The notes under the pieces were generated by a model. The model was not told the DNA's origin, ran no database searches, and saw only the letters and a list, made by a program, of their open reading frames with translations. Positions 1 through 64,000 of a stretch of 64,000 nucleotides of DNA are shown here, one piece after another. The position numbers and the translations under genes were made by a program. Source of the stretch: Candidatus Buchananbacteria bacterium (lineage in GTDB: Bacteria > Patescibacteriota > Patescibacteriia > Buchananbacterales > UBA6539); contig JBAYLH010000001.1 of the NCBI GenBank assembly GCA_041664165.1, positions 9,469 through 73,468 on the forward strand. The letters are read 5' to 3'. How positions within the stretch are numbered: position 1 is the stretch's first letter; every line of letters begins with the position of its first letter.

Positions 1-595
1 TTTCGCCTTTATCGCGATAAAAATTACCCAGTACTACCATTAATTCGCCGCTGGTAGGATTATTTTTTATGCCATCCAATAAAATCTCTTCCGCTTTTTT
101 ATCATCTTTTAAATAATAAAGGTAAAATTCGGCAAAACTTCGGTAAAATCTGAGATTTTTTTCTTCTCCCATTGAATTGGCAATCGCCGTTTGATAAGCC
201 GGTATGGCCTGGTTGTAATCTTTCAAAAAATTAGCGTACAAATCGGCTAAGTTGCCAAACGAAGTGCTGTTTTTTGGCTGCAGCTCACCGGCTTTGACCC
301 AAGCCAACTCCGCACCATCGTAATCACCGATATATTTTTTTATCATTCCCAAATTGAGCATGGCATAAAAATCATTGGGATCATTAGCCAAAGCTTCTTT
401 GGTTAAGTTAAAATCATTCAAATACTTATCTTTTTCTTCAGGCAATAAATCGTTTCGCATCACTTTAAAATTAAACAGCCCATTGTCGACAGCCGGCTGG
501 CTTTGGCCTTTTGGCCAAAAATAATAAGCCATCGCGCCGATAATTATAACTAAAATAATCACCCAAACAATTGATTTTACTTTTTTTGAATTCAT
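1..595 (-). CDS. TPR-repeat protein with N-terminal membrane anchor (partial; C-terminus lies beyond the window start)
   Basis: Minus-strand ATG at 595 gives MNSKKVKSIVWVIILVIIIGAMAYY, followed by repeated TPR-like helices (AYQTAIANSMGEEKNLRFYRSFAEFYLYY). Open to position 1. Confidence 0.5.
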   Translation of the reverse strand, partial: MNSKKVKSIVWVIILVIIIGAMAYYFWPKGQSQPAVDNGLFNFKVMRNDLLPEEKDKYLNDFNLTKEALANDPNDFYAMLNLGMIKKYIGDYDGAELAWVKAGELQPKNSTSFGNLADLYANFLKDYNQAIPAYQTAIANSMGEEKNLRFYRSFAEFYLYYLKDDKKAEEILLDGIKNNPTSGELMVVLGNFYRDKGE

Positions 596-600
596 AGATT

Positions 601-2310
601 TTAATTTAGAATTAATTTATAAATTTTAAAGGCTAATTGGTTATTTTTATTATTGACTGAATTCAAGCTGGCATTATTATTTTTGAATATGCTTTCCAAT
701 TTACTGGCGGCGGCTTGGTTAGCCGGCTCTAACCGGCCGGGATCAAAAACCAAATTATTGGCTCCCCTGATATAATAAAGATTTTTTACCCCGTAATTTT
801 TAAAAAATTCAAACCAGTTGGTATTAGGTATGGCTAAAGATAAATCGGCGGCCGAAACGAAATTAACGCCATAATAAACTGAAAACTGCCGAAAATACCA
901 AAGCGCGGAAAACCAATTCAGATTAGGGTCGTAGACAAAAAAATCTTTTCCCTGCAAATCCTTGGAAACATCAACTTTTAAGTCATCCAGACTGGCAATA
1001 GATTTGCGGCTTAAAGTATCCGGCTTGATAATTTTTCCCAAATAATCATTGAGCTGATTGAATCCCCCGTTTTCCCAGCGGCTGACCGAATAATATTTCC
1101 CGGCTTCGCCCAAGGGCTGGCTAAAAATATTGGTGTTTAGGCTGTAAAATATTTCAAAACCAAAAACGACGGCTAAAAACAAAAAATAAAATCCCTTTTT
1201 AAAAATTTCCAACGATCCGACCTGGTTGCCATTGATCAGCTCAAATGACTTGATCAATCCCAAGGCCAGAACTAAGGCGAAAAACGGATTAAGCAATGAA
1301 ACAAATCTGGCACTTGAGCCGATTAGGGAAAATTCGAGGCTGGCGAAAAGGATAACTAAGACTAAAAACAAATCCTTGGGTTCTTTATACCTGCTGACAA
1401 AATTAACCACCAAATAAAGAATCGAAGCAACAATTAAAATATAAATCGGCAAAGAATAATAACCGCTGAACTGCTGCCAAAAATCAAAAAATTGCTGCAA
1501 ATAATTGCCCGAACCGCCGCTCATGCCGGCCAGACCCGGCCAATCAGACATTTTCTGGCCAAGCAAAGTGGCAAACTGCAAATCAAAATGGCCGCGAGCC
1601 TGAAAAACTTTCAGGTTATAAAAAATTACCGGGGAAAAAATTAAAACCGCAATCGCAATGCTGGAGACAAAATATTTGCTGGCCAAAATTTTTCTTTGAG
1701 TCAAAAGCAGATAAAAAAATAGGACGGGAATCAGGAAAAAAACCGTGTACTTGGTTAATAAAGTCAGACCCAAAGAAATTCCGAACAAAATAAATTTTTT
1801 ATGGTCAACTAAACTGACAAAAAATAAATAGCCGGTCAATAAAATAAAAAATAAGGCAATCGGCTCCAAATAGCCGACCCGGCTGGCCCAGATATGATAG
1901 CTGAAAACGGTTAAAATCAAGCTGGAAATCCAGGCGACTTTTTGATTGTAAATTTGCCGCGCTAACAAATAAAGTAGGACAACCGAACCTAAACCGGCTA
2001 AAGCAAACGGCAATCGAGCCGTAAAAACCGATACCCCAAACAGGCTAAAAAATAAATGCTGGATAATAAAAACCAAAGGCGGCGCATCGTGAAAAGAAAG
2101 TTTTGACCACCAAGGAATCGTACCAAACCACTGAATCGGCGTTGTTTGCAGTTGCGAATCAGTATAATCCAAATAGCCGACCGCCCGAAAAGAATAAATG
2201 GCGTCATCATGCTGGATGTCGGCGCGGTTCAGGCCAAAAAATAACAGCCAAGCGGCCAAAACCACTATTGCCGGCAAAAAATATTTTGTTTTTTTAGTAA
2301 AAAAGCTCAT
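601..2310 (-). CDS. GT39-family (PMT/ArnT-like) integral membrane glycosyltransferase
   Basis: 569 aa with more than 10 predicted TM helices and a PMT_2/ArnT-like N-terminal loop architecture. Lies directly downstream of the giant Ser/Thr-rich secreted protein. Confidence 0.5.
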   Translation of the reverse strand: MSFFTKKTKYFLPAIVVLAAWLLFFGLNRADIQHDDAIYSFRAVGYLDYTDSQLQTTPIQWFGTIPWWSKLSFHDAPPLVFIIQHLFFSLFGVSVFTARLPFALAGLGSVVLLYLLARQIYNQKVAWISSLILTVFSYHIWASRVGYLEPIALFFILLTGYLFFVSLVDHKKFILFGISLGLTLLTKYTVFFLIPVLFFYLLLTQRKILASKYFVSSIAIAVLIFSPVIFYNLKVFQARGHFDLQFATLLGQKMSDWPGLAGMSGGSGNYLQQFFDFWQQFSGYYSLPIYILIVASILYLVVNFVSRYKEPKDLFLVLVILFASLEFSLIGSSARFVSLLNPFFALVLALGLIKSFELINGNQVGSLEIFKKGFYFLFLAVVFGFEIFYSLNTNIFSQPLGEAGKYYSVSRWENGGFNQLNDYLGKIIKPDTLSRKSIASLDDLKVDVSKDLQGKDFFVYDPNLNWFSALWYFRQFSVYYGVNFVSAADLSLAIPNTNWFEFFKNYGVKNLYYIRGANNLVFDPGRLEPANQAAASKLESIFKNNNASLNSVNNKNNQLAFKIYKLILN

Positions 2311-2425
2311 AGATTATTTATTTGAGCTAGTTTAATTTTAACAAAAAAAGTCATTTTTAGCAAGCGCTAAAAGTCCCCGCTTTTGGCAGGGACTTTTAGT
2401 TTTATGTGATCTTCAACTATTCCTA

Positions 2426-5400
2426 TTACTTACTGAAAGTAACCGCAGTTGAAGTAGCGTCAAGTTTGCTGGAAGCACCCTTGGCGACAACGTAGCCATT
2501 CATCCATTGTTCAGTACTGGAAGCAGTGGTGGATGAATTCTTTTGAACTGAGGTTCTCCAGTAATCCGTCCAGATAAAGCTGCTACCAAAGTAGTCAACC
2601 GCTAAACCGGTAAGCGCACTTTGATCAACCGTACCGCTGAATATGGTACCAATTGGAGCCGGATAAGCTGCAGGTAAGTTAGAATCACCTAATAACATGA
2701 TACTAACTGAACCACCGGTCGGATTTGAGGAAGCCGCACAGTTAACCGTGTTACAAACTAAATCACCTTTTAAGGTTAAGTAGTTTGAAGTTCCGGCGCC
2801 AATTTGTAAGGCTTGGAACTTGGTCGAATCGGTCGCACTGATGGCTGAACCATCGCTGGTCAAAGGAATGACAATGACTGAATCGCAGGTAGAACCGGCA
2901 TCGCAGGCAGCCGGAGCTGACCAGTCAACGCCGACATAGCTTAGCGAATCGTTTGTACCAAGCAAAGTGCCGTTTTGATCATACAATTTCCAGTTGGTGG
3001 TAGTAGCCGTACTGGTGGCGAAGGCAAAGGTAACTTGACCAATACCAATCGGGCCGGCCGAATCGGCACTGACTTTGAGCCGATATAATGGCGCGCCTGT
3101 TTGGTTAGTTAAGGTACCGCCCGCAACCTTGGAATTATCACCGCTGGTCGGCAATTCTTCGTTCGGGACAACGGTCGGAACGCTTCTGAATAAATACTGG
3201 TTCTTAGTAGTCGAACCGGTAATGGTAATAGAAGTAATCGTACCGCCTGATTGAGCGCCTTTGGCGGTAATATCACCAGCGGCGTTAATCTTTAATGACA
3301 AACCCTGGCCGGAAGCACCGCGTGAACCGATTTCGTAGTCGGAACCGGCGGTATCAACTTTAACCGTCAATAAGATACTGTTGTCTTTAGGAACAACAAT
3401 CGGACTGCCGGTAACGTCAATTAAGACGGTATCGCCAGTGCTGTCGGTTGAAGTTGGGGTTACTTCGGCTAGTTTGGTACTGCCGTTGTAAAGATAAACT
3501 TTGCTAACCTGGTCTAAACCACCGCTATTAAGGGCAGTTGAGGTCAGATAAAGTTTCTCAATTTTGACATCTTCATATTTAGCAAAAGCGCTGAATATGC
3601 CGAAAGTCAAACCGCTGGTGGAAGCCGGCATCAAACCTTCTTTAGGCGAAGTACTGTCTAAAGAAATGGTTAATTGACCGAGGTCAGTAAAGGTCATACC
3701 TTGACCATTACTCGGGCTGACAACAACAGTGGCTGTCAAATTGGTGGTACCACCTTTGGCCGTAACGTCTTCAGCACCGGTAATGGAAGCCATACCGACT
3801 TGCATTGTGCCGTTAGTCGCTGCGGTACTGATATCGCCTTTAACCGTTAAAGTCTTGCTTGTACCTTTGGTAATAACTAAAGGTGTTGAAAGCATCCAGG
3901 TAGCGGTGGCTTCATCATTATCAGTTGTTTTAGCCGCGGTATCGGAATCTGGATCATTGGTGGTAGCTAATTCAGTCGCACCGTCAAATAAACTCCAGTT
4001 AGATACTTCGGCCGGGTTGCAAGTGCTGTCGCAAGTAACCGCAGCCATGACTTTGGTAACTTTAACGTCTTCACCGCTGCCTTCCGCGCCCAAGATTAAA
4101 TTGGCGAAGGTAACAGCTTTAGAGCCGGCAACAATACTTTGGGCAATTGGTGAAGGTGAAGTTGAAAGCGACAATTGAGCTGATTTTATCGTCATGGTCG
4201 CTGAGCTCTGGGAACTGGCCGGGGTTGGAGTAACAGCTAAACCAGTGGTTGAGCCTTTGGCGGTTAAACCATTAGGGGTAATGCTGGCGACAATGGTGTC
4301 ATCAGCTTCCCAATCAGCGCTTAAGTCACCTTTAATGGTGTAGTAGTGCAAACCAACTGGAACCGTGATGGTGTCAGTTGAGGTTACACCGACAATATAG
4401 GTTCTGGTTGAATAACCAGCGCTATAAACAGTGTCATCAGGACCGGCAACAATACTGCCGTTTTCATCATAAACCGCAATATTGGTTAAGTCAGCTTCGG
4501 TAACGTTACCGACAGTACTGGCCGAAGAGGTAGTAATGGTAAAGACAATCGGCAATGAGGTGATTTCAGTTTCTTCACCCTTGGCCTCAAATTCGAATTT
4601 ACCTAAAACTGCCTGGTCTGAATCAGTCGCAACATTAGCGGCTGATAAAGTGGCCGGGCCGATTCTCAATGAACCGCGGTCAACGCTAGTAACCGGAGCG
4701 GTCCAGAATGGTTCGGCGTCGGCAGTGGCACCGTTGCCACCATCGGCGAGTTTAACGGCATAGCCATAAAGTTGGCCCATGCTGACGATATCGGATTCAT
4801 CGTTGACATCAAAGCGGATAGTTCTGGCTGAACCGCTGACAATGTCCAGTCTTAAATCAAACTGAACGGTTTTGCCTTTGGCAACCAAAATTGGGCTGGC
4901 GGATAAGTCAAAAGTGACCATCCCGCCGGTTACGGCCGCTACGGTGGCGACTTTGGCGTCATCAACTAATAAGCTTAAGTTGGCAACGTCGGCATCAGAA
5001 GCGGTTCCGCCTTGTTTAAAGCTAATTTGGCTAACTTTAAAGTCTTCAACGGAACTGGCAACTAATTTAAAGCCGGAAACGATGTAATTTGTCGTACCAA
5101 TCTTTTGCGTACTGGCCGACGGGTTGTTAGCGCCATCCGATAAGCTCAAAGCGCCAATCGTGATGGTACCATTGATATTTTGGTAATTACCGACAATCGG
5201 CAAAGTGCCAACAATGGCGGCAGTACCAACCAAGGTAACGGCTGATAAATTCAATGATGGAATTTCACCGGCGTAGGAAGCAGTGGCTCCCATGTTACCA
5301 GCTAAGTAAATTGACTTAGTGGTACCGGCGGCAACCGTGATGTTTTGGTTAAACACCGCTTGGTGTGACGAATTCAAGGTTTTGGTGTTGCCGATTCTGA

Positions 5401-6196
5401 CACCAGTCGCGGCATCAATTAAAGCGATGCTGCTGAATGGCGAATCGGAAGCAACCGTTCCACCTCGGGTAACTGTCAATGAATCAATTACGATATCACC
5501 GTCAGCTGAGGCGGTTAAGTTTACTTTGGTGAATTTGTTGTTAATTGAATTACCAACAACAATACCACTGGCTGGAGTATCTGAGGCTAAAGCCACAGTT
5601 AAACTAGTACCAGTAGCAACCGGACCACCAGTCAAATTCTTATCGTCATTGATTGTGGCGGCTTCGCTGGTTTCAGTGGCTTTGTTGTAGTCACTGGCAA
5701 CAGTGATGTCAGCGCCGACTTTGTAGTTAACAAAGAAAGCATCTGAGACATCTTCAACGGATGTTCTAGCCCAGTTGACACCATAGAGGGCTTCAGCTAT
5801 TGCAGCTGTGGTAACCCATCTTAAGGTACCGTTAGCGGAAACAGCGTAAACTTTTGGATCGGTTGTAATTTTGACTAATTTAACACCCGGTCGGTAGGTA
5901 ACATTACCACCAATGGCATAAGAACTCATCTCGGTTAAAGAAACAATCTTCACGCCGGAAAAGTCTGAGTACCAAGTCATATAAGTTTTCTCATTTGGGA
6001 AAACATATCTTTTGGCATCAGCACCAAGGTAATAAACAGCTTTACATGGGTCATTGACGCCGGCTCCAGCAGCACACTGAAGCTTAATCAAATCACCAGA
6101 AGTAGCTGCACCTACGGCCAACGGCATTGAAAACAAGCCAACTGACCAAACGATTGTCGTTATGGCAATTGTGTAGGTTAATAATTTCTTAATCAT
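2426..6196 (-). CDS. Giant (about 1,256 aa) secreted Thr/Ser/Ala/Gly/Val-rich surface protein (adhesin or S-layer-like) with repeated Ig-like beta-rich segments
   Basis: Track ORF 2426..6226. The internal ATG at 6196 (MIKKLLTYTIAITTIVWSVGLFSMPLAVGAA) gives a canonical signal peptide and has an upstream GGAAA ribosome-binding site. Composition is low-complexity and Cys-poor. Confidence 0.6.
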   Translation of the reverse strand: MIKKLLTYTIAITTIVWSVGLFSMPLAVGAATSGDLIKLQCAAGAGVNDPCKAVYYLGADAKRYVFPNEKTYMTWYSDFSGVKIVSLTEMSSYAIGGNVTYRPGVKLVKITTDPKVYAVSANGTLRWVTTAAIAEALYGVNWARTSVEDVSDAFFVNYKVGADITVASDYNKATETSEAATINDDKNLTGGPVATGTSLTVALASDTPASGIVVGNSINNKFTKVNLTASADGDIVIDSLTVTRGGTVASDSPFSSIALIDAATGVRIGNTKTLNSSHQAVFNQNITVAAGTTKSIYLAGNMGATASYAGEIPSLNLSAVTLVGTAAIVGTLPIVGNYQNINGTITIGALSLSDGANNPSASTQKIGTTNYIVSGFKLVASSVEDFKVSQISFKQGGTASDADVANLSLLVDDAKVATVAAVTGGMVTFDLSASPILVAKGKTVQFDLRLDIVSGSARTIRFDVNDESDIVSMGQLYGYAVKLADGGNGATADAEPFWTAPVTSVDRGSLRIGPATLSAANVATDSDQAVLGKFEFEAKGEETEITSLPIVFTITTSSASTVGNVTEADLTNIAVYDENGSIVAGPDDTVYSAGYSTRTYIVGVTSTDTITVPVGLHYYTIKGDLSADWEADDTIVASITPNGLTAKGSTTGLAVTPTPASSQSSATMTIKSAQLSLSTSPSPIAQSIVAGSKAVTFANLILGAEGSGEDVKVTKVMAAVTCDSTCNPAEVSNWSLFDGATELATTNDPDSDTAAKTTDNDEATATWMLSTPLVITKGTSKTLTVKGDISTAATNGTMQVGMASITGAEDVTAKGGTTNLTATVVVSPSNGQGMTFTDLGQLTISLDSTSPKEGLMPASTSGLTFGIFSAFAKYEDVKIEKLYLTSTALNSGGLDQVSKVYLYNGSTKLAEVTPTSTDSTGDTVLIDVTGSPIVVPKDNSILLTVKVDTAGSDYEIGSRGASGQGLSLKINAAGDITAKGAQSGGTITSITITGSTTKNQYLFRSVPTVVPNEELPTSGDNSKVAGGTLTNQTGAPLYRLKVSADSAGPIGIGQVTFAFATSTATTTNWKLYDQNGTLLGTNDSLSYVGVDWSAPAACDAGSTCDSVIVIPLTSDGSAISATDSTKFQALQIGAGTSNYLTLKGDLVCNTVNCAASSNPTGGSVSIMLLGDSNLPAAYPAPIGTIFSGTVDQSALTGLAVDYFGSSFIWTDYWRTSVQKNSSTTASSTEQWMNGYVVAKGASSKLDATSTAVTFSK

Positions 6197-6382
6197 TTTT
6201 AATTTTTCCTTTCTTAAACTCATCAAACTTTTTAGTTAGGCTTTCTGATCTTGTTACGCCTAGGCGAACCTAACAACATCTTCGGAGCCGCTTTTAAACG
6301 GCCGACTAAACCCTTGCAGCCTTATTTGCTTAAAATTCCTGATTAGCCAGGACCGACCTTTATTTTGAGCAACTAAGGGGGT

Positions 6383-6408
6383 TTAGACCCTAATTCCTCT
6401 AAAAAGTT
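6383..6408 (-). promoter_or_regulatory. Candidate ECF-sigma-type promoter (AACTT-N16-TCTAA) in the leader of the giant surface protein gene
   Basis: Minus strand reads ttAACTTtttagaggaattagggTCTAAac, about 190 nt upstream of the 6196 start and just downstream of the anti-sigma stop. It resembles the GGAACTT-N16-TCTRA class. Confidence 0.25.
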
Positions 6409-6476
6409 AACAAGTTTTAATACCCAACTGATTTATATCTAAACTGGTTGGGGGCAAAAAAACTTAATTAATTAAT

Positions 6477-7361
6477 CTATTTATTAATATCGCTAGTTGA
6501 TTCTGATTGATCAGCCGGTAAGCCAGCGCCATCTTGAGCCTGATCGGCTGGCGGCAAACTGGCGTCCGAATCGTTAGTTACTCCTTTAACCGTACCTTCG
6601 TCGGCCTTGTCCGCTTCTTCATTCACGGTTTGAGCCAGCTGCTGAGCGGAAAGACTGGTGTCTTGAACGCTTTGAACCGCCTGGCTGACGATATCTTTAA
6701 CCTCGACATTATCGGCCGCGGAAATCTTTTCCACTTTGGTATCTAATGATTTAACTAACTCCTGGGCTTTTGAACTTAGAGTCAGCGCCATTTTAACTGT
6801 CCGTTCTTTGTCTTCCATATTAACATTGCTGTCTGACTGCTTCATTGATTGATTCATTTTGCTGATATGATTATTAACATCGGTAACATTATTTTTAAGT
6901 TCAGCGACTAAAGTTTCAATCTGCCTTTTCTTTTCTTGAGGATTAACACCGGGCTCGTCAATTATCTTGTCCAATTCTGCCACCCGTTTTTGGGCAAATT
7001 CAATTTTTAATTCCGCCCGCTGGTTGGCATCGGTAACTAAAGCGGCATGGGTATTTTCCAAGGCAATTTTAACCGGATAAAGCGAACTGCCGGGCAGACT
7101 GTAAAAAGCCGCATTGATCGTCAAGCTGCTGCCCAAAAAAACCACCATCATCAAAATCATCACCACCACCGGCTCGACTAAATTCTGGCGAAAAATCTGG
7201 GCGACTAAATTAAAGTAATCGCCGATTCCCAGTTTCACTCTTTCCGGCTGGCTGGCAGAAATTTCTTTTAACAAAACATCCCTCGTCAGAGCTTTCCACT
7301 CCGGACGGGGGCAAATTTCTTTTCTTAAATTTTTGATTTCTTTAATTAAACTGTTTTCCAT
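6477..7361 (-). CDS. Putative single-pass membrane anti-sigma factor
   Basis: 294 aa with a cytoplasmic N-terminus, one TM (VVVMILMMVVFLGSSLTI) and a coiled-coil, acidic extracytoplasmic domain. It overlaps the ECF sigma gene stop by 20 nt. Confidence 0.4.
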   Translation of the reverse strand: MENSLIKEIKNLRKEICPRPEWKALTRDVLLKEISASQPERVKLGIGDYFNLVAQIFRQNLVEPVVVMILMMVVFLGSSLTINAAFYSLPGSSLYPVKIALENTHAALVTDANQRAELKIEFAQKRVAELDKIIDEPGVNPQEKKRQIETLVAELKNNVTDVNNHISKMNQSMKQSDSNVNMEDKERTVKMALTLSSKAQELVKSLDTKVEKISAADNVEVKDIVSQAVQSVQDTSLSAQQLAQTVNEEADKADEGTVKGVTNDSDASLPPADQAQDGAGLPADQSESTSDINK

Positions 7362-7914
7362 TTTTGCTTAATAATTCTCGGGTAACTTTTAAAGCGCGAT
7401 GCAAAATGACGCGAACGGAACCTTTTGATTTATCCAGCACGCCGGCGATTTCGGTAATCGACAAGTCTTCGACAAAGCGGAGAATAATCACTTCCCGATA
7501 TTCATCTTTAAGCTGGCGTAAAATTCCTTCGATGCTTTTAATTTCAAAGTGGCTGTCAATTTTGTTTAATAAGCTCTGCTGCCTTTCGTCTTTGACTGCC
7601 TCCAATACTTCTTGGTCTTGGACAAATTCTCTCTTGGCTTTTTGGCGGTAAGAATCAATCACTAAATTTCTGGCCGTTCGATACAGCAAAGCGCGGAGAT
7701 TACCGATCTCATCTTCAGTCTCCTTAATATATTGCCAAATTTTTAAAAAGGCTTCGGAAGTTAAGTCTTCCGCATCCTGACGGCTCGCCACCTTAAAATA
7801 AATAAATCTGTAGATAGGAGTTACGTACAGATCATAAATTTGGGCGAAAGCTTCAGGATCCTTGTTTTTCAATCTCAATAATAGCAGCTTTTCTGAAATT
7901 TTTGAAGGTTTCAT
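7342..7914 (-). CDS. ECF (sigma-70 family group 4) RNA polymerase sigma factor
   Basis: 190 aa with region 2 (AEDLTSEAFLKIWQ) and a region 4 helix-turn-helix (SITEIAGVLDKSKGSVRVILHRALKVTRELL). Confidence 0.75.
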   Translation of the reverse strand: MKPSKISEKLLLLRLKNKDPEAFAQIYDLYVTPIYRFIYFKVASRQDAEDLTSEAFLKIWQYIKETEDEIGNLRALLYRTARNLVIDSYRQKAKREFVQDQEVLEAVKDERQQSLLNKIDSHFEIKSIEGILRQLKDEYREVIILRFVEDLSITEIAGVLDKSKGSVRVILHRALKVTRELLSKNGKQFN

Positions 7915-8244
7915 TATATATGACGTGAAAGCTTAATAAATGTTACAGTCGTAGCATTTACTATAACTAATTAACTAAAATAAGTCAAACGCTAAAATTG
8001 GCTAATTTACTCATTAATCGCTCAATTATGTTGCTTATTTAATTTTTCTATATTATACTAAATATCGTGATTTGTCCAGGCTAATCTAGACAAATAACCA
8101 TACTTAAACCTGTTTATAACTTAAAACCTAATATTTCAATCAAATTAATTATTTTTCAAAAAATTTCGCCAATATTTCCTTTAACCTAACAAATACAAGT
8201 TAATCAAATACTGCCAAAACTAATCAAAATTAAACCATTCCAAT

Positions 8245-8520
8245 ATGCCAAATGTCATTCGATTATCAGTGTCTGAAGCTTCCCGAATTTTCGGGGTTGA
8301 CCAAAAAACTATCAGACGGGCAATCAAGGCCGACGAGTTGCGCTATATCGTTGTTTGCGGCCGCTATAAAATTAATTTTAGCAGTATTTTGGAATGGTCT
8401 CAAGGCAGGACTACCACCAAAAATAAGCTGGCAGCTAAAGGCATCGGCCAATATGTAGACAAATGGAAAATCAAAAATAAACTCTACTCCCCCAACCCGG
8501 CTTTAGCAGATAAAAAATAA
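8245..8520 (+). CDS. Small helix-turn-helix DNA-binding protein (excisionase/MerR-like HTH_17)
   Basis: 91 aa. SVSEASRIFGVDQKTIRRAIKADEL is a typical HTH. It is the only plus-strand gene in a minus-strand block, followed by GC hairpins and a terminator. Confidence 0.5.
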   Translation: MPNVIRLSVSEASRIFGVDQKTIRRAIKADELRYIVVCGRYKINFSSILEWSQGRTTTKNKLAAKGIGQYVDKWKIKNKLYSPNPALADKK

Positions 8521-8600
8521 GAGATCCCGCCTCCGCCAACCTGCGGCAGGGGCTTCGGCGGGCAGGCAGAAATCAGAGATCAGAAATTAGAAGCGGAAAA
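8521..8600. repeat. GC-rich hairpin segment plus CAGA-rich repeat (solo copy of the family that flanks the 4HB gene at 33.3 kb)
   Basis: Contains cccgcctccgccaacctgcggcaggggcttcggcgggcagg, then cagaaatcagagatcagaaattagaag. Confidence 0.4.
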
Positions 8601-8607
8601 GCCAAAA

Positions 8608-8640
8608 CGCAGAAGCTTATGCTCCTGCGTCTTTTTTTAT
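8608..8640 (+). terminator. Rho-independent terminator
   Basis: acgcag-aagcttatgctc-ctgcgt, then T7. Confidence 0.5.
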
Positions 8641-8653
8641 ATGAGAAAAATTT

Positions 8654-9814
8654 TTACGGCAAATTGCCCAAGGTAACAGTTTTAGTCAAGACTTTACCAG
8701 CTCGCAAAATTTCCAATTCCGTTTGTTCTCCCGGCCGATACTGCATAATCAAATCAGTTAAGCTGCTGGCTTTATCCAGTTGCTGACCATCAACGCTGGT
8801 GATAATATCGTTAGCTAAAATTCCCGCCATCGCTGCCGGACTGCCGGCTTTAGGATTTTGGTAAACTAGCGCTCCCTGATTTAGATTTTGCGTTACCGCC
8901 GGGTCTAAACCAAAAGTCCAAGCTAAGTCCAGATAATTAATCCCTAAAAACGGCCGCTTGATCGGATTATTCTTTAAAACATCCAAAACAATTGACCGAA
9001 ATTGATTTATCGGAATCGCCGCGGTAATTCCTTTTTCGGAGTCCACTTCTTTTACGACTCCAATGACTTCCCCGCCGAGATTTAAAACCGGACTGCCCAA
9101 ATAGCCATTGCCGAAATCACCGCTAAGCGAAATCAACTTTTGGTATTGCTCCGAAGAAATCAAAAAGTTATTTGCCGCCGCCAGCAAGCGATAATTATTA
9201 TTTTTAACATTGCCCACCGTTGCTTCAGTCGAATTATTAACCGCTAAAACCAGCTGGCCTAAAACCAACTCATCGGAATCACCCAAGGTAGCCACCGGCA
9301 GATTAGTCGCGGCAATTTTAATGAAAGAAACGCCGGTTGTCGCATCGCTGACTATTTTTTCGGCCGCAAATGTCTTGGCATTATAAACAACCGCCAATTG
9401 CTGGGGTTTTAGCCCGGCAAGATTTTTGGCATAGCTGACTAGCCAGCCGTCGCTGGTTAAAATAAAGCCATTAGCCTGAAGTTCTTTGACCAGATAAATT
9501 TGACTGAGCTGATTAGTCGAACCCGGCTTTTTCAGGTAGATGCCAACCAATGCCGAGGAAATTTTTTCTATTGTTTTGTTAACCTCAAAATCCTGCTGGA
9601 TGCCTAAAAATTTTTTCACCCGCTGAAGCTCCGGTACGACCGCGGCGGCGTCTTGATTAATATTAACGCTGCCGGCCGAATAGTCTTGCTGCCAAGGATT
9701 GATATAAACGTCCGAAAAAATCTGGCCGACCACCCCGGCGGCAAAACCAAAAATCATTGATAAAACGACAACCTGGGAAATAAACTGATTTTTTTGCTTT
9801 TTAAATAAATTCAT
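8654..9814 (-). CDS. HtrA/DegP-like trypsin-fold serine protease with C-terminal PDZ domain, membrane-anchored
   Basis: 386 aa with an N-terminal TM, a trypsin-like core and a C-terminal PDZ (GALVYQNPKAGSPAAMAGILANDIITSVDGQQL). The catalytic motif region is divergent. Confidence 0.55.
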   Translation of the reverse strand: MNLFKKQKNQFISQVVVLSMIFGFAAGVVGQIFSDVYINPWQQDYSAGSVNINQDAAAVVPELQRVKKFLGIQQDFEVNKTIEKISSALVGIYLKKPGSTNQLSQIYLVKELQANGFILTSDGWLVSYAKNLAGLKPQQLAVVYNAKTFAAEKIVSDATTGVSFIKIAATNLPVATLGDSDELVLGQLVLAVNNSTEATVGNVKNNNYRLLAAANNFLISSEQYQKLISLSGDFGNGYLGSPVLNLGGEVIGVVKEVDSEKGITAAIPINQFRSIVLDVLKNNPIKRPFLGINYLDLAWTFGLDPAVTQNLNQGALVYQNPKAGSPAAMAGILANDIITSVDGQQLDKASSLTDLIMQYRPGEQTELEILRAGKVLTKTVTLGNLP

Positions 9815-9823
9815 AAATTTAAA

Positions 9824-10588
9824 TTAAAACCATTTAGCCGTAGCTAAAATTATAATTAAAGAAACGACGCCGATCGCCAAATAACGAATCACCACTTTTT
9901 TTTCCTTAATACCCAAAAGCCAGTTGCGGGACAAACCGGTGATTAAATAATAACTAATCGTAACAACCAGACCGCTGACATAGACACTGACCGGCAAAAA
10001 ACTGACCACCCAAAAAACTTCCGTTGCCAATAAGGCGGTAATGACAATGTGGCGCCAGCCGGTTTTTATCGTATGGTCGCTGGCCCAAACGATTTGATGG
10101 GTCAAAAAAAGACTGATTAAAGCAAAGGCGGCCAAAAACGGCCATAGCGAAAGGCCAAGAAAAATAATCAGGCTGAAAAAACCAGAAGTCATCAGAAAAA
10201 CCGTCAGCAGATTAATGTTAACTGAGATATTTTCCAGGGAGTGAACCTGGTATTTCGGCCGGAAATGGTACTGAACAAAAATCGTTTCCAAAAATACCCA
10301 GATTAAAGCCACAAAACACCCCAAAAAAATGTGCTTTAAAAAATTGCCCTCGGCAAAAATTAAAAAAATAAAACAGCTGCTTAAAAATAATACCGGGGTT
10401 AAAACATTGCGCCAGAACTTTCCGCTTTTAAAATTATAATCCATTAGCTGATAAATACCCAAAAAAACAATCACCAAACATAGAATAATCGCCCAATAAA
10501 ATTGTTTGGGTAAAGCGAAAACTATTTCAATCAGAAAAAAGATTAGGAAAGAAGAAAGAATTGGAATAAAACGATTGATAATTTTCAT
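9824..10588 (-). CDS. Polytopic membrane protein, function unknown
   Basis: 254 aa with about 8 predicted TM helices. It overlaps its neighbours by 4 bp, which fits an operon. Confidence 0.4.
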   Translation of the reverse strand: MKIINRFIPILSSFLIFFLIEIVFALPKQFYWAIILCLVIVFLGIYQLMDYNFKSGKFWRNVLTPVLFLSSCFIFLIFAEGNFLKHIFLGCFVALIWVFLETIFVQYHFRPKYQVHSLENISVNINLLTVFLMTSGFFSLIIFLGLSLWPFLAAFALISLFLTHQIVWASDHTIKTGWRHIVITALLATEVFWVVSFLPVSVYVSGLVVTISYYLITGLSRNWLLGIKEKKVVIRYLAIGVVSLIIILATAKWF

Positions 10589-11391
10589 TGGCTTGCCGGC
10601 TGGTTAAAATTAAGGCTCCAATCAATATTGCTGGCTTTTATCCTGGCTGCTAATATTTTTTGGATTGATTCGGCGTTAATCATGACTTCAATGACTATTT
10701 TCCCGGAAACGAGTTCAAATTTTTTAAAAACGATATTATCCTTGAGCCAATCAAGTTTGGCCGGATCAATATTAAATTTTTTGACCTGGCTTTTATTAAC
10801 CTGATTAGCATACTGTTTAAGCAGCCAGTCAGCAATAAACGGCGGCAAGCTTAAATCGCCGATTTTGGCTTGAGTAACCTGATAGCTGCCGGCATTATCC
10901 AAAAAATTAGCTTTCATTCTTAAAGTCAGGTTAGCGGTAAAAGGTTTTATCATCAAACCGAATAATTCGATTTCGCCGTTATCAATAATAAATTGGGTGT
11001 TTTGGGCAAACATCGCTTTGGGATCGGCGGCTAATTTTTGCCGGACAAAAAAAGTCAATTCATTTTCCGTCAGCTCGGCATGGAGTATTTTATTCTGCTC
11101 GTCGTAAGAATAAACCACCGACTTTTGGGAAAAATCAGCGGGGTTTTGCGGCGGAATCAGACGCGAAGGCTGGGGCAAGCGGTAAAAAATCGAAGAAAAA
11201 ACCGGTATTTCAATGATTCCGGTTTTAGCGATAACGGCCAAACCGGCAGCTAAAAAAATAACCAGCAAAACGCTAAAAATCAACCAGCAATTGGTTTTTA
11301 ATTTTCGCTTTCTGACTCTCTTCGGCTTTTCCGGCACCGGCAAAGAAGCCTCTGACTTTTGAATTAATTCTTCCAAACTGATTCTTGCCAT
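10585..11391 (-). CDS. Membrane-anchored protein in the pilus gene block (PilN/PilO-like topology), function unknown
   Basis: 268 aa with a basic N-terminus and a single TM (LIFSVLLVIFLAAGLAVIA). Confidence 0.35.
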   Translation of the reverse strand: MARISLEELIQKSEASLPVPEKPKRVRKRKLKTNCWLIFSVLLVIFLAAGLAVIAKTGIIEIPVFSSIFYRLPQPSRLIPPQNPADFSQKSVVYSYDEQNKILHAELTENELTFFVRQKLAADPKAMFAQNTQFIIDNGEIELFGLMIKPFTANLTLRMKANFLDNAGSYQVTQAKIGDLSLPPFIADWLLKQYANQVNKSQVKKFNIDPAKLDWLKDNIVFKKFELVSGKIVIEVMINAESIQKILAARIKASNIDWSLNFNQPASQ

Positions 11392-11392
11392 A

Positions 11393-11866
11393 TTAGCGGA
11401 TAATAATTAGATAATCGGCTTTGTCGGCATTGCCTTCGTTAGAACCGTCTCCGCAAGAATTATTATGAAATTCCGCCTTGGCTGTCTCCATATTTTCTAC
11501 GGAAACCGTCGGAAAAGTCAAGCCATTGCAAAGATTGTCTTTGACGTAATAGTAATAATAATCATTGGCTCCGGTTCCGCCTTTGTCCAGAGGGTCTTTC
11601 GGCAAGGCCGGAAAATATTTTTTAAGCTGGCTATCGACAGCTTCGCCGCGACCCAAATAGCCGCTGTCTGGCGGATAATTACCGTCATTTTCCTGAGCAT
11701 ACATCAACAAAGCCTTAACGTACTGGGAAGCGTCATAAGCCCGTTTAGCATCGTGGCTTTTAGCCTGAGCGCTTCTAAAGGCAACCAAGCCAATCGTCGC
11801 GATTAAAGCGATAATTAAAACCGCAACCATCAATTCAATTAAAGTTATGCCTTGATTTTTTCTCAT
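11393..11866 (-). CDS. Type IV pilin / pseudopilin with class III prepilin signal
   Basis: MRKNQG|ITLIELMVAVLIIALIATIGL is the prepilin peptidase motif (G-1, E+5). Confidence 0.7.
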   Translation of the reverse strand: MRKNQGITLIELMVAVLIIALIATIGLVAFRSAQAKSHDAKRAYDASQYVKALLMYAQENDGNYPPDSGYLGRGEAVDSQLKKYFPALPKDPLDKGGTGANDYYYYYVKDNLCNGLTFPTVSVENMETAKAEFHNNSCGDGSNEGNADKADYLIIIR

Positions 11867-11879
11867 ATAGCTTAAAAAA

Positions 11880-12281
11880 CTAATTAGCTTTTAGCCAGCC
11901 GTACTTAACCTTTAATTCATCGAGTTTGGCCAGGCCTTTATCAATTTTGGCTTGGTCGGCACTGCCTTGACCCTGCTCAATCAGCTCAAAAGCGACTACT
12001 AAATTAAAATGCAAATCCAAGTATTTAGCCGGCACGCGCAAAGCCAAAATCCGGCTTTTAACTCCGGCATAACTTTCATTTTGCCAAACTGGCTTTAAAA
12101 TATCAATTAATTCGGATTCGTATTTGCTTTCCAGTTCCGGTTCGGTTAAAACCGGCGGCTGAGCCGTTTCGTTATCTATCGGCTGAATCGGTTTATTTTT
12201 AACGCAGCCAAAAAGTACCGGCGCTAAAAAAAATAAAATTACAAAAACAAAAAAACTTTTTTTCCGCCCAATTTCAATCAT
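11880..12281 (-). CDS. Putative lipoprotein, function unknown
   Basis: 133 aa with an LFGC lipobox after a hydrophobic signal. Confidence 0.4.
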   Translation of the reverse strand: MIEIGRKKSFFVFVILFFLAPVLFGCVKNKPIQPIDNETAQPPVLTEPELESKYESELIDILKPVWQNESYAGVKSRILALRVPAKYLDLHFNLVVAFELIEQGQGSADQAKIDKGLAKLDELKVKYGWLKAN

Positions 12282-12290
12282 ATTAAGGCT

Positions 12291-12623
12291 TTAATAAATT
12301 AGGGAAACCAAAATAAAAACCAAAATCCCGATGATCATTAGAGTGACTAAGGTCGTCAAAGCGGTCATCAAAGCCTCGGCAAATCTTTGTTTAAAGGCCA
12401 AATAAGCCGGATAGCCAAAAACTAAAACTGCGGAAACCGCGGCGCTAAAAACAAAAATCAATAAAAAAAGCAAAGACCCGGCGATGGAATTCAAATTCGG
12501 CATCGCTTGCTGTAAAACCATCAACGAGACGACGACAAAAAAACAGTAACTCGCCTGGGCGATACCGCCCAAAAACCCGAATTTTAATACTTCAGATTCA
12601 TTAACTTTTTGTTTTCCCGCCAT
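12291..12623 (-). CDS. Small 3-TM membrane protein, function unknown
   Basis: 110 aa, hydrophobic. Confidence 0.4.
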   Translation of the reverse strand: MAGKQKVNESEVLKFGFLGGIAQASYCFFVVVSLMVLQQAMPNLNSIAGSLLFLLIFVFSAAVSAVLVFGYPAYLAFKQRFAEALMTALTTLVTLMIIGILVFILVSLIY

Positions 12624-12649
12624 ATTTTTGATTTTAATAATAATTATGA

Positions 12650-12988
12650 TTAAAACGACATCTCCCCTTTTTCCATCGTCATCTCAATCCAAATCCCGTC
12701 TTTTTCATCAAAACGATAAGCATTAAACCGATGGACTTTTTCCGTTTCGGAATAAACATATTCCACCGATGCCTGACTGCCAATTCGGCGCGAACCAATC
12801 GTTTTTTTGTCAATTACCAGCGGCTGGGTTGTCCGCTGCAATTTCATTTTTCCCAAAGGCCCGTCAAATTCAACAATTTCAACTGTCCCCAGCCCGGCGT
12901 CTTCGGGCAAATCCTGTGTCTGCTGGTTGGTAATTTTAAAATTATCCTTGATTTGGCCGATAATACTTTGCCATTTTTCGTCAGTCAT
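12650..12988 (-). CDS. Hypothetical cytoplasmic protein
   Basis: 112-aa ORF between the pilT gene and the membrane protein genes. No recognised motif. Confidence 0.35.
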   Translation of the reverse strand: MTDEKWQSIIGQIKDNFKITNQQTQDLPEDAGLGTVEIVEFDGPLGKMKLQRTTQPLVIDKKTIGSRRIGSQASVEYVYSETEKVHRFNAYRFDEKDGIWIEMTMEKGEMSF

Positions 12989-13039
12989 AAATCTTTAAAC
13001 TTAAATCTTAAATCTAGAAATTTAACAAGACTTTGAGTT

Positions 13040-14083
13040 TTAATAATAAGTATTTAAGGTATCAGCGTTGCCGATCCGGTTCAAATAAGACTGCCGATCA
13101 ATTAAGCCTTCCTCATAAAGCCGCTTTAAGGATGAATGCATGGTAATCATGCCTTCGCTGCGCCCGGTTTGCATCGCTGAAGTGATGTGAGCGATTTTAT
13201 CTTCCCGGATTAAATTCGCAATGGCCGGCGTGTTAATCATAATTTCTCTAGAAACAATGATCCCGCCGCCTTTTTTGGGCAGCATCTGCTGGCAAATTAC
13301 CGCCCGCAAAACCGAGGCTAATTGCATTAGAATCTGCTGCTGCCGGTGAGACGGAAACATATCGACAATTCTTTCAATGGTTTCCGCCGCCGTATTGGTG
13401 TGCAAAGTCGATAAAACCAAGTGGCCGGTTTCCGCCGCCGTCAAAGTCGCCGAAATTGTTTCCAAGTCTCTCATTTCGCCGACCATAATCACGTTTGGAT
13501 CCTGGCGCAAGGCCCGCTTCAGCGCTTCCGAAAAAGAATGGGTATCGCGACCCAACTCCCGCTGTTCGATAATACTTTGATCTTCTTGAAAAATAAATTC
13601 AACCGGATCTTCAATTGTAATAATATGCGCTCTTCTCTCGGTATTGATTAGATTGATTAAAACCGCCAAAGTCGTTGATTTACCGGAGCCGGAAGGACCG
13701 GTAACTAAAATTAATCCCTGGTTTAAATGGCTCAATTTATAAATCGTCTCATCGAAATAAATTTGTTTGGGAGTAGGAATAGATCCCGGAATAACCCTGG
13801 CGGCTAAACCCAGCTGGCCTTCCTGCTGGTGCAAATTAACCCGGAAATGACCCCCGGCAATATCTAAAGCGAAGTCAAGCTCTTTTTCTTTTTTAAAAAC
13901 ATTAACTTCACTTTCTTTCATTAAAGAAAAAATTGCCACCTCTAACTCATTATTGACAATGGCTTCTTCGGAAACAACTTCCAAATTGCCTAAAATTCTG
14001 AGAGTTGGTTTATTGCCCGCGACCAGATGAAGGTCGGAGGCTTTGCTCTTTAAAGCTAATTCAAAATATTTTTTTATATCCAT
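13040..14083 (-). CDS. pilT: Type IV pilus retraction ATPase PilT
   Basis: 347 aa with Walker A LVTGPSGSGKSTTLA and PilT-type Asp/His boxes. Confidence 0.85.
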   Translation of the reverse strand: MDIKKYFELALKSKASDLHLVAGNKPTLRILGNLEVVSEEAIVNNELEVAIFSLMKESEVNVFKKEKELDFALDIAGGHFRVNLHQQEGQLGLAARVIPGSIPTPKQIYFDETIYKLSHLNQGLILVTGPSGSGKSTTLAVLINLINTERRAHIITIEDPVEFIFQEDQSIIEQRELGRDTHSFSEALKRALRQDPNVIMVGEMRDLETISATLTAAETGHLVLSTLHTNTAAETIERIVDMFPSHRQQQILMQLASVLRAVICQQMLPKKGGGIIVSREIMINTPAIANLIREDKIAHITSAMQTGRSEGMITMHSSLKRLYEEGLIDRQSYLNRIGNADTLNTYY

Positions 14084-14089
14084 CGTCTC

Positions 14090-14168
14090 TACGAATTACA
14101 AATAAATACGAATATACAAATAGACTGCCCGAAATTCGTATATTCGTAACAATTCGTAATTTGTAGCT
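14090..14168. repeat. Palindromic intergenic repeat element (family 'tacgaatatacaaata...aaattcgtatattcgt')
   Basis: acgaatatac pairs with gtatattcgt. A near-identical copy lies at 45215-45265. Confidence 0.5.
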
Positions 14169-14171
14169 ACA

Positions 14172-14618
14172 TTATAACACAAAATCCTGCTTTTTTAAAA
14201 GAAATTGATTAGCTTTTTGCAATAGGTCTTGGCCATTTTGGAAAAACAGCCTTTGATGGGCAGTGGTAAAATCAAACCAGCCGTAGTCTAAATGCTCGTC
14301 AGAAATTACGATCTTGTCTTGTTTGACCTCGCCGAGGTAAAAAATAACCGTTTTGTAAACTTTCTGCCTCACGCCGTTTTTAATTTCCGTATCAAAATCA
14401 TAATCATAACTTTCCAAAAAACCGTCAATAATCTTAACTTCGGTAATTCCGGTCTCTTCCTCTAGCTCCCGCAAGGCCGTCTGTAAATCAGCTTCGCCTT
14501 TCTCCTGAGTCCCTTTGGCGAAATTCCAATATTGGCCGCCGTGGTGCAACAAAAGATAACGGATGCCCCGGCCGTCTTTGGTATAAATAATTACGCCCGC
14601 TGATTTTTTTCTAATCAT
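14172..14618 (-). CDS. NUDIX hydrolase
   Basis: NUDIX box GTQEKGEADLQTALRELEEETGI. Confidence 0.75.
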   Translation of the reverse strand: MIRKKSAGVIIYTKDGRGIRYLLLHHGGQYWNFAKGTQEKGEADLQTALRELEEETGITEVKIIDGFLESYDYDFDTEIKNGVRQKVYKTVIFYLGEVKQDKIVISDEHLDYGWFDFTTAHQRLFFQNGQDLLQKANQFLLKKQDFVL

Positions 14619-14662
14619 AGTTAGGCTAGTAGGTTGGTAGGAAGGTAGGTTGGTAGAAATTC
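14619..14662. repeat. GGTAGG/CCTACC-rich leader repeat directly abutting the NUDIX start codon
   Basis: Coding strand reads cctaccaacctaccttcctaccaacctactagcctaactATG. Belongs to the (ACCUAA)n-like leader family. Confidence 0.45.
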
Positions 14663-15946
14663 CTACCGTCCTACTACCCTACCCCCCCCCCACTTACTAA
14701 TTAAATACTTTTTTCCTTTTAACTTCTCCGGCAGGTACTCCTGATCCTCTTGCCAGTCGTAGCTTGGCGAATACTTATAATCTTTGCCGTAATTCAAATC
14801 CTGCATCAGCTTGGTCGGCGCGTTGCGCAAATGAAGCGGCACCGGTTCGTCCATGGTCTCTTTCACATCCTGTTTGACCTGGCCATAAGCCTGGTAAACT
14901 TCAACTGACTTTTTGGCCCGCGCCAAATAGACAACGCATTCCGCCAAGGCAATATCACACTCCGGCATGCCTAAAAAATGAGCGGCCTGGTAAGCGGCAA
15001 CGGCCAAAGGCAGCGCCGCCGGATCGGCTAAACCGATATCTTCAACCGACATCCGAACCAGCCGCCGCGCGACATAAAGCGGGTCTTCGCCGGCCTCCAG
15101 CATCCGACCCAGCCAATATAACGCCGCATCGGCATTGCCGCCGCGAACGGATTTATGCAGCGCCGAAATAATATTATAATGCTGCTCGCCGGCTTTGTCG
15201 TATAAAAAACTGGACTTCTGCAGCGACTCTTTGATTATCTCTTTATCTAAAATGATTTTACCTTGCGAATTAGGTTTAGTCGAGTTGACGGCAAATTCCA
15301 AGGCATTTAACGCCACCCGGCCATCGCCATTGGCAAGACTGGCTAAATAACGAATCAGTTTATCGTCAGCGTCAATTTTTAACTTCGGAAAACCGGTCTG
15401 AACCGCCCGCTGGATAATCAATTCTAAATCATGCTCCGACAGCTGGTTTAAGACAAAAACCCGGCTGCGGGAAAGCAAAGCGGAGATCACTTCAAAACTC
15501 GGATTTTCCGTCGTCGCCCCGATTAGAGTAATCATCCCCTGCTCAACATAAGGCAAAAGCCCATCTTGTTGGGCTTTGTTCCACCGGTGGATTTCATCAA
15601 TGAATAAAATTGTCCGCTGGCCGTTAAATTTACGCCGGTCGGCCGCCAGCTTGATAATTTCCCGAAATTCCTTAACCCCGGAGCTAACGGCGGAAAGCTG
15701 GACAAAATGAGATTTAGTCATTTTGGCGATAATTCGCGCCAACGTACTTTTGCCCGTGCCCGGCGGACCCCAAAAAATCATGGACGGAATTTCATCGTTT
15801 TCCATGGCCTGGCGCAAAAGCTTGCCTTCGCCGACAATTTCTTTTTGGCCGACAAAGTCAGCCAAGCTTTCCGGCCGCAAACGGTCAGCTAAAGGCGCAT
15901 TACGCTTGATATCTTGTTGAAATTGTTGGTCAAATAGATCACTCAT
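14663..15946 (-). CDS. rarA: Replication-associated recombination protein A (AAA+ ATPase RarA/MgsA)
   Basis: WGPPGTGKSTLARIIA Walker A. Start taken as MSDLFDQQF at 15946. The track ORF extends to 15970 only by reading into the inserted GC-rich element. Confidence 0.85.
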   Translation of the reverse strand: MSDLFDQQFQQDIKRNAPLADRLRPESLADFVGQKEIVGEGKLLRQAMENDEIPSMIFWGPPGTGKSTLARIIAKMTKSHFVQLSAVSSGVKEFREIIKLAADRRKFNGQRTILFIDEIHRWNKAQQDGLLPYVEQGMITLIGATTENPSFEVISALLSRSRVFVLNQLSEHDLELIIQRAVQTGFPKLKIDADDKLIRYLASLANGDGRVALNALEFAVNSTKPNSQGKIILDKEIIKESLQKSSFLYDKAGEQHYNIISALHKSVRGGNADAALYWLGRMLEAGEDPLYVARRLVRMSVEDIGLADPAALPLAVAAYQAAHFLGMPECDIALAECVVYLARAKKSVEVYQAYGQVKQDVKETMDEPVPLHLRNAPTKLMQDLNYGKDYKYSPSYDWQEDQEYLPEKLKGKKYLISKWGGGRVVGR

Positions 15947-15952
15947 ATTTTT
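15883..15952. repeat. Direct repeat copy 1 (about 68 bp, includes rarA codons 1-21)
   Basis: ggtcagctaaaggcgcattacgcttgatatcttgttgaaattgttggtcaaatagatcactcatatttt. Repeated at 16116-16183. Confidence 0.8.
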
Positions 15953-16115
15953 GAGCCCGCCCCGCACCAAGCCTATATTTGAACCCTGATATCAAACTGG
16001 CTGAGCCGGAGACCTGCTTCGCCAATGATTAAGACTGGGGGGCTAGTCAAGGCAGGCGACTTCGCGCGAACCAAACTTAAATTTTAATTAAACTTAATCG
16101 CGGGCTTTGGTGCGG
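15953..16115. mobile_element. 163-bp GC-rich insertion with 11-14 bp terminal inverted repeats (MITE-like), flanked by a ~68-bp target duplication
   Basis: Left end gagcccgccccgcaccaagcc. Right end cgcgggctttggtgcgg, reverse complement ccccgcaccaaagcccgcg. GC content is far above the local background. Confidence 0.5.
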
Positions 16116-16183
16116 GGTCAGCTAAAGGCGCATTACGCTTGATATCTTGTTGAAATTGTTGGTCAAATAGATCACTCATATTT
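16116..16183. repeat. Direct repeat copy 2 (orphan copy of the rarA 5' end)
   Basis: Identical to 15883-15952. Reads into the element instead of into rarA. Confidence 0.8.
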
Positions 16184-16185
16184 TA

Positions 16186-16222
16186 TAGTGACATGTTACA
16201 TGTTACATGTCACATGTCACTT
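16186..16222. repeat. Tandem array of the palindromic hexamer ACATGT (5 copies)
   Basis: gtgacatgttacatgttacatgtcacatgtcac. Confidence 0.5.
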
Positions 16223-16249
16223 ACTTACTACCTGTTACTTATTTCTAAT

Positions 16250-16942
16250 TTATTTACCAAATCTCCTCTGCCTCTTATCATACTCGGCAATAATTAAATC
16301 TAAATCTTTTTCACCAAAATCCGGCCAGGTTTTTTTAATAAACATAATTTCCGAATAAACGGATTGCCAGGTTAAAAAATTGGAAAGCCGCTTTTCGCCG
16401 GAAGTTCGGACAATCAAATCCGGATCGGCAATACCCTGAGTCCAGAGATTTTTAGCAATCAACTCTTCCGTAATTTTTTTGGCCGGTGTTTTTTTGGCGG
16501 CGATTTTTTTAACCGCTTGCAAAATATCAGGCCGGCCGCCGTAGGAAACGGCGAGATTAAATAAAAGCTTATGGTTATTTTTAGTTTTAACCTCGGCTGA
16601 CTTAATCATTTTTTGGATATCAGGGGCTAACCGTTTTATCTGGCCAATGACTCTGACTTTTACCCCTTGTTTAGCCAATTGGCTGATATCTCGGCTTAAG
16701 GCCAGGCGAAAAAGATCCATCAAATAGCTTACTTCTTCTTTGGTGCGATTCCAGTTTTCACTTGAGAAGGCATAAACCGTTAAAACCTTGATTCCCCGGT
16801 CAATACACCACTGGGCAACCTTTTTCATTTTGTCGTAGCCTCGGCGATGGCCTTCCAAGCTCGGCAGACCCTTACTTTTGGCCCAGCGGCGATTACCATC
16901 CATAATAATGGCTAAATGGACTAAAGAGGGTTTTTGGTTCAT
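16250..16942 (-). CDS. uppS: Undecaprenyl-diphosphate synthase (isoprenyl transferase)
   Basis: LAIIMDGNRRWAKSKGL and RTSGEKRLSNFLTWQ motifs. Confidence 0.85.
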   Translation of the reverse strand: MNQKPSLVHLAIIMDGNRRWAKSKGLPSLEGHRRGYDKMKKVAQWCIDRGIKVLTVYAFSSENWNRTKEEVSYLMDLFRLALSRDISQLAKQGVKVRVIGQIKRLAPDIQKMIKSAEVKTKNNHKLLFNLAVSYGGRPDILQAVKKIAAKKTPAKKITEELIAKNLWTQGIADPDLIVRTSGEKRLSNFLTWQSVYSEIMFIKKTWPDFGEKDLDLIIAEYDKRQRRFGK

Positions 16943-17132
16943 ATTTCCCGCTAGAAATTAAAGGTTAAAAAGGCTTAAATTTTGGGCATTTTATAGTAAT
17001 TTCTGAATCTAAGCACCCAAACTCCATTAATCACTTCTAATGGGGTAAAATCGCCAAATTTAAGCAAATAAGACTACTTCATTGTAACGCTAAAAGCCAT
17101 TCTGGTCAAAAGAACAGCGGGGGTCAAAAATG

Positions 17133-17161
17133 TTGACAAAAATATTAGAATATGCTATAGT
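17133..17161 (+). promoter_or_regulatory. Near-consensus sigma-70 promoter (TTGACA-N17-TATAGT) of GC-rich cassette i
   Basis: ttgacaaaaatattagaatatgctatagt. Confidence 0.5.
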
Positions 17162-17223
17162 ACAATCTGCTTCGGATACCGCAACCAACTGGGCTACAAA
17201 CCAGCCCAATAAGAAAGGAAGCT

Positions 17224-17436
17224 ATGTTAAACCGAGTTTGGATGGTAATCGTGGTTGGCGGTTTTCTCGGCTGTGCTGTAGCCTGGTTCTTCGGAACCAT
17301 TGGTGAATGGCCGACTGGAAAGACCGTGGCCTTGACAGCTCTAAGCTGCCTGGCTATCGGAGTCGCCATGTACCCGCTGACCCTCCGCAAGGATGGTCTC
17401 GGATACTGGGGTGTCTTGAGGAAGTATTTCTTCTGA
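17224..17436 (+). CDS. Small 2-TM membrane protein (70 aa) on a GC-rich (~55%) cassette
   Basis: MLNRVWMVIVVGGFLGCAVAWFF...; RBS aaggaag; codon usage and GC differ from the flanking genes. Confidence 0.5.
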   Translation: MLNRVWMVIVVGGFLGCAVAWFFGTIGEWPTGKTVALTALSCLAIGVAMYPLTLRKDGLGYWGVLRKYFF

Positions 17437-17453
17437 CAAGACCCCTCCCGCCC

Positions 17454-17511
17454 GCAAGGCCGCTTTAGTCGCTCCTAACCCGAGAGACGACAGCGGCCTT
17501 GTCTTCTTTCT
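17454..17511 (+). terminator. Terminator hairpin (caaggccgc...gcggccttg, then a U-rich tract)
   Basis: 9-bp perfect stem with a structured loop, then tcttctttct. Confidence 0.4.
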
Positions 17512-17566
17512 ACCGGAGTTGATTTTTTAGCTAAAAGTGCTAAACTAAAATCTGTATTTAATAACG

Positions 17567-17672
17567 GGCCTGCCTGCCGGTAGGCAGGCTGTAGTCCCGC
17601 CCTTCGCGAAGGGCGGGATAAACTCCGCTGCCCGCCCGCCTGCTTCACAGGCGAAGCGGGCGGGACTAGCGC
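17567..17672. repeat. Cluster of three strong GC-rich hairpins upstream of tRNA-Pro
   Basis: gcctgccggtaggcaggc; tcccgcccttcgcgaagggcggga; cccgcccgcctgcttcacaggcgaagcgggcggg. Not protein-coding. Confidence 0.5.
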
Positions 17673-17704
17673 GTCCCTCACCTTTAACAATCTTTCACCT
17701 TTGT

Positions 17705-17778
17705 CGGGGTGTAGCGTAATTGGTTATCGCGCACGCTTCGGGTGCGTGAGATTCCGGGTTCGAGTCCCGGCACCCCGA
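17705..17778 (+). tRNA. tRNA-Pro (anticodon CGG)
   Basis: Cloverleaf CGGGGTG/CACCCCG acceptor, anticodon arm CACGC-TTCGGGT-GCGTG, T-arm CCGGG-TTCGAGT-CCCGG. No CCA encoded. Flanked by a 13-bp inverted repeat (tccctcaccttta / taaaggtgaggga). Confidence 0.8.
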
Positions 17779-17783
17779 TAAAG

Positions 17784-17832
17784 GTGAGGGATTCGGGACG
17801 ATGAGGTCAGGAGTTCGAATCTCCCCAGCCCG
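17784..17832 (+). pseudogene. tRNA-like 3'-half fragment (T-arm GGAGTTCGAATCTCC plus acceptor-like CCAGCCCGA), probably an integration scar
   Basis: No matching 5' acceptor strand or D/anticodon arms were found upstream. Confidence 0.35.
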
Positions 17833-17837
17833 ATTTA

Positions 17838-17861
17838 GAATCGCTTGAAGCGATTTTTTTG
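17838..17861 (+). terminator. Rho-independent terminator
   Basis: aatcgct-tga-agcgatt plus T7. Confidence 0.6.
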
Positions 17862-17890
17862 TTGTCAAAAAAGCTCTAATAACTTAAAAT
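17862..17890 (+). promoter_or_regulatory. Sigma-70-like promoter TTGTCA-N17-TAAAAT
   Basis: ttgtcaaaaaagctctaataacttaaaat. Confidence 0.4.
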
Positions 17891-17897
17891 ATAACTA

Positions 17898-17952
17898 TCA
17901 CTCCTTTCGAGTCTCATCGTGTTACTGCCATTGTAAAACCGAAAGGAGGTGA
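17898..17952 (+). promoter_or_regulatory. Leader hairpin that sequesters the Shine-Dalgarno sequence (anti-SD ctcctttcg pairs with cgaaaggag)
   Basis: 9-bp perfect helix plus 4 more bp across a 1-nt bulge. The 3' strand is the RBS aaggaggtga of the downstream small ORF. Confidence 0.4.
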
Positions 17953-17957
17953 GTTCC

Positions 17958-18119
17958 ATGTTTTGGTCAAAGAAAAAGTCAAAAAATCACCAGAAAGAAA
18001 AACCGAAAAGAAAAAAAAGAGGCACCAAAAAATGGAGCTTACTCTGTATGCTCTTCGAACATAGTTGGAGTGGAATGGTCTGCCGCCGCTGCGGCATCCA
18101 TTATGAGCCGAAGAAATAA
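17958..18119 (+). CDS. Small (53 aa) highly basic protein with C-terminal Cys/His cluster (zinc-ribbon-like); below the ORF-track size cutoff
   Basis: MFWSKKKSKNHQKEKPKRKKRGTKKWSLLCMLFEHSWSGMVCRRCGIHYEPKK. Strong RBS 7 nt upstream and a terminator immediately after. Confidence 0.35.
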   Translation: MFWSKKKSKNHQKEKPKRKKRGTKKWSLLCMLFEHSWSGMVCRRCGIHYEPKK

Positions 18120-18120
18120 A

Positions 18121-18158
18121 AGCACCTATTCCCCTGAATAGGTGCTTCGTCTTTTATT
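18121..18158 (+). terminator. Rho-independent terminator (also serves the convergent korB)
   Basis: agcacctattc-ccctg-gaataggtgct, then cgtcttttatt. Confidence 0.5.
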
Positions 18159-18165
18159 AAAAATC

Positions 18166-19020
18166 TTATTTGAATTCTTTCAGTAACTCGCTAATTTCAA
18201 CTTTTTTAACTTCCTGTTTGACTAAGGTTTGCTTGGCCAGCTGGGGCAGCTGCTGCTCATAAGTCGGCCGGCTTTCTTGATATAAAACGCCGATCGGCAA
18301 TTTTTCAGTTTCACCGGCTTTGGCATAGGCGACCGCTTTATCGTTTGGCTGATAATTGCTTTCTTCAAGTTTGTAAACTTTGGCCCGATATTGTTCCCGC
18401 ACGTCTTTGCCGTTAAAAATCACGCAAGGCTGTAAAACATCAACCAAAGAAAAACCCGGATGCGAGATGGCTTTTTTGAATAATTCCTTGAGATGGACAA
18501 CTTCATCGGAATACCCCTGAGCGACAAAAGTGGCGCCCAAAGTAATGGCGACTTGCAAGCCGTTAAACGGATATTCGATTAAACCATCGGGCGTCGATTT
18601 GGTTTTTTCGCCATGACCGGTCGTCGGCGAAGCTTGGCCGGTGGTTAAGCTATAGCGATGGTTATTATGAATAATGTAAGTAATATCGATATTACCGCGG
18701 CAAGTATGGATAAAATGGTTGCCGCCTTCGCCGTAGCCCCCGCCATCGCCGGAAATCGCAATGACTTTTAAGTCGTGATTGGCTAATTTAACCGCATAAG
18801 CAACGGGCAACGGCCGGCCGTGCAGGCTGTGAAAGCCGTAAACTCGATGCCAGTTGGCGCCATTGCCGCAGCAGCCGATATCAAAACTCATTACCACTTG
18901 ATGCGGTTCCAAACTTAATTCCGCCAGCGCCTGCCGCAAAGCCGTCCAGATGCCGAAGTTGCCGCAACCGACGCACCAGGTCGGCTTAATTTTTGTCATG
19001 AAATCAGTATCTTTTGCCAT
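18166..19020 (-). CDS. korB: 2-oxoacid:ferredoxin oxidoreductase beta subunit (TPP-binding)
   Basis: CVGCGNFGIWTALRQAL, the TPP-binding GDGG region, 284 aa. Confidence 0.75.
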   Translation of the reverse strand: MAKDTDFMTKIKPTWCVGCGNFGIWTALRQALAELSLEPHQVVMSFDIGCCGNGANWHRVYGFHSLHGRPLPVAYAVKLANHDLKVIAISGDGGGYGEGGNHFIHTCRGNIDITYIIHNNHRYSLTTGQASPTTGHGEKTKSTPDGLIEYPFNGLQVAITLGATFVAQGYSDEVVHLKELFKKAISHPGFSLVDVLQPCVIFNGKDVREQYRAKVYKLEESNYQPNDKAVAYAKAGETEKLPIGVLYQESRPTYEQQLPQLAKQTLVKQEVKKVEISELLKEFK

Positions 19021-19056
19021 ATTCCAAAATTTATAATTTTTAATTTATAATTTACT

Positions 19057-20826
19057 TTACAATTTACCAACCAATTCAACAATTTCTTCGGGAAAAAACT
19101 GCGCGCCATTATATTTAGTTAACCGCTGGTCGACGCTGATACCGGTTGCTTGCTGCAGTAAATTGGCCAGCTGAGCGGTTTGATTGTTTTCAATTGACAC
19201 TAATTTCTTTGCCCCTTTAACCGCCACTTTCATAGTCGCGGAATCAAGCGGCCAGGGAGCGGCAAGATGCAAATAGTTAACATCAGTTAATGATTTTAAG
19301 GCTTCCAAAACCGGGCCTTTGACCGAACCCCAGCCAACTAAAGTCAGCTTGGCAATAGCCGGGCCGAATAATTCCGGCTTAGGCAAATCAGCCAAAATGC
19401 CGGCTAACTTGGCGGCTCGTTTTTTTGCCATTTGGTTTCTGATTTCCGGCGTGAAACCTTCAATCGTAAAACCAAATTCGTCATGCTCATCAGAATTGAC
19501 TAAATGGACTCCGCCCGCTTGGCCGGGAATTGCCCGAGGCGAAACGCCGTCGGCAGTTATTTGGTAACGCTGATAATCAGTGATTTTAGCTAAATCAGCC
19601 TCGGTCAGAAGCTTACCGCGATTAATTTCAAATTTGGCCAAATCAGGTTCGACAATCGACTCATGGCCTTCCGAAATGTATTTATCAACCAAGACAAAAA
19701 CTGGAATCTGATATTTTTCCGCTAAATTAAACGCTTGAGTAGTTAAATAAAAGGCTTCGGTCGGATCACCGGGCGCTAAAACCACGCGCAAAAATTCGCC
19801 ATGGCCGGAATTGACGACATAAGCCAAATCGCCTTGTTCAGTCCAAGTCGGTAACCCGGTTGCCGGACCCGGCCGCTGCGATTCAATAATCACTAACGGC
19901 GTTTCGGTAATTCCGGCTAAAGACAAACCTTCGTTCATTAAAGCAAAGCCGCCGCCGGAAGTGCAAGTCATTGACCGAACGCCGGCGTACGCGGCACCGA
20001 TGGCCATGTGCATGGCGGAAATTTCATCTTCGGGATGCTTGACGACCATGTCGGTTTTTAAAGCCCAGCCGGCCAAAATTTGCAAAATCGAAGAGGCCGG
20101 CGTCATCGGATAAGCCGAAAAAAACTTACAGCCGCAAGCCACGGCAGCCAGACAAATCGTATCATTAGCCGTTACCACGATTGACTGATCATTTTTACCC
20201 TGCGCTTTGAGTTTGTAAGGAAACTTGTCCGCGTCTAAATTCTTTTTGGCGTAATCATAGCCGAATTTGGCCGCGGTCAGGTTCATAGCGACAACTTCTT
20301 CACCTTTACCAGCAAAGGTTTCTTTAATCACCTCGTTTAAAATCTCCAAATCATAATCAAGCAAAGCCGTGCAGGCGCCGGTGATAATAATGTTTGAAGC
20401 GATTGATTTAATCCCCGCTTCTTTCGCCAATTTTTCCAGCGGCAGCGGATAAATCTTTTTGCCATTGGCTTCGTCGGCCTTAATTTCAAACTCATCGCTA
20501 TCGTACAAAATAACGCCCTCAGCGGCCACATCGGCTAGACAATATTCAAAAGCTTCCCGAGTCAGAGCGATTAATAGCTGGTTTTTCTGATAAATTGAAT
20601 TGACCGGCTCTTGGCCGATACTTACCCGATAAGTGACTAGACCGCCCCGGATCCGCGACGGATACTCGGAACTGTCGAAAGTGTAAAGCCCACCATGAAC
20701 GCAGGCCTTGGTAAAAATTAAACCGGCCACCTGTTGTCCCCCGCCAGCAATGCCGCCGATTTTCCAGGTGAAGACCGGGTTATTTTTCGTATTTTTATCA
20801 TTTTTCATACTTTGATATTTTATCAC
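19057..20826 (-). CDS. korA: 2-oxoacid:ferredoxin oxidoreductase alpha subunit (fused gamma/alpha domains)
   Basis: 589 aa with an N-terminal POR gamma-like domain followed by a transketolase-like alpha domain. Confidence 0.75.
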   Translation of the reverse strand: MIKYQSMKNDKNTKNNPVFTWKIGGIAGGGQQVAGLIFTKACVHGGLYTFDSSEYPSRIRGGLVTYRVSIGQEPVNSIYQKNQLLIALTREAFEYCLADVAAEGVILYDSDEFEIKADEANGKKIYPLPLEKLAKEAGIKSIASNIIITGACTALLDYDLEILNEVIKETFAGKGEEVVAMNLTAAKFGYDYAKKNLDADKFPYKLKAQGKNDQSIVVTANDTICLAAVACGCKFFSAYPMTPASSILQILAGWALKTDMVVKHPEDEISAMHMAIGAAYAGVRSMTCTSGGGFALMNEGLSLAGITETPLVIIESQRPGPATGLPTWTEQGDLAYVVNSGHGEFLRVVLAPGDPTEAFYLTTQAFNLAEKYQIPVFVLVDKYISEGHESIVEPDLAKFEINRGKLLTEADLAKITDYQRYQITADGVSPRAIPGQAGGVHLVNSDEHDEFGFTIEGFTPEIRNQMAKKRAAKLAGILADLPKPELFGPAIAKLTLVGWGSVKGPVLEALKSLTDVNYLHLAAPWPLDSATMKVAVKGAKKLVSIENNQTAQLANLLQQATGISVDQRLTKYNGAQFFPEEIVELVGKL

Positions 20827-20885
20827 AGTAAAATTAGAATTAAAAGGGTAAATAATTTTTAATTTCTAGTTCGCCATTAATCATT

Positions 20886-22244
20886 CTAATATTGCAAAAC
20901 CATTTTCGGCTCTTTGGCTTTTTCAAACTGATGACAAGTAACTTTGGCGATGTTATAAGTCCCGAATTTCGGCGCTTCCAAAAAACCCTGCATCGCCGCT
21001 TCGGCAAACCAGCCCGACTCCACCCAGTCTAAAATCCATTCGTTGGCGTATTTCGGATTATCCTGGGAAACGCCGGAGCCGATGGTTCTCAGCCACTTGC
21101 GATTGAATTCTTCCTGCGAGCCGATCGGCGGCGCCATCACAATCGGTATTCCCAAAGCGCCATAAAAACTCAATTCCGACGGTTTGGTCCATAAAATGTC
21201 GGTTGTCCTCAAGGCCGAATTGAATTTTCTAAAGTAATCCTGCTTATTGGAAGCAAAAATAATTTTTATTCCCCGGTTAATTTCATTGCCCAAACCGGCA
21301 CTTTTGGCCGCCGTTCGAAAAAATTGGTTGACTTCGTTATGAATTCCGGCCACCATAACTAACCGGATTTTTTTGCCGCTGATTTCCCGTTTTAAGCTGT
21401 TGATTATTTGCGCGCCGATTTCCCGCTGGGCGGCGGCACCGCCGACGGAAAACATCAAAGTCAAAGGATGATTGCTTTTTTTCGGCAACGATTTGATGCC
21501 CAAACGATCCTGAATAACTTGTTTATATAAATTCCAGTAGCGGCGCTGAGGATCCAAATTGGCCAGCCTTTGAACCAAATCGGATTTTAAAACGTCGAGT
21601 TTTTCACTGCCGATATTTTCCAACGGCAACGGAAAGCCGGTTAAAAAAATCCTTTCCGGCAAAACGCCGTAAAGCTTGAGCCTTTCCACCACCCGGTAAT
21701 TGCTGGCTAAATAATTAATCCGGCTTTTAGCCGGACATTTCGGCACCCAGGCTCGGCTGATATCGGCGTCCGTTGTCAAACAATAAATTTCCCCGGGATA
21801 ATCAAAAACTTCCGCCATAAAAGCCGGAATAAAAAAAGTGGCAACCAGCGGCAGCGGCTTTTTGGCCAGTTTGTTGATTAAGTGCTTTCCCCATTGCCGG
21901 CCTTCAATCAAGCTGTAAATATTTTTAACCTGAAAACTTAGCTTGGAAAGATCGCGCTTGGGATAAAATTTCGGAATTTCCTGCAAACTGTCGTAGATAT
22001 CCCAAACTACCGGGCCAATAATGGGAATTTGTTTGAACCGGGAAATGAATTCGTAAAACTTTCTGGTTTCCTGCCAAATCCTCCGATCAGCCGCCGGAAT
22101 GCCCGGATAAGTGTTGGCCGTAACAATTTTATTGCCCAAAGCCAGATATTTTAAAGGATAAGCCGCCCGCTGATGGCCATAGCCCATGTCAACGGAAACG
22201 ACCCAGACTTTAGGACATTTTTTGTCAGTTTTAACTTTTGCCAT
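20886..22244 (-). CDS. GT28-like glycosyltransferase (MGDG synthase / UgtP-like)
   Basis: N-terminal VVSVDMGYGHQRAA motif typical of MurG/MGDG-synthase-like enzymes. 452 aa. Confidence 0.45.
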   Translation of the reverse strand: MAKVKTDKKCPKVWVVSVDMGYGHQRAAYPLKYLALGNKIVTANTYPGIPAADRRIWQETRKFYEFISRFKQIPIIGPVVWDIYDSLQEIPKFYPKRDLSKLSFQVKNIYSLIEGRQWGKHLINKLAKKPLPLVATFFIPAFMAEVFDYPGEIYCLTTDADISRAWVPKCPAKSRINYLASNYRVVERLKLYGVLPERIFLTGFPLPLENIGSEKLDVLKSDLVQRLANLDPQRRYWNLYKQVIQDRLGIKSLPKKSNHPLTLMFSVGGAAAQREIGAQIINSLKREISGKKIRLVMVAGIHNEVNQFFRTAAKSAGLGNEINRGIKIIFASNKQDYFRKFNSALRTTDILWTKPSELSFYGALGIPIVMAPPIGSQEEFNRKWLRTIGSGVSQDNPKYANEWILDWVESGWFAEAAMQGFLEAPKFGTYNIAKVTCHQFEKAKEPKMVLQY

Positions 22245-23373
22245 ATAAATTTATTTTACCAAAAATTTTAATAAAAAATAAGGCTAAAAATAAAAAGATT
22301 AAAGGCAAAAAGCCGGCAATAATCCCCCTCAAATCAGCAAAACTAAAGTCGGCAAAATAGATTCTAAAAATATTCAAATGGTTGGCAAAAATAAACGACA
22401 GCCAGGACGAAACCGTAACTACCGGCCAAAACCAGAACAACAGCCATTGGCTAAGTTTGATTTTTTTGATTAACAGCAAAACGAGTGTCGCTAAAACGAA
22501 TAAGGGGAAAATTAAGACTAGCCCGTCGTTTCTAGTCCAGACGCTGAAAGCCATTGCAATGCCGGAAAAATAAAAAAAGGAATTGCCGCGGCCGGTCAAA
22601 TAGTAAAAAAAGTTGGCTAACGTTAAAAATAAAAAAATGGCAAAAACCCAGTCAACGGCAGTGGCGCCGAAATAAAAAAACAGCAACGGCAAATTGCTCA
22701 AAAAATAAACCGATAGCAGCTTTGCAAACCGGCTGATTTTTTTGGGTAAGGAAGTATAAAAAACCGCCAAAATTATGAAATAATAAAAAATTACTAGAAA
22801 TTTTGAATAATCAGCAGTAAATCGGCCAGCCATTTCCGCTAGCCAAACCTGCGCCAGGCTGCCATTCAAAGGATAATTTTTTAGCCCAATTTCGGCCAAG
22901 CTGATAGTTTTGGCATTAAAAATCAACTGGGCGGAATTATCGGCGGCTGAATTGACATTTACCTGCCAAACAAAAATACCGGAAACTAAAAAACTCAAAG
23001 CCAAAATTACTAAAATTAAATATTCATTTTTTGACCAACTTAAAAAATTATTTTTCTGGCGGGAAAAAAAAGTACCGACATTTTCAAACTTGGGCCATAA
23101 AAGTTTTCGCTCAAACAAAAAAATCACTGCCTCTAAACCGAAAACCTGGCTAATGACAGAAAAATAAAAAAGCCAGGGATTAAGTTTGAACCCGCCAAAA
23201 ACATTAGCGGAAAAAAGGTCAATCGTAAAAGCGGCTAAGCCAAAAATCCAGCCGGCAAAAAACTTGAAGCCGAAATCAAAATTCTTCGCCCGATCAATGA
23301 CATAAACCAAAAGATAGCCCCGCGGCCAAATCAAAATTAAGGCTAAAATTAATTTAAACCAAAGGTAATTCAT
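22231..23373 (-). CDS. Polytopic membrane protein, co-operonic with the glycosyltransferase
   Basis: 380 aa with more than 9 TM helices. Its start at 23373 is in the last codon of the track. Confidence 0.4.
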   Translation of the reverse strand: MNYLWFKLILALILIWPRGYLLVYVIDRAKNFDFGFKFFAGWIFGLAAFTIDLFSANVFGGFKLNPWLFYFSVISQVFGLEAVIFLFERKLLWPKFENVGTFFSRQKNNFLSWSKNEYLILVILALSFLVSGIFVWQVNVNSAADNSAQLIFNAKTISLAEIGLKNYPLNGSLAQVWLAEMAGRFTADYSKFLVIFYYFIILAVFYTSLPKKISRFAKLLSVYFLSNLPLLFFYFGATAVDWVFAIFLFLTLANFFYYLTGRGNSFFYFSGIAMAFSVWTRNDGLVLIFPLFVLATLVLLLIKKIKLSQWLLFWFWPVVTVSSWLSFIFANHLNIFRIYFADFSFADLRGIIAGFLPLIFLFLALFFIKIFGKINLYGKS

Positions 23374-23402
23374 CTCTTTTATTTTACCTTATTTGGCCTA
23401 AT

Positions 23403-23450
23403 AAAAAAAGGAGTTGCTTGCATTTATCATAAAGCAGCAACTCCTGGTAA
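23403..23450 (-). terminator. Terminator of GC-rich cassette ii
   Basis: Minus strand ccaggagttgctgc-tttatgataaat-gcaagcaactcc plus T8. Confidence 0.5.
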
Positions 23451-23870
23451 ATCCCCCTCTGACTTCATTATGCCGACTTCGGCATTAATCTCCTTTGGTG
23501 AAACCAAAGCCTTACTTGACAGCTGGCGTTTGAGCCTGACCCGGCGCTCGGCCTCCAAAACAATGGCGATAAAAGCCGGGTTTTGCGGCAACAATCCGAA
23601 CCGAGCCCGGTCTTTGATGGTAACCAACACCAGCAGCATGCTCATCGCATTAAACTCAAAACTGAATCCCAGTTTTTTGAGTGCCAGTTGGACTTCACAC
23701 AGATTCGCTTCCAATAACACCGGATCAACTTCCTGCAGAAGTCGTTTCTTGGCTATTGCCAGATAAACGGGTGAGACCCCCAGCCGATACCAGTGTTCCT
23801 CTTCGGTAAGACGAGCGGTCAGCAAACGTGATCCAGCTTTCAGCATGCCACTTATTTGAGTACCTCCCAT
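23427..23870 (-). CDS. Hypothetical 147-aa protein on GC-rich (~52%) cassette ii
   Basis: MGGTQISGMLKAGSRLLTARLTEEEHWYRLGV...; RBS aaggaaggaggg; no recognised domain. Confidence 0.45.
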   Translation of the reverse strand: MGGTQISGMLKAGSRLLTARLTEEEHWYRLGVSPVYLAIAKKRLLQEVDPVLLEANLCEVQLALKKLGFSFEFNAMSMLLVLVTIKDRARFGLLPQNPAFIAIVLEAERRVRLKRQLSSKALVSPKEINAEVGIMKSEGDLPGVAAL

Positions 23871-23924
23871 TACGACTCCCTCCTTCCTTCCCTTAAGCTA
23901 ATTATGGCCACGGCAACTTACGAT

Positions 23925-23953
23925 AATATAACAAAAAGTTTTTCAAGTTTCAA
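23925..23953 (-). promoter_or_regulatory. Near-consensus sigma-70 promoter (TTGAAA-N17-TATATT) of cassette ii
   Basis: Minus strand cTTGAAActtgaaaaactttttgtTATATT. Confidence 0.45.
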
Positions 23954-24020
23954 GAGCTTGTCATCCAAAACTAATCGCTAATTTCTTGCCTTAATTCTGA
24001 TTAGAAACTATAATTATTCC

Positions 24021-24638
24021 ATGATTACGATAATTATCGATTTTTTAACCAATTTAGTTATCCAAATAATCGGCATTATCGGCTATGCCGGAATTTTTTT
24101 ATTAATGCTGGCCGAAAGCGGCGGCGTACCGATGCCGTCAGAAGTGATTATGCCGTTTTCCGGCTTTCTGGTCGAGGCCGGAAAAATGAATTTTTGGACG
24201 GTAGTTTTAATCGGTACGCTGGGAAATTTAGCCGGTTCCCTTCTAGCTTACTGGATTGGTAAGGCCGGCGGCCGGCCATTAATTGAAAAATGGGGAAAAT
24301 ATATTTTGATTTCAAAACACGACTTGGATTTAGCCGATCACTGGTTTGGCCGCTGGGGCAATTTAACCGTGTTTTTCGGCCGGCTCTTGCCGGTGGTCAG
24401 GACTTATATTTCTTTTCCGGCCGGGATCGCCAAAATGGACCTTAAAAAGTTCAGCTTCTATACTTTCATTGGTGCCCTGCCTTGGTGCATTCTCTTTACC
24501 TGGCTCGGGGTTAAAATGGGCGCTAACTGGGATTTAGTCCGGCAAAAACTCCATAACTTTGATCTGGCAATATTAATTTTAGTAATTTTAATAATTGCTT
24601 TATACGTCTGGCGACATTTGAAAAATAGAAATAAGTAA
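24021..24638 (+). CDS. DedA/SNARE-associated (VTT domain) membrane protein
   Basis: GIFLLMLAESGGVPMPSEVIMPFSGFLV and FFGRLLPVVRTYISFPAG motifs. Confidence 0.75.
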   Translation: MITIIIDFLTNLVIQIIGIIGYAGIFLLMLAESGGVPMPSEVIMPFSGFLVEAGKMNFWTVVLIGTLGNLAGSLLAYWIGKAGGRPLIEKWGKYILISKHDLDLADHWFGRWGNLTVFFGRLLPVVRTYISFPAGIAKMDLKKFSFYTFIGALPWCILFTWLGVKMGANWDLVRQKLHNFDLAILILVILIIALYVWRHLKNRNK

Positions 24639-24657
24639 ACTAAATTTCGGTAACTAA

Positions 24658-24690
24658 AAGAGTCCCGCTGAATCGGGACTCTTTTATGAT
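24658..24690. terminator. Bidirectional terminator between the convergent DedA and HU genes
   Basis: aagagtcccg-ctgaat-cgggactctttt. Confidence 0.5.
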
Positions 24691-24706
24691 GTAAAACTTT
24701 AGTCGT

Positions 24707-24988
24707 TTATAAGACTGCTTCTTTGGCAGCTTTGGCAACGCGGAATTTCACCACGGTTTTAGCCGGAATCTGGATGGTGGCGCCAGTGGCAGGATTGCGG
24801 CCGACTCTGGCTTTGCGAGCGACTTTAACTAATTTGCCAATTCCCGGCACGACAAATTCACCGCTACCTTTGACCTCTTTGTAGGCCAATTCTACCATTT
24901 TGTCCAAGATAGTAGTAACATCTTTTTTGCTTAACTCAGCGCTTTCTGCCAAGGCGGCAAGCAACTGAGCTTTAGACATCTTTGCCAT
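24707..24988 (-). CDS. hup: HU/IHF-family nucleoid-associated DNA-binding protein
   Basis: 93 aa with the RNPATGATIQIPAKTVVKFRVAKAAKEAV arm. Confidence 0.85.
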   Translation of the reverse strand: MAKMSKAQLLAALAESAELSKKDVTTILDKMVELAYKEVKGSGEFVVPGIGKLVKVARKARVGRNPATGATIQIPAKTVVKFRVAKAAKEAVL

Positions 24989-25134
24989 AAGTTTTTATTA
25001 CTTATTAAATAATTATTAGCTTATAGATACATTATACATCAAACTTTTAGAAAAGCCAATAAAACCAAGGGGTTTGAAATAAAATCAACTTTGCCAGACC
25101 ATTTTAAAAATATCAAAATTAGAATACTCGCTCA

Positions 25135-25773
25135 TTAAACCAAATTTTGAGACAATTTACCTTGTCTTTTAAACCCTAACTTTATGGCCGCTAAAATTAC
25201 CAAACCCGCCAAACAAATATAAAAAGGAAAAGCCAGCAAAATAAAATCAAGCCGGCCAACCGCGATACAAGCTAAAAAACCGCCGAGAGCCGTCAGCACC
25301 CAGGCGCTGGCTGTTTCGGTCGCTGGGCTTTGGTAAGATTTTACTACCGTTAAAACCACGCCGATGGCATCGACAAAAATCACCAAAAACAGGGCAATGG
25401 CGGCTTCGCTGGTTAAATACCAAAACCATAGGCTAATGCCGGCACCGACTAACGAAATAATGTCTCTTTTCATCAAACCGCCAATCCCATATTTAACGGC
25501 TAAAATAAAAATAAACAAATCCCCAATCGCCTGCACTCCGGTCAGAATTAAAGAATAAGACGCGCCTTTGGCCAATTGGGAAAAAAAAGAAATCAACCCC
25601 AATATTGCCCAGATTAACCATGACGTTCGCTGAGGTTTTGTCCGGCACCGAAAAATGTCTTTGAGATAAGGCCAAAAAGACAATAAAATTACTAGCCCCG
25701 CTAAATATCCCGCTGTTTCGCTGATCATATTATTTACGCTGTTCTGATCAAATTGAGATGCCATGACTGCCAT
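25135..25773 (-). CDS. Polytopic membrane protein, function unknown
   Basis: 212 aa with about 6 TM helices. Confidence 0.4.
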   Translation of the reverse strand: MAVMASQFDQNSVNNMISETAGYLAGLVILLSFWPYLKDIFRCRTKPQRTSWLIWAILGLISFFSQLAKGASYSLILTGVQAIGDLFIFILAVKYGIGGLMKRDIISLVGAGISLWFWYLTSEAAIALFLVIFVDAIGVVLTVVKSYQSPATETASAWVLTALGGFLACIAVGRLDFILLAFPFYICLAGLVILAAIKLGFKRQGKLSQNLV

Positions 25774-25781
25774 CTCGAAAT

Positions 25782-26765
25782 TTAAAGCAAACCTATTCTG
25801 ATAAAAAATTTTAAATACGGTATTTGTTTTGCCAATTCATCCAATAAAATAACGTATTTTTCCAATGAATTTTCAGTCAGCTCAGGAAAATGTTCTTTTA
25901 AATCTTGCAACAGAAAATTTCTAATATCTTCCAAAGTTTTGCGCTTGGCACTGTCAGCCTCGGTATAAACATTTTCAACCAAACCAAGGTCAATTGAAGT
26001 GATATTCGCTTTTGCCCAAAGCAAATTGGTGCTGCCCTCGTCAACCGAAAAAGAAAAAAAGTTCGTACCATCCCAATCCAAATAAACTCGGCTGCGTTTC
26101 TGCGTATTGGTCAGTATATGGCGCAGCTGGTAAGGATCAACTTTAATCGCATTAAAAGAATTTTTAAAATCTGTCCGCTGATTACTGGCGACAAAACCGA
26201 TCGGCGCAATTCTATCGTTAAAATCATTTGAAGATTGATCAATGGCTTGGGTTTGGAATTTCAGCTCCGTTCTGGTATCAAATTGTCCCGGCGGCGTTAC
26301 CTTGATTTGAACCAGCTCTCTGCCGCTTTTTGCATCAGTTGGGTCAGTGGTGTTAATTCGTAAGCGATGCCGCGCGCTATTGTTGTTTTTATATAGATCA
26401 AGACTTGCGGTATCAAAATAATCATCGGTAAAGATACTGATGTCATCACGTTGCTCACCCTTTAAATTCAGCTCGGGAAAAGCCTGGCTTAATTTCTCAT
26501 TTGATTTAACATAAGTATTGCGAAGATAATCATAAACCTCCTGTGCCTTGCCCTGAGGAATATTAAGGGTGATTTGACTATCAACTCGGGCGGCATTAGT
26601 GCCAAACCCCTCCGAGGAATGCGAGCTTTGGTCGAAAGGATTGTTTATTTTTTGATCGCTACCTGGCTGCTGCGCCCAAAGGTAATAAAAGACACCAAGC
26701 AGCAATAGTAAAAATATAGAAACGGAAAGTACTAATTTTAATTTTTTATTCATATTTTTAAACAT
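25782..26765 (-). CDS. Membrane-anchored/secreted hypothetical protein
   Basis: 327 aa with N-terminal TM VLSVSIFLLLLLGVFYYLW. Confidence 0.4.
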   Translation of the reverse strand: MFKNMNKKLKLVLSVSIFLLLLLGVFYYLWAQQPGSDQKINNPFDQSSHSSEGFGTNAARVDSQITLNIPQGKAQEVYDYLRNTYVKSNEKLSQAFPELNLKGEQRDDISIFTDDYFDTASLDLYKNNNSARHRLRINTTDPTDAKSGRELVQIKVTPPGQFDTRTELKFQTQAIDQSSNDFNDRIAPIGFVASNQRTDFKNSFNAIKVDPYQLRHILTNTQKRSRVYLDWDGTNFFSFSVDEGSTNLLWAKANITSIDLGLVENVYTEADSAKRKTLEDIRNFLLQDLKEHFPELTENSLEKYVILLDELAKQIPYLKFFIRIGLL

Positions 26766-26820
26766 TATAATTATGGCCTAATTCTACCATAAAATCCGAA
26801 TAACGTTAATGTTTTAAATA

Positions 26821-26852
26821 AAAAAAATCCTCCTAACACTTGGCTAGGAGGA
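26821..26852 (-). terminator. Terminator of GC-rich cassette v
   Basis: Minus strand tcctccta-gccaagtgt-taggagga plus T8. Confidence 0.5.
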
Positions 26853-26860
26853 GCTTAACT

Positions 26861-28699
26861 TTAGCGCGCAACCTTCACCGATGCCAAACTCCCGGCAATC
26901 GTCGGCTCGTTGGAGCAAGGATTGCATAGCGGCGGCTCGACACCGCTTGGTATCAGGATTGCCAGCACTTCGGTCAAGTTGGCGTCGTGGTAGTCAGTTT
27001 CGATGTCGCACAAAAACGTACTATCCGCGTTAATAGTCGTCAACGGCCGGTTCAAGTATGGCTTGATCCACCAAGACCCGTAAGCCTTGATGTAAACCGC
27101 TACCCGGCAATCAGCGGGGTTGACGCCACTCACCTTGCCTTGCATCAGGCTAGTACTGCCGGCTGGCGGCAAATAGGTGATTTCAATGCTCGGCACCGTT
27201 ATTATCGGCGGCCAGATTGGCACTGCCAACTGCCAGCCAAAGTCGCTGACCGTTACCACGGTTTCGCTGTTATTTTGCGGACCGTTGTTATCGCTCAACC
27301 ACAGGTTGAAGTGAAATGCCTCATTGCCCGGAACTGGAATGGCTTCCCGGTCATACACCCAGGAACGCACCAGTTTTTCGGCTGGCGGCAAATTCGCCAA
27401 GGTATAGCGGCCGTAATAGGTCCGAAATTCGACATAAGTCGACTGCCACACCAAATAGTGGGTAATGTCCGGCGCCGCGTCCGGCAGCGTAACGTAATAA
27501 CGCTGGACCATGCCCAGCCAAAACGGGTTGATGGCAAACTGGGCGTTATCCGAATCGTTTGCGTTCCCCCACCGGCTGAACTCGAAGTCGAACTCCTTGT
27601 GCTTGATCATTTTCTCCGCATCCGACCAGGTAAAAAGGCCGAAAGTCAGATTCGGATCAAGTAGGTCAACGCGGCCGTGAGTCGAAAAGCAGTAAGTACC
27701 GTAGCCCAAGGATTCTTCGAGAAAAACCTCGCTGCAGTACCAATTGCCGCCAAGTTGGCGCAGGGCCAAATTGATGCCCGAGGAGTCTATCCAGACGCTG
27801 TTTTCCGTGTCGGAGAAGAAGTTCTGGCCCGGATCAATCCGTTGTCCCTCGTCGCTTCGCTTGACCGTCCATGTTCGGCCGGCAAAAGGAATCCGGCGAA
27901 TCGGCAAAATCACTTTCTTGAGCACCGCCGTGACGGTTCGATTGGCCGTCATCGTGGTCGTCGTCGGATTGGCATGAATGTTTGCGACATTGCCAGTCCA
28001 GTAATCAAATTGCCAGCCTTCGGCCGGGTTCGCTTTAACCGTAACTACGGTTCCTTGGTTATAGCGAGCGCTTGACGGCACCACCTCGCCAGATCCGCTC
28101 GGACTAACCATCGTGGTCAGCAAATACGTTGTCGGATTGACCGTAACAAATACCGCCGTGATCGTCCGATTGGCCGTCATCGCCAGCGTCGTCGGATTGG
28201 TAGAAACGTCGGCAACCTCGCCGGTCCAATGGTCAAACTGCCAGCCAGCGGCTGGACTTGCCGTCAAGCTAATCTCTTGGCCGTAAGCAAAAGTGCCACT
28301 GGCCGGGTGGACTGAGCCGCCGTTCGAAGGAACCGCCGCCGTATTCAACTCAACCTCGGCCGGCGGTTCGGTGATGGTAACATTAACCATCTGCTGATCG
28401 ACAATGCCGATGGGGCCATTGAGCATCAGGAAAAAACTGCTCTTTCCAACTTGCCCCATCGCCCTAACCGACATCGTGTTGCCAGTGATACCAACCTGGA
28501 CATATTGGCTGTCAATACCAGTCACACTCCAGGTCAAAATCCGACCAGCGCCGTTTTGGATGTGACCACTCAAGTTGATAGTACTTTCGCCCATCGGCGT
28601 CAGCACTAAATCTGAAACAGGCGGAGAAATCTTGGTCGGATGAGGGCACCCCGCCAAAGCCAACATCACAACGATTACTACCAACATTTTCTTGTACAT
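26861..28699 (-). CDS. Lipoprotein with two InlB-B-repeat (Flg_new-like) domains and a GH16-like glycoside hydrolase domain; GC-rich (~58%) cassette v
   Basis: LALAGC lipobox; duplicated GWQFDHWTGEV / GWQFDYWTGNV segments; EFDFEF fits the GH16 ExDxxE catalytic pattern. Confidence 0.55.
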   Translation of the reverse strand: MYKKMLVVIVVMLALAGCPHPTKISPPVSDLVLTPMGESTINLSGHIQNGAGRILTWSVTGIDSQYVQVGITGNTMSVRAMGQVGKSSFFLMLNGPIGIVDQQMVNVTITEPPAEVELNTAAVPSNGGSVHPASGTFAYGQEISLTASPAAGWQFDHWTGEVADVSTNPTTLAMTANRTITAVFVTVNPTTYLLTTMVSPSGSGEVVPSSARYNQGTVVTVKANPAEGWQFDYWTGNVANIHANPTTTTMTANRTVTAVLKKVILPIRRIPFAGRTWTVKRSDEGQRIDPGQNFFSDTENSVWIDSSGINLALRQLGGNWYCSEVFLEESLGYGTYCFSTHGRVDLLDPNLTFGLFTWSDAEKMIKHKEFDFEFSRWGNANDSDNAQFAINPFWLGMVQRYYVTLPDAAPDITHYLVWQSTYVEFRTYYGRYTLANLPPAEKLVRSWVYDREAIPVPGNEAFHFNLWLSDNNGPQNNSETVVTVSDFGWQLAVPIWPPIITVPSIEITYLPPAGSTSLMQGKVSGVNPADCRVAVYIKAYGSWWIKPYLNRPLTTINADSTFLCDIETDYHDANLTEVLAILIPSGVEPPLCNPCSNEPTIAGSLASVKVAR

Positions 28700-28766
28700 C
28701 TTTCAAACTCCTTGTCCTGTTGCTCCACGTTTTACTACTAATAACTCAGCCAAACCTCTCACCATC

Positions 28767-28795
28767 GGTATACTCCAAAAAAAATTAATTGTCAA
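28767..28795 (-). promoter_or_regulatory. Near-consensus promoter TTGACA-N17-TATACC of cassette v
   Basis: Minus strand TTGACAattaattttttttggagTATACC, about 70-nt leader, RBS aaggag. Confidence 0.45.
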
Positions 28796-28865
28796 ACCAA
28801 AAAAGACCAATAAAACCCGGCCTGTTTGGTACCAAAAAACCGCCCCTTCAAGGCGATTTTCCGTA

Positions 28866-28939
28866 TGGCAGGGGCGGAAGGTGATGCTCCCTCGTCTGCG
28901 GTTTTGGAGACCGCCGTTCTACTGTTGAACTACGCCCCC
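28866..28939 (-). tRNA. tRNA-Trp (anticodon CCA), intact copy with unusual T-loop
   Basis: GGGGGCG acceptor, D-arm GTTC-AACAGTA-GAAC, anticodon arm GCGGT-CTCCAAA-ACCGC, 3' CGCCCCT-G-CCA (CCA encoded). T-loop AGCATCA is atypical. Confidence 0.65.
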
Positions 28940-28954
28940 GTAAAAAACTCCAAC

Positions 28955-29206
28955 CTATTTTAATCCTAATCTTTTCATTAATGCCATATACACTGAACCA
29001 CTTGATTTTATTCCTTTTTCTCTTTTTAACGCCAGATATTTATCATTATATGCTTCATAATACAATAATCTTGGGTTTTTGTCCTTGGTTGTTTTTACCC
29101 GACCTGACAAATGTTCCTCTAACCTCTTTTTAAGATCCGAGGCATAACCAATATAAAAATCTTTATTTTTAATACCATCAATTTTTAATAAATAAACGTA
29201 GTACAT
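28955..29206 (-). CDS. Small GIY-YIG nuclease family protein (copy 1)
   Basis: MYYVYLLKIDGIKNKDFYIGYASDLKKRLEEH is the GIY-YIG motif. 83 aa. Confidence 0.75.
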   Translation of the reverse strand: MYYVYLLKIDGIKNKDFYIGYASDLKKRLEEHLSGRVKTTKDKNPRLLYYEAYNDKYLALKREKGIKSSGSVYMALMKRLGLK

Positions 29207-29211
29207 AATCG

Positions 29212-29312
29212 ACTAGTTTTGGAGACACCCGTCGCTCGCGAGCCACGTCGCACGTGTGCGACTGTGGCGAGCAACGGGTGAGACCGCCGTTCTACTGTTG
29301 AACTACGCCCCC
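29212..29312 (-). pseudogene. Orphan 5' copy of tRNA-Trp (positions 1 to ~41) interrupted by a 58-nt GC-rich hairpin insertion in the anticodon stem-loop
   Basis: gttttggagaccgccgttctactgttgaactacgccccc duplicates 28895-28939. The insert at 29227-29284 is bounded by a 5-bp repeat gagac. Confidence 0.55.
29227..29284. repeat. 58-nt GC-rich imperfect palindrome (hairpin element) inside the orphan tRNA-Trp
   Basis: cacccgtcgctcgc-gagccacgtcgcacgtgtgcgactgtggc-gagcaacgggtg. Confidence 0.55.
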
Positions 29313-29339
29313 ATGGCCAAAAGTCCCGATGGCCGGGAC

Positions 29340-29495
29340 TTACTTGGTTTCTTTATGTGTTACATGCTTTTTACAATGCTTGCAGAATTTTTTCATTTCC
29401 AGTCGGTTCTTAAGAGTCTTTTTATTCTTTTTGGAAAAATAATTCACTCTTTTACAGGCAGTGCATTCTAATTTTATCAGGTTGTCTTGGGACAT
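29340..29495 (-). CDS. rpmG: 50S ribosomal protein L33 (below the ORF-track cutoff)
   Basis: [51 protein letters not shown]. Confidence 0.7.
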
Positions 29496-29560
29496 AAATT
29501 AGGTATTAGGTTATTAGGTGTTAGGTTGCTAGGTATTAGCTGTTAGTTTTAAAGCCAACA
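29496..29560. repeat. (ACCUAA)n-type leader repeat abutting the rpmG start codon
   Basis: Coding strand reads ...acctagcaacctaacacctaataacctaatacctaatttATG. Confidence 0.5.
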
Positions 29561-29666
29561 GCTCCGATTTTAAGCTGGGACGACCTACTTATTTATCCCG
29601 ACTTCTTTATTTTTTTTAAACAATTCGGTACGTCGGGACAAAACAGTTGTTCCACCTGCCCTTGCC

Positions 29667-29700
29667 TTAGCCGACGGGGTGATTTGAACACCCGACCAAT
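29667..29700 (-). pseudogene. tRNA 3'-half-like fragment (T-arm GGGTG-TTCAAAT-CACCC)
   Basis: Canonical T-arm with no matching 5' half nearby. Confidence 0.3.
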
Positions 29701-29729
29701 AGTTTATCCCGATTTTATTTAAAATTTTA

Positions 29730-29803
29730 CTGGAGCCGGGGACAGGAATTGAACCTGCGACCAATAGTTTACAAAACTACTGCTCTACCGCTGAGCTACC
29801 CCG
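29730..29803 (-). tRNA. tRNA-Thr (anticodon UGU)
   Basis: GCCGGGG-TA-GCTCAGCGGTAGAGC-A-GTAGT-TTTGTAA-ACTAT...GCAGG-TTCAATT-CCTGT-CCCCGGC-T-CCA. Confidence 0.85.
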
Positions 29804-29860
29804 GCTCGGGCTAAGGCGGGCAGGTCTACCACTGAACTATCCCGGCTCGCGGGAGCAGGT
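29804..29860 (-). pseudogene. Diverged partial duplicate of a tRNA 5' end (acceptor plus D-arm), possibly a decayed tRNA-Gly
   Basis: gagccgggatagttcagtggtagac resembles the adjacent gagccggggtagctcagcggtagagc. Confidence 0.35.
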
Positions 29861-29865
29861 CTAAA

Positions 29866-29950
29866 TGGTGGGTGGAGCAGGATTCGAACCTACGTAGGCG
29901 TAAGCCAGCTGATTTACAGTCAGCCCTCGTTGACCGCTTGAGTATCCACC
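29866..29950 (-). tRNA. tRNA-Tyr (anticodon GUA), long variable arm
   Basis: GGGTGGA...GCTGA-CTGTAAA-TCAGC, variable arm TGGCTTACGCCTAC, T-arm GTAGG-TTCGAAT-CCTGC, 3' TCCACCC-A-CCA. Confidence 0.85.
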
Positions 29951-29960
29951 CATGGATTTA

Positions 29961-30200
29961 TTATTTCAAAATACTATCTAAATATTTTCTGCCTTGACCT
30001 GATTTTAAAAATTTTTCTCTTTTCATTGTCTCAGCTCTAGTTGAAAACTCTTCTTGATAAACTAACAGCCAAGGTCTCCTTCCTTTGGTATATCTGCACT
30101 TGCTCCGATTATGCTCCTCTATTCTCTTAACGACATTTTCCGTACTGCCAATATACCTATTTAAATATTTTACACTTTTTAAGACATAAACATAATACAT
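29961..30200 (-). CDS. Small GIY-YIG nuclease family protein (copy 2)
   Basis: MYYVYVLKSVKYLNRYIGSTENVVKRIEEH. Start taken at the internal Met at 30200; the track ORF runs to 30266 through GC-rich hairpin DNA. Confidence 0.7.
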   Translation of the reverse strand: MYYVYVLKSVKYLNRYIGSTENVVKRIEEHNRSKCRYTKGRRPWLLVYQEEFSTRAETMKREKFLKSGQGRKYLDSILK

Positions 30201-30202
30201 AG

Positions 30203-30314
30203 CAACATATATATAGTCAGCAAGGTTGGGCGGATTCCCCGCCAGAGCCTGTCTGTCGGCAGACAAGGCGAGTGCGCCTCTTGAGCCAGAGGCTCATCTG
30301 TTTTCGGTATGAGG
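30203..30314. repeat. GC-rich hairpin cluster between GIY-YIG copy 2 and the orphan tRNA-Tyr
   Basis: gcctgtctg-tcgg-cagacaagg; gcctct-tgagcc-agaggc. Confidence 0.4.
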
Positions 30315-30436
30315 CGCAGAACCTACGTAGGCGTAAGCCAGCTGATTTATGATGCCAAAGGCACATCCGCCTTACCCGCCTCTGGTGTGGCCTTCCGGCG
30401 GACAGTCAGCCCTCGTTGACCGCTTGAGTATCCACC
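30315..30436 (-). pseudogene. Orphan degenerate 5' copy of tRNA-Tyr with a 53-nt GC-rich insertion in the anticodon loop (insert 30350-30402)
   Basis: Matches 29884-29950 except for the T-arm end and the insert tgatgccaaaggcacatccgccttacccgcctctggtgtggccttccggcgga, which sits between anticodon positions 34/35. Confidence 0.55.
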
Positions 30437-30503
30437 CATGGATTTATTATTTCAAAATACTATCTAAATATTTTCTGCCCTGGCCTGATTTTAAAAATTT
30501 TTC

Positions 30504-30579
30504 TGGAGCCCACTCGCGGATTTGAACCGCGGACCTACTCCTTACCATGGAGTTGCTCTACCAACTGAGCTAAGTGGGC
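30504..30579 (-). tRNA. tRNA-Thr (anticodon GGU)
   Basis: GCCCACT-TA-GCTCAGTTGGTAGAGC-A-ACTCC-ATGGTAA-GGAGT-AGGTC-CGCGG-TTCAAAT-CCGCG-AGTGGGC-T-CCA. Confidence 0.85.
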
Positions 30580-30591
30580 AAAAAATCAAAA

Positions 30592-31419
30592 TTACTTCTC
30601 TAAATCAGGCAAACTGTCAATTTCCTCTTTCAATTCCGAAAGCTTTTGATTGCCCGGATCGGCCGCCTTTAAATCAGAAAAGGCCTGCCAGGCCAGCTTT
30701 TTGTTCTTTAATATTATACTCATTTTCAATAATAAGTCAAGAAAACGCGGGTTAGTCGGTTCGAGTTCAACTGCTTTTTGAAAATTGCTTAAACTGAAAT
30801 TCTGCTTGTTTTCAAGCTGATAAACCCAGCCAAGATCGGCATAGCAATTGGCTAAGCGGTGTTTATTCGACCCATCTTCGGTTTGACTAACATTTTTATT
30901 CAATAATTTAAGCAAATAGCGGCAAGTCTCCCGCGCTTTTTTATAATCTTTTTGACCCAGATAAACGTCCGCTAAATAATCATAGACATCCAAATTCTGG
31001 GGATCTAATTCAACAATCGAAATGCCGATTTCTTCCGCTCTGGCAAATTCCTGAGCCGCCAGCGCTTTTTCCAGTTCGGCTAATTTATCTTTGACTTGGC
31101 CGCTAATATCAATTTCCTTCAACGGCTGATTTCTTTTTAAACTCTGTTTTTCCAGTTCAAGAGTTTTTTGATAAAAATCTTTCGCCGTAGTTTTAATATT
31201 TTCGACTAGCGGCTTGGAAATATCAACGGTAGCTCGCCTTAGATTGGAATAGCTTCTGGCCAGGCGTTCAATCATAATCCGGTTTTTAACTTTATTTTCC
31301 TTTTCCTTGGCGATTGATTCAATATTAATCGCCGCCAAATTGGGAAACTTTTTAACCACGATAAAAATTATTATCGATAAGCTGATAATAATGATAATTA
31401 AAGGTATGAGATAAAGCAT
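30592..31419 (-). CDS. Membrane-anchored TPR-repeat protein
   Basis: N-terminal TM LYLIPLIIIIISLSIIIFIVV followed by TPR-like repeats (ADVYLGQKDYKKARETCRYLLK). Confidence 0.5.
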   Translation of the reverse strand: MLYLIPLIIIIISLSIIIFIVVKKFPNLAAINIESIAKEKENKVKNRIMIERLARSYSNLRRATVDISKPLVENIKTTAKDFYQKTLELEKQSLKRNQPLKEIDISGQVKDKLAELEKALAAQEFARAEEIGISIVELDPQNLDVYDYLADVYLGQKDYKKARETCRYLLKLLNKNVSQTEDGSNKHRLANCYADLGWVYQLENKQNFSLSNFQKAVELEPTNPRFLDLLLKMSIILKNKKLAWQAFSDLKAADPGNQKLSELKEEIDSLPDLEK

Positions 31420-31476
31420 GGCCTTAAAAAACTAACGGCAGCAAATTAGCTTGAAACTTGCTACCGATATTATTAG

Positions 31477-32232
31477 CTAAATATTTTTTATTAAGCTACC
31501 AAACTCAGCGGCTTTGATTGAAGCGGCGCCGACTAAAACTCCGGCCGTATTTTCCAAACCGATAAAATCAGTAATATTAGTTTGATCAACGCTCCCGCCA
31601 TAAATAACCCGGAAATTATTCTTGACCAAAACGGCCGGAAACAGGTCAAACAAACTTTGGCGGATTACCTGGTGGGCGGCGGCGGCTTCTTGGGGCTCAA
31701 TCGCCTGGCCGGAGCCAATCACCCAAACCGGTTCATAGGCAATGATTAGCTGATTTTTGTCTTCGACCTCCAGCCCTTCCAAGGCTTTGGCAGTTTGCTC
31801 GATTAAAACATAATCCTTAGCGCCGTCTTGCCGCTGCTGAAAAGTTTCACCGACGCAGATAATCGGCGTCAAGCCGGCTTTCAAGGCCATAACCACTTTT
31901 TGATGAACCATGTCATCGGTTTCGTTCAAATATTTGCGCCGCTCGGAATGGCCTAAAATTACAAATTCGCAGCCGATTTCTTTAAGCTGGCTGGCCGAAA
32001 CTTCGCCCGTATAAGCGCCTTTGTCTTCCCAAAAGCAGTCTTGCGCTCCCAGTTTGATACCGCTGCCTTTTAATATATTTCCCACGGCAACCAGACTGAC
32101 AAAGGACGGGCAAACCACGGTTTCAACTTCGGCCGAAACACTGCCTTTGACGGCCGTGGCTAGCTGGACGCTTTCGGCCGCGCCCAATTTCATCTTCCAA
32201 TTGGCGATAACGATTGGCTTTTTATTGGACAT
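31477..32232 (-). CDS. tpiA: Triosephosphate isomerase
   Basis: IVIANWKMK, GHSERR and AYEPVWVIGSG motifs. Confidence 0.85.
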   Translation of the reverse strand: MSNKKPIVIANWKMKLGAAESVQLATAVKGSVSAEVETVVCPSFVSLVAVGNILKGSGIKLGAQDCFWEDKGAYTGEVSASQLKEIGCEFVILGHSERRKYLNETDDMVHQKVVMALKAGLTPIICVGETFQQRQDGAKDYVLIEQTAKALEGLEVEDKNQLIIAYEPVWVIGSGQAIEPQEAAAAHQVIRQSLFDLFPAVLVKNNFRVIYGGSVDQTNITDFIGLENTAGVLVGAASIKAAEFGSLIKNI

Positions 32233-32390
32233 AATGAGTAAATTATGGCATAAAATTGAAAATTATCACTTTACTATTATATAATTTTTCCGTATAAATC
32301 TCAAGACTATAAAAACATCAAAAATTAATAAATTAAGAAATTAAATTGCTTTTTTAATTTTTTACTTTTCTATTTTCTTAATTTCTTAAA

Positions 32391-33293
32391 CTACGGCCAG
32401 ACATAATTTCTAAACACCCAATCAACTAACCCCTTGGCTTCCTGCCAACGATCAGTAATGCTGGCCGCCCCGAGTATCACTAACGTTAAATCAGGACCAT
32501 TATTTTTTTTCAGCTGCAAAAGCAAGCAATAGCCGGCCTCGTTAAGATAGCCGGTTTTAGCGCCTAAAATTTGATATTCGCCTTGATTTAAAAAACTGCC
32601 CAGCAAGCGGTCGGTGTTAACTGCCCGGCTCTGGCGCTGATTATTTAAAACTAAAAACGGATGTTCCTCGCTCGTTACCGCTTGGGCAATTTCCGGCCGG
32701 GCGAAAGCGGCCTGGGCTAGTTTCGCCAAATCAGCGGGTGAAGAAACATTGCCCGGCTCCACGCCGCTGGGGTCAATAAAATAAGTATCCGCCATCCCTA
32801 ATTCTTTGGCCTTATGGTTCATCGCCGCGGCAAAATCCGGCAAGCCAATACTTTTAGCCAAAGCCACGGCGGCTTCGTTAGTTGACGATACCAGCATCAA
32901 ATAAAACAAATCTTTGACCGTCACTTCTTCGCCGGGCAAAAGATTGACCAATCCCCCTTCGCGCTGGTCATCTTTAGTAATCATCACTTTTTTATTCCAG
33001 TCCGGTTTGGCGTCTAAAACCACCAAGGCATTCATTAGTTTGGTGATGCTGGCAATCGGTAAAATTAAGTCGGGACTTTTGCTGTATAAAACGGTGCCAG
33101 TGGCGTTATCAATAACCAAAATACTTTTGGCCGTTGTCTGCAAGCCGAAACTGTTATTGGCAACTCTTTGCGGCAAAACTTTAGAAGCGGCGGCAAAGGC
33201 ATAAGAATTATCAGCCGGCTTGGCAATTAAAAAATTAAAGCCGCTAGGAATTAGCAGGCTGGCAAAAATTAGGCTGGCAAGAAAATTAAACAT
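32391..33293 (-). CDS. D-alanyl-D-alanine carboxypeptidase (S11 family PBP)
   Basis: Signal peptide, SxxK motif ASITK, SSTN-like motif VSSTNEAA. Confidence 0.7.
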   Translation of the reverse strand: MFNFLASLIFASLLIPSGFNFLIAKPADNSYAFAAASKVLPQRVANNSFGLQTTAKSILVIDNATGTVLYSKSPDLILPIASITKLMNALVVLDAKPDWNKKVMITKDDQREGGLVNLLPGEEVTVKDLFYLMLVSSTNEAAVALAKSIGLPDFAAAMNHKAKELGMADTYFIDPSGVEPGNVSSPADLAKLAQAAFARPEIAQAVTSEEHPFLVLNNQRQSRAVNTDRLLGSFLNQGEYQILGAKTGYLNEAGYCLLLQLKKNNGPDLTLVILGAASITDRWQEAKGLVDWVFRNYVWP

Positions 33294-33294
33294 A

Positions 33295-33350
33295 GTTTAA
33301 ATATCAGATATCAGAAAACAGAAATAAGAGATCAGAGATAAGTTTAGATT
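33295..33350. repeat. CAGA-rich repeat block (left inverted-repeat flank of the 4HB gene)
   Basis: atcagatatcagaaaacagaaataagagatcagagataag. Confidence 0.5.
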
Positions 33351-33353
33351 AAT

Positions 33354-33725
33354 TTATTTTAATTTTTGTTTATTGCTATTAATCCAGCCATAAAGTATTT
33401 TACTAGTCTCTTCTGTTTCTTGAGCTATTTGGTTATATTCTTTTTGATCTAATAATTTTAGGTCAAAACTTAGCATCAATTGATATTTTAATTCTTCAAG
33501 TGAACCCTGGGCAATATTATAAAAATTAAGACTATCTTTTACTGTTTTTCTACGGAATCCTTCAACAATATTACAGGCTAATGATACAACCGCCCGTCTC
33601 ATCTGAGAAACTAGACCGAATTTTTCTTCAGCCGGAAAAAATTTAGTAATCTCATAAACATGCAAAGCAAGATTATGAGACTTCTGCCAAACAATTAAAT
33701 CTTTAAACGTTCTAATTTGCGCCAT
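33354..33725 (-). CDS. Four-helix-bundle protein (23S rRNA intervening-sequence protein / DGR Avd-like family)
   Basis: IVWQKSHNLALHVYEITKFFPAEEKFGLVSQMRRAVVSLACNIVEGF is the TIGR02436-like signature. Confidence 0.7.
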   Translation of the reverse strand: MAQIRTFKDLIVWQKSHNLALHVYEITKFFPAEEKFGLVSQMRRAVVSLACNIVEGFRRKTVKDSLNFYNIAQGSLEELKYQLMLSFDLKLLDQKEYNQIAQETEETSKILYGWINSNKQKLK

Positions 33726-33744
33726 AATTTATTATATTAATAAT

Positions 33745-33850
33745 TAGTTGGCGCTATGTTGATTAATATCTAAATCTGCTTCTATTTACTGCTCTCTGTT
33801 TTCTGATTTCTGCTATCTGCTCTCTGCCATCTGCTCTCTATTCTCCGGGC
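33745..33850. repeat. CAGA-rich repeat block in inverted orientation (right flank of the 4HB gene)
   Basis: Reverse complement contains gcagatagcagaaatcagaaaacagagagcag and shares ATCAGAAAACAGA with the left flank. Confidence 0.5.
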
Positions 33851-34379
33851 TTAATATTTTTTCCAAACTTTCGCTGGAATTCAATTTGTCATAATCAGGC
33901 AGCTGCGACGGTTCATTAATTCCTAAAAAGTTGAGAAAGTCAAAAGTGATGCTGTAAGTGGTTTGCATTTTCTTTTTATCATCATGGCTTTCCACTAAGC
34001 CCCGAATCAAAAGATTGCGTAAAATTATGGCACAGTTGACTCCCCGGATTTGCTCCAGTTCCGCCCGGGTAACTGGTCCGCGATAAGCGATAATGGTCAA
34101 TGTCTCCAAAGCCGGCCGGGTTAATTCGCCGGTAGTTTCTTCTTTGATAAAATCTTTAACCATTTTGCCGTTGTCGGCCAAAGTTACCATTTGGACTTTG
34201 TCGCCGATTCGCTGGACCTGAATTCCTTTGTCTGGCTGGTTGTAATCAGCCATCAATTCCTTAATTCCTTGCTCAACTTTATCTTTTTCGGCCTTGGTTA
34301 AATCCACTAAGCGCTTAACACCCAAGGGCTGATTAGAAACAAAAAGCAGGCTTTCAATTTTTGATTTTAGACTGGGCAT
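33813..34379 (-). CDS. scpB: Segregation and condensation protein B
   Basis: IESLLFVSNQPL...ELTRPALETLTIIAY winged-helix pattern. Confidence 0.8.
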   Translation of the reverse strand: MPSLKSKIESLLFVSNQPLGVKRLVDLTKAEKDKVEQGIKELMADYNQPDKGIQVQRIGDKVQMVTLADNGKMVKDFIKEETTGELTRPALETLTIIAYRGPVTRAELEQIRGVNCAIILRNLLIRGLVESHDDKKKMQTTYSITFDFLNFLGINEPSQLPDYDKLNSSESLEKILSPENREQMAESR

Positions 34380-34459
34380 AAATCTTGAAATTTAAAGCCC
34401 AAAACTTAAATAATACTCCGAGTTTTAGGCTAACTATATTATATCAAATTTTTTTAACC

Positions 34460-34488
34460 TTGACAAAAATAGTAATTTATGCTAAGAT
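34460..34488 (+). promoter_or_regulatory. Near-consensus promoter TTGACA-N17-TAAGAT of GC-rich cassette iii
   Basis: ttgacaaaaatagtaatttatgctaagat, followed by an ~90-nt leader and RBS agaaggagga. Confidence 0.5.
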
Positions 34489-34585
34489 TAGCTGCTATTG
34501 CTCATTGAATTATCCTTTTAATCCTGCCGGTTAGAAGGTTGAATCTGTTAGAACAAAACAACACAAAAAGAAGGAGGATTCTGCA

Positions 34586-35149
34586 TTGGATACAACACCA
34601 AAAAACCATTTCGCCTTCCTGGTAACACACGGCGAAAAGGAGGATTGTCCAGATCCAGGGATGACGCCGCAAGGTATGAAGCGCGTCGAGTCACTGCGCA
34701 AACCACTGGCCGAATTTCTGCCCAACGGGCCTTCCCAAGTTCATATCGGACTGGGCAAGCGACAACAGGAAGTGGCCGATGCTCTGGGACTGGAAGAACA
34801 CAGCCCCTTTTACTCCGCAGTTTGGGGAGGACCGGAAACAGAGACCAGGCGCGGTGGCAAGTCTTTGATAATGCTGCCAAACGGCCGACTAATTGACTGG
34901 GAACACTACCTGTCAACCATGCATTTGCAGTCGGCGATTTTCCAGGCGATCACTGGCTTACCGGACGGTGCTGTCATCTGTTCCGGCCGACCGGTTCTCA
35001 TCCGGCTCGGTATGGCGCTGACCGACCAATGTTGCCAAAGCGGGGCGTTGTATACCATCCGTTTTACCCCCGGCGACCCCGATTCGATCGAAGTCGAATT
35101 GAAAGTTACCGGCGTCAACCTCGGCGACGACAAAGGCGCGGCAGTTTAA
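34586..35149 (+). CDS. Histidine-phosphatase (SixA/PGAM)-like protein with degenerate catalytic motifs; TTG start; GC-rich cassette iii
   Basis: FLVTHGEKED has Thr in place of the Arg of the RHG motif, and there is no second catalytic His (VICSGRPVL). 187 aa. Confidence 0.45.
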   Translation: MDTTPKNHFAFLVTHGEKEDCPDPGMTPQGMKRVESLRKPLAEFLPNGPSQVHIGLGKRQQEVADALGLEEHSPFYSAVWGGPETETRRGGKSLIMLPNGRLIDWEHYLSTMHLQSAIFQAITGLPDGAVICSGRPVLIRLGMALTDQCCQSGALYTIRFTPGDPDSIEVELKVTGVNLGDDKGAAV

Positions 35150-35170
35150 GCCGCACCGGCAAAAACAAAC

Positions 35171-35211
35171 AGGCACCAGGCCAATTGAGTCTGGTGCCTT
35201 TTCTTTTTTTT
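35171..35211 (+). terminator. Rho-independent terminator
   Basis: aggcaccag-gccaattgagt-ctggtgcct, then TTTTCTTTTTTTT. Confidence 0.6.
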
Positions 35212-35222
35212 AAGCATTCTAA

Positions 35223-36662
35223 CTATTTCAATTTTGTTGCCAGCCCCTTATCTGCATCAACTTCGACTAAATCACCGGTTTTAAAAATCTTAGTTGCAAA
35301 CTTAGTCCCAATAATGCACGGCTTTTTAAATTCCCGAGATATTATCGCCGCATGGCTCAGTACTCCCCCTTCGTCAGTTACCACCGCGGCGGCTTGTTTG
35401 ACTAATGACACCATATTCGTTGTCGTCATTTGGGTTACTAAAATGCTGCCTTTTTTAAATTTAACTTTAGAAAAATCAACTCCCGTTTGAATCAGCATCA
35501 CTCGACCCGTTACCTTGCCGTTATAGGCGGCAAAGCCAGAGACCTTTAAAGACTTAGCTATGGTTGGCTCTAAAATTTTTCGGATTCTTTTAATTTCCGC
35601 CGTCGTTAAAACCTGCCAGCGGCCATGAAGCATTAATACCCCGTTGTCTTTAAACCGGCGGGCAATTTCTCGCTTATTGATTTTGCCGGAAATTACTTCC
35701 GGCGGGGTCAATTCAATAAATTGTTCATAAGACAAGTCAAGTGTTTTGGCTAATTTTTCAAACAATGGCCGAACCAAATAATAAATCCGGGTTGCTTCCT
35801 CAATTTTAACCGAATGCCAATGAGTTGCTTCGGCTAAAATATCAGCCATTTTTTTCAGCCGCTGGCTGGGCCAGTGCGATAAAATTTGCCGACGCTGAGA
35901 AATCAATTTCAGCCGGTCGCGTTCAGCTACTCGCAGCAAAGCCGCTGGATTTTTTCTAAGTAATGGTAGCAATTCTTTTTTCAGCTGTTGAATCGTCAAC
36001 GGATGCTGCTGATACAACCAGGAATTTTTCCAACCCCAATAATTACGGTGCTTCAAGATGTCTCTTTCGTGTTTTTTTAGGCCATCGTTTTTAATTTTTG
36101 CCGCCAATTTCAATAATGCAACATGCTCCTGATTATGTAAAGTCTTTTTCGGCGATTGGCCTAAAATTTTAAATAAACGGGAAAAATCATGCGGCGAAAT
36201 TTTTAGTTCATTAAATAAATCCCTGATTTCAAATTCAATGGCATCGCCTAATAAAAACGGCAAATAGCACCAATGCCAAATTATATTAATCTGCCGTTCA
36301 AACTCAAGATACAATTTTTTTAATTGCTGCTCGCTGAATTCTTCTTTTTCAAGACGCGGTTGAAGGCGGCGAACCCAGTTGGAAAGCTTTTTTGATTCTA
36401 AAAAATATCGCCGAAACCATTGAAAAGCCTGCTCTGGCCGGCGACTTAAAATACTTCTAAGTTCCTTAATTAATGCCTGCGACTCCGACTCTGATAAATA
36501 AGAACCGCCGCTGATCCGGCAATAAGTCTTTATCCGAGACTTAAAATTGCCGACTCGGTGAGTCCTTAAGAGTCCTTGATTCAGTTCATAAATTAAAAGG
36601 GTGGGATACTTGCCCCGAGCTACAATTTTTCGCCAATTTTGCGCCGACGGAATTTTTAGCAT
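35223..36662 (-). CDS. Protein with C-terminal PEP-utilising-enzyme mobile (phosphohistidine swivel) domain; N-terminal region unknown
   Basis: C-terminal GGVLSHAAIISREFKKPCIIGT. 479 aa. Last gene of a four-gene operon. Confidence 0.5.
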   Translation of the reverse strand: MLKIPSAQNWRKIVARGKYPTLLIYELNQGLLRTHRVGNFKSRIKTYCRISGGSYLSESESQALIKELRSILSRRPEQAFQWFRRYFLESKKLSNWVRRLQPRLEKEEFSEQQLKKLYLEFERQINIIWHWCYLPFLLGDAIEFEIRDLFNELKISPHDFSRLFKILGQSPKKTLHNQEHVALLKLAAKIKNDGLKKHERDILKHRNYWGWKNSWLYQQHPLTIQQLKKELLPLLRKNPAALLRVAERDRLKLISQRRQILSHWPSQRLKKMADILAEATHWHSVKIEEATRIYYLVRPLFEKLAKTLDLSYEQFIELTPPEVISGKINKREIARRFKDNGVLMLHGRWQVLTTAEIKRIRKILEPTIAKSLKVSGFAAYNGKVTGRVMLIQTGVDFSKVKFKKGSILVTQMTTTNMVSLVKQAAAVVTDEGGVLSHAAIISREFKKPCIIGTKFATKIFKTGDLVEVDADKGLATKLK

Positions 36663-36664
36663 AT

Positions 36665-38053
36665 TTACAATTCGTAATGGGCTTTGGCAATGGCTAGCTT
36701 TGTCTTTTGAGCCAGCGACTTTAAAGCCGGACTAATCTCAGACGAATATTTTACCCGCTGATTAACCGCGAATAAAGCCGGGCTGAATTTTTTGCACTCG
36801 GCTTGATAATGCTGATTTATTTTTTGCAAAGCCGGCAGTTTACAAACCAGCTTGCCTTTTTTAATAATCGGCATCAGCAATTTTTTACCGCTAATTTTTT
36901 CCTCATCCAGTCCGACGATATCTCTAAAATATTTTCCGTCCTTAGTTTGGCGAAAGACCTGCTTTTTCCCCGGATAAGATAATTTGCCTTCGGAAAGTTT
37001 CATTTTGGGAATTACGGCTGACCCGTCAATCATTTCGCTTAGCTTGCTGACAAAGCCTAATTTCGGCGCATCCGGCGAGGTGGTCAGCTCTTCCCCGCCC
37101 ACGACCACATCGGCAATCATGCCTTGTTTATACATCTTGGTAATTTTATATTCATCTAAGTTTGAGATTAAAATTATCTTAACTTCTTTCAAGCCCGCCT
37201 GATCTAATTTTTTTCTGGCAATTTTGCTTTGTTTGACCAAATCGCCGCTATCGAATTGAATCATATTCGGAAACGGTTTTTTTTGCTTCTTCAATTCTTT
37301 GGCGACTTTGATGAAAATAGCCAAACCTTTCATTGAATCATAAGTATCAAGTAGCCAAAGTCCCCGACCCCGGCAATATTTAGAAAAAACCCTTAAGGCC
37401 TGCTCTTCGGTGGCAAAAGAAGAAATAAAAGAATGAGTAACAGCGCCTTTTTCAACTTCCAAATTATTGCGCAAACCAAATATCGGCATAGCCGCCAGGT
37501 CAACCCCGACCGACTTAGCCGCTCTTAAAGCGATCGCGGAAGCTTGCGGGCCGTGGGCGCGGATAAAATTAACGCCGGTCGTTATTCCCGGTTTAACCGA
37601 ATGGACAAACCGCGACATTTTGGTAGTCAGAACCGAATAAGCCATCACCGCATTTAAAACATAGCGCTCAATAATCTGAGCTTCGATTAAAGGCGCACAG
37701 ATTCGCATAACTGGTTGGTAAGGAAAAAATAGTGAGCCTTCCGGCATCGCGTATAAATCGCCGGTAAACCGAAAATTACGGTAATATTCCATTACTTCAT
37801 CGGAAAAATTATAGCCTTTTTTCAGATATTCAAGCTGGGCTTGATCAAATTTCAAATTGAGTAAATAATCAACCACCGGCTCCAGCCCGGCAAAAACTAG
37901 ATAATTGCGGCAAGCCGGCATTTCGCGGACAAAAATATCATGAGTGCCCCAAAGATTCTGCATTCCTTCAGAAACCATCATTCCACCCGTGGCAATGAAC
38001 CCGCCGCTGGTAAAAAGCGACAATTCCTCTTGGGTAATAAATTCATTAAACAT
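36665..38053 (-). CDS. Nicotinate phosphoribosyltransferase-like protein (paralog B)
   Basis: AGLEPVVDYLLNLKF...FRFTGDLYAMPEGSLFFPYQPVMRI...EAQIIERYVLNAVMAYSVLTTKMSR and FDSGDL fit the NAPRTase family pattern. 462 aa. Confidence 0.55.
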   Translation of the reverse strand: MFNEFITQEELSLFTSGGFIATGGMMVSEGMQNLWGTHDIFVREMPACRNYLVFAGLEPVVDYLLNLKFDQAQLEYLKKGYNFSDEVMEYYRNFRFTGDLYAMPEGSLFFPYQPVMRICAPLIEAQIIERYVLNAVMAYSVLTTKMSRFVHSVKPGITTGVNFIRAHGPQASAIALRAAKSVGVDLAAMPIFGLRNNLEVEKGAVTHSFISSFATEEQALRVFSKYCRGRGLWLLDTYDSMKGLAIFIKVAKELKKQKKPFPNMIQFDSGDLVKQSKIARKKLDQAGLKEVKIILISNLDEYKITKMYKQGMIADVVVGGEELTTSPDAPKLGFVSKLSEMIDGSAVIPKMKLSEGKLSYPGKKQVFRQTKDGKYFRDIVGLDEEKISGKKLLMPIIKKGKLVCKLPALQKINQHYQAECKKFSPALFAVNQRVKYSSEISPALKSLAQKTKLAIAKAHYEL

Positions 38054-38067
38054 AATTAATTATTTAT

Positions 38068-39453
38068 TTATAAATCATAATGGACTTTATAAATCGTCTT
38101 TTTGGTTTTTTGAGTCAATTTGGCTAACTCCGGACTGATTTTTACCTGATAACTTGTTTTATGGCTAATGGAAAAAAGATTGCTGAAAAATTTTTTCCGC
38201 TCCTTTTCGTAGCGGCGGTTAATCTCTTCCGGCGTCGGCAAATTATACCTTAATTTTCCTTTTTCAATCATCGGCAAAAGCAGCCGCTGGCCTTTAATTT
38301 TTTCCGCTTCCAGTCCGACAATGTCTTTAGAATACCGGCCATTTTTAATCTGCCGAAATACCTGTTTTTTCCCAGGCAAAGAAACTTTACCGACTGACAA
38401 TTTCATTTTGGGAATCGGCTGGCCGTTTTTAATAACTTCGCTCAATTTATAAACCACGCTTAGCTTGGGCGCGTCGGGCGAAGTGGTCAATTCCTCGCCG
38501 GCAACATAATAATCAGCTGCTGCTCCCTGCTGATTCATTTTTTTAACCCGGTGTTCGTTCAAATTCGACAGTAACATTATTTTCACGTCTTTTAAATTCG
38601 TCCGGTCAAGCAATTTTCTGGCAACTTTGCTTTGCTTGACCAAATCGCCGCTGTCAAACAAAACATACGGCGGATAAAACTTTTTTTTCTTTTTTAATTC
38701 CGAAGCAACTTTGATAAAAATATCAAGGCCTTTTTTGGCGTCATAAGTATCAAGCAGCCAAAGCCCCTTGCCCCGGCAATATTTGGCATAAGTCCTCAAG
38801 GCCGCTTCTTCGGTCGGAAAAGAAGAAATATAAGCGTGCGTTGTCCCGCCGCTGTCTGGTTTTAATTTGTGTTTCTGGCTGATATAAGGGATACTTGCCA
38901 TTTTAGCCCCGACAATTTTAGCCGAACGCAGGGAAATATTTGAAGCCTCAATCCCTTGAGCTCGCGTGTAATTAAGGCCGCAGCTGACCTGACCGGCGGC
39001 GATGACAAACCGGGAAATTTTTGAGGCTAAAACCGTATAAACCATTACCCGATTGATAATAAATCTTTCAATCAGCTGGGCTTCGATAATCGGCGCCGAA
39101 ATTGTCATTACCGGCTCATTGGCAAAAAACAAACTCCCCTCCGGCATCGCCCAAACATTTCCCGAAAACCGCAGCTGTCGATAATATTTCATTACGGCCG
39201 GCGGAAAACCATAACTTTTTTTCAAATAGCTTAGCTGATCCTTGGTCAATTTATAATCAAGCAAATAATGAATAATGTTTTCCAGGCCGGAAAACACCAA
39301 ATAATTTCTATTTTCCGGCAAGTCGCGGACAAACACGTCGTAAGTTACCCATAAATCTTTCATTCCTTCCTGAAAATAAATCGACCCTAAAACAAAACAA
39401 GCGCCACTGGTATAAAAAGGCAAATCTTCTTTTTCAACGAATTCATCAAACAT
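38068..39453 (-). CDS. Nicotinate phosphoribosyltransferase-like protein (paralog A, tandem duplicate)
   Basis: Collinear with paralog B along the whole length (SGLENIIHYLLDYKL...FRFSGNVWAMPEGSLFFANEPVMTI...FDSGDL). 461 aa. Confidence 0.55.
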   Translation of the reverse strand: MFDEFVEKEDLPFYTSGACFVLGSIYFQEGMKDLWVTYDVFVRDLPENRNYLVFSGLENIIHYLLDYKLTKDQLSYLKKSYGFPPAVMKYYRQLRFSGNVWAMPEGSLFFANEPVMTISAPIIEAQLIERFIINRVMVYTVLASKISRFVIAAGQVSCGLNYTRAQGIEASNISLRSAKIVGAKMASIPYISQKHKLKPDSGGTTHAYISSFPTEEAALRTYAKYCRGKGLWLLDTYDAKKGLDIFIKVASELKKKKKFYPPYVLFDSGDLVKQSKVARKLLDRTNLKDVKIMLLSNLNEHRVKKMNQQGAAADYYVAGEELTTSPDAPKLSVVYKLSEVIKNGQPIPKMKLSVGKVSLPGKKQVFRQIKNGRYSKDIVGLEAEKIKGQRLLLPMIEKGKLRYNLPTPEEINRRYEKERKKFFSNLFSISHKTSYQVKISPELAKLTQKTKKTIYKVHYDL

Positions 39454-39456
39454 AAA

Positions 39457-40224
39457 TTATATTCCGCCTCCGTCTTCAAATTCTTCCTGATTTCTCATAA
39501 ACTCACCCAGATTATAACGGCGAAGCTGCTCTTGAGTTTCTTCATCGACCGGCACGCCTAAACTTTGCCAATAATAACTCTCAACAATTTTTTCCGTTAA
39601 TTCCGCGCCTTGCGGCTCATTGCCCAAAACATAAACATTATCCAATATTTTCGGGTCATTAAGCTTTTTTTCTTTCCTGGCTTGCAAAGTTAAAAGGTCA
39701 GTATGTTTTAAAGTTGGATCCAAAATAATCACCGGCCGGACTGGTTTTTCTTCTTCGCCGATTCGCTGACCAATCCGCTCGCTTTCCAACGCCGTAAATA
39801 ATTCAACCACGGTTCCCTGTCCCCCGCCTAAAACGACATAGGCGCTAGACTCATCAACTAAATGGCCCAACCGCTGCGGCAAAGTTTCAGACCGGATAAC
39901 TCCGGCTTTCTTGGCCTCTCTTGATCTTAATTTTTCCGCTTCAAAAGTAAAAGCTTTAACCATTGCTTTTGGTTTCAGTCCGAGCGCTTCGGCTTTTTCG
40001 ACGCCGGCTTCGCTGGCCGCTTTCATCACCCCGCCATAGCCGCCGGTGCCAAGACTAAAGCCATTTTCAACCAGCCGAGTCGCAACTTGACTGGCGTTTT
40101 CGATAGCAATTTTATCTTCTTTGGTTGTCTCGCCGCCGGTGCCAAAAATCGCCACTTGGTAAGCTGCTCGCCGTTCTGACGAATCTTGACTTTCTCTTGC
40201 TCCCTCTGGTCCTTTGGTTCTCAT
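39457..40224 (-). CDS. LOG-family (TIGR00730) Rossmann-fold nucleotide phosphoribohydrolase-like protein
   Basis: GTGGYGGVMKAAS and VLGGGQGTVVEL motifs. Confidence 0.6.
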   Translation of the reverse strand: MRTKGPEGARESQDSSERRAAYQVAIFGTGGETTKEDKIAIENASQVATRLVENGFSLGTGGYGGVMKAASEAGVEKAEALGLKPKAMVKAFTFEAEKLRSREAKKAGVIRSETLPQRLGHLVDESSAYVVLGGGQGTVVELFTALESERIGQRIGEEEKPVRPVIILDPTLKHTDLLTLQARKEKKLNDPKILDNVYVLGNEPQGAELTEKIVESYYWQSLGVPVDEETQEQLRRYNLGEFMRNQEEFEDGGGI

Positions 40225-40235
40225 ATTTTTTAAAT

Positions 40236-40943
40236 TTAATTCAATTTCTCAATCGTAATATCATCAAAAGTTTTCGTCTGCCTGGCAACGACTACTCTTT
40301 GCTTAATTAATTCCAAAAGCGCCAAAAAACTGACAATCACTTCGGTTCGATCCTTAGCCTCCCGCAAAATTTCAGAAAAATTAGCCGAAGCCTGGCGGTA
40401 AATTTTTTCCCGGATCTGGGCGATTTTTTCCTGGATACTGATGGTTTTTCTGACGACTTCCGTGGGCAAATTCAAAATCGGCGCCAAACCGCGGATAATC
40501 TCTTCAAAAACTTGGGCTAATTTATTTTTGGTTAATTTTTCCGGCGGGGCAAAACCGATTTCTTCGGCGACTAAAAGTTTTTCGCGGGAAAAACTGAATC
40601 GTTTTTTGCCAATCATTCCCGAAACCACCTTGCACGCTTCCAGGTATTCTTTGTAAATTTTAAGCTGCTTGGTCAGCTCTTCGCCCTCTTCTTCTTCGCC
40701 CCATTCCAAAAACGGCAAGAGCGCTTTGGATTTGATCAAAAGCAATCTGGCCGCAATCACTAAAAAATCAGCCAACTCCTCGGCTGAAACCGCGCTTTGG
40801 GTTGATTGATTTAGAATCTGAATATATTGCTCAGTTACCTGGGCCAAAGAAACTTTGGTAATCTCTAATTTTTGTTCTTCGATTAGCTGAAGCAACAAAT
40901 CGAGCGGCCCTTCAAACTGTTGGACTTTGACTTTATGCATCAT
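40236..40943 (-). CDS. scpA: Segregation and condensation protein A
   Basis: FEGPLDLLLQLIEEQKLEITKVSLAQVTEQY. Confidence 0.8.
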   Translation of the reverse strand: MMHKVKVQQFEGPLDLLLQLIEEQKLEITKVSLAQVTEQYIQILNQSTQSAVSAEELADFLVIAARLLLIKSKALLPFLEWGEEEEGEELTKQLKIYKEYLEACKVVSGMIGKKRFSFSREKLLVAEEIGFAPPEKLTKNKLAQVFEEIIRGLAPILNLPTEVVRKTISIQEKIAQIREKIYRQASANFSEILREAKDRTEVIVSFLALLELIKQRVVVARQTKTFDDITIEKLN

Positions 40944-41027
40944 AAAAGCAAATCAAGTTGGCAAGCAAATCAAGTTGGCAAGCTTACCTTACTTGATTTA
41001 CTGAATTCACTAACTTTCTATTCATCA

Positions 41028-41621
41028 TTACTTGCGTCTTTTTCCTGTGGCCTTCTTGGTTAATTTTCTTTTTGGTTTTTTAGATGATTTTTTAGCTACC
41101 TTCTTCTTACCACTTTTTTTAACTTTCTTTTTTGACCTAACCTGCAGCTTATAACCGCCCGTTTTGGCAAAATTTGCCAGTTTGGCCTGTTCTAATTCAA
41201 TAAAATCCTTGGCTTTCATTCGAATCGAATCGGTAAAACTGCCGGCAGTCAAAATCACGTCTTTGGTTTTGAGCAGACTTTTATCCACCCAGACTTCGAC
41301 TTTGTGCAAACCGCCGAAAGCTGTCATGGTTCCGGGCTTAACTTTAAAAACCTTGAGCATCATTTTCTCGTCGGGAATAGAAACTTTTTTTACCTTCAGT
41401 GCCTGTTTGAGCTTGGCTAAATCAATTCTCATGTGCGCCGGCACCACGGCGATAATATAAGCTTTGTCCGTGGCAACTAATAAATTCTTGGCAATTTCCT
41501 TGAGCTCTTTTTGCAAAGTCTGCGCCGCGTCATAAGCGGTATAAACGGTTTTATGGGTAATGGCATCGTATTTGGCCAAATTTTTATCGAGATAAGTTTT
41601 GATGTGTTTAGGGATTGGCAT
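41028..41621 (-). CDS. YbaK/ProX-like aminoacyl-tRNA deacylase domain protein with Lys-rich C-terminal tail
   Basis: YDAITHKTVYTAYDAAQTLQ...TMTAFGGL core, then a 50-aa K/R-rich tail. Confidence 0.5.
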   Translation of the reverse strand: MPIPKHIKTYLDKNLAKYDAITHKTVYTAYDAAQTLQKELKEIAKNLLVATDKAYIIAVVPAHMRIDLAKLKQALKVKKVSIPDEKMMLKVFKVKPGTMTAFGGLHKVEVWVDKSLLKTKDVILTAGSFTDSIRMKAKDFIELEQAKLANFAKTGGYKLQVRSKKKVKKSGKKKVAKKSSKKPKRKLTKKATGKRRK

Positions 41622-41674
41622 AGATTAGATAATTATAAATTATAAATTATTGATTATTGATTATTGATTTTCAT

Positions 41675-42625
41675 CTAGTTAACTGGCGCTGCCTGGGGTA
41701 CGGGGGCAGGTATTATTTTGCCATTTAAGGAATCAGTAACCGTTGAATTAAAACACTGATAGCCTGCCTGGTGATAAGACCAATCTTTGTTGCCGCCATA
41801 AGTATAATCCCGATTGTTTGAGTCTACGGCCAAAGAAAAAGTCGCGCAAAGTTCGTAGTTTTTATCGCCTAAAATTTTGTAACCATAAGGTTTCTCGTTT
41901 TCCGGATCTTTAAACTGAGCAAATTTTGCGGCCGTCAAATCAGCGGGCAATTTTTTATTTTGGGCATAATCATCATTAATCATTCCGTCAAGATTATACA
42001 AATCGCTAATTCGCTGCTGATCAAATTTAATGAGTCGAGCCTGGGCTGGCGAATCGATAATCATAAACCCACCAATTACTGAGGCTAAAGCAATAATAAC
42101 AACTATAATCATGGCCAATTTGGAAACTAGGCTTTTCTGGCTAAAATCTTTTCTGGTTAAATCATAAAGATAATAGCCGAAAATCCCGCCGGCAATTACA
42201 AAAATTACCAGGGTTTTTAAAACGACCGCCATCGCATAATCGCCGTCTAGAAAGCGGAAAAGCTGGTAAATCAACCGGCCGATGATGGTTAAAGCCGAAA
42301 CTAAAAGCATTAAATAAGTCAGCCAGCGATGAACGCCGCTTTGATGGCTAAGCTTGCCAATTTTATAATTATGATGCAGCCAGCCGGAAATTGCCAAATA
42401 GACCGGCGTCAAAATTATGGCCGAAGCAATGCCGAATTTAAGCGGACCCTGAGAAAAAACAGCGACATAATCAATGGCTTTGGCAGTAAAAAATTTGTTG
42501 ACGATCTGAAATAAAATCATGCCAATGGCAATTGACATCCAGCCAACCGTAATCAAGCTTAGCAGATTCAAAAAGGCGTCTAAAGCCCCTTTGCCTTTAA
42601 ATTGTTCTTGAGTTTGTGTCTCCAT
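41675..42625 (-). CDS. Membrane protein, function unknown
   Basis: 316 aa with 4-5 TM helices and a Cys/Trp-containing C-terminal extracytoplasmic domain. Confidence 0.4.
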   Translation of the reverse strand: METQTQEQFKGKGALDAFLNLLSLITVGWMSIAIGMILFQIVNKFFTAKAIDYVAVFSQGPLKFGIASAIILTPVYLAISGWLHHNYKIGKLSHQSGVHRWLTYLMLLVSALTIIGRLIYQLFRFLDGDYAMAVVLKTLVIFVIAGGIFGYYLYDLTRKDFSQKSLVSKLAMIIVVIIALASVIGGFMIIDSPAQARLIKFDQQRISDLYNLDGMINDDYAQNKKLPADLTAAKFAQFKDPENEKPYGYKILGDKNYELCATFSLAVDSNNRDYTYGGNKDWSYHQAGYQCFNSTVTDSLNGKIIPAPVPQAAPVN

Positions 42626-42652
42626 ATTTTTTTTAAAATTAAAAATTAGAGC

Positions 42653-42964
42653 TCATTTTTTAATATTTTTAAATGGCAGTTTTTGCTGAAAGCCAAATAG
42701 ACTTTTGGCTAACTTGCTGCCTTTAGGGGTTAATTTAACCTGTTTGATAAACCACTTATGCGACGTTTTCCAGCCGTAACCGATTATCAGCTCTTTTTTA
42801 ATCAGCCGCTCTACACTTTTGGTGATGATATTAATCGCATCTTTGGCTTTTGGCAATTTAGATTTGTTACTATAAAAATGTTCCAAAGTTGCTTTAGAAA
42901 TTATTTTGTCTTTCGTTTGGACACACTGCTTTAGGATGTATTTTTGGAGAACGGAAAGTTTCAT
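42653..42964 (-). CDS. Small basic hypothetical protein
   Basis: 103 aa, Lys-rich. Confidence 0.35.
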   Translation of the reverse strand: MKLSVLQKYILKQCVQTKDKIISKATLEHFYSNKSKLPKAKDAINIITKSVERLIKKELIIGYGWKTSHKWFIKQVKLTPKGSKLAKSLFGFQQKLPFKNIKK

Positions 42965-43034
42965 AGTTTCAGTAAATCAAGTTTGCAAGCTAACAAGCCG
43001 CTTGATTTACTTGTTGACTTGCCAGCTGGCGAAC

Positions 43035-43703
43035 TTATAACAACTTGAAGTTATTAATTTCCAGCCCGAATTTATAGCCTAAATACTCGGCGGCAATGCG
43101 GCAAAACGCCATGCGTTCGGTAAAAATTTCGAAGTATTCCAGCGGCGCGGAAAATTTGGTGTCCAATTTAAGCCGTAAACTGATTAATTTCCTTTTCGGA
43201 TCAACCACTAAATCATTATCAATGATGGCATAATTAACCCGGTCATGAATGTCTTTTTCAAAATTATAACCCTTAGATTGTTTAACCCGCGACCGATGAA
43301 CATCGGATTTATCGGCTAAAATTAAAACCGCCGTGACGACATCAACAATTTTTAATTCATCTTTATCATGGCTGACAATCGCCTGCATAATCGTTGAAAC
43401 ATCATCGGGATTATCAACTTGATTCAAAAAAACCTGGGAAAAAAGCAAAGCGGCCCAATAATGATGCTGGGTTCGACCCAAAAAATTTCCCAAGTCATGG
43501 CAGTAGCCGGCAATTGACGATAATTCCTGATCGCGCTCTTTTAAACCAAGTTTTTTGGCGATGCTGCGCGCCCGGTCGGCCACGATATTGATATGGCGCA
43601 AACCATGGTCGGTATAACCCAAGGCATTTAAATACTTTTCCGTTTGGCCGATAAAATTTTTAATCTTTTTATCATTTTTAACGATGTCTAAGGTTAATTT
43701 CAT
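43035..43703 (-). CDS. HD-domain phosphohydrolase
   Basis: HGLRHINIVA...GYCHDLGNF HD motif. Confidence 0.6.
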   Translation of the reverse strand: MKLTLDIVKNDKKIKNFIGQTEKYLNALGYTDHGLRHINIVADRARSIAKKLGLKERDQELSSIAGYCHDLGNFLGRTQHHYWAALLFSQVFLNQVDNPDDVSTIMQAIVSHDKDELKIVDVVTAVLILADKSDVHRSRVKQSKGYNFEKDIHDRVNYAIIDNDLVVDPKRKLISLRLKLDTKFSAPLEYFEIFTERMAFCRIAAEYLGYKFGLEINNFKLL

Positions 43704-43776
43704 AGGAATTTAGGAAGTTAGGTACTAGGTACTTTAGGTGCTAGGTGTTAGGTTGTTAGGGGTTTAGAATTTTAAT
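43704..43776. repeat. (ACCUAA)n-type leader repeat abutting the HD-protein start codon
   Basis: Coding strand reads ccctaacaacctaacacctagcacctaaagtacctagtacctaacttcctaaattcctATG. Confidence 0.5.
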
Positions 43777-45207
43777 TTAATCGGCCATGGCGGTATCAAA
43801 GCCTTCTTCGGCCTCCACGCCTTTGGCTAAAGCAATATTGGCATCTTTTAAAGCCTTCTGGCTGGCCGGACTGGGCGCGCCCATCATTAAATCGCGGCTG
43901 TCGCCGGTTTTCGGAAAAACAATCACTTCGCGGATATTTAGTTCATTTTGTAAAATTGCCATAATCCGATCAATCCCCGACGCAATACCGCCATGCGGCG
44001 GGGCGCCAAAAGTAAAAGCTTCCAACATGTGGCCGAACCGAGCCTGGATTTCTTCTTCTTTCAACCCTAAAAGTTCAAAGACTTTTTGCTGGACTTCGCG
44101 CTGATGAATTCTGATTGAACCGCCAGAAATCTCAAAACCATTTAAAACCAAATCATAGCCATAAGCCCGCCATTTTCTCGGCTCGTCGGGATATTTTTGC
44201 ATATCTTCCGAGTTAGGCATGGTAAAAGGATGATGGCTGGCCACGAGTTTCTTTTCCGTTTCCGAATACTTAAACATCGGCGGATCAATTAACCACATAA
44301 AAGCCAATTCATTTGAATCTTCTTTATTTTTCCTTAAATCCGGCTTATCAGTACCATATTTTTCCAGACATTCGGCGTAAGTCAGCCGCGGGAAAGGTTT
44401 GGTCATTATTTTTTTATCCGGATACAGAGTTTCTACTAATTTGATCATCATCGGCTCAATTAACGCAAAAAGGTCTTCCTGGTCGACAAAACTCATTTCC
44501 AAATCAAGCTGGGTAAATTCCGCCTGGCGGTCGCCGCGGGTATCTTCATCGCGGAAACAGCGGGCAATCTGAAAATATTTTTCCACGCCGGCCACCATCA
44601 AAAGCTGCTTAAATTGCTGGGGCGACTGCGGTAAAACGTAAAACTGACCCGGCCAAAGCCGCGACGGGACTAAAAATTCTCGGGCGCCTTCCGGCGTGCC
44701 TTTGGTTAAAATCGGCGTTTCCACTTCCAAAAATCCCTCTTGGTCCAAATAATCACGAATAAATTTAACTACCCGGTGCCGCATCGTTAAATTATTTTTC
44801 ATTCTCTCGGTGCGCAAATCCAAATAACGGTATTTCAGCCTGATTTCTTCGTTAACTTGGCTTGAGTCTTTATCTAATTCAAATGGCGGCGTTTTGGCTT
44901 CGTTTAAAATTTCCAATTTTTCGCCGGTCATTTCCACGGTGCCGGTCGGAATCTTGTCATTAATCATTTTTTCCGGCCGTAAATTGATAGTACCTTCAAT
45001 GCAAATTACGAATTCCGACCGCAATGACATGGCTAAATTATGCGCCTCGGCGAATTTGGGCTCAAAAACCACCTGCAAAACCCCGCTTCGGTCGCGCAAA
45101 TCAATGAAAATTATCTTACCGTGGTCGCGCCGAGTATGAACCCAGCCGCAAATTCTGACCTTTTCTCCGGCCTTTTTAACCACCTCCGCAATTACTGTTT
45201 TTGTCAT
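43777..45207 (-). CDS. aspS: Aspartate--tRNA ligase, compact form (no GAD insertion domain)
   Basis: N-terminal OB fold, FRDEDTRGDRQAEFTQLDLEMSF motif 2, GGIASGIDRI motif 3. 476 aa. Confidence 0.8.
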   Translation of the reverse strand: MTKTVIAEVVKKAGEKVRICGWVHTRRDHGKIIFIDLRDRSGVLQVVFEPKFAEAHNLAMSLRSEFVICIEGTINLRPEKMINDKIPTGTVEMTGEKLEILNEAKTPPFELDKDSSQVNEEIRLKYRYLDLRTERMKNNLTMRHRVVKFIRDYLDQEGFLEVETPILTKGTPEGAREFLVPSRLWPGQFYVLPQSPQQFKQLLMVAGVEKYFQIARCFRDEDTRGDRQAEFTQLDLEMSFVDQEDLFALIEPMMIKLVETLYPDKKIMTKPFPRLTYAECLEKYGTDKPDLRKNKEDSNELAFMWLIDPPMFKYSETEKKLVASHHPFTMPNSEDMQKYPDEPRKWRAYGYDLVLNGFEISGGSIRIHQREVQQKVFELLGLKEEEIQARFGHMLEAFTFGAPPHGGIASGIDRIMAILQNELNIREVIVFPKTGDSRDLMMGAPSPASQKALKDANIALAKGVEAEEGFDTAMAD

Positions 45208-45214
45208 ATTTCTA

Positions 45215-45265
45215 CTAATTACGAATAAATACGAATATACAAATACCTAAATTCGTATATTCGTC
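45215..45265. repeat. Palindromic intergenic repeat element, second copy
   Basis: attacgaataaatacgaatatacaaatacctaaattcgtatattcgt. Confidence 0.5.
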
Positions 45266-45345
45266 CAAATTAGTACTTCGCAGTGAACAAAAATGTTATA
45301 AATTAACACTAATATCATACTATCTTTTGGCTTTTTTCGCAACTC

Positions 45346-45374
45346 TTGACAAAACGAAAAAAAGACGGTAGTAT
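45346..45374 (+). promoter_or_regulatory. Near-consensus promoter TTGACA-N17-TAGTAT of cassette iv
   Basis: ttgacaaaacgaaaaaaagacggtagtat. Confidence 0.5.
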
Positions 45375-45457
45375 AGAAATCTATTACTATGTTCCTTTGT
45401 CTCAAATCTGTGGTAAACGCAACCGATTAACTGCTGCCCCGTAAAGGAGGTGATAAC

Positions 45458-45709
45458 GTGGCTACTGCAATTGCGACACCCGACCAGATTCTCCGTGATC
45501 TACTCCAGGCCTGCCATGACGCCAGCGGACACTTGATTCTAGCGGCATTCGAAGAAGATAAGTTCAGAGCCTTAACCCTGGAGGAAGGAGCCCATCATGG
45601 AATCAAAGACGCACCCCAGCCCGACCAGCGCTGGAAAAACCAGGTCACTATGCCGGCCGGCGAGGTTTTTGAGATACGTACACCTCATCCTCTCGCATTG
45701 GCCGACTAA
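45458..45709 (+). CDS. Hypothetical 83-aa protein (GTG start) at the edge of the GC-rich pyr island
   Basis: RBS gtaaaggaggtgataacGTG; MATAIATPDQILRDLLQACHDASGHLILAAF...; followed by a terminator. Confidence 0.45.
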   Translation: MATAIATPDQILRDLLQACHDASGHLILAAFEEDKFRALTLEEGAHHGIKDAPQPDQRWKNQVTMPAGEVFEIRTPHPLALAD

Positions 45710-45730
45710 TAACACAGGCCCCCCCTCTCC

Positions 45731-45763
45731 GAGAGAACGCCAAAAACGTCCTCTCTTTTTTTT
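45731..45763 (+). terminator. Terminator (gagagaacg-ccaaaaa-cgtcctctc plus T8). An adjacent hairpin serves the convergent pyr operon
   Basis: Stem with one mismatch, then T8. The minus-strand hairpin accgcttctactcctgcagggaatgggagcggc plus T7 lies at 45766-45810. Confidence 0.45.
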
Positions 45764-45815
45764 ATAAAAAAAGCCGCTCCCATTCCCTGCAGGAGTAGAA
45801 GCGGTTTTTGGCTTT

Positions 45816-47459
45816 TCAAGCATGAATAGCCGAGACAATTTGCCCAGTACTGAAGCGATGCCGACAGTAAGCACAGTCGAAACTGGTCTTACCATCATAC
45901 GAATTGACATGAAGAAAACTTTCAGCTTCCGGGTCAATTCGGGTCACACAAGCTTCGTTGGGGCATATAAAGATCCTCGCAACTGCGGTTGGCGGACGAA
46001 ACATCAGCTTGCGATACAGACTTTCCTTCAATTCAATAACCCGCAAACTACCGACCAAGAGTGTCAGCGCCGCCAACACATCCTCTGACACAAACGCATC
46101 GGGCAAAAAGACAATATCCTTTCTACCCATTTCAGTTGACCTCTGGCGCTGAGCAATAATACTTGAGCTGCCAAGTCCTCCATGCACACCGGCACGGTTA
46201 ATAACGGCATCAACCATCAACCCAAAACCAGCCGTAATCCGATCAAGCACCATTCCCTTGTCTAAAGGATTAATAGCACGCTGTTCCGCTTGCCATCGTT
46301 CCTGCATTTTCTGCCAGTGGCTATGAATCTCCTCTGACGCCAAAACATCATAGGGAAACGATTTTGGAATGGTCAGCAAGTCCATATGCTGTTTTCGGTG
46401 CCCCCAACACATCTGGAAAACCGCCGTACGAGTTGGCGAACCCATTATTGCTTGTATATCCATAATAACCTGAGATTCGTTCCATATTGCCGGATCAATC
46501 ATCGGCCGCAAGACATCAAGCGGTTGAGCATCCATAATCAATGCCTCAGACTTATCAATAAATCGCCTATTAACCTGAATGGCCGAAAGAATAGCCTCAG
46601 CATCAGCGATAGTCATAACATTGCCCAACCGTTCGATTTGCGTTCGAATAGTATAGACAACATTATAAGCCACAGCATCGTCGAGCTTATCAGACACTGC
46701 AACGCGAAGACCCTGACATCGCCAAGCTTCAACCTGAAAAGAGTCAGGTGCAACCAACAGATATTGAATCTTGAAGTGCCGGCCTAAATCAAGCCAGCTG
46801 TTAGTTACCCGGCTATTACGCAAATCACCGACCAGTGCAATTTTCAGATTATCAAAGTGATTGGTAATAAACTCCGCCAAATCATCATCTGTGAGCTGTG
46901 TCAGACTAGATTCCAACCGCGCTACGCCAATTTCATTATTGGACGTCATTCCCAGGGCATGAGCAACAATCGTTACCATATCAAGCAGCACTTGCGTCGG
47001 ATGATTTTGCCGCCCGTCGCCGCCATTGATAATTGGCGTCTCCCGAAACCATTCAGGAAAACGACTAGATTCCCGCTCAAGATACAATGCCGCCTGCGTC
47101 GCATAACCTTCAACTGTTGTACGATAGCACATCATCCGATTCTGCTGTTGAATCGCCGTAATGGTTGCACGCGTTGGCGGTTCACCCTTCTTTAAGCTAC
47201 TAGTCTCTGGCGTAATCGGATTTGAACAACGAAAACCAGCCCGGACAGCGGCTTCTCTTAGAGTCCCAATCGTCCGCGAAGATGGTTCCTCAAACAAAAA
47301 TCCAACCTGAGGTACTAACCATCCGTCGCTGAATTCCAGTCGCAATTCGGGAGGTGGCAACTGATTACGGTAGTAGTAAGGCACCAAACGCAGCGCCCGC
47401 ACCACAACAGCGAGAATTTCATCTCGTGTCAATAAGTTTATTCCAATACAATGTTTCAT
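45816..47459 (-). CDS. pyrB: Aspartate carbamoyltransferase, fused catalytic (PyrB) and regulatory (PyrI) chains
   Basis: STRTR-like FEEPSSRTIGTL and HPTQ motifs in the N-terminal 300 aa. C-terminal EMGRKDIVFLPDAFVSEDVL...ICPNEACVTR...DCAYCRHRF matches the PyrI allosteric and zinc domains. Start taken at MKHCIGINLL with RBS gaaggagg; the track ORF extends to 47558. Confidence 0.8.
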   Translation of the reverse strand: MKHCIGINLLTRDEILAVVVRALRLVPYYYRNQLPPPELRLEFSDGWLVPQVGFLFEEPSSRTIGTLREAAVRAGFRCSNPITPETSSLKKGEPPTRATITAIQQQNRMMCYRTTVEGYATQAALYLERESSRFPEWFRETPIINGGDGRQNHPTQVLLDMVTIVAHALGMTSNNEIGVARLESSLTQLTDDDLAEFITNHFDNLKIALVGDLRNSRVTNSWLDLGRHFKIQYLLVAPDSFQVEAWRCQGLRVAVSDKLDDAVAYNVVYTIRTQIERLGNVMTIADAEAILSAIQVNRRFIDKSEALIMDAQPLDVLRPMIDPAIWNESQVIMDIQAIMGSPTRTAVFQMCWGHRKQHMDLLTIPKSFPYDVLASEEIHSHWQKMQERWQAEQRAINPLDKGMVLDRITAGFGLMVDAVINRAGVHGGLGSSSIIAQRQRSTEMGRKDIVFLPDAFVSEDVLAALTLLVGSLRVIELKESLYRKLMFRPPTAVARIFICPNEACVTRIDPEAESFLHVNSYDGKTSFDCAYCRHRFSTGQIVSAIHA

Positions 47460-47475
47460 AATTTCCCTACCTCCT

Positions 47476-48378
47476 TCATCTACATTCTGCCTTTTTCTGC
47501 CTGAACTCTTCCAAGCTACCAAACCCATTCTGCTCCAACCAACCTGCAATTCCCTCAATGATTTCTGCCATCACCAAGGGATTGCCAAAATTGGCTGTCC
47601 CGACTGCCACCGCGCTAGCGCCGGCCCAAAGAAACTCCAGGGCGTCGCTAGCCGAGGCAATACCACCCATGCCAATCACCGGGATTTTTACCGCCCGGCA
47701 AACTTCCCAAACCTTTCGCAGGGCTTGCGGCATTATCGCCGGACCCGACAAACCACCACTGATAATAACTTGACCCGTATTGGGATTAATGCGCATGGCA
47801 GTAAACGTGTTGACCGCCACAATCGCATTAGCTCCTTCTCGTTCGGCCGCTTTGGCAATGGCGGCAATGTCAGTTACGTTCGGTGTCAACTTGACGATCA
47901 AAGGCAGGCCAGTTGCCAACCTCGTAGCACGGACGATCTCAGCGGTGAGCTGAGGGTCAGTACCGATGATTGTGCCGCCGACATTGGGACAAGAGATATT
48001 AAGTTCAATGCCACTGATTCTGGTGTCCCCAAGACATTGCGCCAAATGCACGTATTCCTGTGGCGTCTTGCCGGCAATACTGACGATGACCGGCTGGCCA
48101 AAGGACAGCCAGACCGATAACTCGTCCGCCAAGAATCTATCAATACCAGGACCAGCTAAGCCAATCCAATTGATTAGACCGCTCGCAGTCTCACGAAGCC
48201 GTGGCGGCGGATTGCCCGGCCTTGGCTCAATGGTAACGCTTTTAGTCACCAAAGCTCCGGGTCGAAACCGACCCGCCTCAAGGAGAATTTTCTGGCTTTC
48301 AATCCCCCAAGTGCCCGAAGCCGGAACTACCGGATTATCCATCCTGATTCCAGCTAATCCCACAGTTAAATCAACCAT
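47476..48378 (-). CDS. pyrD: Dihydroorotate dehydrogenase 1B catalytic subunit
   Basis: MVDLTVGLAGIRMDNPVVPASG start with RBS ggaggtg; FMN-binding pattern. Confidence 0.85.
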   Translation of the reverse strand: MVDLTVGLAGIRMDNPVVPASGTWGIESQKILLEAGRFRPGALVTKSVTIEPRPGNPPPRLRETASGLINWIGLAGPGIDRFLADELSVWLSFGQPVIVSIAGKTPQEYVHLAQCLGDTRISGIELNISCPNVGGTIIGTDPQLTAEIVRATRLATGLPLIVKLTPNVTDIAAIAKAAEREGANAIVAVNTFTAMRINPNTGQVIISGGLSGPAIMPQALRKVWEVCRAVKIPVIGMGGIASASDALEFLWAGASAVAVGTANFGNPLVMAEIIEGIAGWLEQNGFGSLEEFRQKKAECR

Positions 48379-49222
48379 TCCAATCCACCTCCGAAGCGTC
48401 AAAAATCGGCCCATCTTCGCAGACGTAACGAGTTTCACCGCTAGTCATTTTGACAACGCAGCCTTTGCAAACGCCCAAGGCGCAACCCATCACCTCTTCC
48501 AGAAAAACTGAGCAGTCAATTCCTGCTGCCCGACAGATACCCGCAACTTCAGCCATCATCGGCTTCGGTCCGCAAGTGAACAGCTGGATTTTACTCCAAT
48601 CAGGCAGACTTTCGTCGCGAAAGATTTCCCGGCAGAGATCAACTGCCGTTTTTCCAGCTTCCTGCTGAGTCGCAAATTTCAGCTCGACTCCCAGTTTCCG
48701 GAAATCTTCCAGTCCAAAGACATACCGATTATCGCGAAAACCAGCCGCGACAATGATCCGAGCTTGGGTCTGTTTTTTCGCCCAAGCAACCGGATAGCCA
48801 AACGAAGCTAAGCCGCAGCCACCGCCTAAAAAAATCAGGCACTCCGCGTCTGGCTTAATTGCCATTGCCTGGCCGCAAGGACCAAGCAGTGAAACTTCCA
48901 CTCCCTCTTTCCACCGAGCATATCGCTCTGTGTTCGGACCGACTGTCCGAAAGACCAGCCGGATAGTCTGGCCGTCCGTTGAGTAAACTGTGAACGGCCG
49001 CCGCAAAACCGAAGTTTGACTGGCCGCCACGGTTACAAATTGGCCAGGCCTAACCAATTTGGCAATTCCCGGACAAAGCAGGTCGGCGGCATAGATGCCG
49101 TCGTTGACTCCTTTGTCGGTTCGGCCAGGTGCCAGCCGAATTAGCTCTTGGACTGTTGCTGTCGTCGCTACTATCATATCACTCCTCCTCCTAAAATAGG
49201 CTAAGTTGAGACAAAATGGCAC
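48371..49222 (-). CDS. pyrK: Dihydroorotate dehydrogenase electron-transfer subunit (FAD/2Fe-2S)
   Basis: FAD/NAD fold plus C-terminal CALGVCKGCVVK...YVCEDGP iron-sulfur cluster ligands; RBS aggaggaggag. Confidence 0.8.
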   Translation of the reverse strand: MPFCLNLAYFRRRSDMIVATTATVQELIRLAPGRTDKGVNDGIYAADLLCPGIAKLVRPGQFVTVAASQTSVLRRPFTVYSTDGQTIRLVFRTVGPNTERYARWKEGVEVSLLGPCGQAMAIKPDAECLIFLGGGCGLASFGYPVAWAKKQTQARIIVAAGFRDNRYVFGLEDFRKLGVELKFATQQEAGKTAVDLCREIFRDESLPDWSKIQLFTCGPKPMMAEVAGICRAAGIDCSVFLEEVMGCALGVCKGCVVKMTSGETRYVCEDGPIFDASEVDWNG

Positions 49223-49231
49223 AAAAAAATA

Positions 49232-49258
49232 ACGGCCCGCGCCGTTAATCTTTGGTTG
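49232..49258 (-). terminator. Terminator downstream of recO, upstream of the pyr operon
   Basis: Minus strand taacggc-gcgg-gccgtta plus T7. Confidence 0.4.
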
Positions 49259-49307
49259 TCAAATAACAACCTCCTTCAAGAAATATTATCAGAGTTTAGC
49301 ACATCAG

Positions 49308-49877
49308 TCAAGGCCGCATTCTTCCCATTTTGACCAAAAACTTTTCCGTTTGCAGCGGAAATTCCAGGTGCTGGTTCAAAAAAATCTCAAGCTTTTTCCG
49401 GTCACCGGCAATGTCAGCCGGCGGCGCCATGCCCAGGATTGACAAAAGTTTAATCACGAAGGCTTGTTTGATTACCGGCCAATCCTGATTCGCCAAAGAA
49501 TTGCCATTAATCACGGCTAAATATTTAACCAATAAAACAAAAATTTTAGGGTCCGGCTCGCCGGTTTTGGTCATTTTTTCTACCAATTCTAAAGCGTAGC
49601 TGGCTAAAATCGTTTTTTTGAAATCACCGGCAATGCCGGAAAACTTTTTAAAGATTTGCGCGCCGGCAACGTGATCATGATTTTTACCCAAAGCCACCAT
49701 TAAATCAACAACTGCCAGCTGTTGCAGATGCGAATTCAATTTGCTTTTGATTTTTTTTGTTCCCTTGCCTAGGGCGAAAATTTTTCCTTTTTTGTCCGTA
49801 TAAATACTAAAAAGCTGATCCGCTTCGCCGCGATCAGTCTTTTTCAAAATTATTCCTTTGACTTGATAAGTCGCCAT
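49308..49877 (-). CDS. recO: DNA repair protein RecO (short form)
   Basis: MATYQVKGIILKKTDRGEADQLFSIYTDKKGKIFALGKG is the N-terminal OB fold. Confidence 0.65.
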   Translation of the reverse strand: MATYQVKGIILKKTDRGEADQLFSIYTDKKGKIFALGKGTKKIKSKLNSHLQQLAVVDLMVALGKNHDHVAGAQIFKKFSGIAGDFKKTILASYALELVEKMTKTGEPDPKIFVLLVKYLAVINGNSLANQDWPVIKQAFVIKLLSILGMAPPADIAGDRKKLEIFLNQHLEFPLQTEKFLVKMGRMRP

Positions 49878-49911
49878 AGCCTTTCTTGCCGTCAGCTAAA
49901 ACAAAAATCAA

Positions 49912-50343
49912 CTAATGATTCAATTTGTCTAAATAGCTTTGGAGTATCAACATGGCCGCGACGGCATCATCGGGGCCTTTTTTAACTAAGTCCCGGCGCA
50001 AGCCATTCGCCATTTTAGTGCTTAACCGCTCATCCTCAGTTTCAACCGGTAAATCAATATTTTCTTTAAGCCAGGCAACAAAATTTAAAACTTCTTGCAT
50101 CTGCTTATTCTGCAAATCAACCTCGCGAAATAACTCCCCGTTTCCTTTAGCTCGCATGCTGACCGGAACACCAACGATAATTTTTTCAATCTGGTGCTCC
50201 TGGCAAACTTCGTTTAAACGGGCTAAAATTTCCGGCTGGCTTTTGCCGGTTAAAATTTCCAGCGGCAAGGCAAATTTATTAGCTTCATCTGATTTAGCCA
50301 AGCCGATTTTTTTCGCGCCGTAATCAATGCCTAAAATAGCCAT
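49912..50343 (-). CDS. ruvX: Holliday-junction resolvase-like YqgF/RuvX
   Basis: MAILGIDYGAKKIGLAKSDE. Confidence 0.8.
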   Translation of the reverse strand: MAILGIDYGAKKIGLAKSDEANKFALPLEILTGKSQPEILARLNEVCQEHQIEKIIVGVPVSMRAKGNGELFREVDLQNKQMQEVLNFVAWLKENIDLPVETEDERLSTKMANGLRRDLVKKGPDDAVAAMLILQSYLDKLNH

Positions 50344-50448
50344 ACATTAAATTTTTAATTTTAAAATTAGAATTTCAATTCAATATTTCAATATTCTAAT
50401 ATTTAAAATTCATTAAAAATTAAAAATTATAATTTATGAAAGAGTATA

Positions 50449-51228
50449 TTAGATTTTGGTTAGAATCTCAACCCCACCTTTAGTCACCGCGACTGTGTGT
50501 TCAAAATGAGCGCAAAGCTGGCCGTCAGCCGTAAAAACTGCCCAGCTGTTAGGCGAAAAAATCACGGCCGGTTTCCCGACATTGACCATCGGTTCAATCG
50601 CTAAAACCATGCCGGCTTCCAGTCTAACCGGTTTCTGCTTGGCGTCAAAATAATTCGGAATTCTCGGATCCTCGTGAACCGCATAACCGACGCCATGGCC
50701 GACTAATTGGCGGACAATGGAAAAGCCTTCAGCCTCAACATATTTTTGAATGGCTGAACCGATATCGGAAATATAATTGCCTTCTTTAATTTGACTGATG
50801 CCGATGGCTAAAGATTTTTCCGTCACTTTGATTAATTTGCGGGTGGCGGCAGAAATTTTGCCGATCGGAATCGTTACCGCCATATCGGTAAAATAGCCAG
50901 TCCCGGTCGCTGGATATTTCATGCCGATGTCAATACTTAAAATATCACCGTTTTGCAGCTGGTAATTGCCGGGTGCCCCATGAACCAACTCGTTATTGAC
51001 CGAAGCGCAAATGGTGCCGGGAAAAGGAATTTCATTAACACCTTCTTTATAATTTTTAAAAGCCGGAACCCCGCCCCGAGCTAAAATTAATTTCTCTGCC
51101 AATTCGTCGAGTTCAATGGTTTTAATGCCAATTTTAGCCGCTTTGACTAATTCGGATAAAATTTCCGCTAAAATTTTACCGCCGGTTTTAATCGCTGCAA
51201 TTTCCTCGGCTTTTTTTATCGTAATCAT
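50449..51228 (-). CDS. map: Methionine aminopeptidase type I
   Basis: Pita-bread-fold metal ligand pattern. 259 aa. Confidence 0.85.
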   Translation of the reverse strand: MITIKKAEEIAAIKTGGKILAEILSELVKAAKIGIKTIELDELAEKLILARGGVPAFKNYKEGVNEIPFPGTICASVNNELVHGAPGNYQLQNGDILSIDIGMKYPATGTGYFTDMAVTIPIGKISAATRKLIKVTEKSLAIGISQIKEGNYISDIGSAIQKYVEAEGFSIVRQLVGHGVGYAVHEDPRIPNYFDAKQKPVRLEAGMVLAIEPMVNVGKPAVIFSPNSWAVFTADGQLCAHFEHTVAVTKGGVEILTKI

Positions 51229-51230
51229 AG

Positions 51231-51869
51231 TTATATCTTACTGGCTTGATTAATGATTTGATCAATCTGCTGATAGACCTCTTCAATTGATTTCGCGCCA
51301 TCAACTCGGTAAAAAATTCCTAATTCTTTATAAACCTTTACCAATGGCTCGGTTTCTTGATGGTAAATTTCCAGCCGTTTTTTAATTGCTTCCGGCTCGT
51401 CGTCATCCCGCCGAAAAAGTTTATCCCCGCATTTATCGCAAATGCCGCTGACCTTGGGCGGACAATAATTAACGTGATAGCTTAAACCGCATTTACAAGC
51501 CAAGCGGCCGGTCAGCCGGTCAATTGCCTGCTGATCGGTCAAATCAATGGCAATGGCCAAATCAATTTTAGTAATGCCCCTAATGAACTCTAGCTGACTT
51601 TTATTTCTCGGATACCCGTCTAACACAAAACCAACCGCGCAATCGGGTTGGTGGATTCTATCGGAAACGATCTGATTGGTTAAATTGTCCGGAACTAAAT
51701 GGCCGGCATTAATGGCCGCCGCAACCTGTTTGCCGATTTCAGTTTGGTTTTTTAAATTATAACGAAATATATCGCCGGTAGAAATATACGGCCAGCCGTG
51801 CCGGCGGGCAATTGATTCTGCTTGCGTTCCCTTACCTGAACCCTGGGGACCAAAAATAATTAGACGCAT
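51231..51869 (-). CDS. adk: Adenylate kinase with zinc lid
   Basis: GPQGSGKGTQ P-loop, CKCG...CDKCG lid. Confidence 0.9.
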   Translation of the reverse strand: MRLIIFGPQGSGKGTQAESIARRHGWPYISTGDIFRYNLKNQTEIGKQVAAAINAGHLVPDNLTNQIVSDRIHQPDCAVGFVLDGYPRNKSQLEFIRGITKIDLAIAIDLTDQQAIDRLTGRLACKCGLSYHVNYCPPKVSGICDKCGDKLFRRDDDEPEAIKKRLEIYHQETEPLVKVYKELGIFYRVDGAKSIEEVYQQIDQIINQASKI

Positions 51870-51904
51870 AATTCTAAAAGCTAAATGCTGAAAGCTAAAA
51901 GCTT

Positions 51905-53182
51905 CTAAAGTCCTTCGTAATCGCGCATCGTCAACTGTGATTCAATCTGCTTGAAAGTTTCAATTACCACTGAAACAACAATCAACAAGCTCGTGCCGCC
52001 GATAACCAAAGTGGTAACGCCGGTAAAGCCTCTTAAAGCTAAAGGTAAAACCGCAATTATGCCCAGAAATAAGGCACCGGCTAAAATTATTCGGCTAGTC
52101 GTATTTTTTAAATATTCTGCCGTATGGCGGCCGGGTCGAATCCCGGGAATAAAGCCGCCCTGTTTTTGTAAATTTTCCGCCACTTGATCGGGATGAAAAA
52201 CCACTTCAGTATAAAAATAAGTAAAGCCAAAAACCAAAATAAAATACATTACCCCGTAGAAAAGCTGATTTTCAAATAAAGCAATGACTTTTTCGGCAAT
52301 TGCCACTAAAAGCTGAGTTTTAGCCGTTAAGAAAAACTGGGCGATCATCGGCGGGAATAAAATGATTGAGATGGCGAAAATAATCGGAATCACGCCGGCC
52401 ATGTTAACTCGCAACGGCAAATGAGTGTTGACACCGCCATACATTTTCATTCCCCGCACCCGCCGGGCGTAAGAAACCGGCACATTGCGCTGGCCTTCGG
52501 AGATAATAACCACGCCGGCAATGGTAATAATGGCAATAGCAATAAAAAGTAAAAAGGTTAAGATCTGAGTTTTATCAAAAACTAAAATTGTTTGCTGAAT
52601 TGCTCCTGGCACTTCAGAAACAATACCGGCAAAAATCAAAAGGGAAATCCCGTTACCAATATGTTTTTCGGAAATTAATTCACCAATCCACATTAAAAAT
52701 ACCGTCCCGGCGGTTACGGTTACCACCATAGTAAATATCCGCCAAGAACTTAAATCAGTAAAAATTCCATTGGCTGATTTATTCAATAAAGCAATCAAGG
52801 CATACCCCTGCATCGCTGCCAACGGCACGGAAAGCATCCGAGTCCATTGATTAATTTTATGTTGGCCTTGTTCCCCTTCTTTGGATAATTCCTCAAGCTT
52901 GGGGATAATCATTACTAAAAGCTGAAAAATAATGGAAGCGGTGATATAAGGGGCAACACCCATCGCCACCACGGAAAAATTCATCATGCCGCCGCCGGAC
53001 AAAATATTCATTATTCCTAACAGCTGATTGGCATTAAAAAAATCTTTCAAGGCTTGGGTGTTAATGCCGGGAATGGGAATATGGCCGGCAATCCGAAAAA
53101 TAACCAGCATCGCCGCTACGAATAAAATGCTGTTTCGCAAATCTTTAATCTTCCAAATTTGAACCAGTTTTTTCCACCACAT
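51905..53182 (-). CDS. secY: Preprotein translocase SecY
   Basis: 425 aa with 10 TM helices, in the conserved position after rplO. Confidence 0.9.
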   Translation of the reverse strand: MWWKKLVQIWKIKDLRNSILFVAAMLVIFRIAGHIPIPGINTQALKDFFNANQLLGIMNILSGGGMMNFSVVAMGVAPYITASIIFQLLVMIIPKLEELSKEGEQGQHKINQWTRMLSVPLAAMQGYALIALLNKSANGIFTDLSSWRIFTMVVTVTAGTVFLMWIGELISEKHIGNGISLLIFAGIVSEVPGAIQQTILVFDKTQILTFLLFIAIAIITIAGVVIISEGQRNVPVSYARRVRGMKMYGGVNTHLPLRVNMAGVIPIIFAISIILFPPMIAQFFLTAKTQLLVAIAEKVIALFENQLFYGVMYFILVFGFTYFYTEVVFHPDQVAENLQKQGGFIPGIRPGRHTAEYLKNTTSRIILAGALFLGIIAVLPLALRGFTGVTTLVIGGTSLLIVVSVVIETFKQIESQLTMRDYEGL

Positions 53183-53210
53183 AAACGCCAGTTGCTTCTT
53201 TTATTATTTT

Positions 53211-53666
53211 TTATCGTCTGACAACTACCATTTTTCCGCCTGCTTCCATTATAGCCTTTTTTGCCGTTTCCGAAAATGAGTTGGCAACAATGGTTAATTT
53301 TTTGACTAGCTTGCCTTCGCCTAAAACTTTAACGCCGGTTTTATAGTCTTTGATTAAATTTTTTGCCACTAATTTCTTCGGGGTAACTAATTCGCCACTG
53401 CTAAAAGATTTTTCCAAATCGGCCAAATTAACAATTACCATTTTCGGCCGCAAACTTCGAAAACCGCCGATTTTTGGCTTATTGCGCAAAAGCTGCTTCA
53501 AGCCGCGAAGCTTTAGGCCGCCTTTGCCGCCGGAACGGGAGCGCTGACCCTTTAACCCCCGGCCGCTATAAGTGCCATGACCGGAAGCATTGCCCCGGCC
53601 GACCCGCTTGGCCTTTTTTTTGGCTGATTTATTGATTTTCAAATTGTGTAAAGATAATTGCGCCAT
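53211..53666 (-). CDS. rplO: 50S ribosomal protein L15
   Basis: GRGNASGHGTYSGRGLKGQ. Confidence 0.85.
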   Translation of the reverse strand: MAQLSLHNLKINKSAKKKAKRVGRGNASGHGTYSGRGLKGQRSRSGGKGGLKLRGLKQLLRNKPKIGGFRSLRPKMVIVNLADLEKSFSSGELVTPKKLVAKNLIKDYKTGVKVLGEGKLVKKLTIVANSFSETAKKAIMEAGGKMVVVRR

Positions 53667-53668
53667 AA

Positions 53669-54223
53669 TTATTTATTCTCCTTAGTAATTTCCTGATTTT
53701 CAGTTTTATCTTCCTTATTTGGCTTAACCCGCTTCAACATTTTTAAAGCGATAATCGTTGCTTTAACGTTATTAATTTTATTATTAGTGCCTAAAATTTT
53801 TGCCACGACGTTAGTAACACCGGTCAGATCCAAAACCGATCTCACCGCCCCACCGGCAATAATACCAGTTCCTTTCGGAGCGGGTTTTAACATCACCCGA
53901 GCCGCGCCATATTTGACATTAACCCGATGAGGAATAGTTTCATTGGTGATTAAAACATTAACCATGTCTTTTCTGGCTTTAGTCACGGCTTTGTTGACCG
54001 CGGCGGTAACGTCGGCCGCTTTAGCTACGGCTGAACCGATCCGGCCATGCCGGTCGCCAATCACGACGCAGGCTCGAAATCGCATCCTTTTGCCGCCGGC
54101 CATAACCCTAGTCACCCGGGCAATATCAATAATTACCTGATCAAATTCCTTCTCCGCCGGCCTGGCTGGACCGCGGCGGCCGCCGGTACTTCGATTATTT
54201 CTCTTATTGTTATCTTTTTCCAT
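53669..54223 (-). CDS. rpsE: 30S ribosomal protein S5
   Basis: Conserved order and motif. No L30 gene between rpsE and rplO. Confidence 0.85.
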   Translation of the reverse strand: MEKDNNKRNNRSTGGRRGPARPAEKEFDQVIIDIARVTRVMAGGKRMRFRACVVIGDRHGRIGSAVAKAADVTAAVNKAVTKARKDMVNVLITNETIPHRVNVKYGAARVMLKPAPKGTGIIAGGAVRSVLDLTGVTNVVAKILGTNNKINNVKATIIALKMLKRVKPNKEDKTENQEITKENK

Positions 54224-54232
54224 AAAAATATA

Positions 54233-54592
54233 TTAAAATTTTAAGCCGGCTTTTCTGGCGCCATCGGCAACCGCTTTAACTCGGCCGTGATATTGATAAG
54301 AAGATTTATCAAAAACCGCTTCGGTAATTCCTAATTTTTGAGCTTTCGCCCCCAATAATTCTCCAGTTTTAAAAGCTAAATCGGTTTTTTTGTCTTTACC
54401 GGCTTTAATTTCCGTATCTTTTGCCGAAACGACAGTTACTCCTTTTTGATCATCAATCAACTGGATAAACAAATGCCGGGCGGAACGAAAAACACTGATT
54501 CTCGGTTTTTTAGCCGTACCAAAAATTTTGGCTCGGACGCGTTTTTTTCTTCTTGCCTTAAGTATTTTTTTATTAACTTCTTTTTTTGCCAT
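54233..54592 (-). CDS. rplR: 50S ribosomal protein L18
   Basis: Conserved order. Confidence 0.8.
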   Translation of the reverse strand: MAKKEVNKKILKARRKKRVRAKIFGTAKKPRISVFRSARHLFIQLIDDQKGVTVVSAKDTEIKAGKDKKTDLAFKTGELLGAKAQKLGITEAVFDKSSYQYHGRVKAVADGARKAGLKF

Positions 54593-54613
54593 ATTAATTT
54601 AATTTAATTGCGG

Positions 54614-55162
54614 TTAAGCTGCTCCTTTGGCGGCCGTTTTACCGGCCTTTCGGCGAATAACTTCAGTCGTATATTTGATACCCTTGCCTTTATAAGGTTC
54701 TGGCTTTCTTAAAGACCTGATTTCAGCGGCCGTTTGGCCGACTACGCTTTTATCCGCGCCGGTAACCGTAATCAGGTTTTTTTCAACTTTAATATCGATT
54801 CCTTTTGGAAAATCGTATTCAATCGGATGGGAATAGCCGAGCTGCAAATTCAGTTTACCGCCGGCGCTAACGGCTCGATAGCCGACGCCGTTAATTTCTA
54901 ATTGTTTGGAAAAACCATCAGTAACTCCGGTTACCATATTGGCAATTAACTGGCGGAAAAGCCCCCAAAGTGACTTTTGATTTTTCTCATCCTGATTTTT
55001 AACCGAAATTATTAATTCATTATCTTTTTTTTCAACTAAAACCTGCGGATGAAGCTTTTGGCTTAATTCACCCTTTGGCCCCTTGACTATGATTAACCCG
55101 GACTCGATTTTAATCTCAACGCCAGCCGGGATAACAATTGGTTTTTTGCCGATTCTGCTCAT
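54614..55162 (-). CDS. rplF: 50S ribosomal protein L6
   Basis: MSRIGKKPIVIPAGVEI. Confidence 0.85.
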   Translation of the reverse strand: MSRIGKKPIVIPAGVEIKIESGLIIVKGPKGELSQKLHPQVLVEKKDNELIISVKNQDEKNQKSLWGLFRQLIANMVTGVTDGFSKQLEINGVGYRAVSAGGKLNLQLGYSHPIEYDFPKGIDIKVEKNLITVTGADKSVVGQTAAEIRSLRKPEPYKGKGIKYTTEVIRRKAGKTAAKGAA

Positions 55163-55164
55163 AA

Positions 55165-55566
55165 TTAGTATATTTCACAAATTAATTCACCGCCCAGATT
55201 TTTCTTTTTGGCTTCAAAATTAGTCATTACGCCGTGAGAAGTCGAAACAATGGCAATGCCTAAATTATTCAAAACTACGGGCAATTCATCTTTAGTTTTA
55301 TAGACTCGGCGGCCGGGCTTGCTAATCCGCTTTAAATTGGTAATCGCCGGCTCTTTGCCTAAATACTTCAAAACTATTTTTATTTCATCAAAATTTTTGC
55401 CATTCGTGCCTTTGCTGATTTTTTCAACCTTTTTAATATAATTGCGTTTCAGTAAAATTTCCGCAATTGTCAATTTAATTTTAGAAAAAGGCAAAACCAC
55501 CTCTGGCTTTCTTACCGCCATGGCGTTGCGAATTCTTGTAAGCATATCTGCGATTGGATCAATCAT
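55165..55566 (-). CDS. rpsH: 30S ribosomal protein S8
   Basis: [15 protein letters not shown]. Confidence 0.85.
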
Positions 55567-55587
55567 ATAAAAATTGAAATTAATAAT

Positions 55588-55773
55588 TTACCAGCTTGAT
55601 TTTCTTATTCCCGGAATTTGGCCGTTATTGGCTAATTCCCGAAAGCAAATTCGGCACAAGTTGAAGTCCCGCATATAACTGCGCGAGCGGCCGCACCGCC
55701 AACAGCGTCTAACAATTCGCGATGAATATTTCGGCCTTTTCTTTGATTTTGCAATTTTTGCTTCTGTTGCCAT
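55588..55773 (-). CDS. rpsN: 30S ribosomal protein S14 type Z (zinc-binding)
   Basis: 61 aa, CWRCGRSRSYMRDFNLCRICFRE. Confidence 0.85.
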   Translation of the reverse strand: MATEAKIAKSKKRPKYSSRIVRRCWRCGRSRSYMRDFNLCRICFRELANNGQIPGIRKSSW

Positions 55774-55899
55774 ATCCGGTAGTGATCCCCCACTTATTTT
55801 ACAAAAGTGAAGGACAAATATTTTTATTAATTATCTTTTAACTCTAGCCGGCGGTAATCTCTTAAATTATTAAGTGAGGGACTACTACCGGACATATTT

Positions 55900-56445
55900 T
55901 TATTCTTCTTTCTGGAAAGGAAAACCGACCAGTTTTAATAATTCTAAACCTTCCGGTCTGGTTTTGGCGGTTGTAACTACCGAAATCTGCAAGCCATGGA
56001 TTTTTTCGATTTCGTCAGATTTAATTTCCGGAAAAGAAATGTGTTCTTTAAAACCAATATTTAAATTACCTTTTTGATCAACAGTTTTGGTCGAAATTCC
56101 GCGAAAATCCCGAATCCGGGGAAAAGTAATATTGATTAATTTATCAATAAAATCTTCCATTTTCTTGCCGCGCAAGGTTACCATCACTCCCACCACCAAG
56201 CCTTCTCTGATTTTAAAATTAGAGATTGATTGTTTGGCTCTGGTTCTAATCGGCCGCTGACCGGTGATCCGCTGCAGCGTATCAGCGACAACGTCATTGA
56301 ACTTTGCATCCTTCAATCCCTGGCCGGTGCCGATATTTAAAACTACCTTTTCAATTTTAGGCATGGCTAAGGCATTTTTATAGCCAAACTGAGCTTGCAT
56401 GGCTGGCGCGACAACCTTTTTGTATTTTGCTTTATAGTTATCCAT
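55900..56445 (-). CDS. rplE: 50S ribosomal protein L5
   Basis: Conserved order and motif. Confidence 0.85.
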   Translation of the reverse strand: MDNYKAKYKKVVAPAMQAQFGYKNALAMPKIEKVVLNIGTGQGLKDAKFNDVVADTLQRITGQRPIRTRAKQSISNFKIREGLVVGVMVTLRGKKMEDFIDKLINITFPRIRDFRGISTKTVDQKGNLNIGFKEHISFPEIKSDEIEKIHGLQISVVTTAKTRPEGLELLKLVGFPFQKEE

Positions 56446-56449
56446 AAAT

Positions 56450-56761
56450 TTAGGCGATTATTTCCTTACATTTTTTACAAATTCTCACCTTTTTTTTATT
56501 CTCCAAAATTTTATGGCCGACTCGGGAAACCTGGCTGCATTGCGGGCAGACTAAAGCAATATTACTGGCAGCGACCGGCGCGGGAAACTGAATCCGCTGG
56601 CCTTTTTCATTTTGTTTTTTCGGCCTCATGTTTTTAAATAATAAATTTATTCCTTCAATTGAAACTTTTTTGCGCTCGCTAAAAATCTGCAATACCTTGC
56701 CGGTTTTGCCTTTGTCTTTTCCCGCTAAAATTTTGACTTTGTCACCTTTCTTGATATTCAT
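56450..56761 (-). CDS. rplX: 50S ribosomal protein L24
   Basis: KGDKVKILAGKDKGKTGKV KOW motif. Confidence 0.85.
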   Translation of the reverse strand: MNIKKGDKVKILAGKDKGKTGKVLQIFSERKKVSIEGINLLFKNMRPKKQNEKGQRIQFPAPVAASNIALVCPQCSQVSRVGHKILENKKKVRICKKCKEIIA

Positions 56762-56766
56762 AATTT

Positions 56767-57138
56767 TTATAATACCTCCGGGGCTAAGGAAATTATTTTG
56801 GAAAAACCGCCGTTTCTTAATTCTCTGGCGACGGGTCCAAAAATCCGGGTGCCTTTCGGTTCTTTATTTTCTTTATCAACGATTACAGCGGCATTATCAT
56901 CAAATCTGACGTAAGAACCGTCAGGCCGCCTGATTTCCTTTTTAGTCCGAACAACCACCGCATGTAAAACATCGCTTTTTTTGACCATACTGTGGGGAAC
57001 CGCTTCTTTAACAACTACCGTAATAATATCGCCAACCCGGGCATAGCGCTTCTGAAATCCACCCAAGACTCTAATGCACTGAAGCTTTTTCGCACCAGTA
57101 TTATCGGCCACTTTTAACATTGTTCGCAATTGAATCAT
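56767..57138 (-). CDS. rplN: 50S ribosomal protein L14
   Basis: [17 protein letters not shown]. Confidence 0.9.
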
Positions 57139-57149
57139 ATAAAAACAAA

Positions 57150-57416
57150 TTAAGAACTTTTTTTAGCTTTAGGCATGACCCGCCATCTCTTATCTTTGCT
57201 AATCGGCCGGCATTCAGTAAACGCTACCTTTTCGCCTTTTTTATATTCATTACTGGGGTCATGAACCTTATATTTTTTACTGGTGATATAACGCTTAAAA
57301 TATTTAGGATGAAGCTTGGTGCTGCTGGTTTTGACAATAATGGTCTTTTCCAGCTTATCCGAGACAACAATCCCTTCAAATTTTTTCTTGATAATCTTTT
57401 TTTCAACTTTAGTCAT
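57150..57416 (-). CDS. rpsQ: 30S ribosomal protein S17
   Basis: [16 protein letters not shown]. Confidence 0.85.
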
Positions 57417-57423
57417 ATTCTAA

Positions 57424-57627
57424 TTATTTAGTCTTAGTAAGACTTTTATTACCTTTTAAAGCAAACAATAACTGAGCAATTGTTTTTCTTAAAGATCTGA
57501 TCTCGCGGACATTCTTTAATTGATTTGAAGCAACTTTGAACTTTAGCTCCCTTAATTTTTCCCGGGAATCAGTCAAAAGTTTTTGGAGCTCGGTTTCCGG
57601 TTTGCTTTTTAATTCTTTGTATTTCAT
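57424..57627 (-). CDS. rpmC: 50S ribosomal protein L29
   Basis: Conserved position. 67 aa. Confidence 0.75.
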   Translation of the reverse strand: MKYKELKSKPETELQKLLTDSREKLRELKFKVASNQLKNVREIRSLRKTIAQLLFALKGNKSLTKTK

Positions 57628-57630
57628 AAA

Positions 57631-58035
57631 TTAGTCTTCAATAAAAATAGTTTTAACCGGTAATTTATGGGAAGCCAATCTCATGGCTTCTTTCGCCTTG
57701 TCTTGGGGTACGCCGTCAATTTCAAATAAAATCATCCCTGGCTTAATCACGGCCACATAATGGTCAACCGGGCCTTTGCCGGAACCCATTGTTGATTGCT
57801 CTCCTTTTTGGGTTACTGGCTTGTCGGGAAAAACCCGAATCCAAATTTTTCCGCCCCGTTTAACAAAGCGAGTCATGGCGCGCCGGGCGGCTTCAATCTG
57901 TCTCGCCGTTAACCAGCAGCTGCCCAGAGCTTTCAAAGCATACTGGCCGAAATTAATTTCTGTTCCGGCCGAAGCTTTGCCTTTTAAAACTCCCTTATGC
58001 CATTTTCGATGTTTTACTTTTCTTGGCGACAACAT
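57631..58035 (-). CDS. rplP: 50S ribosomal protein L16
   Basis: [15 protein letters not shown]. Confidence 0.9.
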
Positions 58036-58038
58036 ATC

Positions 58039-58710
58039 TTATTTTTTAGTTTGATTATTATTTTCTTTATCGTTGTTATTGAAAATTTCACCCTTATAAA
58101 TCCAGACTTTAACCCCAATCGCGCCGTAAGTCGTCCGAGCCACGCCGCGGGCATAGTCAATATCCGCTCTCAAAGTATGTAACGGCAGATTGCCATGAAT
58201 TAAAGTTTCGGTTCGGGCAATTTCCGCGCCATTTAACCGGCCGGAAACAATAATCTTAACGCCTTTGGCATCGGTTCTTTGCACTTTCATTATGGCTTGC
58301 TTCATCGCTCGCCGGAAAGGAATCCGTTTTTCCAAATCAGCAATAATCGCTTGGCAGATCAATTCAGACGAAGTATTGGGATTAGTCACTTCTTTAATAT
58401 TGATATTCAAGCTGCTTTTGTAGTCCAAAAAATTCTTTTTAACTTTCTTTTTCAATTCTTCAACTCCCTGACCGCCGCGGCCGATAATAATTCCGGGTTT
58501 GGCAGAATGGATAATTACAGTGGTAACCGTGGCTGATCGTTCAATATCAATTTGAGCGATTGAAGCATCCTTAAGTTCTTTTTTTAAAAACTTCTTAATT
58601 AAAATATCCTGCTGCAAAAACTTAATATAATCCCGGCGGGAAAACCATTTTGAATTCCAGCCATATAAATAGCCGATGCGAAATATTTTTGGATGTACTT
58701 TGTGTCCCAT
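58039..58710 (-). CDS. rpsC: 30S ribosomal protein S3
   Basis: MGHKVHPKIFRIGY, KH domain. Confidence 0.9.
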   Translation of the reverse strand: MGHKVHPKIFRIGYLYGWNSKWFSRRDYIKFLQQDILIKKFLKKELKDASIAQIDIERSATVTTVIIHSAKPGIIIGRGGQGVEELKKKVKKNFLDYKSSLNINIKEVTNPNTSSELICQAIIADLEKRIPFRRAMKQAIMKVQRTDAKGVKIIVSGRLNGAEIARTETLIHGNLPLHTLRADIDYARGVARTTYGAIGVKVWIYKGEIFNNNDKENNNQTKK

Positions 58711-58754
58711 ATTTTAGTTAGTGAGTTGGCAAATTGCTAATATTATCTTAAGAA

Positions 58755-59363
58755 TTATCCGGTCTTTCTCTGAAACATTCCTTTCATAAAGCCTTTTTGA
58801 TCTTTATTCTGGCCATCTGGACCTTTCCGGGAATTGTTTTTGAGCGCTTCTTTTTTGACCTCGTTAGGTTTAACAACTTTAACTTCTTCCTCTTTAGACT
58901 CTGATTTTGTAATCTTACCTTTTTTAGCACCCGGTCTAACTCCTAAAATCAATTCCAGATGCGCGGTCTGTTTTCTGATGGCTCCGGCACGGCCATGAGC
59001 TCTTGGCCGCCAGCGTTTCAATACCGGGCCAGTATTAGCTACAAAACTTTTAACATATAAATCTTTTTTGTCTAAAGTAAAATTATTTTCCGCATTGGCA
59101 ATCGCTGATTTAATCAGCTTGGTAATCGGCAAAACGGATCCTTTGTTGACAAATCTCAAATAATCCAAAGCTTTCTCCGCTTCCAAACCTTTTACGCGTT
59201 CAATTACTAAACGGGTCTTTTTGGCTGACAGCCGTAAATAGTTAGCCGAAGCCTTGATTTCCGTCACCTCTTTAGTCTTTTCTTTATCTGACTTAGGCTG
59301 AACCTTGACCGGCTGGCTTGGTTTGGCTGTTTTATCTTCAATTTTTTTAGTAACTTTTTCCAT
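58755..59363 (-). CDS. rplV: 50S ribosomal protein L22 with long N- and C-terminal extensions (202 aa)
   Basis: L22 core ASANYLRLSAKKTRLVIERVKG plus about 70-aa Lys/Glu-rich tails. Confidence 0.8.
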   Translation of the reverse strand: MEKVTKKIEDKTAKPSQPVKVQPKSDKEKTKEVTEIKASANYLRLSAKKTRLVIERVKGLEAEKALDYLRFVNKGSVLPITKLIKSAIANAENNFTLDKKDLYVKSFVANTGPVLKRWRPRAHGRAGAIRKQTAHLELILGVRPGAKKGKITKSESKEEEVKVVKPNEVKKEALKNNSRKGPDGQNKDQKGFMKGMFQRKTG

Positions 59364-59371
59364 AGCTTAAA

Positions 59372-59710
59372 TTATTTTTTTTCCGCCGCCGCCTGAGCCT
59401 TAACTCTTGACTCGGCTTCTTTAACGGCAGCGGCCTTGGCCTCTTCTTTTGCCATTTTCCCGCCATGAGTAACAAATTTTCTCGTTGGCGAAAATTCGCC
59501 TAGCTTATGGCCAATCATATTTTCAACAATCAAAACCGGAGTATGAACCCGGCCGTTATGAACGCCGATGGTAAAACCGATCATTTCCGGGGTAATTGAA
59601 CAGGCTCGATCCCAAGTCTTAACCACGGTTTTATCGCCCGGCTTAAGGTTGTGCAACTTTTTCAGCAGCCTTTCGTTGATGTATGGACCTTTTTTTAAAC
59701 TTCTGGACAT
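59372..59710 (-). CDS. rpsS: 30S ribosomal protein S19
   Basis: MSRSLKKGPYI. Confidence 0.9.
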   Translation of the reverse strand: MSRSLKKGPYINERLLKKLHNLKPGDKTVVKTWDRACSITPEMIGFTIGVHNGRVHTPVLIVENMIGHKLGEFSPTRKFVTHGGKMAKEEAKAAAVKEAESRVKAQAAAEKK

Positions 59711-59725
59711 AAAATTAAATTAAAA

Positions 59726-60571
59726 TTATTTCTTCCGCTTATTTTTGCGGCGAGTAACAATAAACTTGTTGGAATACTTTTTATGCTTGCGGGTAATTAC
59801 GCCTAAAGCTTTTTTACCCCAAGGAGTTTTTGGCGCTTTCATCCCGATCGGATTATGGCCTTCACCGCCGCCATGCGGGTGATCAACCGGATTCATCACT
59901 TTACCGCGAACCGACGGCCGCCAGCCCAAATGGCGATTCCGGCCGGCTTTACCGATCCGAATATGCATCGCATCTGGGTTAGAGACCTGGCCAATCGTTG
60001 CCATGGCTTTGCGGTTAATCAGCCTGACTTCCGTTGAAGGCATTTTAATCGTAGCGTATTCGCCTTCCACGGCCATTAATTTGGCAGCTGACCCGGCGGT
60101 GCGAACGAGCTTGCCGCCGCCGTTAGGCGTAATTTCAATATCATAAATCATTGAACCCAAAGGAATATGCTCAAGCGGCATCCGGTTGCCGGTTCTGATT
60201 TCCGTCCGCTTGGTTGAAGACATTAATTCATCGCCGGTCTTAACGTCAATCGGCGCAATAATATAACTTTTAGTCCCGTCGGCATATTGCAATAAAGCTA
60301 ACCGAGCCCGGCGGTTTGGGTCATATTCAATCGCCATGACTTTGGCCGGCATATCAAACTTATTCCGCTTGTAATCAATTAAGCGATAGTATTGCTTGGC
60401 GCCGCCGCCCCGATGTCGAACGGTAATTTTACCGGACGCGTTGCGACCGCCGGTTTTTTTCTTGATGCGAATCAGGCTCTTTTCCGGTACCATTTTGGTA
60501 ACATCGCTAAAAGTATCAACGGATGTCTGGCGTCGGCCTGGGGTGGTTGGTTTGTAAATTCTGATCGGCAT
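59726..60571 (-). CDS. rplB: 50S ribosomal protein L2
   Basis: [14 protein letters not shown]. Confidence 0.9.
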
Positions 60572-60577
60572 AATTTA

Positions 60578-61045
60578 TTAAACTCCTTCGTAAACTTCAA
60601 TTTTATCGCCTGGTTTTAAGGTCACAATCGCTTTTTTCCAGCCTTTTTTCGCACCGGTCATTTTGCCGTAGCGGATGCTTTTGCCGGAAAAATTGCAGAT
60701 GTTGACAAATATCGGATTAACTTTATAAACGGTTCGAATCGCCTTTTTTATTTCCACTTTATTCATTTTCGAATTAACCACAAAAACATACTTATTCAAT
60801 GCCGCCAAATGGCTGGCTTTTTCGGTTACTAACGGCTTAACTAAAATCAAATGGGCTAATTTAGTTTTGCCAGCGAGCTTGGTTTCTTTGGCGCCAGCTG
60901 CCACAACCGCCTTTTCTTCCTTTTTTTCCGCCGTCTGTTTTTCTTTCGGCTCTTCCTTTTTAACTGGTTTATCCGAAACCGGCTTGGCTTTCATTTCATC
61001 TTGCCCAGCTTGCGGTTTGGATTTAAATGTATTAAAAATTCCCAT
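60578..61045 (-). CDS. rplW: 50S ribosomal protein L23 with ~60-aa Lys-rich N-terminal extension
   Basis: C-terminal L23 core (LILVKPLVTEKASHL). 155 aa. Confidence 0.75.
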   Translation of the reverse strand: MGIFNTFKSKPQAGQDEMKAKPVSDKPVKKEEPKEKQTAEKKEEKAVVAAGAKETKLAGKTKLAHLILVKPLVTEKASHLAALNKYVFVVNSKMNKVEIKKAIRTVYKVNPIFVNICNFSGKSIRYGKMTGAKKGWKKAIVTLKPGDKIEVYEGV

Positions 61046-61051
61046 ATAAAA

Positions 61052-61756
61052 TTACTTAATAAAAGTTTTTTCAATTTCCGCGATTGAATCAACCGACATC
61101 AGGATATACTGGTATTTGACAATGTCTAAAACATTTAAACTATCGGCTAAAATCAAATTAAGCTTGCTGATATTTTTAGCGGCTCGCCAAATGTTTTGGT
61201 CTTTTTTCGGCATTACCACCAAGATACTTTTTTCCGACTCTTTCTTTTTCTTATCCTTGGCATCAATTTTTATTTTATCGTCTTTTTTATTCAATTTCTT
61301 TTTTGACCGCAAATTCAAATTCCTTAAAATCTCAAAAAACTTTTTGGTCTTAACCGCTGTCAATTCAATTTTATCAACTAAAATTATTCTATCATTAGCG
61401 GCTTTGTCCGAAAGACCCATTAAAATCGCCTTCCGGTTGGCTTTTTTGTTCATTTTAATCGAAAAATTTCTTTCTTTGGTCGGCCCAAAAGTGATGCCGC
61501 CGCCGCGCCATAAAGGTGAACGGATTGAACCGTGTCTCGCCCGGCCGGTGCCTTTTTGTTTCCAAGGTTTTTTACCGCCGCCGCGGACTTCGCTTTTGTC
61601 TTTGGTATGGGCTAAAACCTGGCGGCTGTTGGCCTGCAAGGTAATGATTGCTTGAGTAACTAATTCCGGCTTGACTTTAACTTCAAAGATGGCTGGGTTT
61701 AATTCCAGTTCTTTGACGACTTCGCCGGAGGTATTGTAAACATTAGCCTTGATCAT
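61052..61756 (-). CDS. rplD: 50S ribosomal protein L4 with extended C-terminus
   Basis: Conserved order. 234 aa. Confidence 0.8.
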   Translation of the reverse strand: MIKANVYNTSGEVVKELELNPAIFEVKVKPELVTQAIITLQANSRQVLAHTKDKSEVRGGGKKPWKQKGTGRARHGSIRSPLWRGGGITFGPTKERNFSIKMNKKANRKAILMGLSDKAANDRIILVDKIELTAVKTKKFFEILRNLNLRSKKKLNKKDDKIKIDAKDKKKKESEKSILVVMPKKDQNIWRAAKNISKLNLILADSLNVLDIVKYQYILMSVDSIAEIEKTFIK

Positions 61757-61760
61757 AAAA

Positions 61761-62507
61761 TTACGGTTTTACCGTTTCTTTCTCGGGGGCTGGAATTTCC
61801 GCCGCGACTTCGGTTTTGGCTGTTGCCGCTTCGACGGTCTCAGCGGTCTCAGCCGATTTTTGCTCTTTAATTTCTTCGACTTCAATGATTAAATCGCCAA
61901 CACCGGCAAGCAAAAGCAAATTGCTTTTAGCTCCGGGCAAAGCGCCTTTGATAAAAATTTCGTTATTTTGCGGGTTAACTTCCACTATTTTTAAATTTGT
62001 GACCGTAACAATTTCCCCGCCCATTCTGCCGCCCATTCTGGTGCCTTTAAAAACATGCTGCGGACCGCCGGCGCCGATTGAACCGGGCATGCGCAACTGA
62101 TCTTTGTGGCCATGAGTGGCAGGACTGCCGTGAAAACCATGCCGTTTTACTACCCCTTGGAAACCTTTTCCTTTTGACACACCCGTCGCTTTAATCACGT
62201 CGCCGATTGAAAAAACCTTAGCGGTAATTTTGGTGCCGACTGGCAATTTATTAGCTTCAGCTTCGGTGATCCGGAATTCTTTAAGATAAGCGAAATTACC
62301 AAGGTCTTTCAAATGCTTTTTGACTGGCTTGCTTAAATTCTTTTTTGAGCCAAAACCCAACTGAACGGAAGTGTAGCCGTCGGTTTTATCGGTTTTTACC
62401 TGAGTCACGACACAAGGACCAGCCACTACCCGGGTAACCGGAATAACGGATCCGTCTTCCGCGAATTTCTGGGTCATTTCTTGTTTTTGGGCCAAAATGA
62501 ATTTCAT
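61761..62507 (-). CDS. rplC: 50S ribosomal protein L3 with acidic C-terminal extension
   Basis: GKGFQGVVKRHGF motif. 248 aa. Confidence 0.85.
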   Translation of the reverse strand: MKFILAQKQEMTQKFAEDGSVIPVTRVVAGPCVVTQVKTDKTDGYTSVQLGFGSKKNLSKPVKKHLKDLGNFAYLKEFRITEAEANKLPVGTKITAKVFSIGDVIKATGVSKGKGFQGVVKRHGFHGSPATHGHKDQLRMPGSIGAGGPQHVFKGTRMGGRMGGEIVTVTNLKIVEVNPQNNEIFIKGALPGAKSNLLLLAGVGDLIIEVEEIKEQKSAETAETVEAATAKTEVAAEIPAPEKETVKP

Positions 62508-62777
62508 AAGGATATAATACTAATCTACCCGCTTCGCTCTCTCGCTCCAGCGAGGCGAGCGAATGAATACTAATTTACAAATACTCGTATCGGGTTAAAA
62601 TAAAAATCTGCCTCAAAAAGCCAGATATAAATAATCCTGCTGGCAAGTTGTAAGCCTAATTTTATAAGTTTTTAATCTCCTTGAAATAATCGTTTGAATT
62701 TATAGAGGTTTTTTCTAAATTTAGAAAGCTTTCTCTATATTCTCAAAGATTACGCAATATATCAAACTGATATACAC

Positions 62778-63146
62778 TTAAACCATTTTTATCTCAACGT
62801 CAACTCCGGCGGGTAAATTCAAACTGGTCAGCGAATCAACCGTTTTTGGGGTAGGATCTAAAATATCTAGCAATCGTTTATGAATCCGCATTTCGTACTG
62901 TTCCCGCGCGTCTTTATGGACAAACGATGACTTCAAAACGGTATATTTCTTCTTTTCCGTCGGCAAAGGTATGGGGCCCAAAATCCTTGCTCCCGTTCGC
63001 TCAACCGTATCCATGATCGTCTTCGTCGATTGGTCGATAATCTTATGATCATAAGCCCGAATTTTAATCCTAATTTTTTGCTTACTTTCCTCGATTTCAT
63101 CCTCGGGCTTATGAGAAGAAACCGGTACTCTTTTAATGGCAACCAT
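62778..63146 (-). CDS. rpsJ: 30S ribosomal protein S10
   Basis: [14 protein letters not shown]. Confidence 0.9.
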
Positions 63147-63154
63147 GTTAGTCT

Positions 63155-63205
63155 AAAGAACTTATCCCCCCCACTTTTTTAAAAAAAGTGGGGGGATTGA
63201 TTATC
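63155..63205 (-). terminator. Hairpin (attenuator/terminator-like) between tuf and rpsJ
   Basis: Minus strand ccccccac-tttttttaaaaaa-gtggggggg. Confidence 0.35.
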
Positions 63206-63209
63206 TTTA

Positions 63210-64000
63210 TTATTTTAATATCTTAGAAATCGTTCCAGCTCCAATCGTTCGACCACCTTCACGTAAAGAGAATCTTTGCTTTTCTTCCAAAGCCACCGGT
63301 TTGATCAAAACAATCTTCAATTCAACCGTATCTCCCGGCATCACCATTTCGGCGCCTTCCGGCAAAATCACTTCACCGGTAACATCGGCCGTGCCAATGT
63401 AGAATTGCGGCTTATAGCCTTTAAGAAATGGGCTATGGCGGCCGCCTTCTTCTTTGGTTAAAATATATGTCTTACCTTCGTATTCAGTATGTGGAGTAAC
63501 GCTACCAGGTTTAGCTAAAACCTGACCGCGTTCAACATCTTCTTTTTTAACACCGCGCAGTAAGATACCGGCATTATCACCGGCTCGGCCTTCGTCAAGT
63601 GACTTATTAAACATTTCAATTCCCGTGACAACCGTGGTTTGGGTCGGGTTTAAACCGACAATTTCAACGTTATCGTTTAATTTGACAATCCCTCTTTCAA
63701 TTCTGCCGGTAACAACCGTGCCTCGGCCTTCAATGGAAAAGATATCTTCAATCGGCAATAAAAATGGCTTTTCAATATCGCGGATTGGTTCCGGAATATA
63801 TTCATCAACCGCTTTCATTAATTCTTCCAAACATTTGGTGGCTTCCGGATCGCTCGGGTTTTCCAAAGCCTTGACAGCTGAACCACGAATAACTGGGATT
63901 TTATCGCCGGGGAATTCATATTTTTTAAGCAAGTCGCGGACTTCTTCTTCGACTAAGTCGATTAGTTCCGGGTCTTTGACCTGATCAATTTTGTTCAAAA
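63210..64000 (-). CDS. tuf: Elongation factor Tu, C-terminal ~262 aa (N-terminus beyond the window end)
   Basis: Domains II/III of EF-Tu ([13 protein letters not shown]...). Open at 64000. Confidence 0.9.

Follow-up and report, generated by a model that had tools for sequence, protein, structure and literature searches.

What does a locus make in which an ECF sigma factor gene lies beside the gene of a giant secreted protein, and how is its output controlled? We addressed this question in a 64,000-nucleotide stretch of Candidatus Buchananbacteria DNA (the window), using computation to identify its genes, compare gene order, map promoters and terminators across loci, examine the RNA for covariation and resolve domain layout. 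A first-pass annotation had described four co-directional genes, for an ECF sigma factor, an anti-sigma factor, a surface protein and a glycosyltransferase, in what it took to be a CPR genome. All four minus-strand open reading frames were confirmed, at 7342-7914, 6477-7361, 2426-6196 and 601-2310, and two public contigs, whose genes were called independently, give the same products of 190, 294, 1,256 and 569 aa. The gene identities hold, and the closest homologues come from Ca. Buchananbacteria, bearing out the CPR origin. A fifth co-directional gene in the group (<1-595) encodes a TPR protein with a membrane anchor; its full length is 227 aa, and it runs off the window start. Unless stated otherwise, all features below lie on the minus strand.

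Conserved gene order in Patescibacteria

Among related loci from Patescibacteria, the sigma gene and its partner, which carries a DUF5667 domain, lie directly 5' of the giant gene in 59 of 70 cases. This order spans Buchanan-, Uhr-, Falkow- and Portnoybacteria as well as other lineages, and is retained down to ~29% protein identity. Of the four-gene synteny first proposed, this three-gene core stood and the glycosyltransferase did not: PMT_2 adjacency (within 5 kb) was limited to 13/63 loci, all in a Buchananbacteria-like clade. Judged from these sequence comparisons, the locus is a widely conserved module of ultra-small CPR/Patescibacteria.

A giant secreted protein with tandem Ig-like domains

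The giant gene (2426-6196), whose start agrees with both the homologue alignment and the independent gene calls, encodes a secreted surface protein of 1,256 aa. After a signal peptide (residues 1-30) come an alpha/beta N-terminal domain (~33-165), a linker and a tandem row of six beta-sandwich (Ig-like) domains; a Trp-rich motif at the C-terminus is conserved. The mature protein (125.5 kDa, pI 4.5) has four close Cys pairs and, in keeping with the Thr/Ser/Gly/Ala-rich secreted product first described, is composed largely of T (13%), A (11%), S (11%), G (9%) and V (9%). T plus S make up 24%, versus 10.6% in the other window proteins. Amino-acid composition accounts for the higher GC of the gene, whose GC3 (0.436) is ordinary. 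We found no sequence match in Pfam (N-terminal domain included), NCBIfam or PDB. AF2 returned confident models (pLDDT 90.7 and 89.5) in which the annotated repeat modules are Ig-like domains, and a pTM of 0.82 for the C-terminal half suggests rigid domain packing. Foldseek matches were Ig-like arrays, including the adhesins/pilins PrgB, AgI/II, BcpA and Cna.

More than 1,000 full-length homologues measure 1,190-1,290 aa. In a sister subfamily, a coiled coil plus PG_binding_1 replaces the N-terminal domain. Because the N-terminal domain of the window's protein has no detectable relative, a role as wall anchor is suggested by the domain swap only. The giant protein is likely an S-layer building block, which would presumably assemble into a lattice.

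An apparent S-layer has been seen on Parcubacteria cells by cryo-EM (10.1101/2022.04.20.488981). The supplement to the SymProFold lattice-prediction preprint lists Patescibacteria S-layer candidates of 1,131-1,274 aa (10.1101/2024.05.28.596244). Compared by description rather than by sequence, these share with the giant protein their Patescibacteria origin, size class, signal peptide and multiple Ig-like domains; Doudnabacteria contribute A0A1F5NKF4 (1,272 aa) as a homologue here and A0A1F5NRV7 (1,264 aa) as an entry there. The giant-protein family is thus probably already among the predicted S-layer proteins of that 2024 preprint. In three Paceibacteria, secreted proteins with a PGBD rank within the top five signal-peptide genes by expression (PMC10936435), a description that the PG_binding_1 subfamily fits. 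The searched parts of these two sources are silent on an ECF sigma/DUF5667 linkage, on the leader RNA and on GT-C/Wzy_C-TPR neighbours.

ECF sigma factor and transcription of the giant gene

As annotated, the 190-aa product of 7342-7914 is an ECF (group IV) sigma factor: it combines Sigma70_r2 and r4_2 (Sigma70_ECF) and passes the ECF superfamily cut-off (TIGR02937; 86.7 bits, cut-off 42.9). Its best NCBIfam subfamily is the BldN type (TIGR02952), where its 123 bits fall below the family cut-off of 206; it is therefore not a BldN-family member. The gene of the 294-aa DUF5667 protein (6477-7361; PF18915, E 2e-10) overlaps the sigma gene by 20 nt. In the family alignment of this protein, the ~35 cytoplasmic residues at the N-terminus are conserved; a single TM span (the only hydrophobic one, ~residues 63-87) leads to the helical DUF5667 domain, which is extracytoplasmic, and the tail is acidic and of low complexity. 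The overlap and single span agree with the single-pass anti-sigma factor first described. Its function is presumed from position, overlap and topology: Pfam and NCBIfam searches revealed no recognisable anti-sigma domain (zf-HC2, RskA or similar), and its database name is only 'DUF5667 domain-containing'. We surmise that it binds the sigma factor.

Two promoters precede the sigma gene. A sigma-70-type site, TTGACT-17-TATAGT (7960-7988; 10/12 consensus match), has both hexamers invariant across 7 aligned relatives. The other, an ECF-type promoter, TGTAAC-N16-CGTC (7922-7947), starts at -33 of the sigma ATG and ends 7 nt before it, implying a leaderless or near-leaderless autoregulated transcript. 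This motif, which resembles B. subtilis sigmaX/W/M promoters, is the sole intergenic exact match within 64 kb, and the 20.9-kb source locus holds no further copies. It sits at exactly -33 in ~30 loci. Sense-strand copies lie 5' of the giant gene in 50 of 78 loci, versus one antisense; the pattern used did not find the motif in 28. Its place varies across lineages: in 33 loci it precedes sigma, in 12 it falls within sigma linker codons, in 3 it separates sigma from anti-sigma, and in 2 it stands ~280 nt directly before the giant gene. The 12 motifs internal to the sigma coding region are conserved at the nucleotide rather than the amino-acid level.

Downstream, an intrinsic terminator (2367-2399; stem GUCCCUGC/GCGGGGAC, then UUUU) follows the giant gene. 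Of 75 loci, 69 have a terminator-like site after the giant gene; after the anti-sigma gene the count is 10/62, compared with 8/60 control windows. Because terminators are rare after the anti-sigma gene and common after the giant gene, the ECF control proposed at the outset is well supported, by way of co-transcription, by this comparative promoter and terminator evidence. A sigma-70-like promoter, TTGCTA-17-TAAAAT with upstream TG (2335-2363; identified by consensus match only), would serve the glycosyltransferase unit. Lying between the giant and PMT genes, this promoter and the terminator rule out one four-gene operon, and by these sequence signals the PMT gene is transcribed apart from the giant gene.

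A small HTH_17 (MerR/excisionase-type) DNA-binding protein of 91 aa, encoded divergently on the plus strand (8245-8520; PF12728, E 7e-9), is a candidate regulator of the sigma operon, with divergently oriented homologues in 40 of the 63 loci that have enough upstream sequence. The intergenic region between HTH_17 and sigma contains a perfect inverted repeat, TTGTCCAG-N6-CTAGACAA (8072-8093), a candidate operator that is unique in the window (0 expected by chance) and overlaps a promoter-like site at 8078-8050. Exact copies occupy the equivalent place in 12 loci, and alignment A5 shows a conserved block there. Also encoded near the locus is a membrane-anchored protease of the trypsin-plus-PDZ type.

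A structured RNA in the leader

The leader between the anti-sigma and giant genes (6197-6476) had been described as 250 bp, GC-richer and structured. Only the last holds: it measures 280 nt, its GC of 36% is below the window mean of 42.8% (44% in the structured core), and it folds with z = -3.9 versus shuffles. Sequence scans detected no recognisable sigma-70 promoter, ECF promoter or terminator within it. The conserved core (~100 nt, 6297-6396) forms nested helices round the unpaired AAAGGUCGG, then a terminal hairpin. Across relatives, 27 of 31 pairs show compensatory change, and 79% of cells are paired, versus 66% in shuffles (0/500 reach the observed value) and at most 55% when slid. A covariance model (R1) matched at the leader position only, with 25 matches in 1.52 Mb and 85.7 bits in the window; no Rfam family matched. 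The RNA carries an invariant AAAGGTCGG motif (6353-6361; single copy in the window); the invariant, single-stranded AAAGGUCG stands immediately 5' of the hairpin, and AAGGTCG is present in 48 of 61 leaders versus ~1 expected by chance. Other conserved elements are a second hairpin, GATGTTGTTAGGTTCGCCTAGGCGTAACAAGATC (6247-6280), which forms a block in alignment A2 and appears in the MFE fold; the Shine-Dalgarno AAAGGA of the giant gene (6207-6212); and the block TTTTTRGAGNAATTAGG (~6397-6425), which could be an unrecognised promoter. We take the leader RNA to be a processing or stabilising element.

Glycosyltransferases downstream of the giant gene

The 569-aa enzyme (601-2310) is a polytopic GT-C glycosyltransferase of the PMT_2/ArnT-like superfamily, with D31 and D35 invariant in the first loop. 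Its Pfam matches to both PMT_2 (PF13231, 80.8 bits) and PMT (PF02366, 46.4 bits) support a GT-C fold and the PMT-like part of its 'GT39/PMT-like' label. The GT39 part did not survive: the family profile matches only ArnT among solved structures (5EZM, E 5e-6), no NCBIfam equivalog passes its cut-off, and because ArnT, the nearest solved relative, belongs to GT83, GT39 membership is not established. The window's 64 kb contain no other PMT_2 gene.

A small TPR gene lies 3' of the giant gene in 44 of 63 loci, and in other lineages a Wzy_C-TPR fusion protein takes the PMT position (31/63). Wzy_C is the fold of the protein O-oligosaccharyltransferases PglL and WsaB. Over equal DNA lengths, we counted 23 PMT_2, 39 Wzy_C and 66 TPR matches downstream, versus 0, 7 and 0 upstream. 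In the full source locus the downstream order is PMT-TPR-PMT-GT4-epimerase, and GT4, UDP-glucose dehydrogenase and epimerase genes lie alongside. O-glycosylation of the giant protein, as putative acceptor, is plausible; the enzymes could act on a wall polymer instead.

Alternative readings of the locus

The giant gene might be transcribed mainly from its own constitutive promoter, unrecognised in the leader, with the sigma/anti-sigma genes adjacent because DUF5667 monitors the surface layer or wall and the ECF regulon lying elsewhere. The leader lacks the ECF motif in 64 of 65 loci, several loci have a variable hairpin after the anti-sigma stop codon, and the TTTTTRGAGNAATTAGG block lies immediately 5' of the RNA core, so a transcript could have its 5' end where the structured RNA begins. 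We nevertheless regard this as improbable: the scan that finds canonical sigma-70 promoters before the sigma and PMT genes finds none in the leader, terminator-like sites after the anti-sigma gene are at background, no second intergenic ECF motif occurs in 64 kb, and the ECF promoter shifts between lineages with the giant gene always downstream, in L031 and L032 directly so. The leader RNA, for its part, could be a ligand- or protein-responsive (riboswitch-like) regulator of translation or transcription, in line with a multi-helix build and an invariant unpaired 8-9-nt sequence kept across very distant lineages. No expression platform is evident, as we saw neither a terminator/anti-terminator alternative nor Shine-Dalgarno pairing. 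We think such a regulator unlikely, although the evidence does not firmly discriminate it from a processing or stabilising element.

Similar weighing applies to the protein products. Were the giant protein a host-attachment adhesin of an episymbiont rather than a lattice-forming S-layer protein, its Foldseek kinship with adhesins and pilins and the type IV pilus genes nearby would be in place, and Kuroda et al. (PMC10936435) assign a part in host attachment to related PGBD proteins that are highly expressed. This is rather doubtful given a near-constant full length over >1,000 sequences, with no repeat-number variation and no variable tip domain, and a giant gene that is single-copy in the window. 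Composition and pI are also typical of S-layer proteins, the C-terminal half is modelled as rigidly packed, and same-sized Patescibacteria proteins are S-layer candidates in the lattice-prediction preprint. There is a somewhat better, still minority, chance that the products of the PMT_2, Wzy_C and TPR genes make or decorate a glycopolymer of the cell wall (either teichoic-acid-like or a secondary wall polymer) instead of modifying the giant protein, and that this polymer may be the receptor of the N-terminal domain. PMT_2 and Wzy_C enzymes commonly act on lipids and polysaccharides, and ArnT is itself a lipid-modifying GT-C; the glycosyltransferase unit appears separately transcribed, and its GT4, UDP-glucose dehydrogenase and epimerase neighbours resemble polysaccharide loci. 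Yet two unrelated membrane glycosyltransferase types share the place beside the same protein, each with a TPR module, separate or fused, and that protein is markedly rich in Ser and Thr.

Discussion

With E. coli sigmaE-RseA-DegS and B. subtilis sigmaW-RsiW, sigmaX and sigmaM, the locus shares a two-domain sigma factor whose gene overlaps that of a single-pass membrane partner, an autoregulatory promoter with AAC at -35 and CGT at -10, and a trypsin-plus-PDZ protease encoded nearby. Unlike in these ECF envelope modules, the partner is a DUF5667 protein that lacks any known anti-sigma domain, a single very large structural gene on the same transcript is the only target in evidence, and one clade has its promoter within the sigma coding sequence. 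Streptomyces sigmaBldN-RsbN (chaplin/rodlin), whose subfamily is the best NCBIfam match of the window's sigma, likewise pairs an ECF sigma with a membrane anti-sigma to govern cell-coat proteins, but the targets are unrelated, and those of Streptomyces are dispersed rather than co-transcribed. The leader has analogies in the 5'-UTR stabilisers of S-layer mRNAs and in the cggR-gapA transcript of B. subtilis, which is processed by RNase Y: it is long and structured, stands ahead of a gene for an abundant structural product, and has a conserved single-stranded site adjoining a hairpin. As in cggR-gapA, regulator genes lie upstream and the abundant product downstream on a single transcript; unlike there, processing is a proposal, and AAAGGUCG is no described RNase site.

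Like the Geobacillus/Paenibacillus (WsaB, Wzy_C family) and Tannerella slg loci, 31/63 related loci set an S-layer-type gene beside sugar-nucleotide enzymes, GT2/GT4 and a polytopic Wzy_C-type transferase. In contrast to slg loci, the polytopic enzyme in the window's clade is PMT_2 (GT-C), a TPR partner is always present, and neither SLH nor any other known S-layer anchoring domain is present. A GT-C enzyme whose first extracytoplasmic loop bears acidic residues is a feature shared with actinobacterial Pmt, eukaryotic PMT (GT39) and TMTC1-4. A Ser/Thr-rich secreted protein is a plausible acceptor, as for Pmt/PMT; GT-C and extracytoplasmic TPR occur together, as in TMTC (GT-C fused to TPR); and two PMT_2 paralogues stand side by side in the source locus, like Pmt1-Pmt2. 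The window's enzyme differs in that its profile reaches only ArnT among solved structures and in that it has no MIR domain.

In the mechanism that we favour, the ECF sigma would transcribe from its own TGTAAC-N16-CGTC promoter. The transcript would cross the sigma gene, then the gene of the membrane-spanning DUF5667 protein that overlaps it, and, meeting no terminator, pass the 280-nt leader into the gene of the secreted 125-kDa protein, with its putative N-terminal anchoring domain and six Ig-like domains, to end at the strong terminator directly 3'. With a single ECF-driven transcript running through the giant gene, release of sigma from its presumed anti-sigma by an inducing signal would raise surface-protein output. 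Through the leader RNA, a surface-protein mRNA that is long-lived and highly translated would be uncoupled from a low-level regulator mRNA. As a counterpoint, an S-layer gene would be expected to have a strong promoter of its own. The separate downstream unit (PMT_2 GT-C, membrane-anchored TPR protein, second PMT_2, GT4 and sugar epimerase) most likely either serves extracytoplasmic glycosylation of the surface protein or makes a wall glycan bound by it. With a regulatory circuit and leader RNA that appear undescribed, the locus as a whole is, with moderate confidence, a conserved Patescibacteria module that would make and control the main wall-anchored (S-layer-type) surface protein.

A conserved regulatory core precedes the giant surface protein gene

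The first-pass annotation described four minus-strand open reading frames, and all four lie where it placed them, with minor corrections only, to the leader and to GC content. Independent gene calls on two public contigs gave products matching those of the window. To place these genes in a comparative frame, the open reading frames of 80-odd related Patescibacteria loci were classed by iterated HMM searches, and neighbours were counted over 70 loci with at least 2.5 kb of upstream sequence and 63 loci with at least 5 kb downstream. An ECF sigma gene lies upstream of the giant gene (window 2426-6196, minus strand) in 63/70 loci; in 59/70, sigma and DUF5667 genes sit directly upstream on the same strand, down to about 29% giant-protein identity. 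The seven loci without an ECF sigma are exactly those of a PG_binding_1 subfamily. Downstream, we found a small TPR gene in 44/63 loci, a PMT_2 gene within 5 kb in 13/63 and a Wzy_C protein within 5 kb, usually fused to TPR, in 31/63. Altogether the downstream DNA held 23 PMT_2, 39 Wzy_C and 66 TPR matches, compared with 0, 7 and 0 in a control of equal upstream length. These counts show that the core of sigma, anti-sigma and giant genes is conserved across the family. The GT-C neighbour is particular to the clade of the window; elsewhere another polytopic transferase, Wzy_C, occupies its position.

The sigma factor (7342-7914, minus strand; 190 aa) comprises Sigma70_r2 at residues 27-94 and r4_2 at residues 127-176 by Pfam, and reaches 86.7 bits against NCBIfam TIGR02937 (cut-off 42.9). 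Sigma2 and sigma4 domains alone, within a length of about 170-220 aa, define a group IV ECF factor. No NCBIfam equivalog passes and no named ECF subgroup could be assigned, the best being BldN-type TIGR02952 (123 bits, cut-off 206). ECF factors are also recognized by a co-transcribed cognate anti-sigma gene; here the DUF5667 gene lies downstream with a 20-nt overlap, and the pairing is kept in 59 of the 70 loci. The DUF5667 protein (6477-7361, minus strand) has a single hydrophobic span at about residues 63-87 followed by DUF5667 at residues 89-184, which, as read off the sequence, would give a single-pass protein with an extracytoplasmic sensor domain. Pfam and NCBIfam revealed no recognisable cytoplasmic anti-sigma domain (zf-HC2, RskA, RsgI_N or similar), and alignment shows that the N-terminus consists of a conserved, family-specific stretch of 35 aa. 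None of the DUF5667 homologues retrieved was fused to an anti-sigma domain of known type, their names were uninformative and based on the domain only, and we found no mention of DUF5667 in the literature searched.

A divergent HTH_17 gene (8245-8520, plus strand in the window) is present in 40 of the 63 loci with sufficient upstream sequence, and the interval separating it from the sigma gene contains a perfect palindrome (8072-8093). Directly upstream of the HTH_17 gene is a membrane-anchored Trypsin_2-PDZ protease resembling HtrA/DegS (8654-9814, minus strand), which about 24 related loci also carry there. This protease could be the site-1 protease of the presumed DUF5667 anti-sigma, and the conserved C-terminus of the giant protein (...TSTAVTFSK) might be readable by a PDZ domain.

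Type IV pilus genes adjoin the surface-protein module, among them a pilin-like gene with an N_methyl motif (11393-11866, minus strand) and a T2SSE ATPase (13040-14083, minus strand), in the same order as in the loci L001, L003 and L086. A polytopic DUF5656 membrane protein (9824-10588, minus strand) between the pilin-region genes and the PDZ protease keeps its position in the same three loci. Further afield, two genes are compositional outliers among those of the window: 26861-28699 (minus strand; GC 54%, GC3 66%) and 33354-33725 (minus strand; GC 30%, GC3 21%). One relative (L004/L005) carries a reverse-transcriptase (RVT_1) gene a few kb upstream of the module (3851-4882, minus strand). Many module-bearing MAG records (L012, L014, L017, L021 and others) have 'uncultured Gammaproteobacteria', 'Candidatus Saccharibacteria' or 'archaeon' in their titles, probably through mislabelled taxonomy in public databases; the module is clearly that of Patescibacteria.

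Promoters and terminators point to one partly ECF-driven unit

Alignment of the region upstream of the sigma gene identified three blocks common to seven relatives: the palindrome, a sigma-70 promoter and an ECF motif. The sigma-70 promoter is canonical (TTGACT-17-TATAGT, 7988-7960). The ECF promoter is typical of its class (TGTAAC-N16-CGTC, 7947-7922) and ends 7 nt before the sigma ATG, implying a leaderless, autoregulated transcript. As expected of an autoregulatory ECF promoter, it has an AAC-type -35 and a CGT-type -10 element; the motif begins at position -33 relative to the ATG, both here and in about 30 related loci. The motif has one intergenic exact match in the window and, likewise, one in the 20.9-kb source locus. 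In the 3.5 kb preceding the giant gene, the sense strand bears the motif in 50/78 loci, compared with a single antisense match.

The position of the motif varies among lineages. It precedes the sigma gene in 33 loci, falls between sigma and anti-sigma in 3 and, in two loci of another subfamily, precedes the giant gene by about 280 nt. In 12 Uhrbacteria-type loci (L057, L064-L067, L069, L073, L075, L076, L078, L081 and L082) it is inside the sigma gene, within the codons of the sigma2-sigma4 linker, about 250-290 nt before the sigma stop. Across these 12 loci the residue before Ser is Thr, Ala or Pro while the nucleotides CGTC are kept, and Val is always encoded by GTA. Retention of nucleotides (V=GTA, xCG-TCx) where the amino acid varies argues for constraint at the DNA level. 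A transcript from this internal motif would carry the anti-sigma and giant genes without the full sigma gene.

The motif is absent from the giant-gene leader in 64/65 loci, and we rejected an ECF promoter belonging to the giant gene itself in favour of co-transcription. A conserved leader block at about 6397-6425, when read as either a sigma-70 or an ECF promoter, gave no consistent -35/-10 spacing. In 69/75 loci, the giant gene is succeeded by a hairpin and T-tract resembling a terminator; after the anti-sigma gene, the frequency of such sites is at background (10/62, compared with 8/60 control windows). In the window, the terminator after the giant gene (2367-2399) is followed by a sigma-70-like promoter for the PMT gene. 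The simplest reading of these sequence features is a single sigma-antisigma-leader-giant unit, partly ECF-driven, together with a separate glycosyltransferase unit. ECF control of the surface protein, as originally predicted, is therefore well grounded by promoter positions and terminators compared across relatives.

A further exact ECF-type motif was seen in one relative, L001 (16852-16876, plus strand), about 286 nt upstream of a sugar operon encoding an epimerase, UDP-glucose dehydrogenase and GT4; the window's own contig lacks this extra motif.

The giant-gene mRNA carries a conserved leader RNA

The leader between the DUF5667 and giant genes (6197-6476, minus strand) had been described as a structured, GC-richer element of 250 bp. 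It is in fact 280 nt long and AT-rich overall, with a GC content of 36% compared with 42.8% for the window. Its structure is borne out: the leader folds better than shuffled sequences (z = -3.9) and aligns with its relatives in conserved blocks. An AAGGTCG heptamer, found in 48/61 leaders, is followed by hairpins of differing sequence and is itself enclosed between complementary flanks. A broad MAFFT alignment of the AAGGTCG region misaligned the 3' strands, so covariation testing was kept to 16 Buchananbacteria-type leaders, each of which, folded independently, adopts the same nested architecture. In this alignment, compensatory changes occur at 27/31 pairs. Pairing is possible in 79% of cells, compared with 66% after shuffling (0/500 shuffles reach the observed value) and no more than 55% with the partners slid. 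Since a single member supplied the structure, the slid control has a built-in advantage for the observed pairing, an effect that touches the pair-type counts less. In the wider leader set, a crude hairpin count gave 60%, compared with 30% in controls. A covariance model of the structured core (6297-6396) produced 25 matches in 1.52 Mb, all at the leader position and three of them strong ones outside the seed. Rfam returned no match at E values up to 1 for window positions 1-9000, and no gathering-score match in six related loci. The leader RNA is one new component of the system, a new conserved RNA element specific to the giant-gene mRNA.

Long 5' UTRs are a feature of S-layer mRNAs, and the cggR-gapA transcript is processed by RNase Y. 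By analogy with these processing or stabilizing elements, we favour a role for the leader in processing or 5' stabilization, cleavage here being a proposal; we prefer this reading in view of co-transcription with low-abundance regulators. A riboswitch-like function seems somewhat less likely. A 15-codon leader-peptide reading frame in the second hairpin was considered and rejected, being interrupted in L003.

The giant protein resembles an S-layer protein in composition

The giant gene starts at the ATG at 6196, which is preceded by AAAGGA and fits the homologue alignment. Neither Pfam, NCBIfam nor the sequences in the PDB yielded a match to its product. Ca. Buchananbacteria and other Parcubacteria/Patescibacteria contribute more than 1,000 homologues, nearly all 1,190-1,290 aa long, alignable over their full length and all annotated as hypothetical; a scan with one genome per species placed relatives in 324 genomes. 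The mature protein (125.5 kDa, pI 4.48) contains 24% Ser+Thr, little Arg, His or Met, and four closely spaced Cys pairs. It accordingly fits the general profile of S-layer proteins, that of a large, acidic secreted protein with much Thr/Ser/Ala/Gly/Val and little Cys/His/Met. Pfam and NCBIfam found no known S-layer domain (SLH, CWB2 or similar). The higher GC of the gene arises from amino-acid composition and not from codon choice, since its GC3 is ordinary; codon bias is therefore uninformative about how strongly the gene is expressed.

AlphaFold models of the two halves (pLDDT 90.7 and 89.5; pTM 0.82 for the C-terminal half) predict a signal-peptide helix, then an alpha/beta N-terminal domain (about residues 33-165) that a short linker joins to six all-beta domains. 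The Foldseek matches, with TM scores up to 0.28, were all to generic arrays of Ig-like domains in tandem (integrin alpha legs, PrgB, pilins and, lower in the list, the Haloferax S-layer protein); for these predicted models, the result bears on fold and not on function. The N-terminal domain had no relatives in Pfam, and its profile gave only chance-level matches in the PDB. In a sister subfamily, similarity to the giant protein begins at about residue 196, preceded by a coiled coil and PG_binding_1. The presence of PG_binding_1 at the equivalent position suggests an exchangeable wall-anchoring slot, and from this domain swap we infer that the N-terminal domain is a wall anchor, with the Ig-like array probably displayed at the cell surface. 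An S-layer role for the giant protein is plausible; a two-dimensional lattice and very high abundance, which such a role would entail, have only indirect support, from published work (PMC10936435 and 10.1101/2024.05.28.596244).

Downstream of the giant gene, several lineages also encode shorter paralogues (about 400-950 aa) with the same Ig-like domains (L025, L027, L029, L033-L035, L041, L043, L049, L054, L058, L061, L062, L078 and L084). They may be extra surface-layer components.

Alternating glycosyltransferases lie downstream

The window contains one PMT_2 gene in its 64 kb (601-2310, minus strand). Its product passes both PMT models (PF02366, 46.4 bits, cut-off 22.7; PF13231, 80.8 bits, cut-off 26.1). 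D31 and D35, in the first extracytoplasmic loop, where GT39 enzymes carry an acidic catalytic motif, are invariant across 20 homologues; the sequence reads HDD rather than DE, and ArnT-like enzymes have the motif too. As a single sequence the protein has no match in the PDB; a profile of the 20 homologues reaches only ArnT (5EZM, GT83; E 5e-6), and Pmt1/Pmt2 were not found in that profile search. NCBIfam gave Agl23, ArnT and a mannosyltransferase, all far below cut-offs. The protein can safely be called a GT-C enzyme of the PMT_2/ArnT-like superfamily. The first-pass annotation had called it GT39/PMT-like; the GT-C assignment stands, and a place in GT39 and mannose specificity are unproven.

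A fifth gene, encoding a membrane-anchored TPR protein, belongs to the group; it extends from 595 and runs off the window. The source contig (257 kb) continues beyond it with a second PMT_2, then a GT4 and a sugar epimerase. In L086 (15052-19133) the TPR gene sits between two PMT_2 paralogues, the second copy falling just outside the window; L001, L003 and L007-L009 have the same layout. This gene arrangement recalls the eukaryotic heterodimeric Pmt1-Pmt2.

O-glycosylation of the giant protein, predicted at the outset for a 'GT39' enzyme, is a proposal drawn from gene neighbourhood. A serious alternative is that the neighbouring transferases act on a wall glycopolymer instead. The protein O-oligosaccharyltransferases PglL and WsaB belong to the Wzy_C family. 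Two unrelated transferases, PMT_2 and Wzy_C, alternate at one position, and each comes with an extracytoplasmic TPR module; both facts favour action on the giant protein over the glycopolymer.

Discussion

The system is a variation on two familiar themes, envelope genes under ECF control and S-layer loci accompanied by genes for glycosylation. An apparent S-layer has been seen by cryo-EM in Parcubacteria (10.1101/2022.04.20.488981), and a 2017 genome paper called the composition, biogenesis and formation of the CPR envelope unclear (PMC5220378). Kuroda et al. found that secreted proteins with peptidoglycan-binding domains are among the five most expressed signal-peptide genes of three Paceibacteria (PMC10936435). 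Among the proteins that the SymProFold preprint puts forward as Patescibacteria S-layer candidates (1,131-1,274 aa, with hexagonal lattices predicted) is the Doudnabacteria entry A0A1F5NRV7 of 1,264 aa (10.1101/2024.05.28.596244). The giant-protein family has a Doudnabacteria member of similar size (A0A1F5NKF4, 1,272 aa). Because of these same-sized candidates, the family is probably already among the published S-layer proposals, the match being one of size and lineage. Nowhere in the searched passages of these papers did we find the linkage of ECF sigma with DUF5667, the shifting ECF promoter, the leader RNA or the alternation of PMT_2 with Wzy_C-TPR.

All parts can be joined in one tentative reading, which we regard as rather improbable as a whole: the principal S-layer protein of much of Patescibacteria, with a dedicated homeostatic circuit, RNA and glycosylation. 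Here, the DUF5667 anti-sigma would monitor the surface layer, possibly by way of the DegS-like PDZ protease, which would read the giant C-terminus. The released ECF sigma would drive transcription of regulators and S-layer gene together, and a new class of cis-acting RNA (AAAGGUCG motif) would turn this single transcript into a stable, highly translated S-layer mRNA. Outside the membrane, a GT-C/TPR complex, functionally akin to eukaryotic PMT/TMTC, would O-glycosylate the giant protein, a Wzy_C-TPR enzyme doing so in other lineages.

CPR/Patescibacteria account for a large part of the diversity of bacteria, and their envelope is poorly understood. The module supplies a concrete, phylum-wide candidate for their surface-layer protein and a first evidence-based circuit for it, consisting of an ECF sigma, its DUF5667 partner and a candidate HTH_17 operator. 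It gives DUF5667 a functional context as a presumed anti-sigma sensor domain, and the alternation of PMT_2 with Wzy_C-TPR offers a case in which non-orthologous replacement among enzymes of surface glycosylation can be tested. The module also offers targets for labelling, for interpretation of cryo-ET and for studies of host contact.

Follow-up and report, generated by a model that had tools for sequence, protein, structure and literature searches.

Short-period repeat arrays and hairpins at gene junctions of a Buchananbacteria-like CPR bacterium

The repeat leaders that adjoin three start codons in the 64,000-nt stretch analysed here (the window) are probably the ACCTAR/CCTACC-type members of a genome-wide population of intergenic arrays and hairpins with a 7-8 nt period. 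We hold with moderate confidence that they would act through G-poverty or architecture and not through ACCUAA itself. A three-gene regulon, as proposed in the first-pass annotation, is not supported.

Three leader tracts and their folding

G-poor ACCTAR/CCTACC repeats occupy the 44-73 nt 5' of the ATGs of a NUDIX hydrolase gene (14172-14618), of rpmG encoding ribosomal protein L33 (29340-29495) and of an HD-domain phosphohydrolase gene (43035-43703). Pfam confirmed the identities of the three genes and their minus-strand orientation. On the mRNA strand, the leaders read ...ctaccaacctaccttcctaccaacctactagcctaact then ATG (NUDIX, site 1), ...aatacctagcaacctaacacctaataacctaatacctaattt then ATG (rpmG, site 2) and attaaaattctaaacccctaacaacctaacacctagcacctaaagtacctagtacctaacttcctaaattcct then ATG (HD, site 3). 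The annotated C/A-rich leaders are real: the pattern ACCTAR-N1-3-ACCTAR-N1-3-ACCTAR has six matches in the window, all of them on the minus strand and confined to 29499-29534 and 43718-43753, with 0 expected from 100 shuffles, and a CCTAM x3 pattern additionally matches 14621-14649 and its inverted partner at 14662-14682. The tract sequences are identical in assemblies of two other samples (L001 and L129) and are therefore not assembly artefacts; array copy number is unchanged in these samples, and slippage was not seen directly.

The true unit is ACCTAR with a spacer of 1-3 nt, TRF giving period 7 (ATTAGGT x5.7, TTAGGTG x4.3) and period 8 (GTAGGTTG x3.5). Site 1 (14619-14662, minus strand) is a CCTACC-type array of period 8, with ~3.5 units plus CCTAA, that fills the whole mgsA-NUDIX spacer and is one half of an inverted repeat; its unit is related to but distinct from ACCTAR. 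Site 2 (29496-29546, minus strand) is a solo ACCTAR heptamer array of ~6 units at the rpmG-proximal end of the 235-nt spacer downstream of tRNA-Thr. It stops 3 nt short of the rpmG ATG and has a small 9-bp hairpin (29538-29563, minus strand) directly 5' of it. Site 3 (43704-43776, minus strand) is a solo ACCTAR/CCTAA array of ~8 units, spaced 7-9 nt, which takes up all of the asnS-HD spacer and for which no structure is predicted. The tracts of the supposed shared repeat were upheld, while the hexamer description was wrong and the three do not form a single element: two are solo ACCTAR arrays and one is a CCTACC hairpin arm. The two units may be treated as one family because ACCTAAC and ACCTACC units co-occur in one array in other genomes (L034, L060, L086).

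As first described, none of the three leaders carries a purine-rich SD (no GGAG, GAGG, AGGA or AAGG at -4 to -20). The repeat does not, however, replace an SD, since an SD-like motif was found in only 7 of 66 window genes and its absence is the rule here. This scarcity agrees with the detection of an anti-SD motif in only 48% of Parcubacteria (PMC9297842). Over -45 to +15, the three leaders gave MFEs of -1.6, -5.7 and -1.3; array-free genes averaged -7.0 (n=58) and array leaders -4.8 (n=8), and the latter are not all unstructured (AGATTTA -10.1, CTTTTAG -12.9). Site 3 folds weakly (-3.5 kcal/mol over 112 nt), and its spacer with the flanking stop and start codons has an MFE of -1.3 (z +0.15). 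CA-rich or unstructured SD-independent translation enhancers have been defined experimentally in E. coli. The window tracts would resemble them as C/A-rich, G-poor, unstructured RNA beside the start of SD-less mRNAs, but the E. coli enhancers are not heptamer arrays.

Site 1 folds into a hairpin of -39.2 kcal/mol (z -3.5). The site supplies the 3' arm and the end of mgsA the 5' arm, where the inverted partner GGGTAGGGTAGTAGGACGGTAGG (14663-14692, minus strand) codes for the last MgsA residues (…SKWGGGRVVGR*). This tail is missing in relatives, in which MgsA ends …KYLNK* or …RYLK*.

Other arrays of the window and their turnover in relatives

The ~6 kb of spacer in the window contains 12 arrays of period 7, 8, 14 or 15, whereas shuffles gave 0.28 (maximum 2); arrays with other periods are absent. 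At least eight different units are present. When the window and four relatives are taken together, 14 of the 15 period-7 arrays are intergenic, though ~89% of the DNA is coding. Other units occupy the same leader position before other window genes, all on the minus strand: (AGATTTA)4 (12988-13015) adjoins the start of gene 12650-12988, (ATAAATT)3.9 (19028-19054) adjoins that of gene 18166-19020, (ACATGTN)3.9 (16191-16217) lies just 5' of the ancestral mgsA start copy, (CAATAAT)3(TATAATT)3 (41631-41669) lies 5' of a tRNA_edit-domain gene, (CTTTTAG)4.3 (51874-51903) is the entire secY-adk spacer, and (TTCTGAT)n (33303-33342) is both the 3' flank of a PF05635 gene and the leader of an S11 peptidase gene. 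An inverted (CAGAAAT/AGAGCAG)n array (33780-33845, minus strand) forms the 5' flank of the PF05635 gene, and (CAGAAAT)3.7 (8567-8592, plus strand) lies between convergent genes and adjoins no start codon. Significant hairpins (z<=-2) were predicted in 9 of 23 co-directional spacers versus 1 of 23 CDS controls. An ACGAAT-array hairpin (14084-14171, minus strand; -32.3 kcal/mol, z -5.9) is the entire NUDIX-pilT-like spacer, and a second copy (45208-45275, minus strand; z -4.9) adjoins the asnS start.

In relatives, the orthologous spacers hold a different unit, a different hairpin, or nothing. The rpmG leader of L003 has no array, and the CCTACC tract is retained only in the closest NUDIX relative. 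The asnS-HD spacer carries no array in L003, is 11 nt long in L005, and has (GTTAACA)n downstream of asnS in both L002 and L007; the HD proteins of these two share 77% identity. A hairpin occupies the mgsA-NUDIX spacer of the window (GGTAGG/CCTACC), of L135 (AGGAATT/AATTCCT, z -5.4) and of L133 (AAATTCT/AGAATTT, z -8.2). Four genomes have an array hairpin as their NUDIX-pilT spacer (z -5.4 to -7.2), built from ACGAAT/GCGAAT-type units in the window and in L135 but from other units in L133 and L136. These comparisons suggest that an orthologous spacer keeps its array or hairpin architecture while its unit is exchanged or the array disappears. At non-orthologous loci, a near-identical string (cctaacYtcctaaattcct) is found in the window HD leader and in the recO leader of L007, which has the same kind of tract.

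The positional bias towards start codons was borne out. The CCTAA-type arrays of the window and four relatives (~142 kb) adjoin an ATG in sense orientation in 4 of 4 cases. ACCTAR arrays are present in Bacteroidota, Cyanobacteria, Acidobacteriota and CPR, and among 134 such arrays (120 loci, many phyla), 18 are in sense orientation no more than 30 nt from a start, versus 5 in antisense (p=0.011), with starts taken from crude gene calls (ATG-initiated ORFs of >=80 aa). This is 2.4-fold above a random-intergenic control, in which 5.5% fell near a start in sense (p=4e-4). The bias is modest, and more than 80% of the ACCTAR arrays in other genomes are not beside a start codon. A role in SD-independent initiation, part of the original proposal, is therefore possible on positional grounds, while its regulon reading is not upheld.

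A structural model and its alternatives

Among known systems, the TAACTGA direct repeats of marine Beggiatoaceae, which some Cyanobacteria and Bacteroidetes also carry, come closest (MacGregor 2015, PMC4679880). These tandem 7-nt units, in 2-6 or more copies, are nearly all intergenic and mainly forward, lying directly 5' of start codons and commonly ending 1 nt away; SDs are rare in the spacers, the downstream genes are unrelated, with ribosomal proteins among them, and a translation role was proposed (PMC4679880). The window tracts have the same anatomy (tandem heptamers, forward, near the start, SD rare) but another unit, ACCTAR/CCTACC instead of TAACTGA, and a CPR host. Arrays here also often pair with inverted copies into hairpins, whereas BOGUAY has one indirect repeat among 170 sets (PMC4679880).

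We favor a model where arrays, solo or paired with an inverted copy, occupy a large share of co-directional spacers, both in this Buchananbacteria-like CPR bacterium and in related genomes, and would turn over quickly. They would fall into the class of heptanucleotide simple sequence repeats, which slippage creates and homogenises if the published proposal for that class applies. On a presumed polycistronic mRNA, they would fix RNA structure at the stop-to-start junction. The solo G-poor arrays of sites 2 and 3, structure-free because they hold too few G for pairing, may offer an SD-less landing pad 0-3 nt short of the ATG. Site 1 is the predicted 3' arm of a ~20-bp hairpin, and because the 5' arm is the last mgsA codons, the NUDIX initiation region may stay closed until the ribosome completing mgsA, or a double-strand RNase, opens it. 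The ACCUAA sequence itself would not be the signal; what is selected, if anything, may be sense-strand G-poverty or array architecture beside the start codon, in an organism that appears to initiate mostly without SD. It is plausible that the arrays play such a structural part at intercistronic junctions without an SD.

Cyanobacterial STRR are heptamer repeats forming period-7 tandem arrays. Heptanucleotide long simple sequence repeats, for which a slippage origin was proposed (Mrazek et al. 2007, as reported in PMC4679880), are, like the window arrays, of period 7, above chance and excluded from coding sequence. Repeats of this kind occur in Cyanobacteria and other scattered lineages. The window arrays differ in being short (3-8 units), in lying between the stop and start codons of neighbouring genes in a genome of roughly the 1-Mb class, and in showing no copy-number polymorphism among the samples available. 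The arrays could be nothing but slippage products collecting without function in unselected spacers, adjoining starts only because co-directional spacers are short; we see this as possible but rather unlikely. It would fit the fast turnover of orthologous sites, the array between convergent genes, the location of 133 of the 134 ACCTAR arrays outside ORFs, and the report that, in most of the genomes surveyed, heptamers outnumber every other class of long 5-11 nt simple repeats (Mrazek 2007, as reported in PMC4679880). It does not fit the sense/antisense asymmetry near starts and its excess over the intergenic control, the confinement of the rpmG array to the last 50 nt of its spacer, or the hairpin architecture kept at orthologous junctions despite replaced sequence. 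Moreover, a CPR genome under strong size reduction retains these spacers, although some relatives have just 1-11 nt at the same junctions.

REP/BIME elements are dispersed imperfect palindromes of co-directional gene spacers, with several sequence families per genome, and are presumed to act in mRNA stability, termination or translation. The window hairpins answer to the same description, but their arms are made of tandem heptamers, and the solo, non-palindromic sites 2 and 3 are not REP-like. The 23S IVS of Coxiella combines an S23p ORF, GACAGAT heptamers, a 28-bp stem and RNase III cleavage, and its tandem heptamers lie directly 5' of the ORF start and vary in copy number between strains (PMC4990558). 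The PF05635 cassette of the window similarly has a same-family ORF between stem-forming inverted repeats, with tandem heptamers directly 5' of the ORF start; it is located, however, between protein-coding genes and not inside rRNA, and sites 1-3 have no PF05635 gene. Inverted heptamer arrays bracket PF05635/S23p genes, as in the Coxiella architecture, in 5 of the 5 cases examined (window, L002, L045, L087, L092). An inverted CCTAA-type pair is found within 900 nt at 30 of the 120 loci, G-arm-first in 32 versus 4, and the site 1 stem lengthens MgsA by ~10 residues relative to relatives, as an insertion might. These results, with the near-identical strings in different genomes, would suit arrays that serve as the terminal inverted repeats of small stem elements able to move or recombine (REP/MITE-like or IVS-like), putatively cut by RNase III, solo ACCTAA arrays being half-elements that lost the purine-rich arm. 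We consider this unlikely, as sites 2 and 3 lack a partner arm, neither a transposase nor a target-site duplication accompanies the arrays, and the arm polarity is broken once within the clade (L133).

The trans-acting-factor model proposed by MacGregor for TAACTGA (PMC4679880) would here make (ACCUAR-N)n a specific cis-element, bound by one factor (S1, a cold-shock/KH protein or similar) that enhances or represses translation of a defined mRNA set. It would account for one unit at two loci 14 kb apart, both sense and adjoining ATG, and for the sense bias beside start codons across phyla. Loci of one genome also share units that other genomes do not use (ACCTAR at 2-3 loci in the window, TTAACA at 3 loci in L007), as co-evolution of unit and binding factor would predict. 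Nonetheless, the unrelated units in the same position, the lack of the element from the orthologous rpmG leader and its replacement or loss at the asnS-HD spacer of relatives, and the sequestration of site 1, with its other unit, in a hairpin all speak against it. NUDIX, L33 and HD hydrolase have no evident function in common, and no candidate factor was found. We judge this model improbable, and the other units, the failure of the element to persist at orthologues and the lack of a common function also tell against the small post-transcriptional regulon.

That the tracts are Rho-loading (rut) sites, C-rich, G-poor, unstructured RNA of 50-70 nt recruiting Rho after a stop so that downstream transcription needs prompt translation initiation, is very improbable: the 13-17 C and 2-3 G counted in the 45-nt leaders, the predicted lack of structure at site 3, the untranslated gaps downstream of asnS and tRNA-Thr and the restriction of the sense orientation to the C-rich strand would agree with it, but most other arrays at this position are AU-rich and C-poor, site 1 is base-paired, and the tracts are at most as long as a usual rut site.

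A point against the favored model is that local slippage alone does not explain one unit at several loci per genome or near-identical strings at non-orthologous loci between genomes.

Heptanucleotide arrays at the three leaders and across the window

Nearly all genes of the window lie on the minus strand, and Pfam identified the three genes of interest as a NUDIX hydrolase (14172-14618), ribosomal protein L33 (rpmG, 29340-29495) and an HD-domain protein (43035-43703). The repeats that the first-pass annotation placed directly 5' of their ATGs are real. In the mRNA sense, ACCTAA/ACCTAG cores precede rpmG (29496-29546) and the HD gene (43704-43776) and CCTACC cores precede the NUDIX gene (14619-14662), each final core stopping 2-5 nt short of the ATG, as it does at recO in a relative (L007). 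The pattern ACCTAR-N1-3-ACCTAR-N1-3-ACCTAR matched six times in the window, on the minus strand only and confined to 29499-29534 and 43718-43753, against no match in 100 shuffles. A CCTAM x3 pattern additionally found 14621-14649 and an inverted copy at 14662-14682, the NUDIX tract being one half of an inverted repeat. All three tracts were base-for-base identical in the assemblies of two other samples (L001, L129).

The hexamer repeat proposed as common to the three genes survived only in part. TRF reported period 7 before rpmG (5.7 copies, 29498-29539) and the HD gene (4.3 copies, 43734-43764) and period 8 before the NUDIX gene (3.5 copies, 14629-14656); the tracts are indeed repeats, with the three or more head-to-tail copies of a 7-nt unit that define a heptanucleotide array, but they recur every 7-8 nt (a core and its spacer of 1-3 nt) rather than every 6, and the NUDIX unit differs from the other two.

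TRF uncovered many further period-7 arrays in the window spacers, mostly adjoining a start codon: AGATTTA (4 copies, 12988-13015), ACATGTN (3.9 copies, 16191-16217), ATAAATT (3.9 copies, 19028-19054), (TTCTGAT)n at 33303-33342 and n copies of its complement at 33780-33845, CAATAAT/TATAATT (3 + 3 copies, 41631-41669), CTTTTAG (4.3 copies, 51874-51903) and, between convergent genes, CAGAAAT (3.7 copies, 8567-8592). The ~6 kb of spacer in the window held 12 arrays of period 7, 8, 14 or 15 and none of any other period, compared with 0.28 (maximum 2) in dinucleotide-shuffled spacers. Four relatives showed the same habit with other units, and 14 of the 15 period-7 arrays in the window and these relatives were intergenic in DNA that is ~89% coding. 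At least eight units other than ACCTAR-N and CCTACC-NN are repeated within the window, and no further CCTAA-type array was found in the ~9 kb past its right end (L131) or the <1 kb past its left end (L130). The three tracts are thus best regarded as one variety of a general heptanucleotide-array feature.

The arrays exceed what composition predicts and are excluded from coding sequence, as in the broader class of heptamer-dominated long simple-sequence repeats (Mrazek 2007, as summarised in PMC4679880). Their assignment to this class, as one unit family among many, is shown by these properties and is the best-supported reading of the tracts. The closest precedent is the TAACTGA heptamer repeats of Beggiatoaceae, which are forward-oriented and free of SDs, often stop 1 nt short of the start codon and precede unrelated genes, ribosomal protein genes included, with no known function (PMC4679880). 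The window arrays share the forward orientation, the end a few nt from the start and the lack of an SD in between, but differ in the unit (ACCTAR-N or CCTACC-NN, with many other heptamers coexisting, where heptamers related to TAACTGA are not repeated in the precedent), in the CPR host and in their frequent pairing into hairpins. The STRR heptamers of cyanobacteria belong to the same broader class. A full-text search found no description of heptamer arrays in CPR, an absence that holds within the literature searched.

Two assembly breaks lie close to the tracts: the contig of the closest relative (L136) opens within the array, 27 nt ahead of the NUDIX start codon, and that of another sample (L129) opens 142 nt ahead of the rpmG start codon. 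These independent breaks suggest that short-read assembly of these genomes is interrupted by the arrays and by repeats close to them.

Start codons, orthologous junctions and distribution across phyla

No SD-like motif (GGAG, GAGG, AGGA or AAGG at -4 to -20) precedes any of the three starts, as had been noted. The motif was present in only 7 of the 66 window genes, so its absence is the genomic norm and the repeat, read at first as an SD replacement, replaces nothing particular to the three genes. The nearest proteins come from Patescibacteria/Candidatus Buchananbacteria MAGs, and the low SD usage agrees with the detection of an anti-SD motif in only 48% of Parcubacteria (PMC9297842). No 16S gene was found in the window or in the loci compared with it. 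Alternative pairing of the tracts with the 16S tail would find no complement in a canonical tail (…CACCUCCUUA), which ACCUAA/CCUACC resembles instead.

Synteny is conserved between the window and its relatives. The asnS-HD spacer holds (GTTAACA)n in two of them (L002 and L007, whose HD proteins share 77% identity), has no array in L003 and is 11 nt long in L005; the rpmG leader of L003 is AT-rich and array-free. At the mgsA-NUDIX junction, the closest relative (L136, 77% identity) retains 'ctaccaacctaccaatctaacct ATG', and the tract is replaced by an AGGAAUU/AAUUCCU hairpin in L135 (z -5.4) and by an AAAUUCU/AGAAUUU hairpin in L133 (z -8.2). Between NUDIX and pilT, each of the four genomes has a hairpin made of arrays (z -5.4 to -7.2), with ACGAAT/GCGAAT-type units in the window and L135 and different ones in L133 and L136. 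The L007 recO gene follows a tract of the CCTAA type (cctaacctcctaaattcctaacctcctaaattcctaat ATG), which has an inverted partner (z -6.3) and shares the string cctaacYtcctaaattcct with the HD leader of the window. The comparison indicates that position and architecture persist while sequence does not, and that unit families recur at non-orthologous junctions.

The small post-transcriptional regulon suggested by the first-pass annotation is therefore not supported: the element is not conserved at orthologous genes, and its targets (NUDIX hydrolase, L33, HD hydrolase and, in L007, recO) are functionally incoherent. No single repeat unit should be annotated as a regulon signal.

The relatives' TTAACA arrays (L002 5294-5321; L007 9498-9530 and 12088-12106) end in TTAACTT(T/A)A beside an ATG, with a probable similarity to the 'epsilon' enhancer (UUAACUUUA) of phage T7 gene 10.

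A fixed-gap pattern scan with one genome per species returned at least 120 loci, in Bacteroidota, Cyanobacteria, Acidobacteriota, several CPR lineages, Gammaproteobacteria and others, so that the taxa are sampled rather than counted in full. Among the matches listed, 133 of 134 ACCTAR arrays fell outside ORFs of ≥80 aa. Of the 134, 18 stood in sense and 5 in antisense orientation no more than 30 nt ahead of an ATG-ORF (binomial p=0.011); against the 5.5% expected for random intergenic placement, the sense arrays were enriched (p=4e-4) and the antisense arrays no different. The repeat is not equally frequent irrespective of position, and a bias toward start codons is supported; yet >80% of the listed arrays were not start-proximal.

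An inverted pair of CCTAA-type arrays within 900 nt was present at 30 of the at least 120 loci listed, and in these matches (L009-L128) the order was 5'-(TTAGG)n…(CCTAA)n-3' in 32 pairs and reversed in 4. The TTAGG-first order reads identically on both strands. Within the clade, inverted pairs occur at window positions 14619-14692, in L007 (3461-3544) and in L135 (2602-2676 and 3925-4003), with one exception to the TTAGG-first order in L133 (3863-4003).

Predicted RNA structure and competing explanations

The NUDIX tract is predicted to form a long imperfect hairpin (-39.2 kcal/mol, z -3.5). Its 5' arm, GGGUAGGGUAGUAGGACGGUAGG, comprises the last mgsA codons and its 3' arm is the CCUACC tract; the 5' arm encodes the MgsA tail SKWGGGRVVGR*, which relatives do not have. 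The rpmG and HD tracts have no partner arm. The HD leader is predicted to be nearly structure-free (-3.5 kcal/mol over 112 nt; spacer plus flanking codons -1.3, z +0.15), because it contains few G. Significant hairpins (z<=-2) were predicted for 9 of the 23 co-directional spacers of the window and for 1 of 23 CDS controls, and several of the spacer hairpins, the twice-occurring ACGAAT element included, consist of an array and its own inverted copy. An unstructured leader as a trait of all arrays was rejected (mean -4.8, n=8, vs -7.0, with two arrays folding well); by these predictions the property holds for the G-poor ACCTAR tracts only.

The effect of the arrays at junctions is likely structural, and we infer that it is exerted on the RNA. 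Heptanucleotide simple-sequence arrays, solo or as hairpin arms, would build the stop-to-start junctions of this lineage. Before rpmG and the HD gene they would provide a G-poor, single-stranded leader, and at the NUDIX gene the stem would shut the initiation region until it is cut by an RNase or opened by a ribosome reaching the end of mgsA. A streamlined CPR genome spends 40-140 nt on arrays or array-built hairpins at many junctions where relatives have 1-11 nt; the architecture is kept as the sequence is swapped, and the C-rich strand is favoured beside start codons across phyla in the matches listed. These junction arrays bear on how translation starts where SD-anti-SD pairing is mostly missing (in Bacteroidota, many Cyanobacteria and part of the Parcubacteria) and on what heptamer arrays do, a question as old as their first description, and they offer a concrete and cheap test system for SD-independent start.

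Several rivals to this structural role stand. The tracts might be neutral slippage debris, as their simple-sequence nature and the turnover of units between relatives would allow; no copy-number difference indicative of phase variation or slippage was found between the window and the two other samples (L001, L129), the other relatives being only 77-82% identical in protein, and the sense-strand bias beside start codons speaks against this reading. Loading of Rho is another competing explanation. A Rho utilisation site is expected to be ~70-80 nt of untranslated, unstructured RNA rich in C and poor in G. The HD tract has such traits, being 73 nt long with 15 C and 3 G in a 45-nt leader and no predicted structure; the rpmG tract is only ~50 nt and the NUDIX tract is paired. 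A dedicated ACCUAA-binding regulator also competes: the recurrence of one unit, in sense orientation, directly before the rpmG and HD starts speaks for it, and the lack of conservation at orthologous genes and of functional coherence against. Mobile IVS/REP-like stems are the remaining rival, with a stable stem of the REP/BIME-like palindrome kind seen at the NUDIX tract and absent at rpmG and the HD gene.

A broader synthesis would treat ACCTAA-type arrays as the pyrimidine-rich arms of a cross-phylum polar stem family, the purine-rich arm always 5', with the architecture found around PF05635/S23p genes and around the intervening sequences of 23S rRNA. In this view, junctions between CPR cistrons would have been invaded by IVS-like elements; RNase III cleavage or ribosome unwinding would free a short, G-poor, structure-free 5' leader for SD-independent initiation, and the solo arrays of rpmG and the HD gene would be the constitutively open form. 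We consider this synthesis improbable as a whole.

Other readings were set aside: a promoter, since no sigma-70-like -35/-10 pair lies in or beside any of the three tracts; an intrinsic terminator, with no stem and T-run in the NUDIX or HD array and only a weak match at rpmG, upstream of the array; a known structured RNA, since Rfam covariance models returned only tRNAs at gathering score and nothing credible at E<=1 around the rpmG and HD tracts; a CRISPR/TIGR-type guide array, the units being contiguous (1-3 nt between cores) beside housekeeping genes; and stops in all three frames as a function, which by inspection arise as TAA/TAG shifts frame with every third 7-nt unit and do not discriminate because the antisense strand and most AT-rich units behave in the same way.

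A PF05635 cassette and other mobile-looking elements

A PF05635 gene (23S rRNA IVS/S23p, four-helix-bundle, bAvd-like; 33354-33725, minus strand, within 33281-33870) is inserted between scpB and an S11 peptidase gene, a junction of only 2-21 nt in L003, L005 and L007. Inverted heptamer arrays bracket it, CAGAAAT-type on the 5' side and TTCTGAT-type on the 3' side. Similar brackets occur in L002, in L045 (CAACAGC unit) and in L087 and L092, the last two built of TTAGGTN…ACCTAAN arrays. The cassette mirrors the stem and heptamers of the Coxiella 23S IVS, in which an S23p ORF is preceded by tandem GACAGAT heptamers and enclosed in a 28-bp terminal stem excised by RNase III (PMC4990558). A PF05635 gene was found inside the 8-kb locus in only 3 of the at least 120 loci listed; the association, striking where present, leaves most arrays unexplained and was rejected as a general account.

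Two further hairpin families were observed. An ACGAAT(A/C)T-heptamer hairpin has two copies in the window, one ahead of the pilT-like gene (14084-14171) and one ahead of asnS (45208-45275), and related forms in L135 (4445-4543) and L007 (10670-10730) at orthologous and non-orthologous junctions; these hairpins are a REP-like dispersed family. The spacers 40944-41027 and 42965-43034 share a caagttggcaagcaaat/aaatcaagt…acttgattt hairpin motif (z -3.5 and -3.0), probably a further dispersed family.

The 5' end of mgsA is present as two direct copies of 69 nt (16184-16116 and 15951-15883, minus strand) that enclose ~164 nt of inserted DNA, itself bounded by inverted repeats (CCGCACCAA…TTGGTGCGG); mgsA truly starts with the ATG at 15946 rather than with the TTG at 15970. 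The map-ruvX spacer of L002 contains a comparable element (1015-1222), ccccggcaccaa…ttggtgcgggg. In 28866-29310, a small GIY-YIG gene (28955-29206) lies immediately ahead of an intact tRNA-Trp (28866-28939) and has upstream of it a second copy of the first 32 nt of that tRNA (gggggcgtagttcaacagtagaacggcggtctc). This orphan tRNA half is followed by a GC-rich hairpin, and the GIY-YIG gene looks like a mobile cassette inserted at the tRNA anticodon loop. Between tRNA-Thr and rpmG (29600-29730) lie partial copies of the tRNA-Thr(UGU) 3' half (aaactattggtcgggtgttcaaatcaccccg; gtcgggataaataagtaggtcgtccc), and analogous duplicated 3'-half fragments occupy the same place in L003 (20400-20540).

Follow-up and report, generated by a model that had tools for sequence, protein, structure and literature searches.

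A Non-Coding Element with Inverted Ends Between Two Copies of the rarA Start in a Buchananbacteria Contig, and a Family of Related Bracket Elements

Organization of the rarA Locus

The window, as we call the whole 64,000-nucleotide stretch of a Candidatus Buchananbacteria contig analyzed here, contains an unusual arrangement at the 5′ end of rarA. Read on the minus strand, in the sense of the genes, the order is as follows: uppS, a palindrome, an orphan rarA start, a non-coding element, an 8-nt spacer (CGGGCTCA) and the intact rarA gene. The coordinates of these features are given in Table 1.

Table 1. Features of the rarA locus and of the GIY-YIG units, in coordinates of the window.
Feature	Coordinates	Strand	Description
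Intact rarA	14663–15946	−	427 aa; replication-associated recombination protein A; ORF and homologs named RarA or AAA ATPase; Pfam MgsA_C and related domains
Repeat copy A1	15883–15951	−	−5 to +64 of intact rarA; contiguous with the remaining gene
Spacer CGGGCTCA	15952–15959	−	8 nt; between A1 and the right arm of the element (gene sense)
Bracket element proper	15960–16117	−	158 bp; non-coding
Terminal inverted-repeat arm CCCCGCACCAA	15960–15970	+	11 nt
Terminal inverted-repeat arm TTGGTGCGGGG	16107–16117	+	11 nt; last 2 nt shared with A2
Orphan ORF	16084–16179	−	31 aa; 21 RarA codons, then element-derived DPAPKPAIKFN-stop
Repeat copy A2	16116–16184	−	orphan rarA start (−5 to +64), behind the native upstream region
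Near-perfect palindrome	16186–16222	.	GTGACATGT repeats; between uppS and the orphan
uppS	16250–16942	−	undecaprenyl diphosphate synthase; conserved upstream neighbor of rarA
Two GIY-YIG ORFs	28955–29206 and 29961–30200	−	Pfam PF01541; orphan 5′ part of a tRNA on one side, intact tRNA on the other

The flanking direct duplication noted in a preliminary description of this DNA, where it was given as 68 to 70 nt, is an exact repeat of 69 nt. The two copies enclose 164 bp (15952–16115), rather than the 163 bp first counted. The enclosed segment, initially described as GC-rich, is higher in GC than the window but only moderately so, at 51.8% versus 42.8%. It contains no ORF. The terminal inverted repeat formed by the two 11-nt arms grows to about 14 bp if one bulge is allowed. 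Since the final two G of the arm at the A2 side lie within that repeat copy, the length of the duplication is 67–69 nt, which, as had been remarked, much exceeds a classic target-site duplication (TSD). In gene sense, the left end of the element is conserved over about 24 nt and the right end over about 20 nt, and the interior is variable. The element occurs once in the window, and a BLAST search with it found no match elsewhere in the window or in 80 rarA loci.

The insertion had been placed 5 bp upstream of the rarA start; in fact, 13 nt separate the end of the arm from the intact ATG, and the 5 nt are the upstream part of the repeat. The orphan start, MSDLFDQQFQQDIKRNAPLAD, reads on into the element, as was first described, and does so for 10 codons; the resulting ORF is probably meaningless. 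The two copies of the rarA start are 100% identical. Thus, there is no hint of a rescue copy from elsewhere, and duplication on the spot is equally compatible with the sequence. The palindrome is of the ACATGT type, with 17-nt arms that are 94% complementary, in agreement with the earlier account; its minus strand includes a promoter-like GTGACA-16-TAACAT at 16220..16193. A start predicted near 16184–16186 coincides with the left end of the duplication.

Assembly Support and Empty Sites in Relatives

The rarA structure is real and assembler-independent, not an accident of assembly. An ENA k141 contig (L084) differs from the window by one SNP and has the identical structure. A k=31 Logan unitig (L081) ends exactly 30 nt inside the orphan copy, as is to be expected if two differing left contexts meet at a true repeat.

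The comparison of rarA 5′ regions that had been suggested shows an empty site in five relatives. With 81–88% RarA identity to the window, these have a single rarA start, no insert and no palindrome, and three of them keep the uppS-rarA synteny. By locus, the insertion is present in the window and L084 and absent from L001, L085, L086, L208, L209 and L210. The insertion junction lies in the conserved NAPLADR motif, and the target, GCTGACCG, is conserved. The empty sites, together with the large family defined by the arms (see below), bear out the initial reading of the segment as an inserted element with terminal inverted repeats (TIRs).

Related Elements at trmD and tRNA-Leu

Elements of the same subtype are found at three unrelated genes: rarA, trmD (L105, whose host is also Buchananbacteria-like) and tRNA-Leu (L134). 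The order and the relative orientation are the same at all three, with an orphan gene start, the element, a short spacer and the intact gene. The layout of orphan 5′ copy, insert and intact gene had been noticed at the two GIY-YIG/tRNA units of the window as well, and it is indeed common to these and to the trmD and tRNA-Leu members. The elements of the trio share their ends, about 24 nt and about 20 nt, and diverge in the interior. The duplications measure 69 nt at rarA, about 25 nt at trmD and 15 nt at tRNA-Leu, and none of them has its left end more than about 14 nt from the start of the gene. The spacers between element and second gene copy, of 8, about 22 and 28 nt, are unrelated in sequence. 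In L105, the two trmD copies have three differences, all synonymous, and the trmD orphan continues into the element in the same frame as the rarA orphan. The TrmD gene call (P0121) is extended into the element (259 aa vs. 237). No comparable N-terminal duplication is present at the other brackets among the matches listed, and our description of the subtype is based on these three loci.

The duplications could be regarded as exceptionally long TSDs, in which case a TIR-binding transposase acting in trans would have moved the element alone, cutting the strands about 67 nt apart, with subsequent fill-in. The survivors in an essential gene would be those in which the duplication reached past the gene start. 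The complete identity of the two rarA copies fits such a process, as do the MITE-like combination of conserved TIRs and variable interior, the variation in duplication length within the trio, and the clean 4-nt TCAA direct repeat at nine of the family members listed. However, fill-in leaves the unrelated spacers unexplained, and if the stagger were random, the finding of all three left ends so close to gene starts would have a probability that we estimate at about 0.002. Neither can this process yield an intact tRNA nested inside the arms, as found in the wider family. We know of no transposase family with duplications so long and so variable, and we consider this explanation unlikely.

A Family of Bracket Elements

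The 158-bp element belongs to a family that is widespread in Patescibacteria-type genomes, is defined by the inverted ends CCCCGCACCAA...TTGGTGCGGGG and is apparently undescribed. Statements about the family rest on one pattern scan, in which metagenomes were searched for both 11-nt arms at a spacing of 120–150 nt. At least 119 loci were found, whereas we estimate that only a few chance matches are expected for 22 specified bases. In at least 97 unique loci the 11-nt arms are exact, and usually they are 3–6 nt longer. The elements are 142–172 bp, and short “empty” palindromic versions exist. Single arms are almost absent in 0.9 Mb of flanks. The density of arms is about two per 9 kb even in the selected loci, some of which (L097, L133, L134 and L147) have two or three brackets, and two in the 64-kb window. 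A DNA uptake sequence or a REP was rejected on this copy number.

About a third of the listed brackets have an intact tRNA inside, or in some cases a 5S rRNA, and themselves interrupt a relic gene of that type in one of its loops. The remainder contain small hairpins absent from Rfam, or nothing. In all 34 unique tRNA-holding brackets among the matches listed, the flanking sequences are the 5′ and 3′ pieces of a second tRNA that agrees with the inner tRNA in type and in orientation (p about 6e-11 under random orientation). This co-orientation led us to reject an invertible promoter. The relic tRNAs are split in the D, anticodon or T loop and range from intact to decayed; L098 has the same nested arrangement for 5S. 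The junctions do not form a bulge-helix-bulge motif on inspection, so an intron of that kind was also set aside. Most of the non-tRNA members listed are intergenic and without a flanking duplication. A mobile promoter upstream of genes was rejected as well: class-2 brackets lack a consistent orientation to the genes beside them, and inside the rarA element there is no promoter-like site facing rarA.

Among the members listed, the arms are conserved in sequence rather than covarying and the interiors are unrelated, as fits DNA sites that are read by a protein. An RNA processing stem was rejected as the main reading because of this conservation without covariation and because there is no G-U versus A-C strand bias.

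The junctions follow several patterns. An identical 4-nt flank, TCAA, forms a direct repeat around 9 of the 97 unique members listed; CYTG/TGAA flanks others. The four nucleotides preceding the arm are often TTCA, TTTA, TTGA, TCGA or CTGA, with exceptions. After the right arm (gene sense), many members have a CRRG tetranucleotide, which in the rarA spacer is CGGG; the longer CGGGCTC is common to L152 and L153, where CTC is tRNA T-stem sequence. Some members in tRNA loops have lost 2–4 nt of the loop, and junctions elsewhere gain 4+4 nt. Given such non-uniform junctions, no one simple cut-and-paste rule holds for all members.

Some of these properties would suit miniature integrative cassettes, with a circular form carrying a lox- or dif-like site (the arms back to back) that a tyrosine or serine recombinase encoded elsewhere would insert into stem-loops such as tRNA arms. 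The joined ends would have the classic core-site design, 11-nt inverted arms around a short spacer. The insertion points are stem-flanked loops, which are sublocations used by tRNA-targeting integrases, and many members have a 2-nt TG at both junctions. The L105 bracket has an excisionase-type HTH_17 gene at a distance of 230 nt, but such a gene was seen at this one locus only, and neither the loci nor the window yielded a recombinase gene. Moreover, conservative recombination should neither drop 2–4 loop nucleotides nor make a duplication of 15–69 nt with a spacer, and it does not explain why the cargo is the target gene itself. We therefore think integration of this type very improbable.

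Searches for an RNA Identity, a Host Element and an Enzyme

At the gathering threshold, Rfam 15, which includes group I introns, SRP RNA, tmRNA, 6S RNA and ribozymes, matches only tRNAs in the window. The check for a known non-coding RNA thus leaves the element without a family, and below threshold the best E-value over its region is 1.2 or worse. For 20+6 related loci, only tRNA and rRNA were matched at gathering and E-value thresholds, and the class-2 interiors were unmatched. In single-sequence folding of the element, the closing stem and some hairpins fold, with unremarkable z-scores of −1.2 and −1.5. Internal hairpins had been pointed out; with these scores, and with the poor conservation of the interior among the three subtype members, a functional RNA is not supported.

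It can be asked whether the segment is mobile at all, or is instead native to the region upstream of rarA, as a structured leader or a small RNA gene, next to an unrelated local duplication or a mis-assembly. A closing stem that folds and a single copy in the window would agree with this. The segment is, however, missing from all five relatives, and homologous elements sit at trmD and tRNA-Leu, not rarA. Agreement between two assemblies one SNP apart and the k=31 unitig break point to a true repeat, a simple tandem duplication would leave two copies of the segment rather than one, and neither Rfam nor the fold scores favor an RNA. This explanation is already largely refuted.

Viral contigs (three patterns) and plasmid and phage collections gave no match, or chance matches within coding regions. 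Literature on the arm sequence and on tRNA insertions in the Candidate Phyla Radiation (CPR) led only to the tRNA group I introns of Patescibacteria, which are ribozymes of a different kind at position 35/36 (PMC13011429). Among the genes lying up to 4 kb from 100 loci, no protein or ORF family is overrepresented. Neither these surroundings nor the window yielded a transposase, recombinase or nuclease linked to the brackets, and no larger bracket enclosing a protein gene was seen in 0.9 Mb. A crude tblastn of the window and loci with an approximate IS200-type TnpA consensus and Xer-type recombinases gave no match. A 104-nt repeat at 27924/28152 has similar spacing but is an unrelated internal repeat of a protein.

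The GIY-YIG genes deserve separate consideration. The preliminary description (a TIR element, an unusually long duplication and kinship with the GIY-YIG/tRNA units) was largely right, but the common mechanism it suggested is not established: there is no ORF in the element, its sequence has nothing in common with that of the GIY-YIG units, and GIY-YIG genes are not enriched beside members of its family. In its explicit form, the idea would be homing by the genome’s small GIY-YIG nucleases, which would cut at rarA codons 17–23 or in tRNA loops, with repair from an element-bearing allele; the 164 bp would be an ORF-less derivative of the tRNA/GIY-YIG type of unit. The motif targeted is conserved and belongs to an essential gene, and the two GIY-YIG ORFs of the window follow the same layout, with the orphan 5′ part of a tRNA on one side and an intact tRNA on the other. 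At L118, a GIY-YIG gene is 66 nt from a bracket with a tRNA-Trp inside. There is also a precedent in phage T4 SegB, which is a free-standing GIY-YIG nuclease in the tRNA gene cluster that drives preferential inheritance of that region (PMC2330249). Against this, the GIY-YIG genes nearest to the rarA element are 13 kb off, about 4 in 100 brackets have such a gene within 600 nt, which is near the chance density, and the conserved inverted arms are not accounted for. To our knowledge, no homing activity has been proven for small YhbQ-like GIY-YIG proteins. Homing by these nucleases thus seems rather improbable.

A Proposal for the Origin of the rarA Arrangement

The reading toward which we lean, with limited confidence, takes the 158-bp segment for a mobile DNA cassette that is non-autonomous and belongs to a widespread Patescibacteria-type family, and sees the duplicated part of the gene as neutralizing the damage done by its insertion. 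We propose that, in this lineage, the cassette was inserted behind codon 21 (GCTGA|CC), in the conserved 5′ region of rarA, and that the added unit consisted of the element, the 8-nt spacer and a second copy of rarA from −5 to +64. Because the added unit carries the rarA start, the gene downstream of the element would be complete, and the original start would be left stranded as the orphan. If transcription from the native upstream region runs through the orphan and the element into rarA, the insertion would be close to neutral. As rarA stays intact, the practical consequence for it is probably nil.

A disrupt-and-replace scheme seems to hold throughout the family: tRNA and 5S members are set in a loop of the relic gene, with the intact copy inside the bracket, and members of the window’s subtype have the 5′ part of the gene duplicated behind the element. 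Since the element encodes nothing, its mobility would have to be supplied in trans. The mechanism we favor is that the element and adjacent gene sequence are copied in, guided by homology to the same gene. This might occur by repair of a nuclease-made break from an element-bearing template, much as in homing, or through a single-strand intermediate that pairs with the target by means of its gene-derived part.

It is tempting to go further, although here we are doubtful, and to propose that the brackets are a new class of miniature mobile cassette. These would land in essential single-copy genes (tRNA, 5S rRNA, rarA and trmD) and bring along a working copy or a 5′ end, the target being set by the homology of the carried piece to the resident gene rather than by a target-reading protein. 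Such homology-targeted cassettes would be a third way for selfish DNA to live in essential genes, beside self-splicing introns and inteins and the integrase-mediated restoration of gene ends.

Although tRNA and rRNA genes are single-copy in the tiny genomes of the CPR/Patescibacteria, small selfish elements are found inside those genes. If our reading of the family is correct, bringing or making a spare gene copy is a cheap way for mobile DNA to neutralize its own damage. It would account for orphan gene fragments and “extra” tRNA pieces that confuse annotation, such as the extended TrmD call, and would imply an ongoing replacement of core RNA genes by foreign alleles, a route of entry for tRNA and 5S alleles. 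The conserved arms of 11–17 nt offer a handle for finding the moving enzyme, which would itself be a candidate tool for targeted insertion.

Comparison with Known Systems

The brackets are unlike REP/REPIN sequences, which have hundreds of extragenic copies per genome and a RAYT transposase, in being few and in many cases inside genes. They are closer to bacterial MITEs: small (about 120–170 bp), non-coding, at many unrelated loci, with conserved terminal inverted repeats of 11–17 bp and a variable interior, some with a 4-nt direct-repeat flank, and with short empty palindromic versions. In contrast to MITEs, no matching autonomous element or transposase was found for them (4 kb around 100 loci; 0.9 Mb), their copy number per genome appears to be low (one in 64 kb), and they lie inside tRNA, 5S and protein-coding genes, accompanied by a duplicate of the gene they interrupt that is either intact or partial. 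The subtype’s duplication of 15–69 nt with a spacer also differs from a fixed short TSD.

The bracket ends have a polarity, in that a TYNA-like tetranucleotide precedes one arm and CRRG follows the other, which resembles that of IS200/IS605 PATEs and of IS91 one-ended transposition; CAAG is the IS91 target. Insertion in loops, which are prone to be single-stranded, is a further likeness, and the variable flank carried past one end (spacers of 8–28 nt) recalls IS91-type read-through. However, the bracket ends form one long-range inverted repeat, where IS200/IS605 elements have separate subterminal hairpins and no long-range TIRs; a crude test of the window and loci revealed no Y1 or Y2 HUH transposase for the brackets; and neither IS family is known for duplication of the target gene.

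A strict preference for conserved sites in small RNA genes is shared with the eukaryotic Dada transposons of tRNA and snRNA genes, which encode a DDE transposase, make TSDs of 6–7 bp and depend on a multicopy target (PMC3706591). Bracket targets are instead mostly single-copy, and the replacement copy arrives with the insertion. Integrative elements that target tRNA genes, i.e., tyrosine-integrase islands and prophages, likewise use a tRNA stem-loop, restore the gene with carried sequence and leave a fragment behind. These are kilobases in length, encode an integrase and restore the 3′ part by a conservative crossover, whereas brackets are about 150 bp without an integrase, supply a whole inner gene or a 5′ part, and lose or gain nucleotides at the junctions.

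The last comparison is with free-standing homing-endonuclease cassettes such as those of Allomyces atp6 and T4 SegB. The Allomyces mitochondrial atp6 element reportedly brings with it an atp6 C-terminus of foreign origin (Paquin, Laforest and Lang, 1994). The rarA element differs from these cassettes in having no nuclease gene inside or adjoining, in replacing the 5′ rather than the 3′ end of the gene and in its conserved inverted ends, and the hosts of the brackets are bacteria with single-copy tRNA genes. In common with the cassettes, which have the same layout as the two GIY-YIG/tRNA units of the window, the rarA insertion is in a conserved essential gene, and filled and empty alleles of the conserved target occur among relatives. 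In both cases, the inserted DNA replaces the displaced part of the gene so that function is kept, and the displaced part remains as an orphan.

Architecture of the rarA Locus

The repeat search of the window identified an exact direct repeat of 69 nt, at 15883–15951 and 16116–16184, with an offset of 233 nt. This is the longest exact repeat within the 64 kb. The segment separating the copies has a GC content of 51.8%, against 42.8% for the window, and is terminated by inverted-repeat arms, which extend to ~14 bp if one bulge is allowed. The preliminary description had proposed a 163-bp GC-rich insert, with terminal inverted repeats and internal hairpins, within a duplication of ~68 bp. The insert is present but measures 164 bp; the duplication is real and exact, and its length is counted as 67–69 nt because the element (the 158-bp segment from arm to arm) opens with the same two bases that come next in rarA at the junction. 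That junction, GCTGA/CC, falls within the conserved NAPLADR codons of rarA. The orphan, i.e., the stranded 5′ copy of the gene, has a start codon that opens a 31-codon frame, with the stop codon within the element. The element itself encodes nothing.

The palindrome that separates uppS from the orphan rarA start is made of GTGACATGT-type repeats and is missing from all relatives. It holds a promoter-like GTGACA-16-TAACAT, whose predicted start, at ~16184–16186, coincides with the base at which the duplication begins.

Features of the rarA locus, in rarA-sense order, and of the GIY-YIG/tRNA units (window coordinates)
Feature	Position	Strand	Remarks
uppS	16942 to 16250		first in order
Near-perfect palindrome, 37 nt	16222 to 16186		after uppS
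Orphan rarA copy, -5 to +64	16184 to 16116		after palindrome
Element	16117 to 15960		after orphan
Inverted-repeat arm TTGGTGCGGGG	16107-16117
Inverted-repeat arm CCCCGCACCAA	15960-15970
Spacer CGGGCTCA			between element and second rarA copy
Second -5 to +64 copy			last in order; runs on into remainder of rarA
rarA	14663-15946	minus	427 aa ORF
Trp unit	28866-29312	minus	orphan tRNA 5′ part (29280-29312), GIY-YIG gene, intact tRNA-Trp
GIY-YIG domain ORF	28955-29206	minus
Tyr unit	29866-30504	minus	orphan tRNA 5′ part (30319-30349 + 30402-30504), GIY-YIG gene, intact tRNA-Tyr
GIY-YIG domain ORF	29961-30200	minus

Independent Assemblies and Empty Sites

An identical orphan–element–gene structure is found in L084, an ENA MEGAHIT contig (k141, 257 kb) with one base different from the window across 7.2 kb. 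The variant base, by which the Trp codon at 14691 of the window becomes a stop, also occurs in the independent Logan contig L082; since these two agree on the base, the window is a third assembly of the same population. With TGG at 14691, RarA has 427 aa; with the stop, it has 418 aa, the usual length among relatives (415–419 aa). Either the TGG is a variant with read-through or the window's record is wrong at this base. The Logan k = 31 unitig carrying uppS (L081) terminates exactly 30 nt inside the orphan copy, the point at which a de Bruijn graph has to fork when a 69-mer is preceded by two distinct sequences.

Relatives of RarA were found via a protein database, and their contigs were then retrieved. 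Five of these, with 81–88% identity (L001, L085/L086, L208, L209, and L210), have a single rarA start, and neither the element nor the palindrome is present there. In three of the five, uppS lies immediately upstream of rarA; the uppS–rarA spacers are 13–97 nt, AT-rich, and unrelated in sequence. The inserted nature of the segment, as first described, is borne out by the inverted arms, the empty relatives, and a dispersed family with the same ends.

A Subtype at rarA, trmD, and tRNA-Leu

Two further loci, L105 and L134, are homologous to the window element at both ends (end 1, ~24 nt, CCCCGCACCAAAGYCCRCGA; end 2, ~20 nt, AGGCTTGGTGCGGGGCRRG), with divergent interiors. L105, on a contig that is Buchananbacteria-like judged by TrmD relatives, reads as follows: an orphan ending in aataaatttatATGATACAGTTCGA, the element, CAAG plus ~20 nt, and attaatttttATGATCCAGTTTGAT, the beginning of intact trmD. 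Orphan and intact trmD differ at 3 of 15 coding nt, all third codon positions. At L134, a TTGACA/TATAAT promoter is followed by an orphan, GGCATGTGGCGGAAC, which is nt 2–16 of tRNA-Leu, then the element, CAGG plus 24 nt, and the intact tRNA-Leu(caa). Hence all three members of the subtype, at three unrelated genes, consist of an orphan 5′ end, element, short unrelated spacer, and intact gene, with identical element orientation relative to the gene; the rule is drawn from three loci. In both protein cases, the orphan frame runs into the element as D-P-A-P-K.

The 69-nt repeat could, alternatively, be a very long target duplication produced by a staggered cut. Among the other brackets listed (a bracket being any family member, two conserved arms around an interior), there is no comparable N-terminal duplication and no long flanking repeat of any kind. 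That the segment is a native RNA leader, or the product of misassembly, is effectively excluded by L084 and the Logan assemblies, the empty relatives, and the trmD and tRNA-Leu sister loci.

L105 has three other features. An excisionase-type HTH_17 gene (1497–1694) lies 230 nt from the bracket; searches of the window and of the other bracket loci found no second one. GACATAA repeats adjoin the bracket (1385–1445). The public TrmD call (P0121, 363–1217) is 22 residues longer, reaching into the element (259 aa vs. 237 aa), an artefact of gene calling brought about by the insertion.

A Dispersed Family with Conserved Ends

A metagenome scan by arms alone, CCCCGCACCAA-N(120–150)-TTGGTGCGGGG with both arms exact, gave at least 119 loci representing at least 97 unique elements; we estimate that, with 22 bases specified, chance alone would yield a handful of matches. 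Class proportions are biased, as this one scan demanded exact arms 120–150 nt apart. In 0.9 Mb of retrieved flanks, the arms are nearly always paired as brackets, and they also enclose 4–16-nt loops as “empty” palindromes. At L104 (7307–7582), a 275-nt bracket with one mismatch per arm holds two tRNA genes; cargo size is therefore variable, and the scan took only a slice of the family. The segment at rarA is inserted DNA of a dispersed family, and a duplicate of the interrupted gene or gene start comes with the insertion.

Rfam has no match to the element at any threshold, which answers the earlier question of a known structured RNA, and its predicted folds are not more stable than those of shuffled sequence (z −1.2 and −1.5). 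Relatives of the element are absent from the rest of the window, 80 rarA loci, viral contigs, plasmids, and phages. The interiors of brackets have no homology to one another. The arms are conserved in sequence without covariation, and their mismatches have no G-U bias, which favours arms recognised as DNA by a protein over an RNA stem. Conserved ends would also suit a mini-circle inserted by a recombinase; the junction nucleotides vary among members.

In about one-third of the brackets listed the cargo is an intact tRNA gene (at least 15 specificities in all), and in several it is a 5S rRNA gene. All 34 unique tRNA brackets listed are flanked by the 5′ and 3′ parts of a tRNA of the same type, and inner and outer tRNAs are co-oriented in every case (p ~6e-11 under random orientation). 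The outer gene is broken within a loop: the D-loop (L090, L155, L198), the anticodon loop (six tRNA-Met loci, ...ACT TTCA-bracket-CAAG TAA...), or the T-loop (Asn, Lys, Gln, Tyr, and Ser, GGG CCTG-bracket-TGAA AATCC replacing TTCG). Outer tRNAs range from perfectly foldable, with compensatory acceptor-stem changes relative to the inner copy (L103, L108), to badly decayed (L094, L106, L140); L098 is the 5S counterpart of this nesting. On our reading, the resident gene is the outer copy, now disrupted, and the inner copy works in its place.

The other brackets enclose AT-rich sequence together with a small hairpin whose loop reads C-GAATA-G, in several subtypes, one cloverleaf-shaped; no Rfam family was found for them. 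They are mostly intergenic, frequently adjoin another conserved hairpin, and have no consistent orientation to neighbouring genes. The cloverleaf-like motif (~70 nt; L178, L132, L102, L142, L169, L183, L193, L197) runs GGCGGCACAC, GAATA-loop hairpin, GTCCGCC-GAAG-GGCGGAC, TATTC-loop hairpin, GTGTGCCGC; it is kept across loci with compensatory changes, has no Rfam match, and may represent either a small RNA or a DNA site with symmetry. The adjoining hairpin, ATTGYYGGC..CGAGCGAAGC..GCCRRCAAT with AATAGAA at its end, is located ~60 nt left of the bracket (L201, L204, L187, L133, L159, L175, L167) and, following a T-run, directly abuts one arm of class-2a (non-tRNA) brackets; the two either make up a composite element, or the hairpin is a target that brackets prefer. 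In the window, 14088–14166 and 45211–45283 are copies of an intergenic palindromic element rich in ACGAATA/TATTCGT. Its CGAATA, the hairpin loop of most non-tRNA brackets, recurs at L135 and L158, in interior as well as flanking sequence, and may be a shared protein-binding motif.

The GIY-YIG/tRNA Units

As the preliminary description pointed out, both GIY-YIG/tRNA units have the layout of rarA, namely orphan 5′ part, insert, and intact gene; the sequences are unrelated. In each orphan, the anticodon loop is interrupted by a GC-rich palindrome of ~52 nt. For Tyr, the duplicated stretch spans 103 nt at 98% identity and starts immediately past the 3′ end of tRNA-Thr, which lies upstream; for Trp, it starts at tRNA position +1. 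This shared layout, and a GIY-YIG gene 66 nt from a tRNA-Trp-holding bracket at L118, might suggest homing by GIY-YIG nucleases. Such genes lie beside brackets at 6 of ~100 loci, 4 within 600 nt, approximately background and without enrichment.

More tRNA-like fragments lie between annotated tRNAs at 29545–29865, where ggggtgatttgaacacccgaccaatagttt resembles the T arm and anticodon arm of tRNA-Thr and gcaggtctaccactgaactatcccggc a tRNA 5′ half. These fragments suggest that this tRNA cluster has gone through disruption and replacement more than once.

Proposed Mechanism

We favour a model in which element, spacer, and gene start would be copied in as one unit, guided by homology to the resident gene. 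A break might be repaired on a template that bears the element, or a single-stranded intermediate might pair with the target through its gene-derived portion. Homology-guided copying would account for the unrelated spacers, the fixed relative orientation, the match of cargo to target gene, and the loop positions. The element would have moved in trans, and its insertion at rarA was probably tolerated because of the duplicate gene start, with transcription presumably reading through into rarA from the native sequence upstream.

Comparison with Known Systems

In the searchable literature, whose coverage is incomplete, we found neither the arms nor any nested tRNA-in-tRNA cassette described. That the family embodies a distinct “disrupt and replace” strategy is a tentative idea, less likely than not but with a real chance of being right. 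The size, ends, and dispersal of the element recall MITEs, but it has no short fixed target-site duplication and no known transposase. The eukaryotic Dada transposons (PMC3706591) likewise target small RNA genes but rely on multicopy targets. Organellar and phage endonuclease cassettes and tRNA-targeting islands carry, as the element does, a substitute for the displaced gene part. In contrast to these, the element lacks a nuclease or integrase gene, has conserved inverted ends, and belongs to a family whose members restore either the entire gene or its 5′ end.
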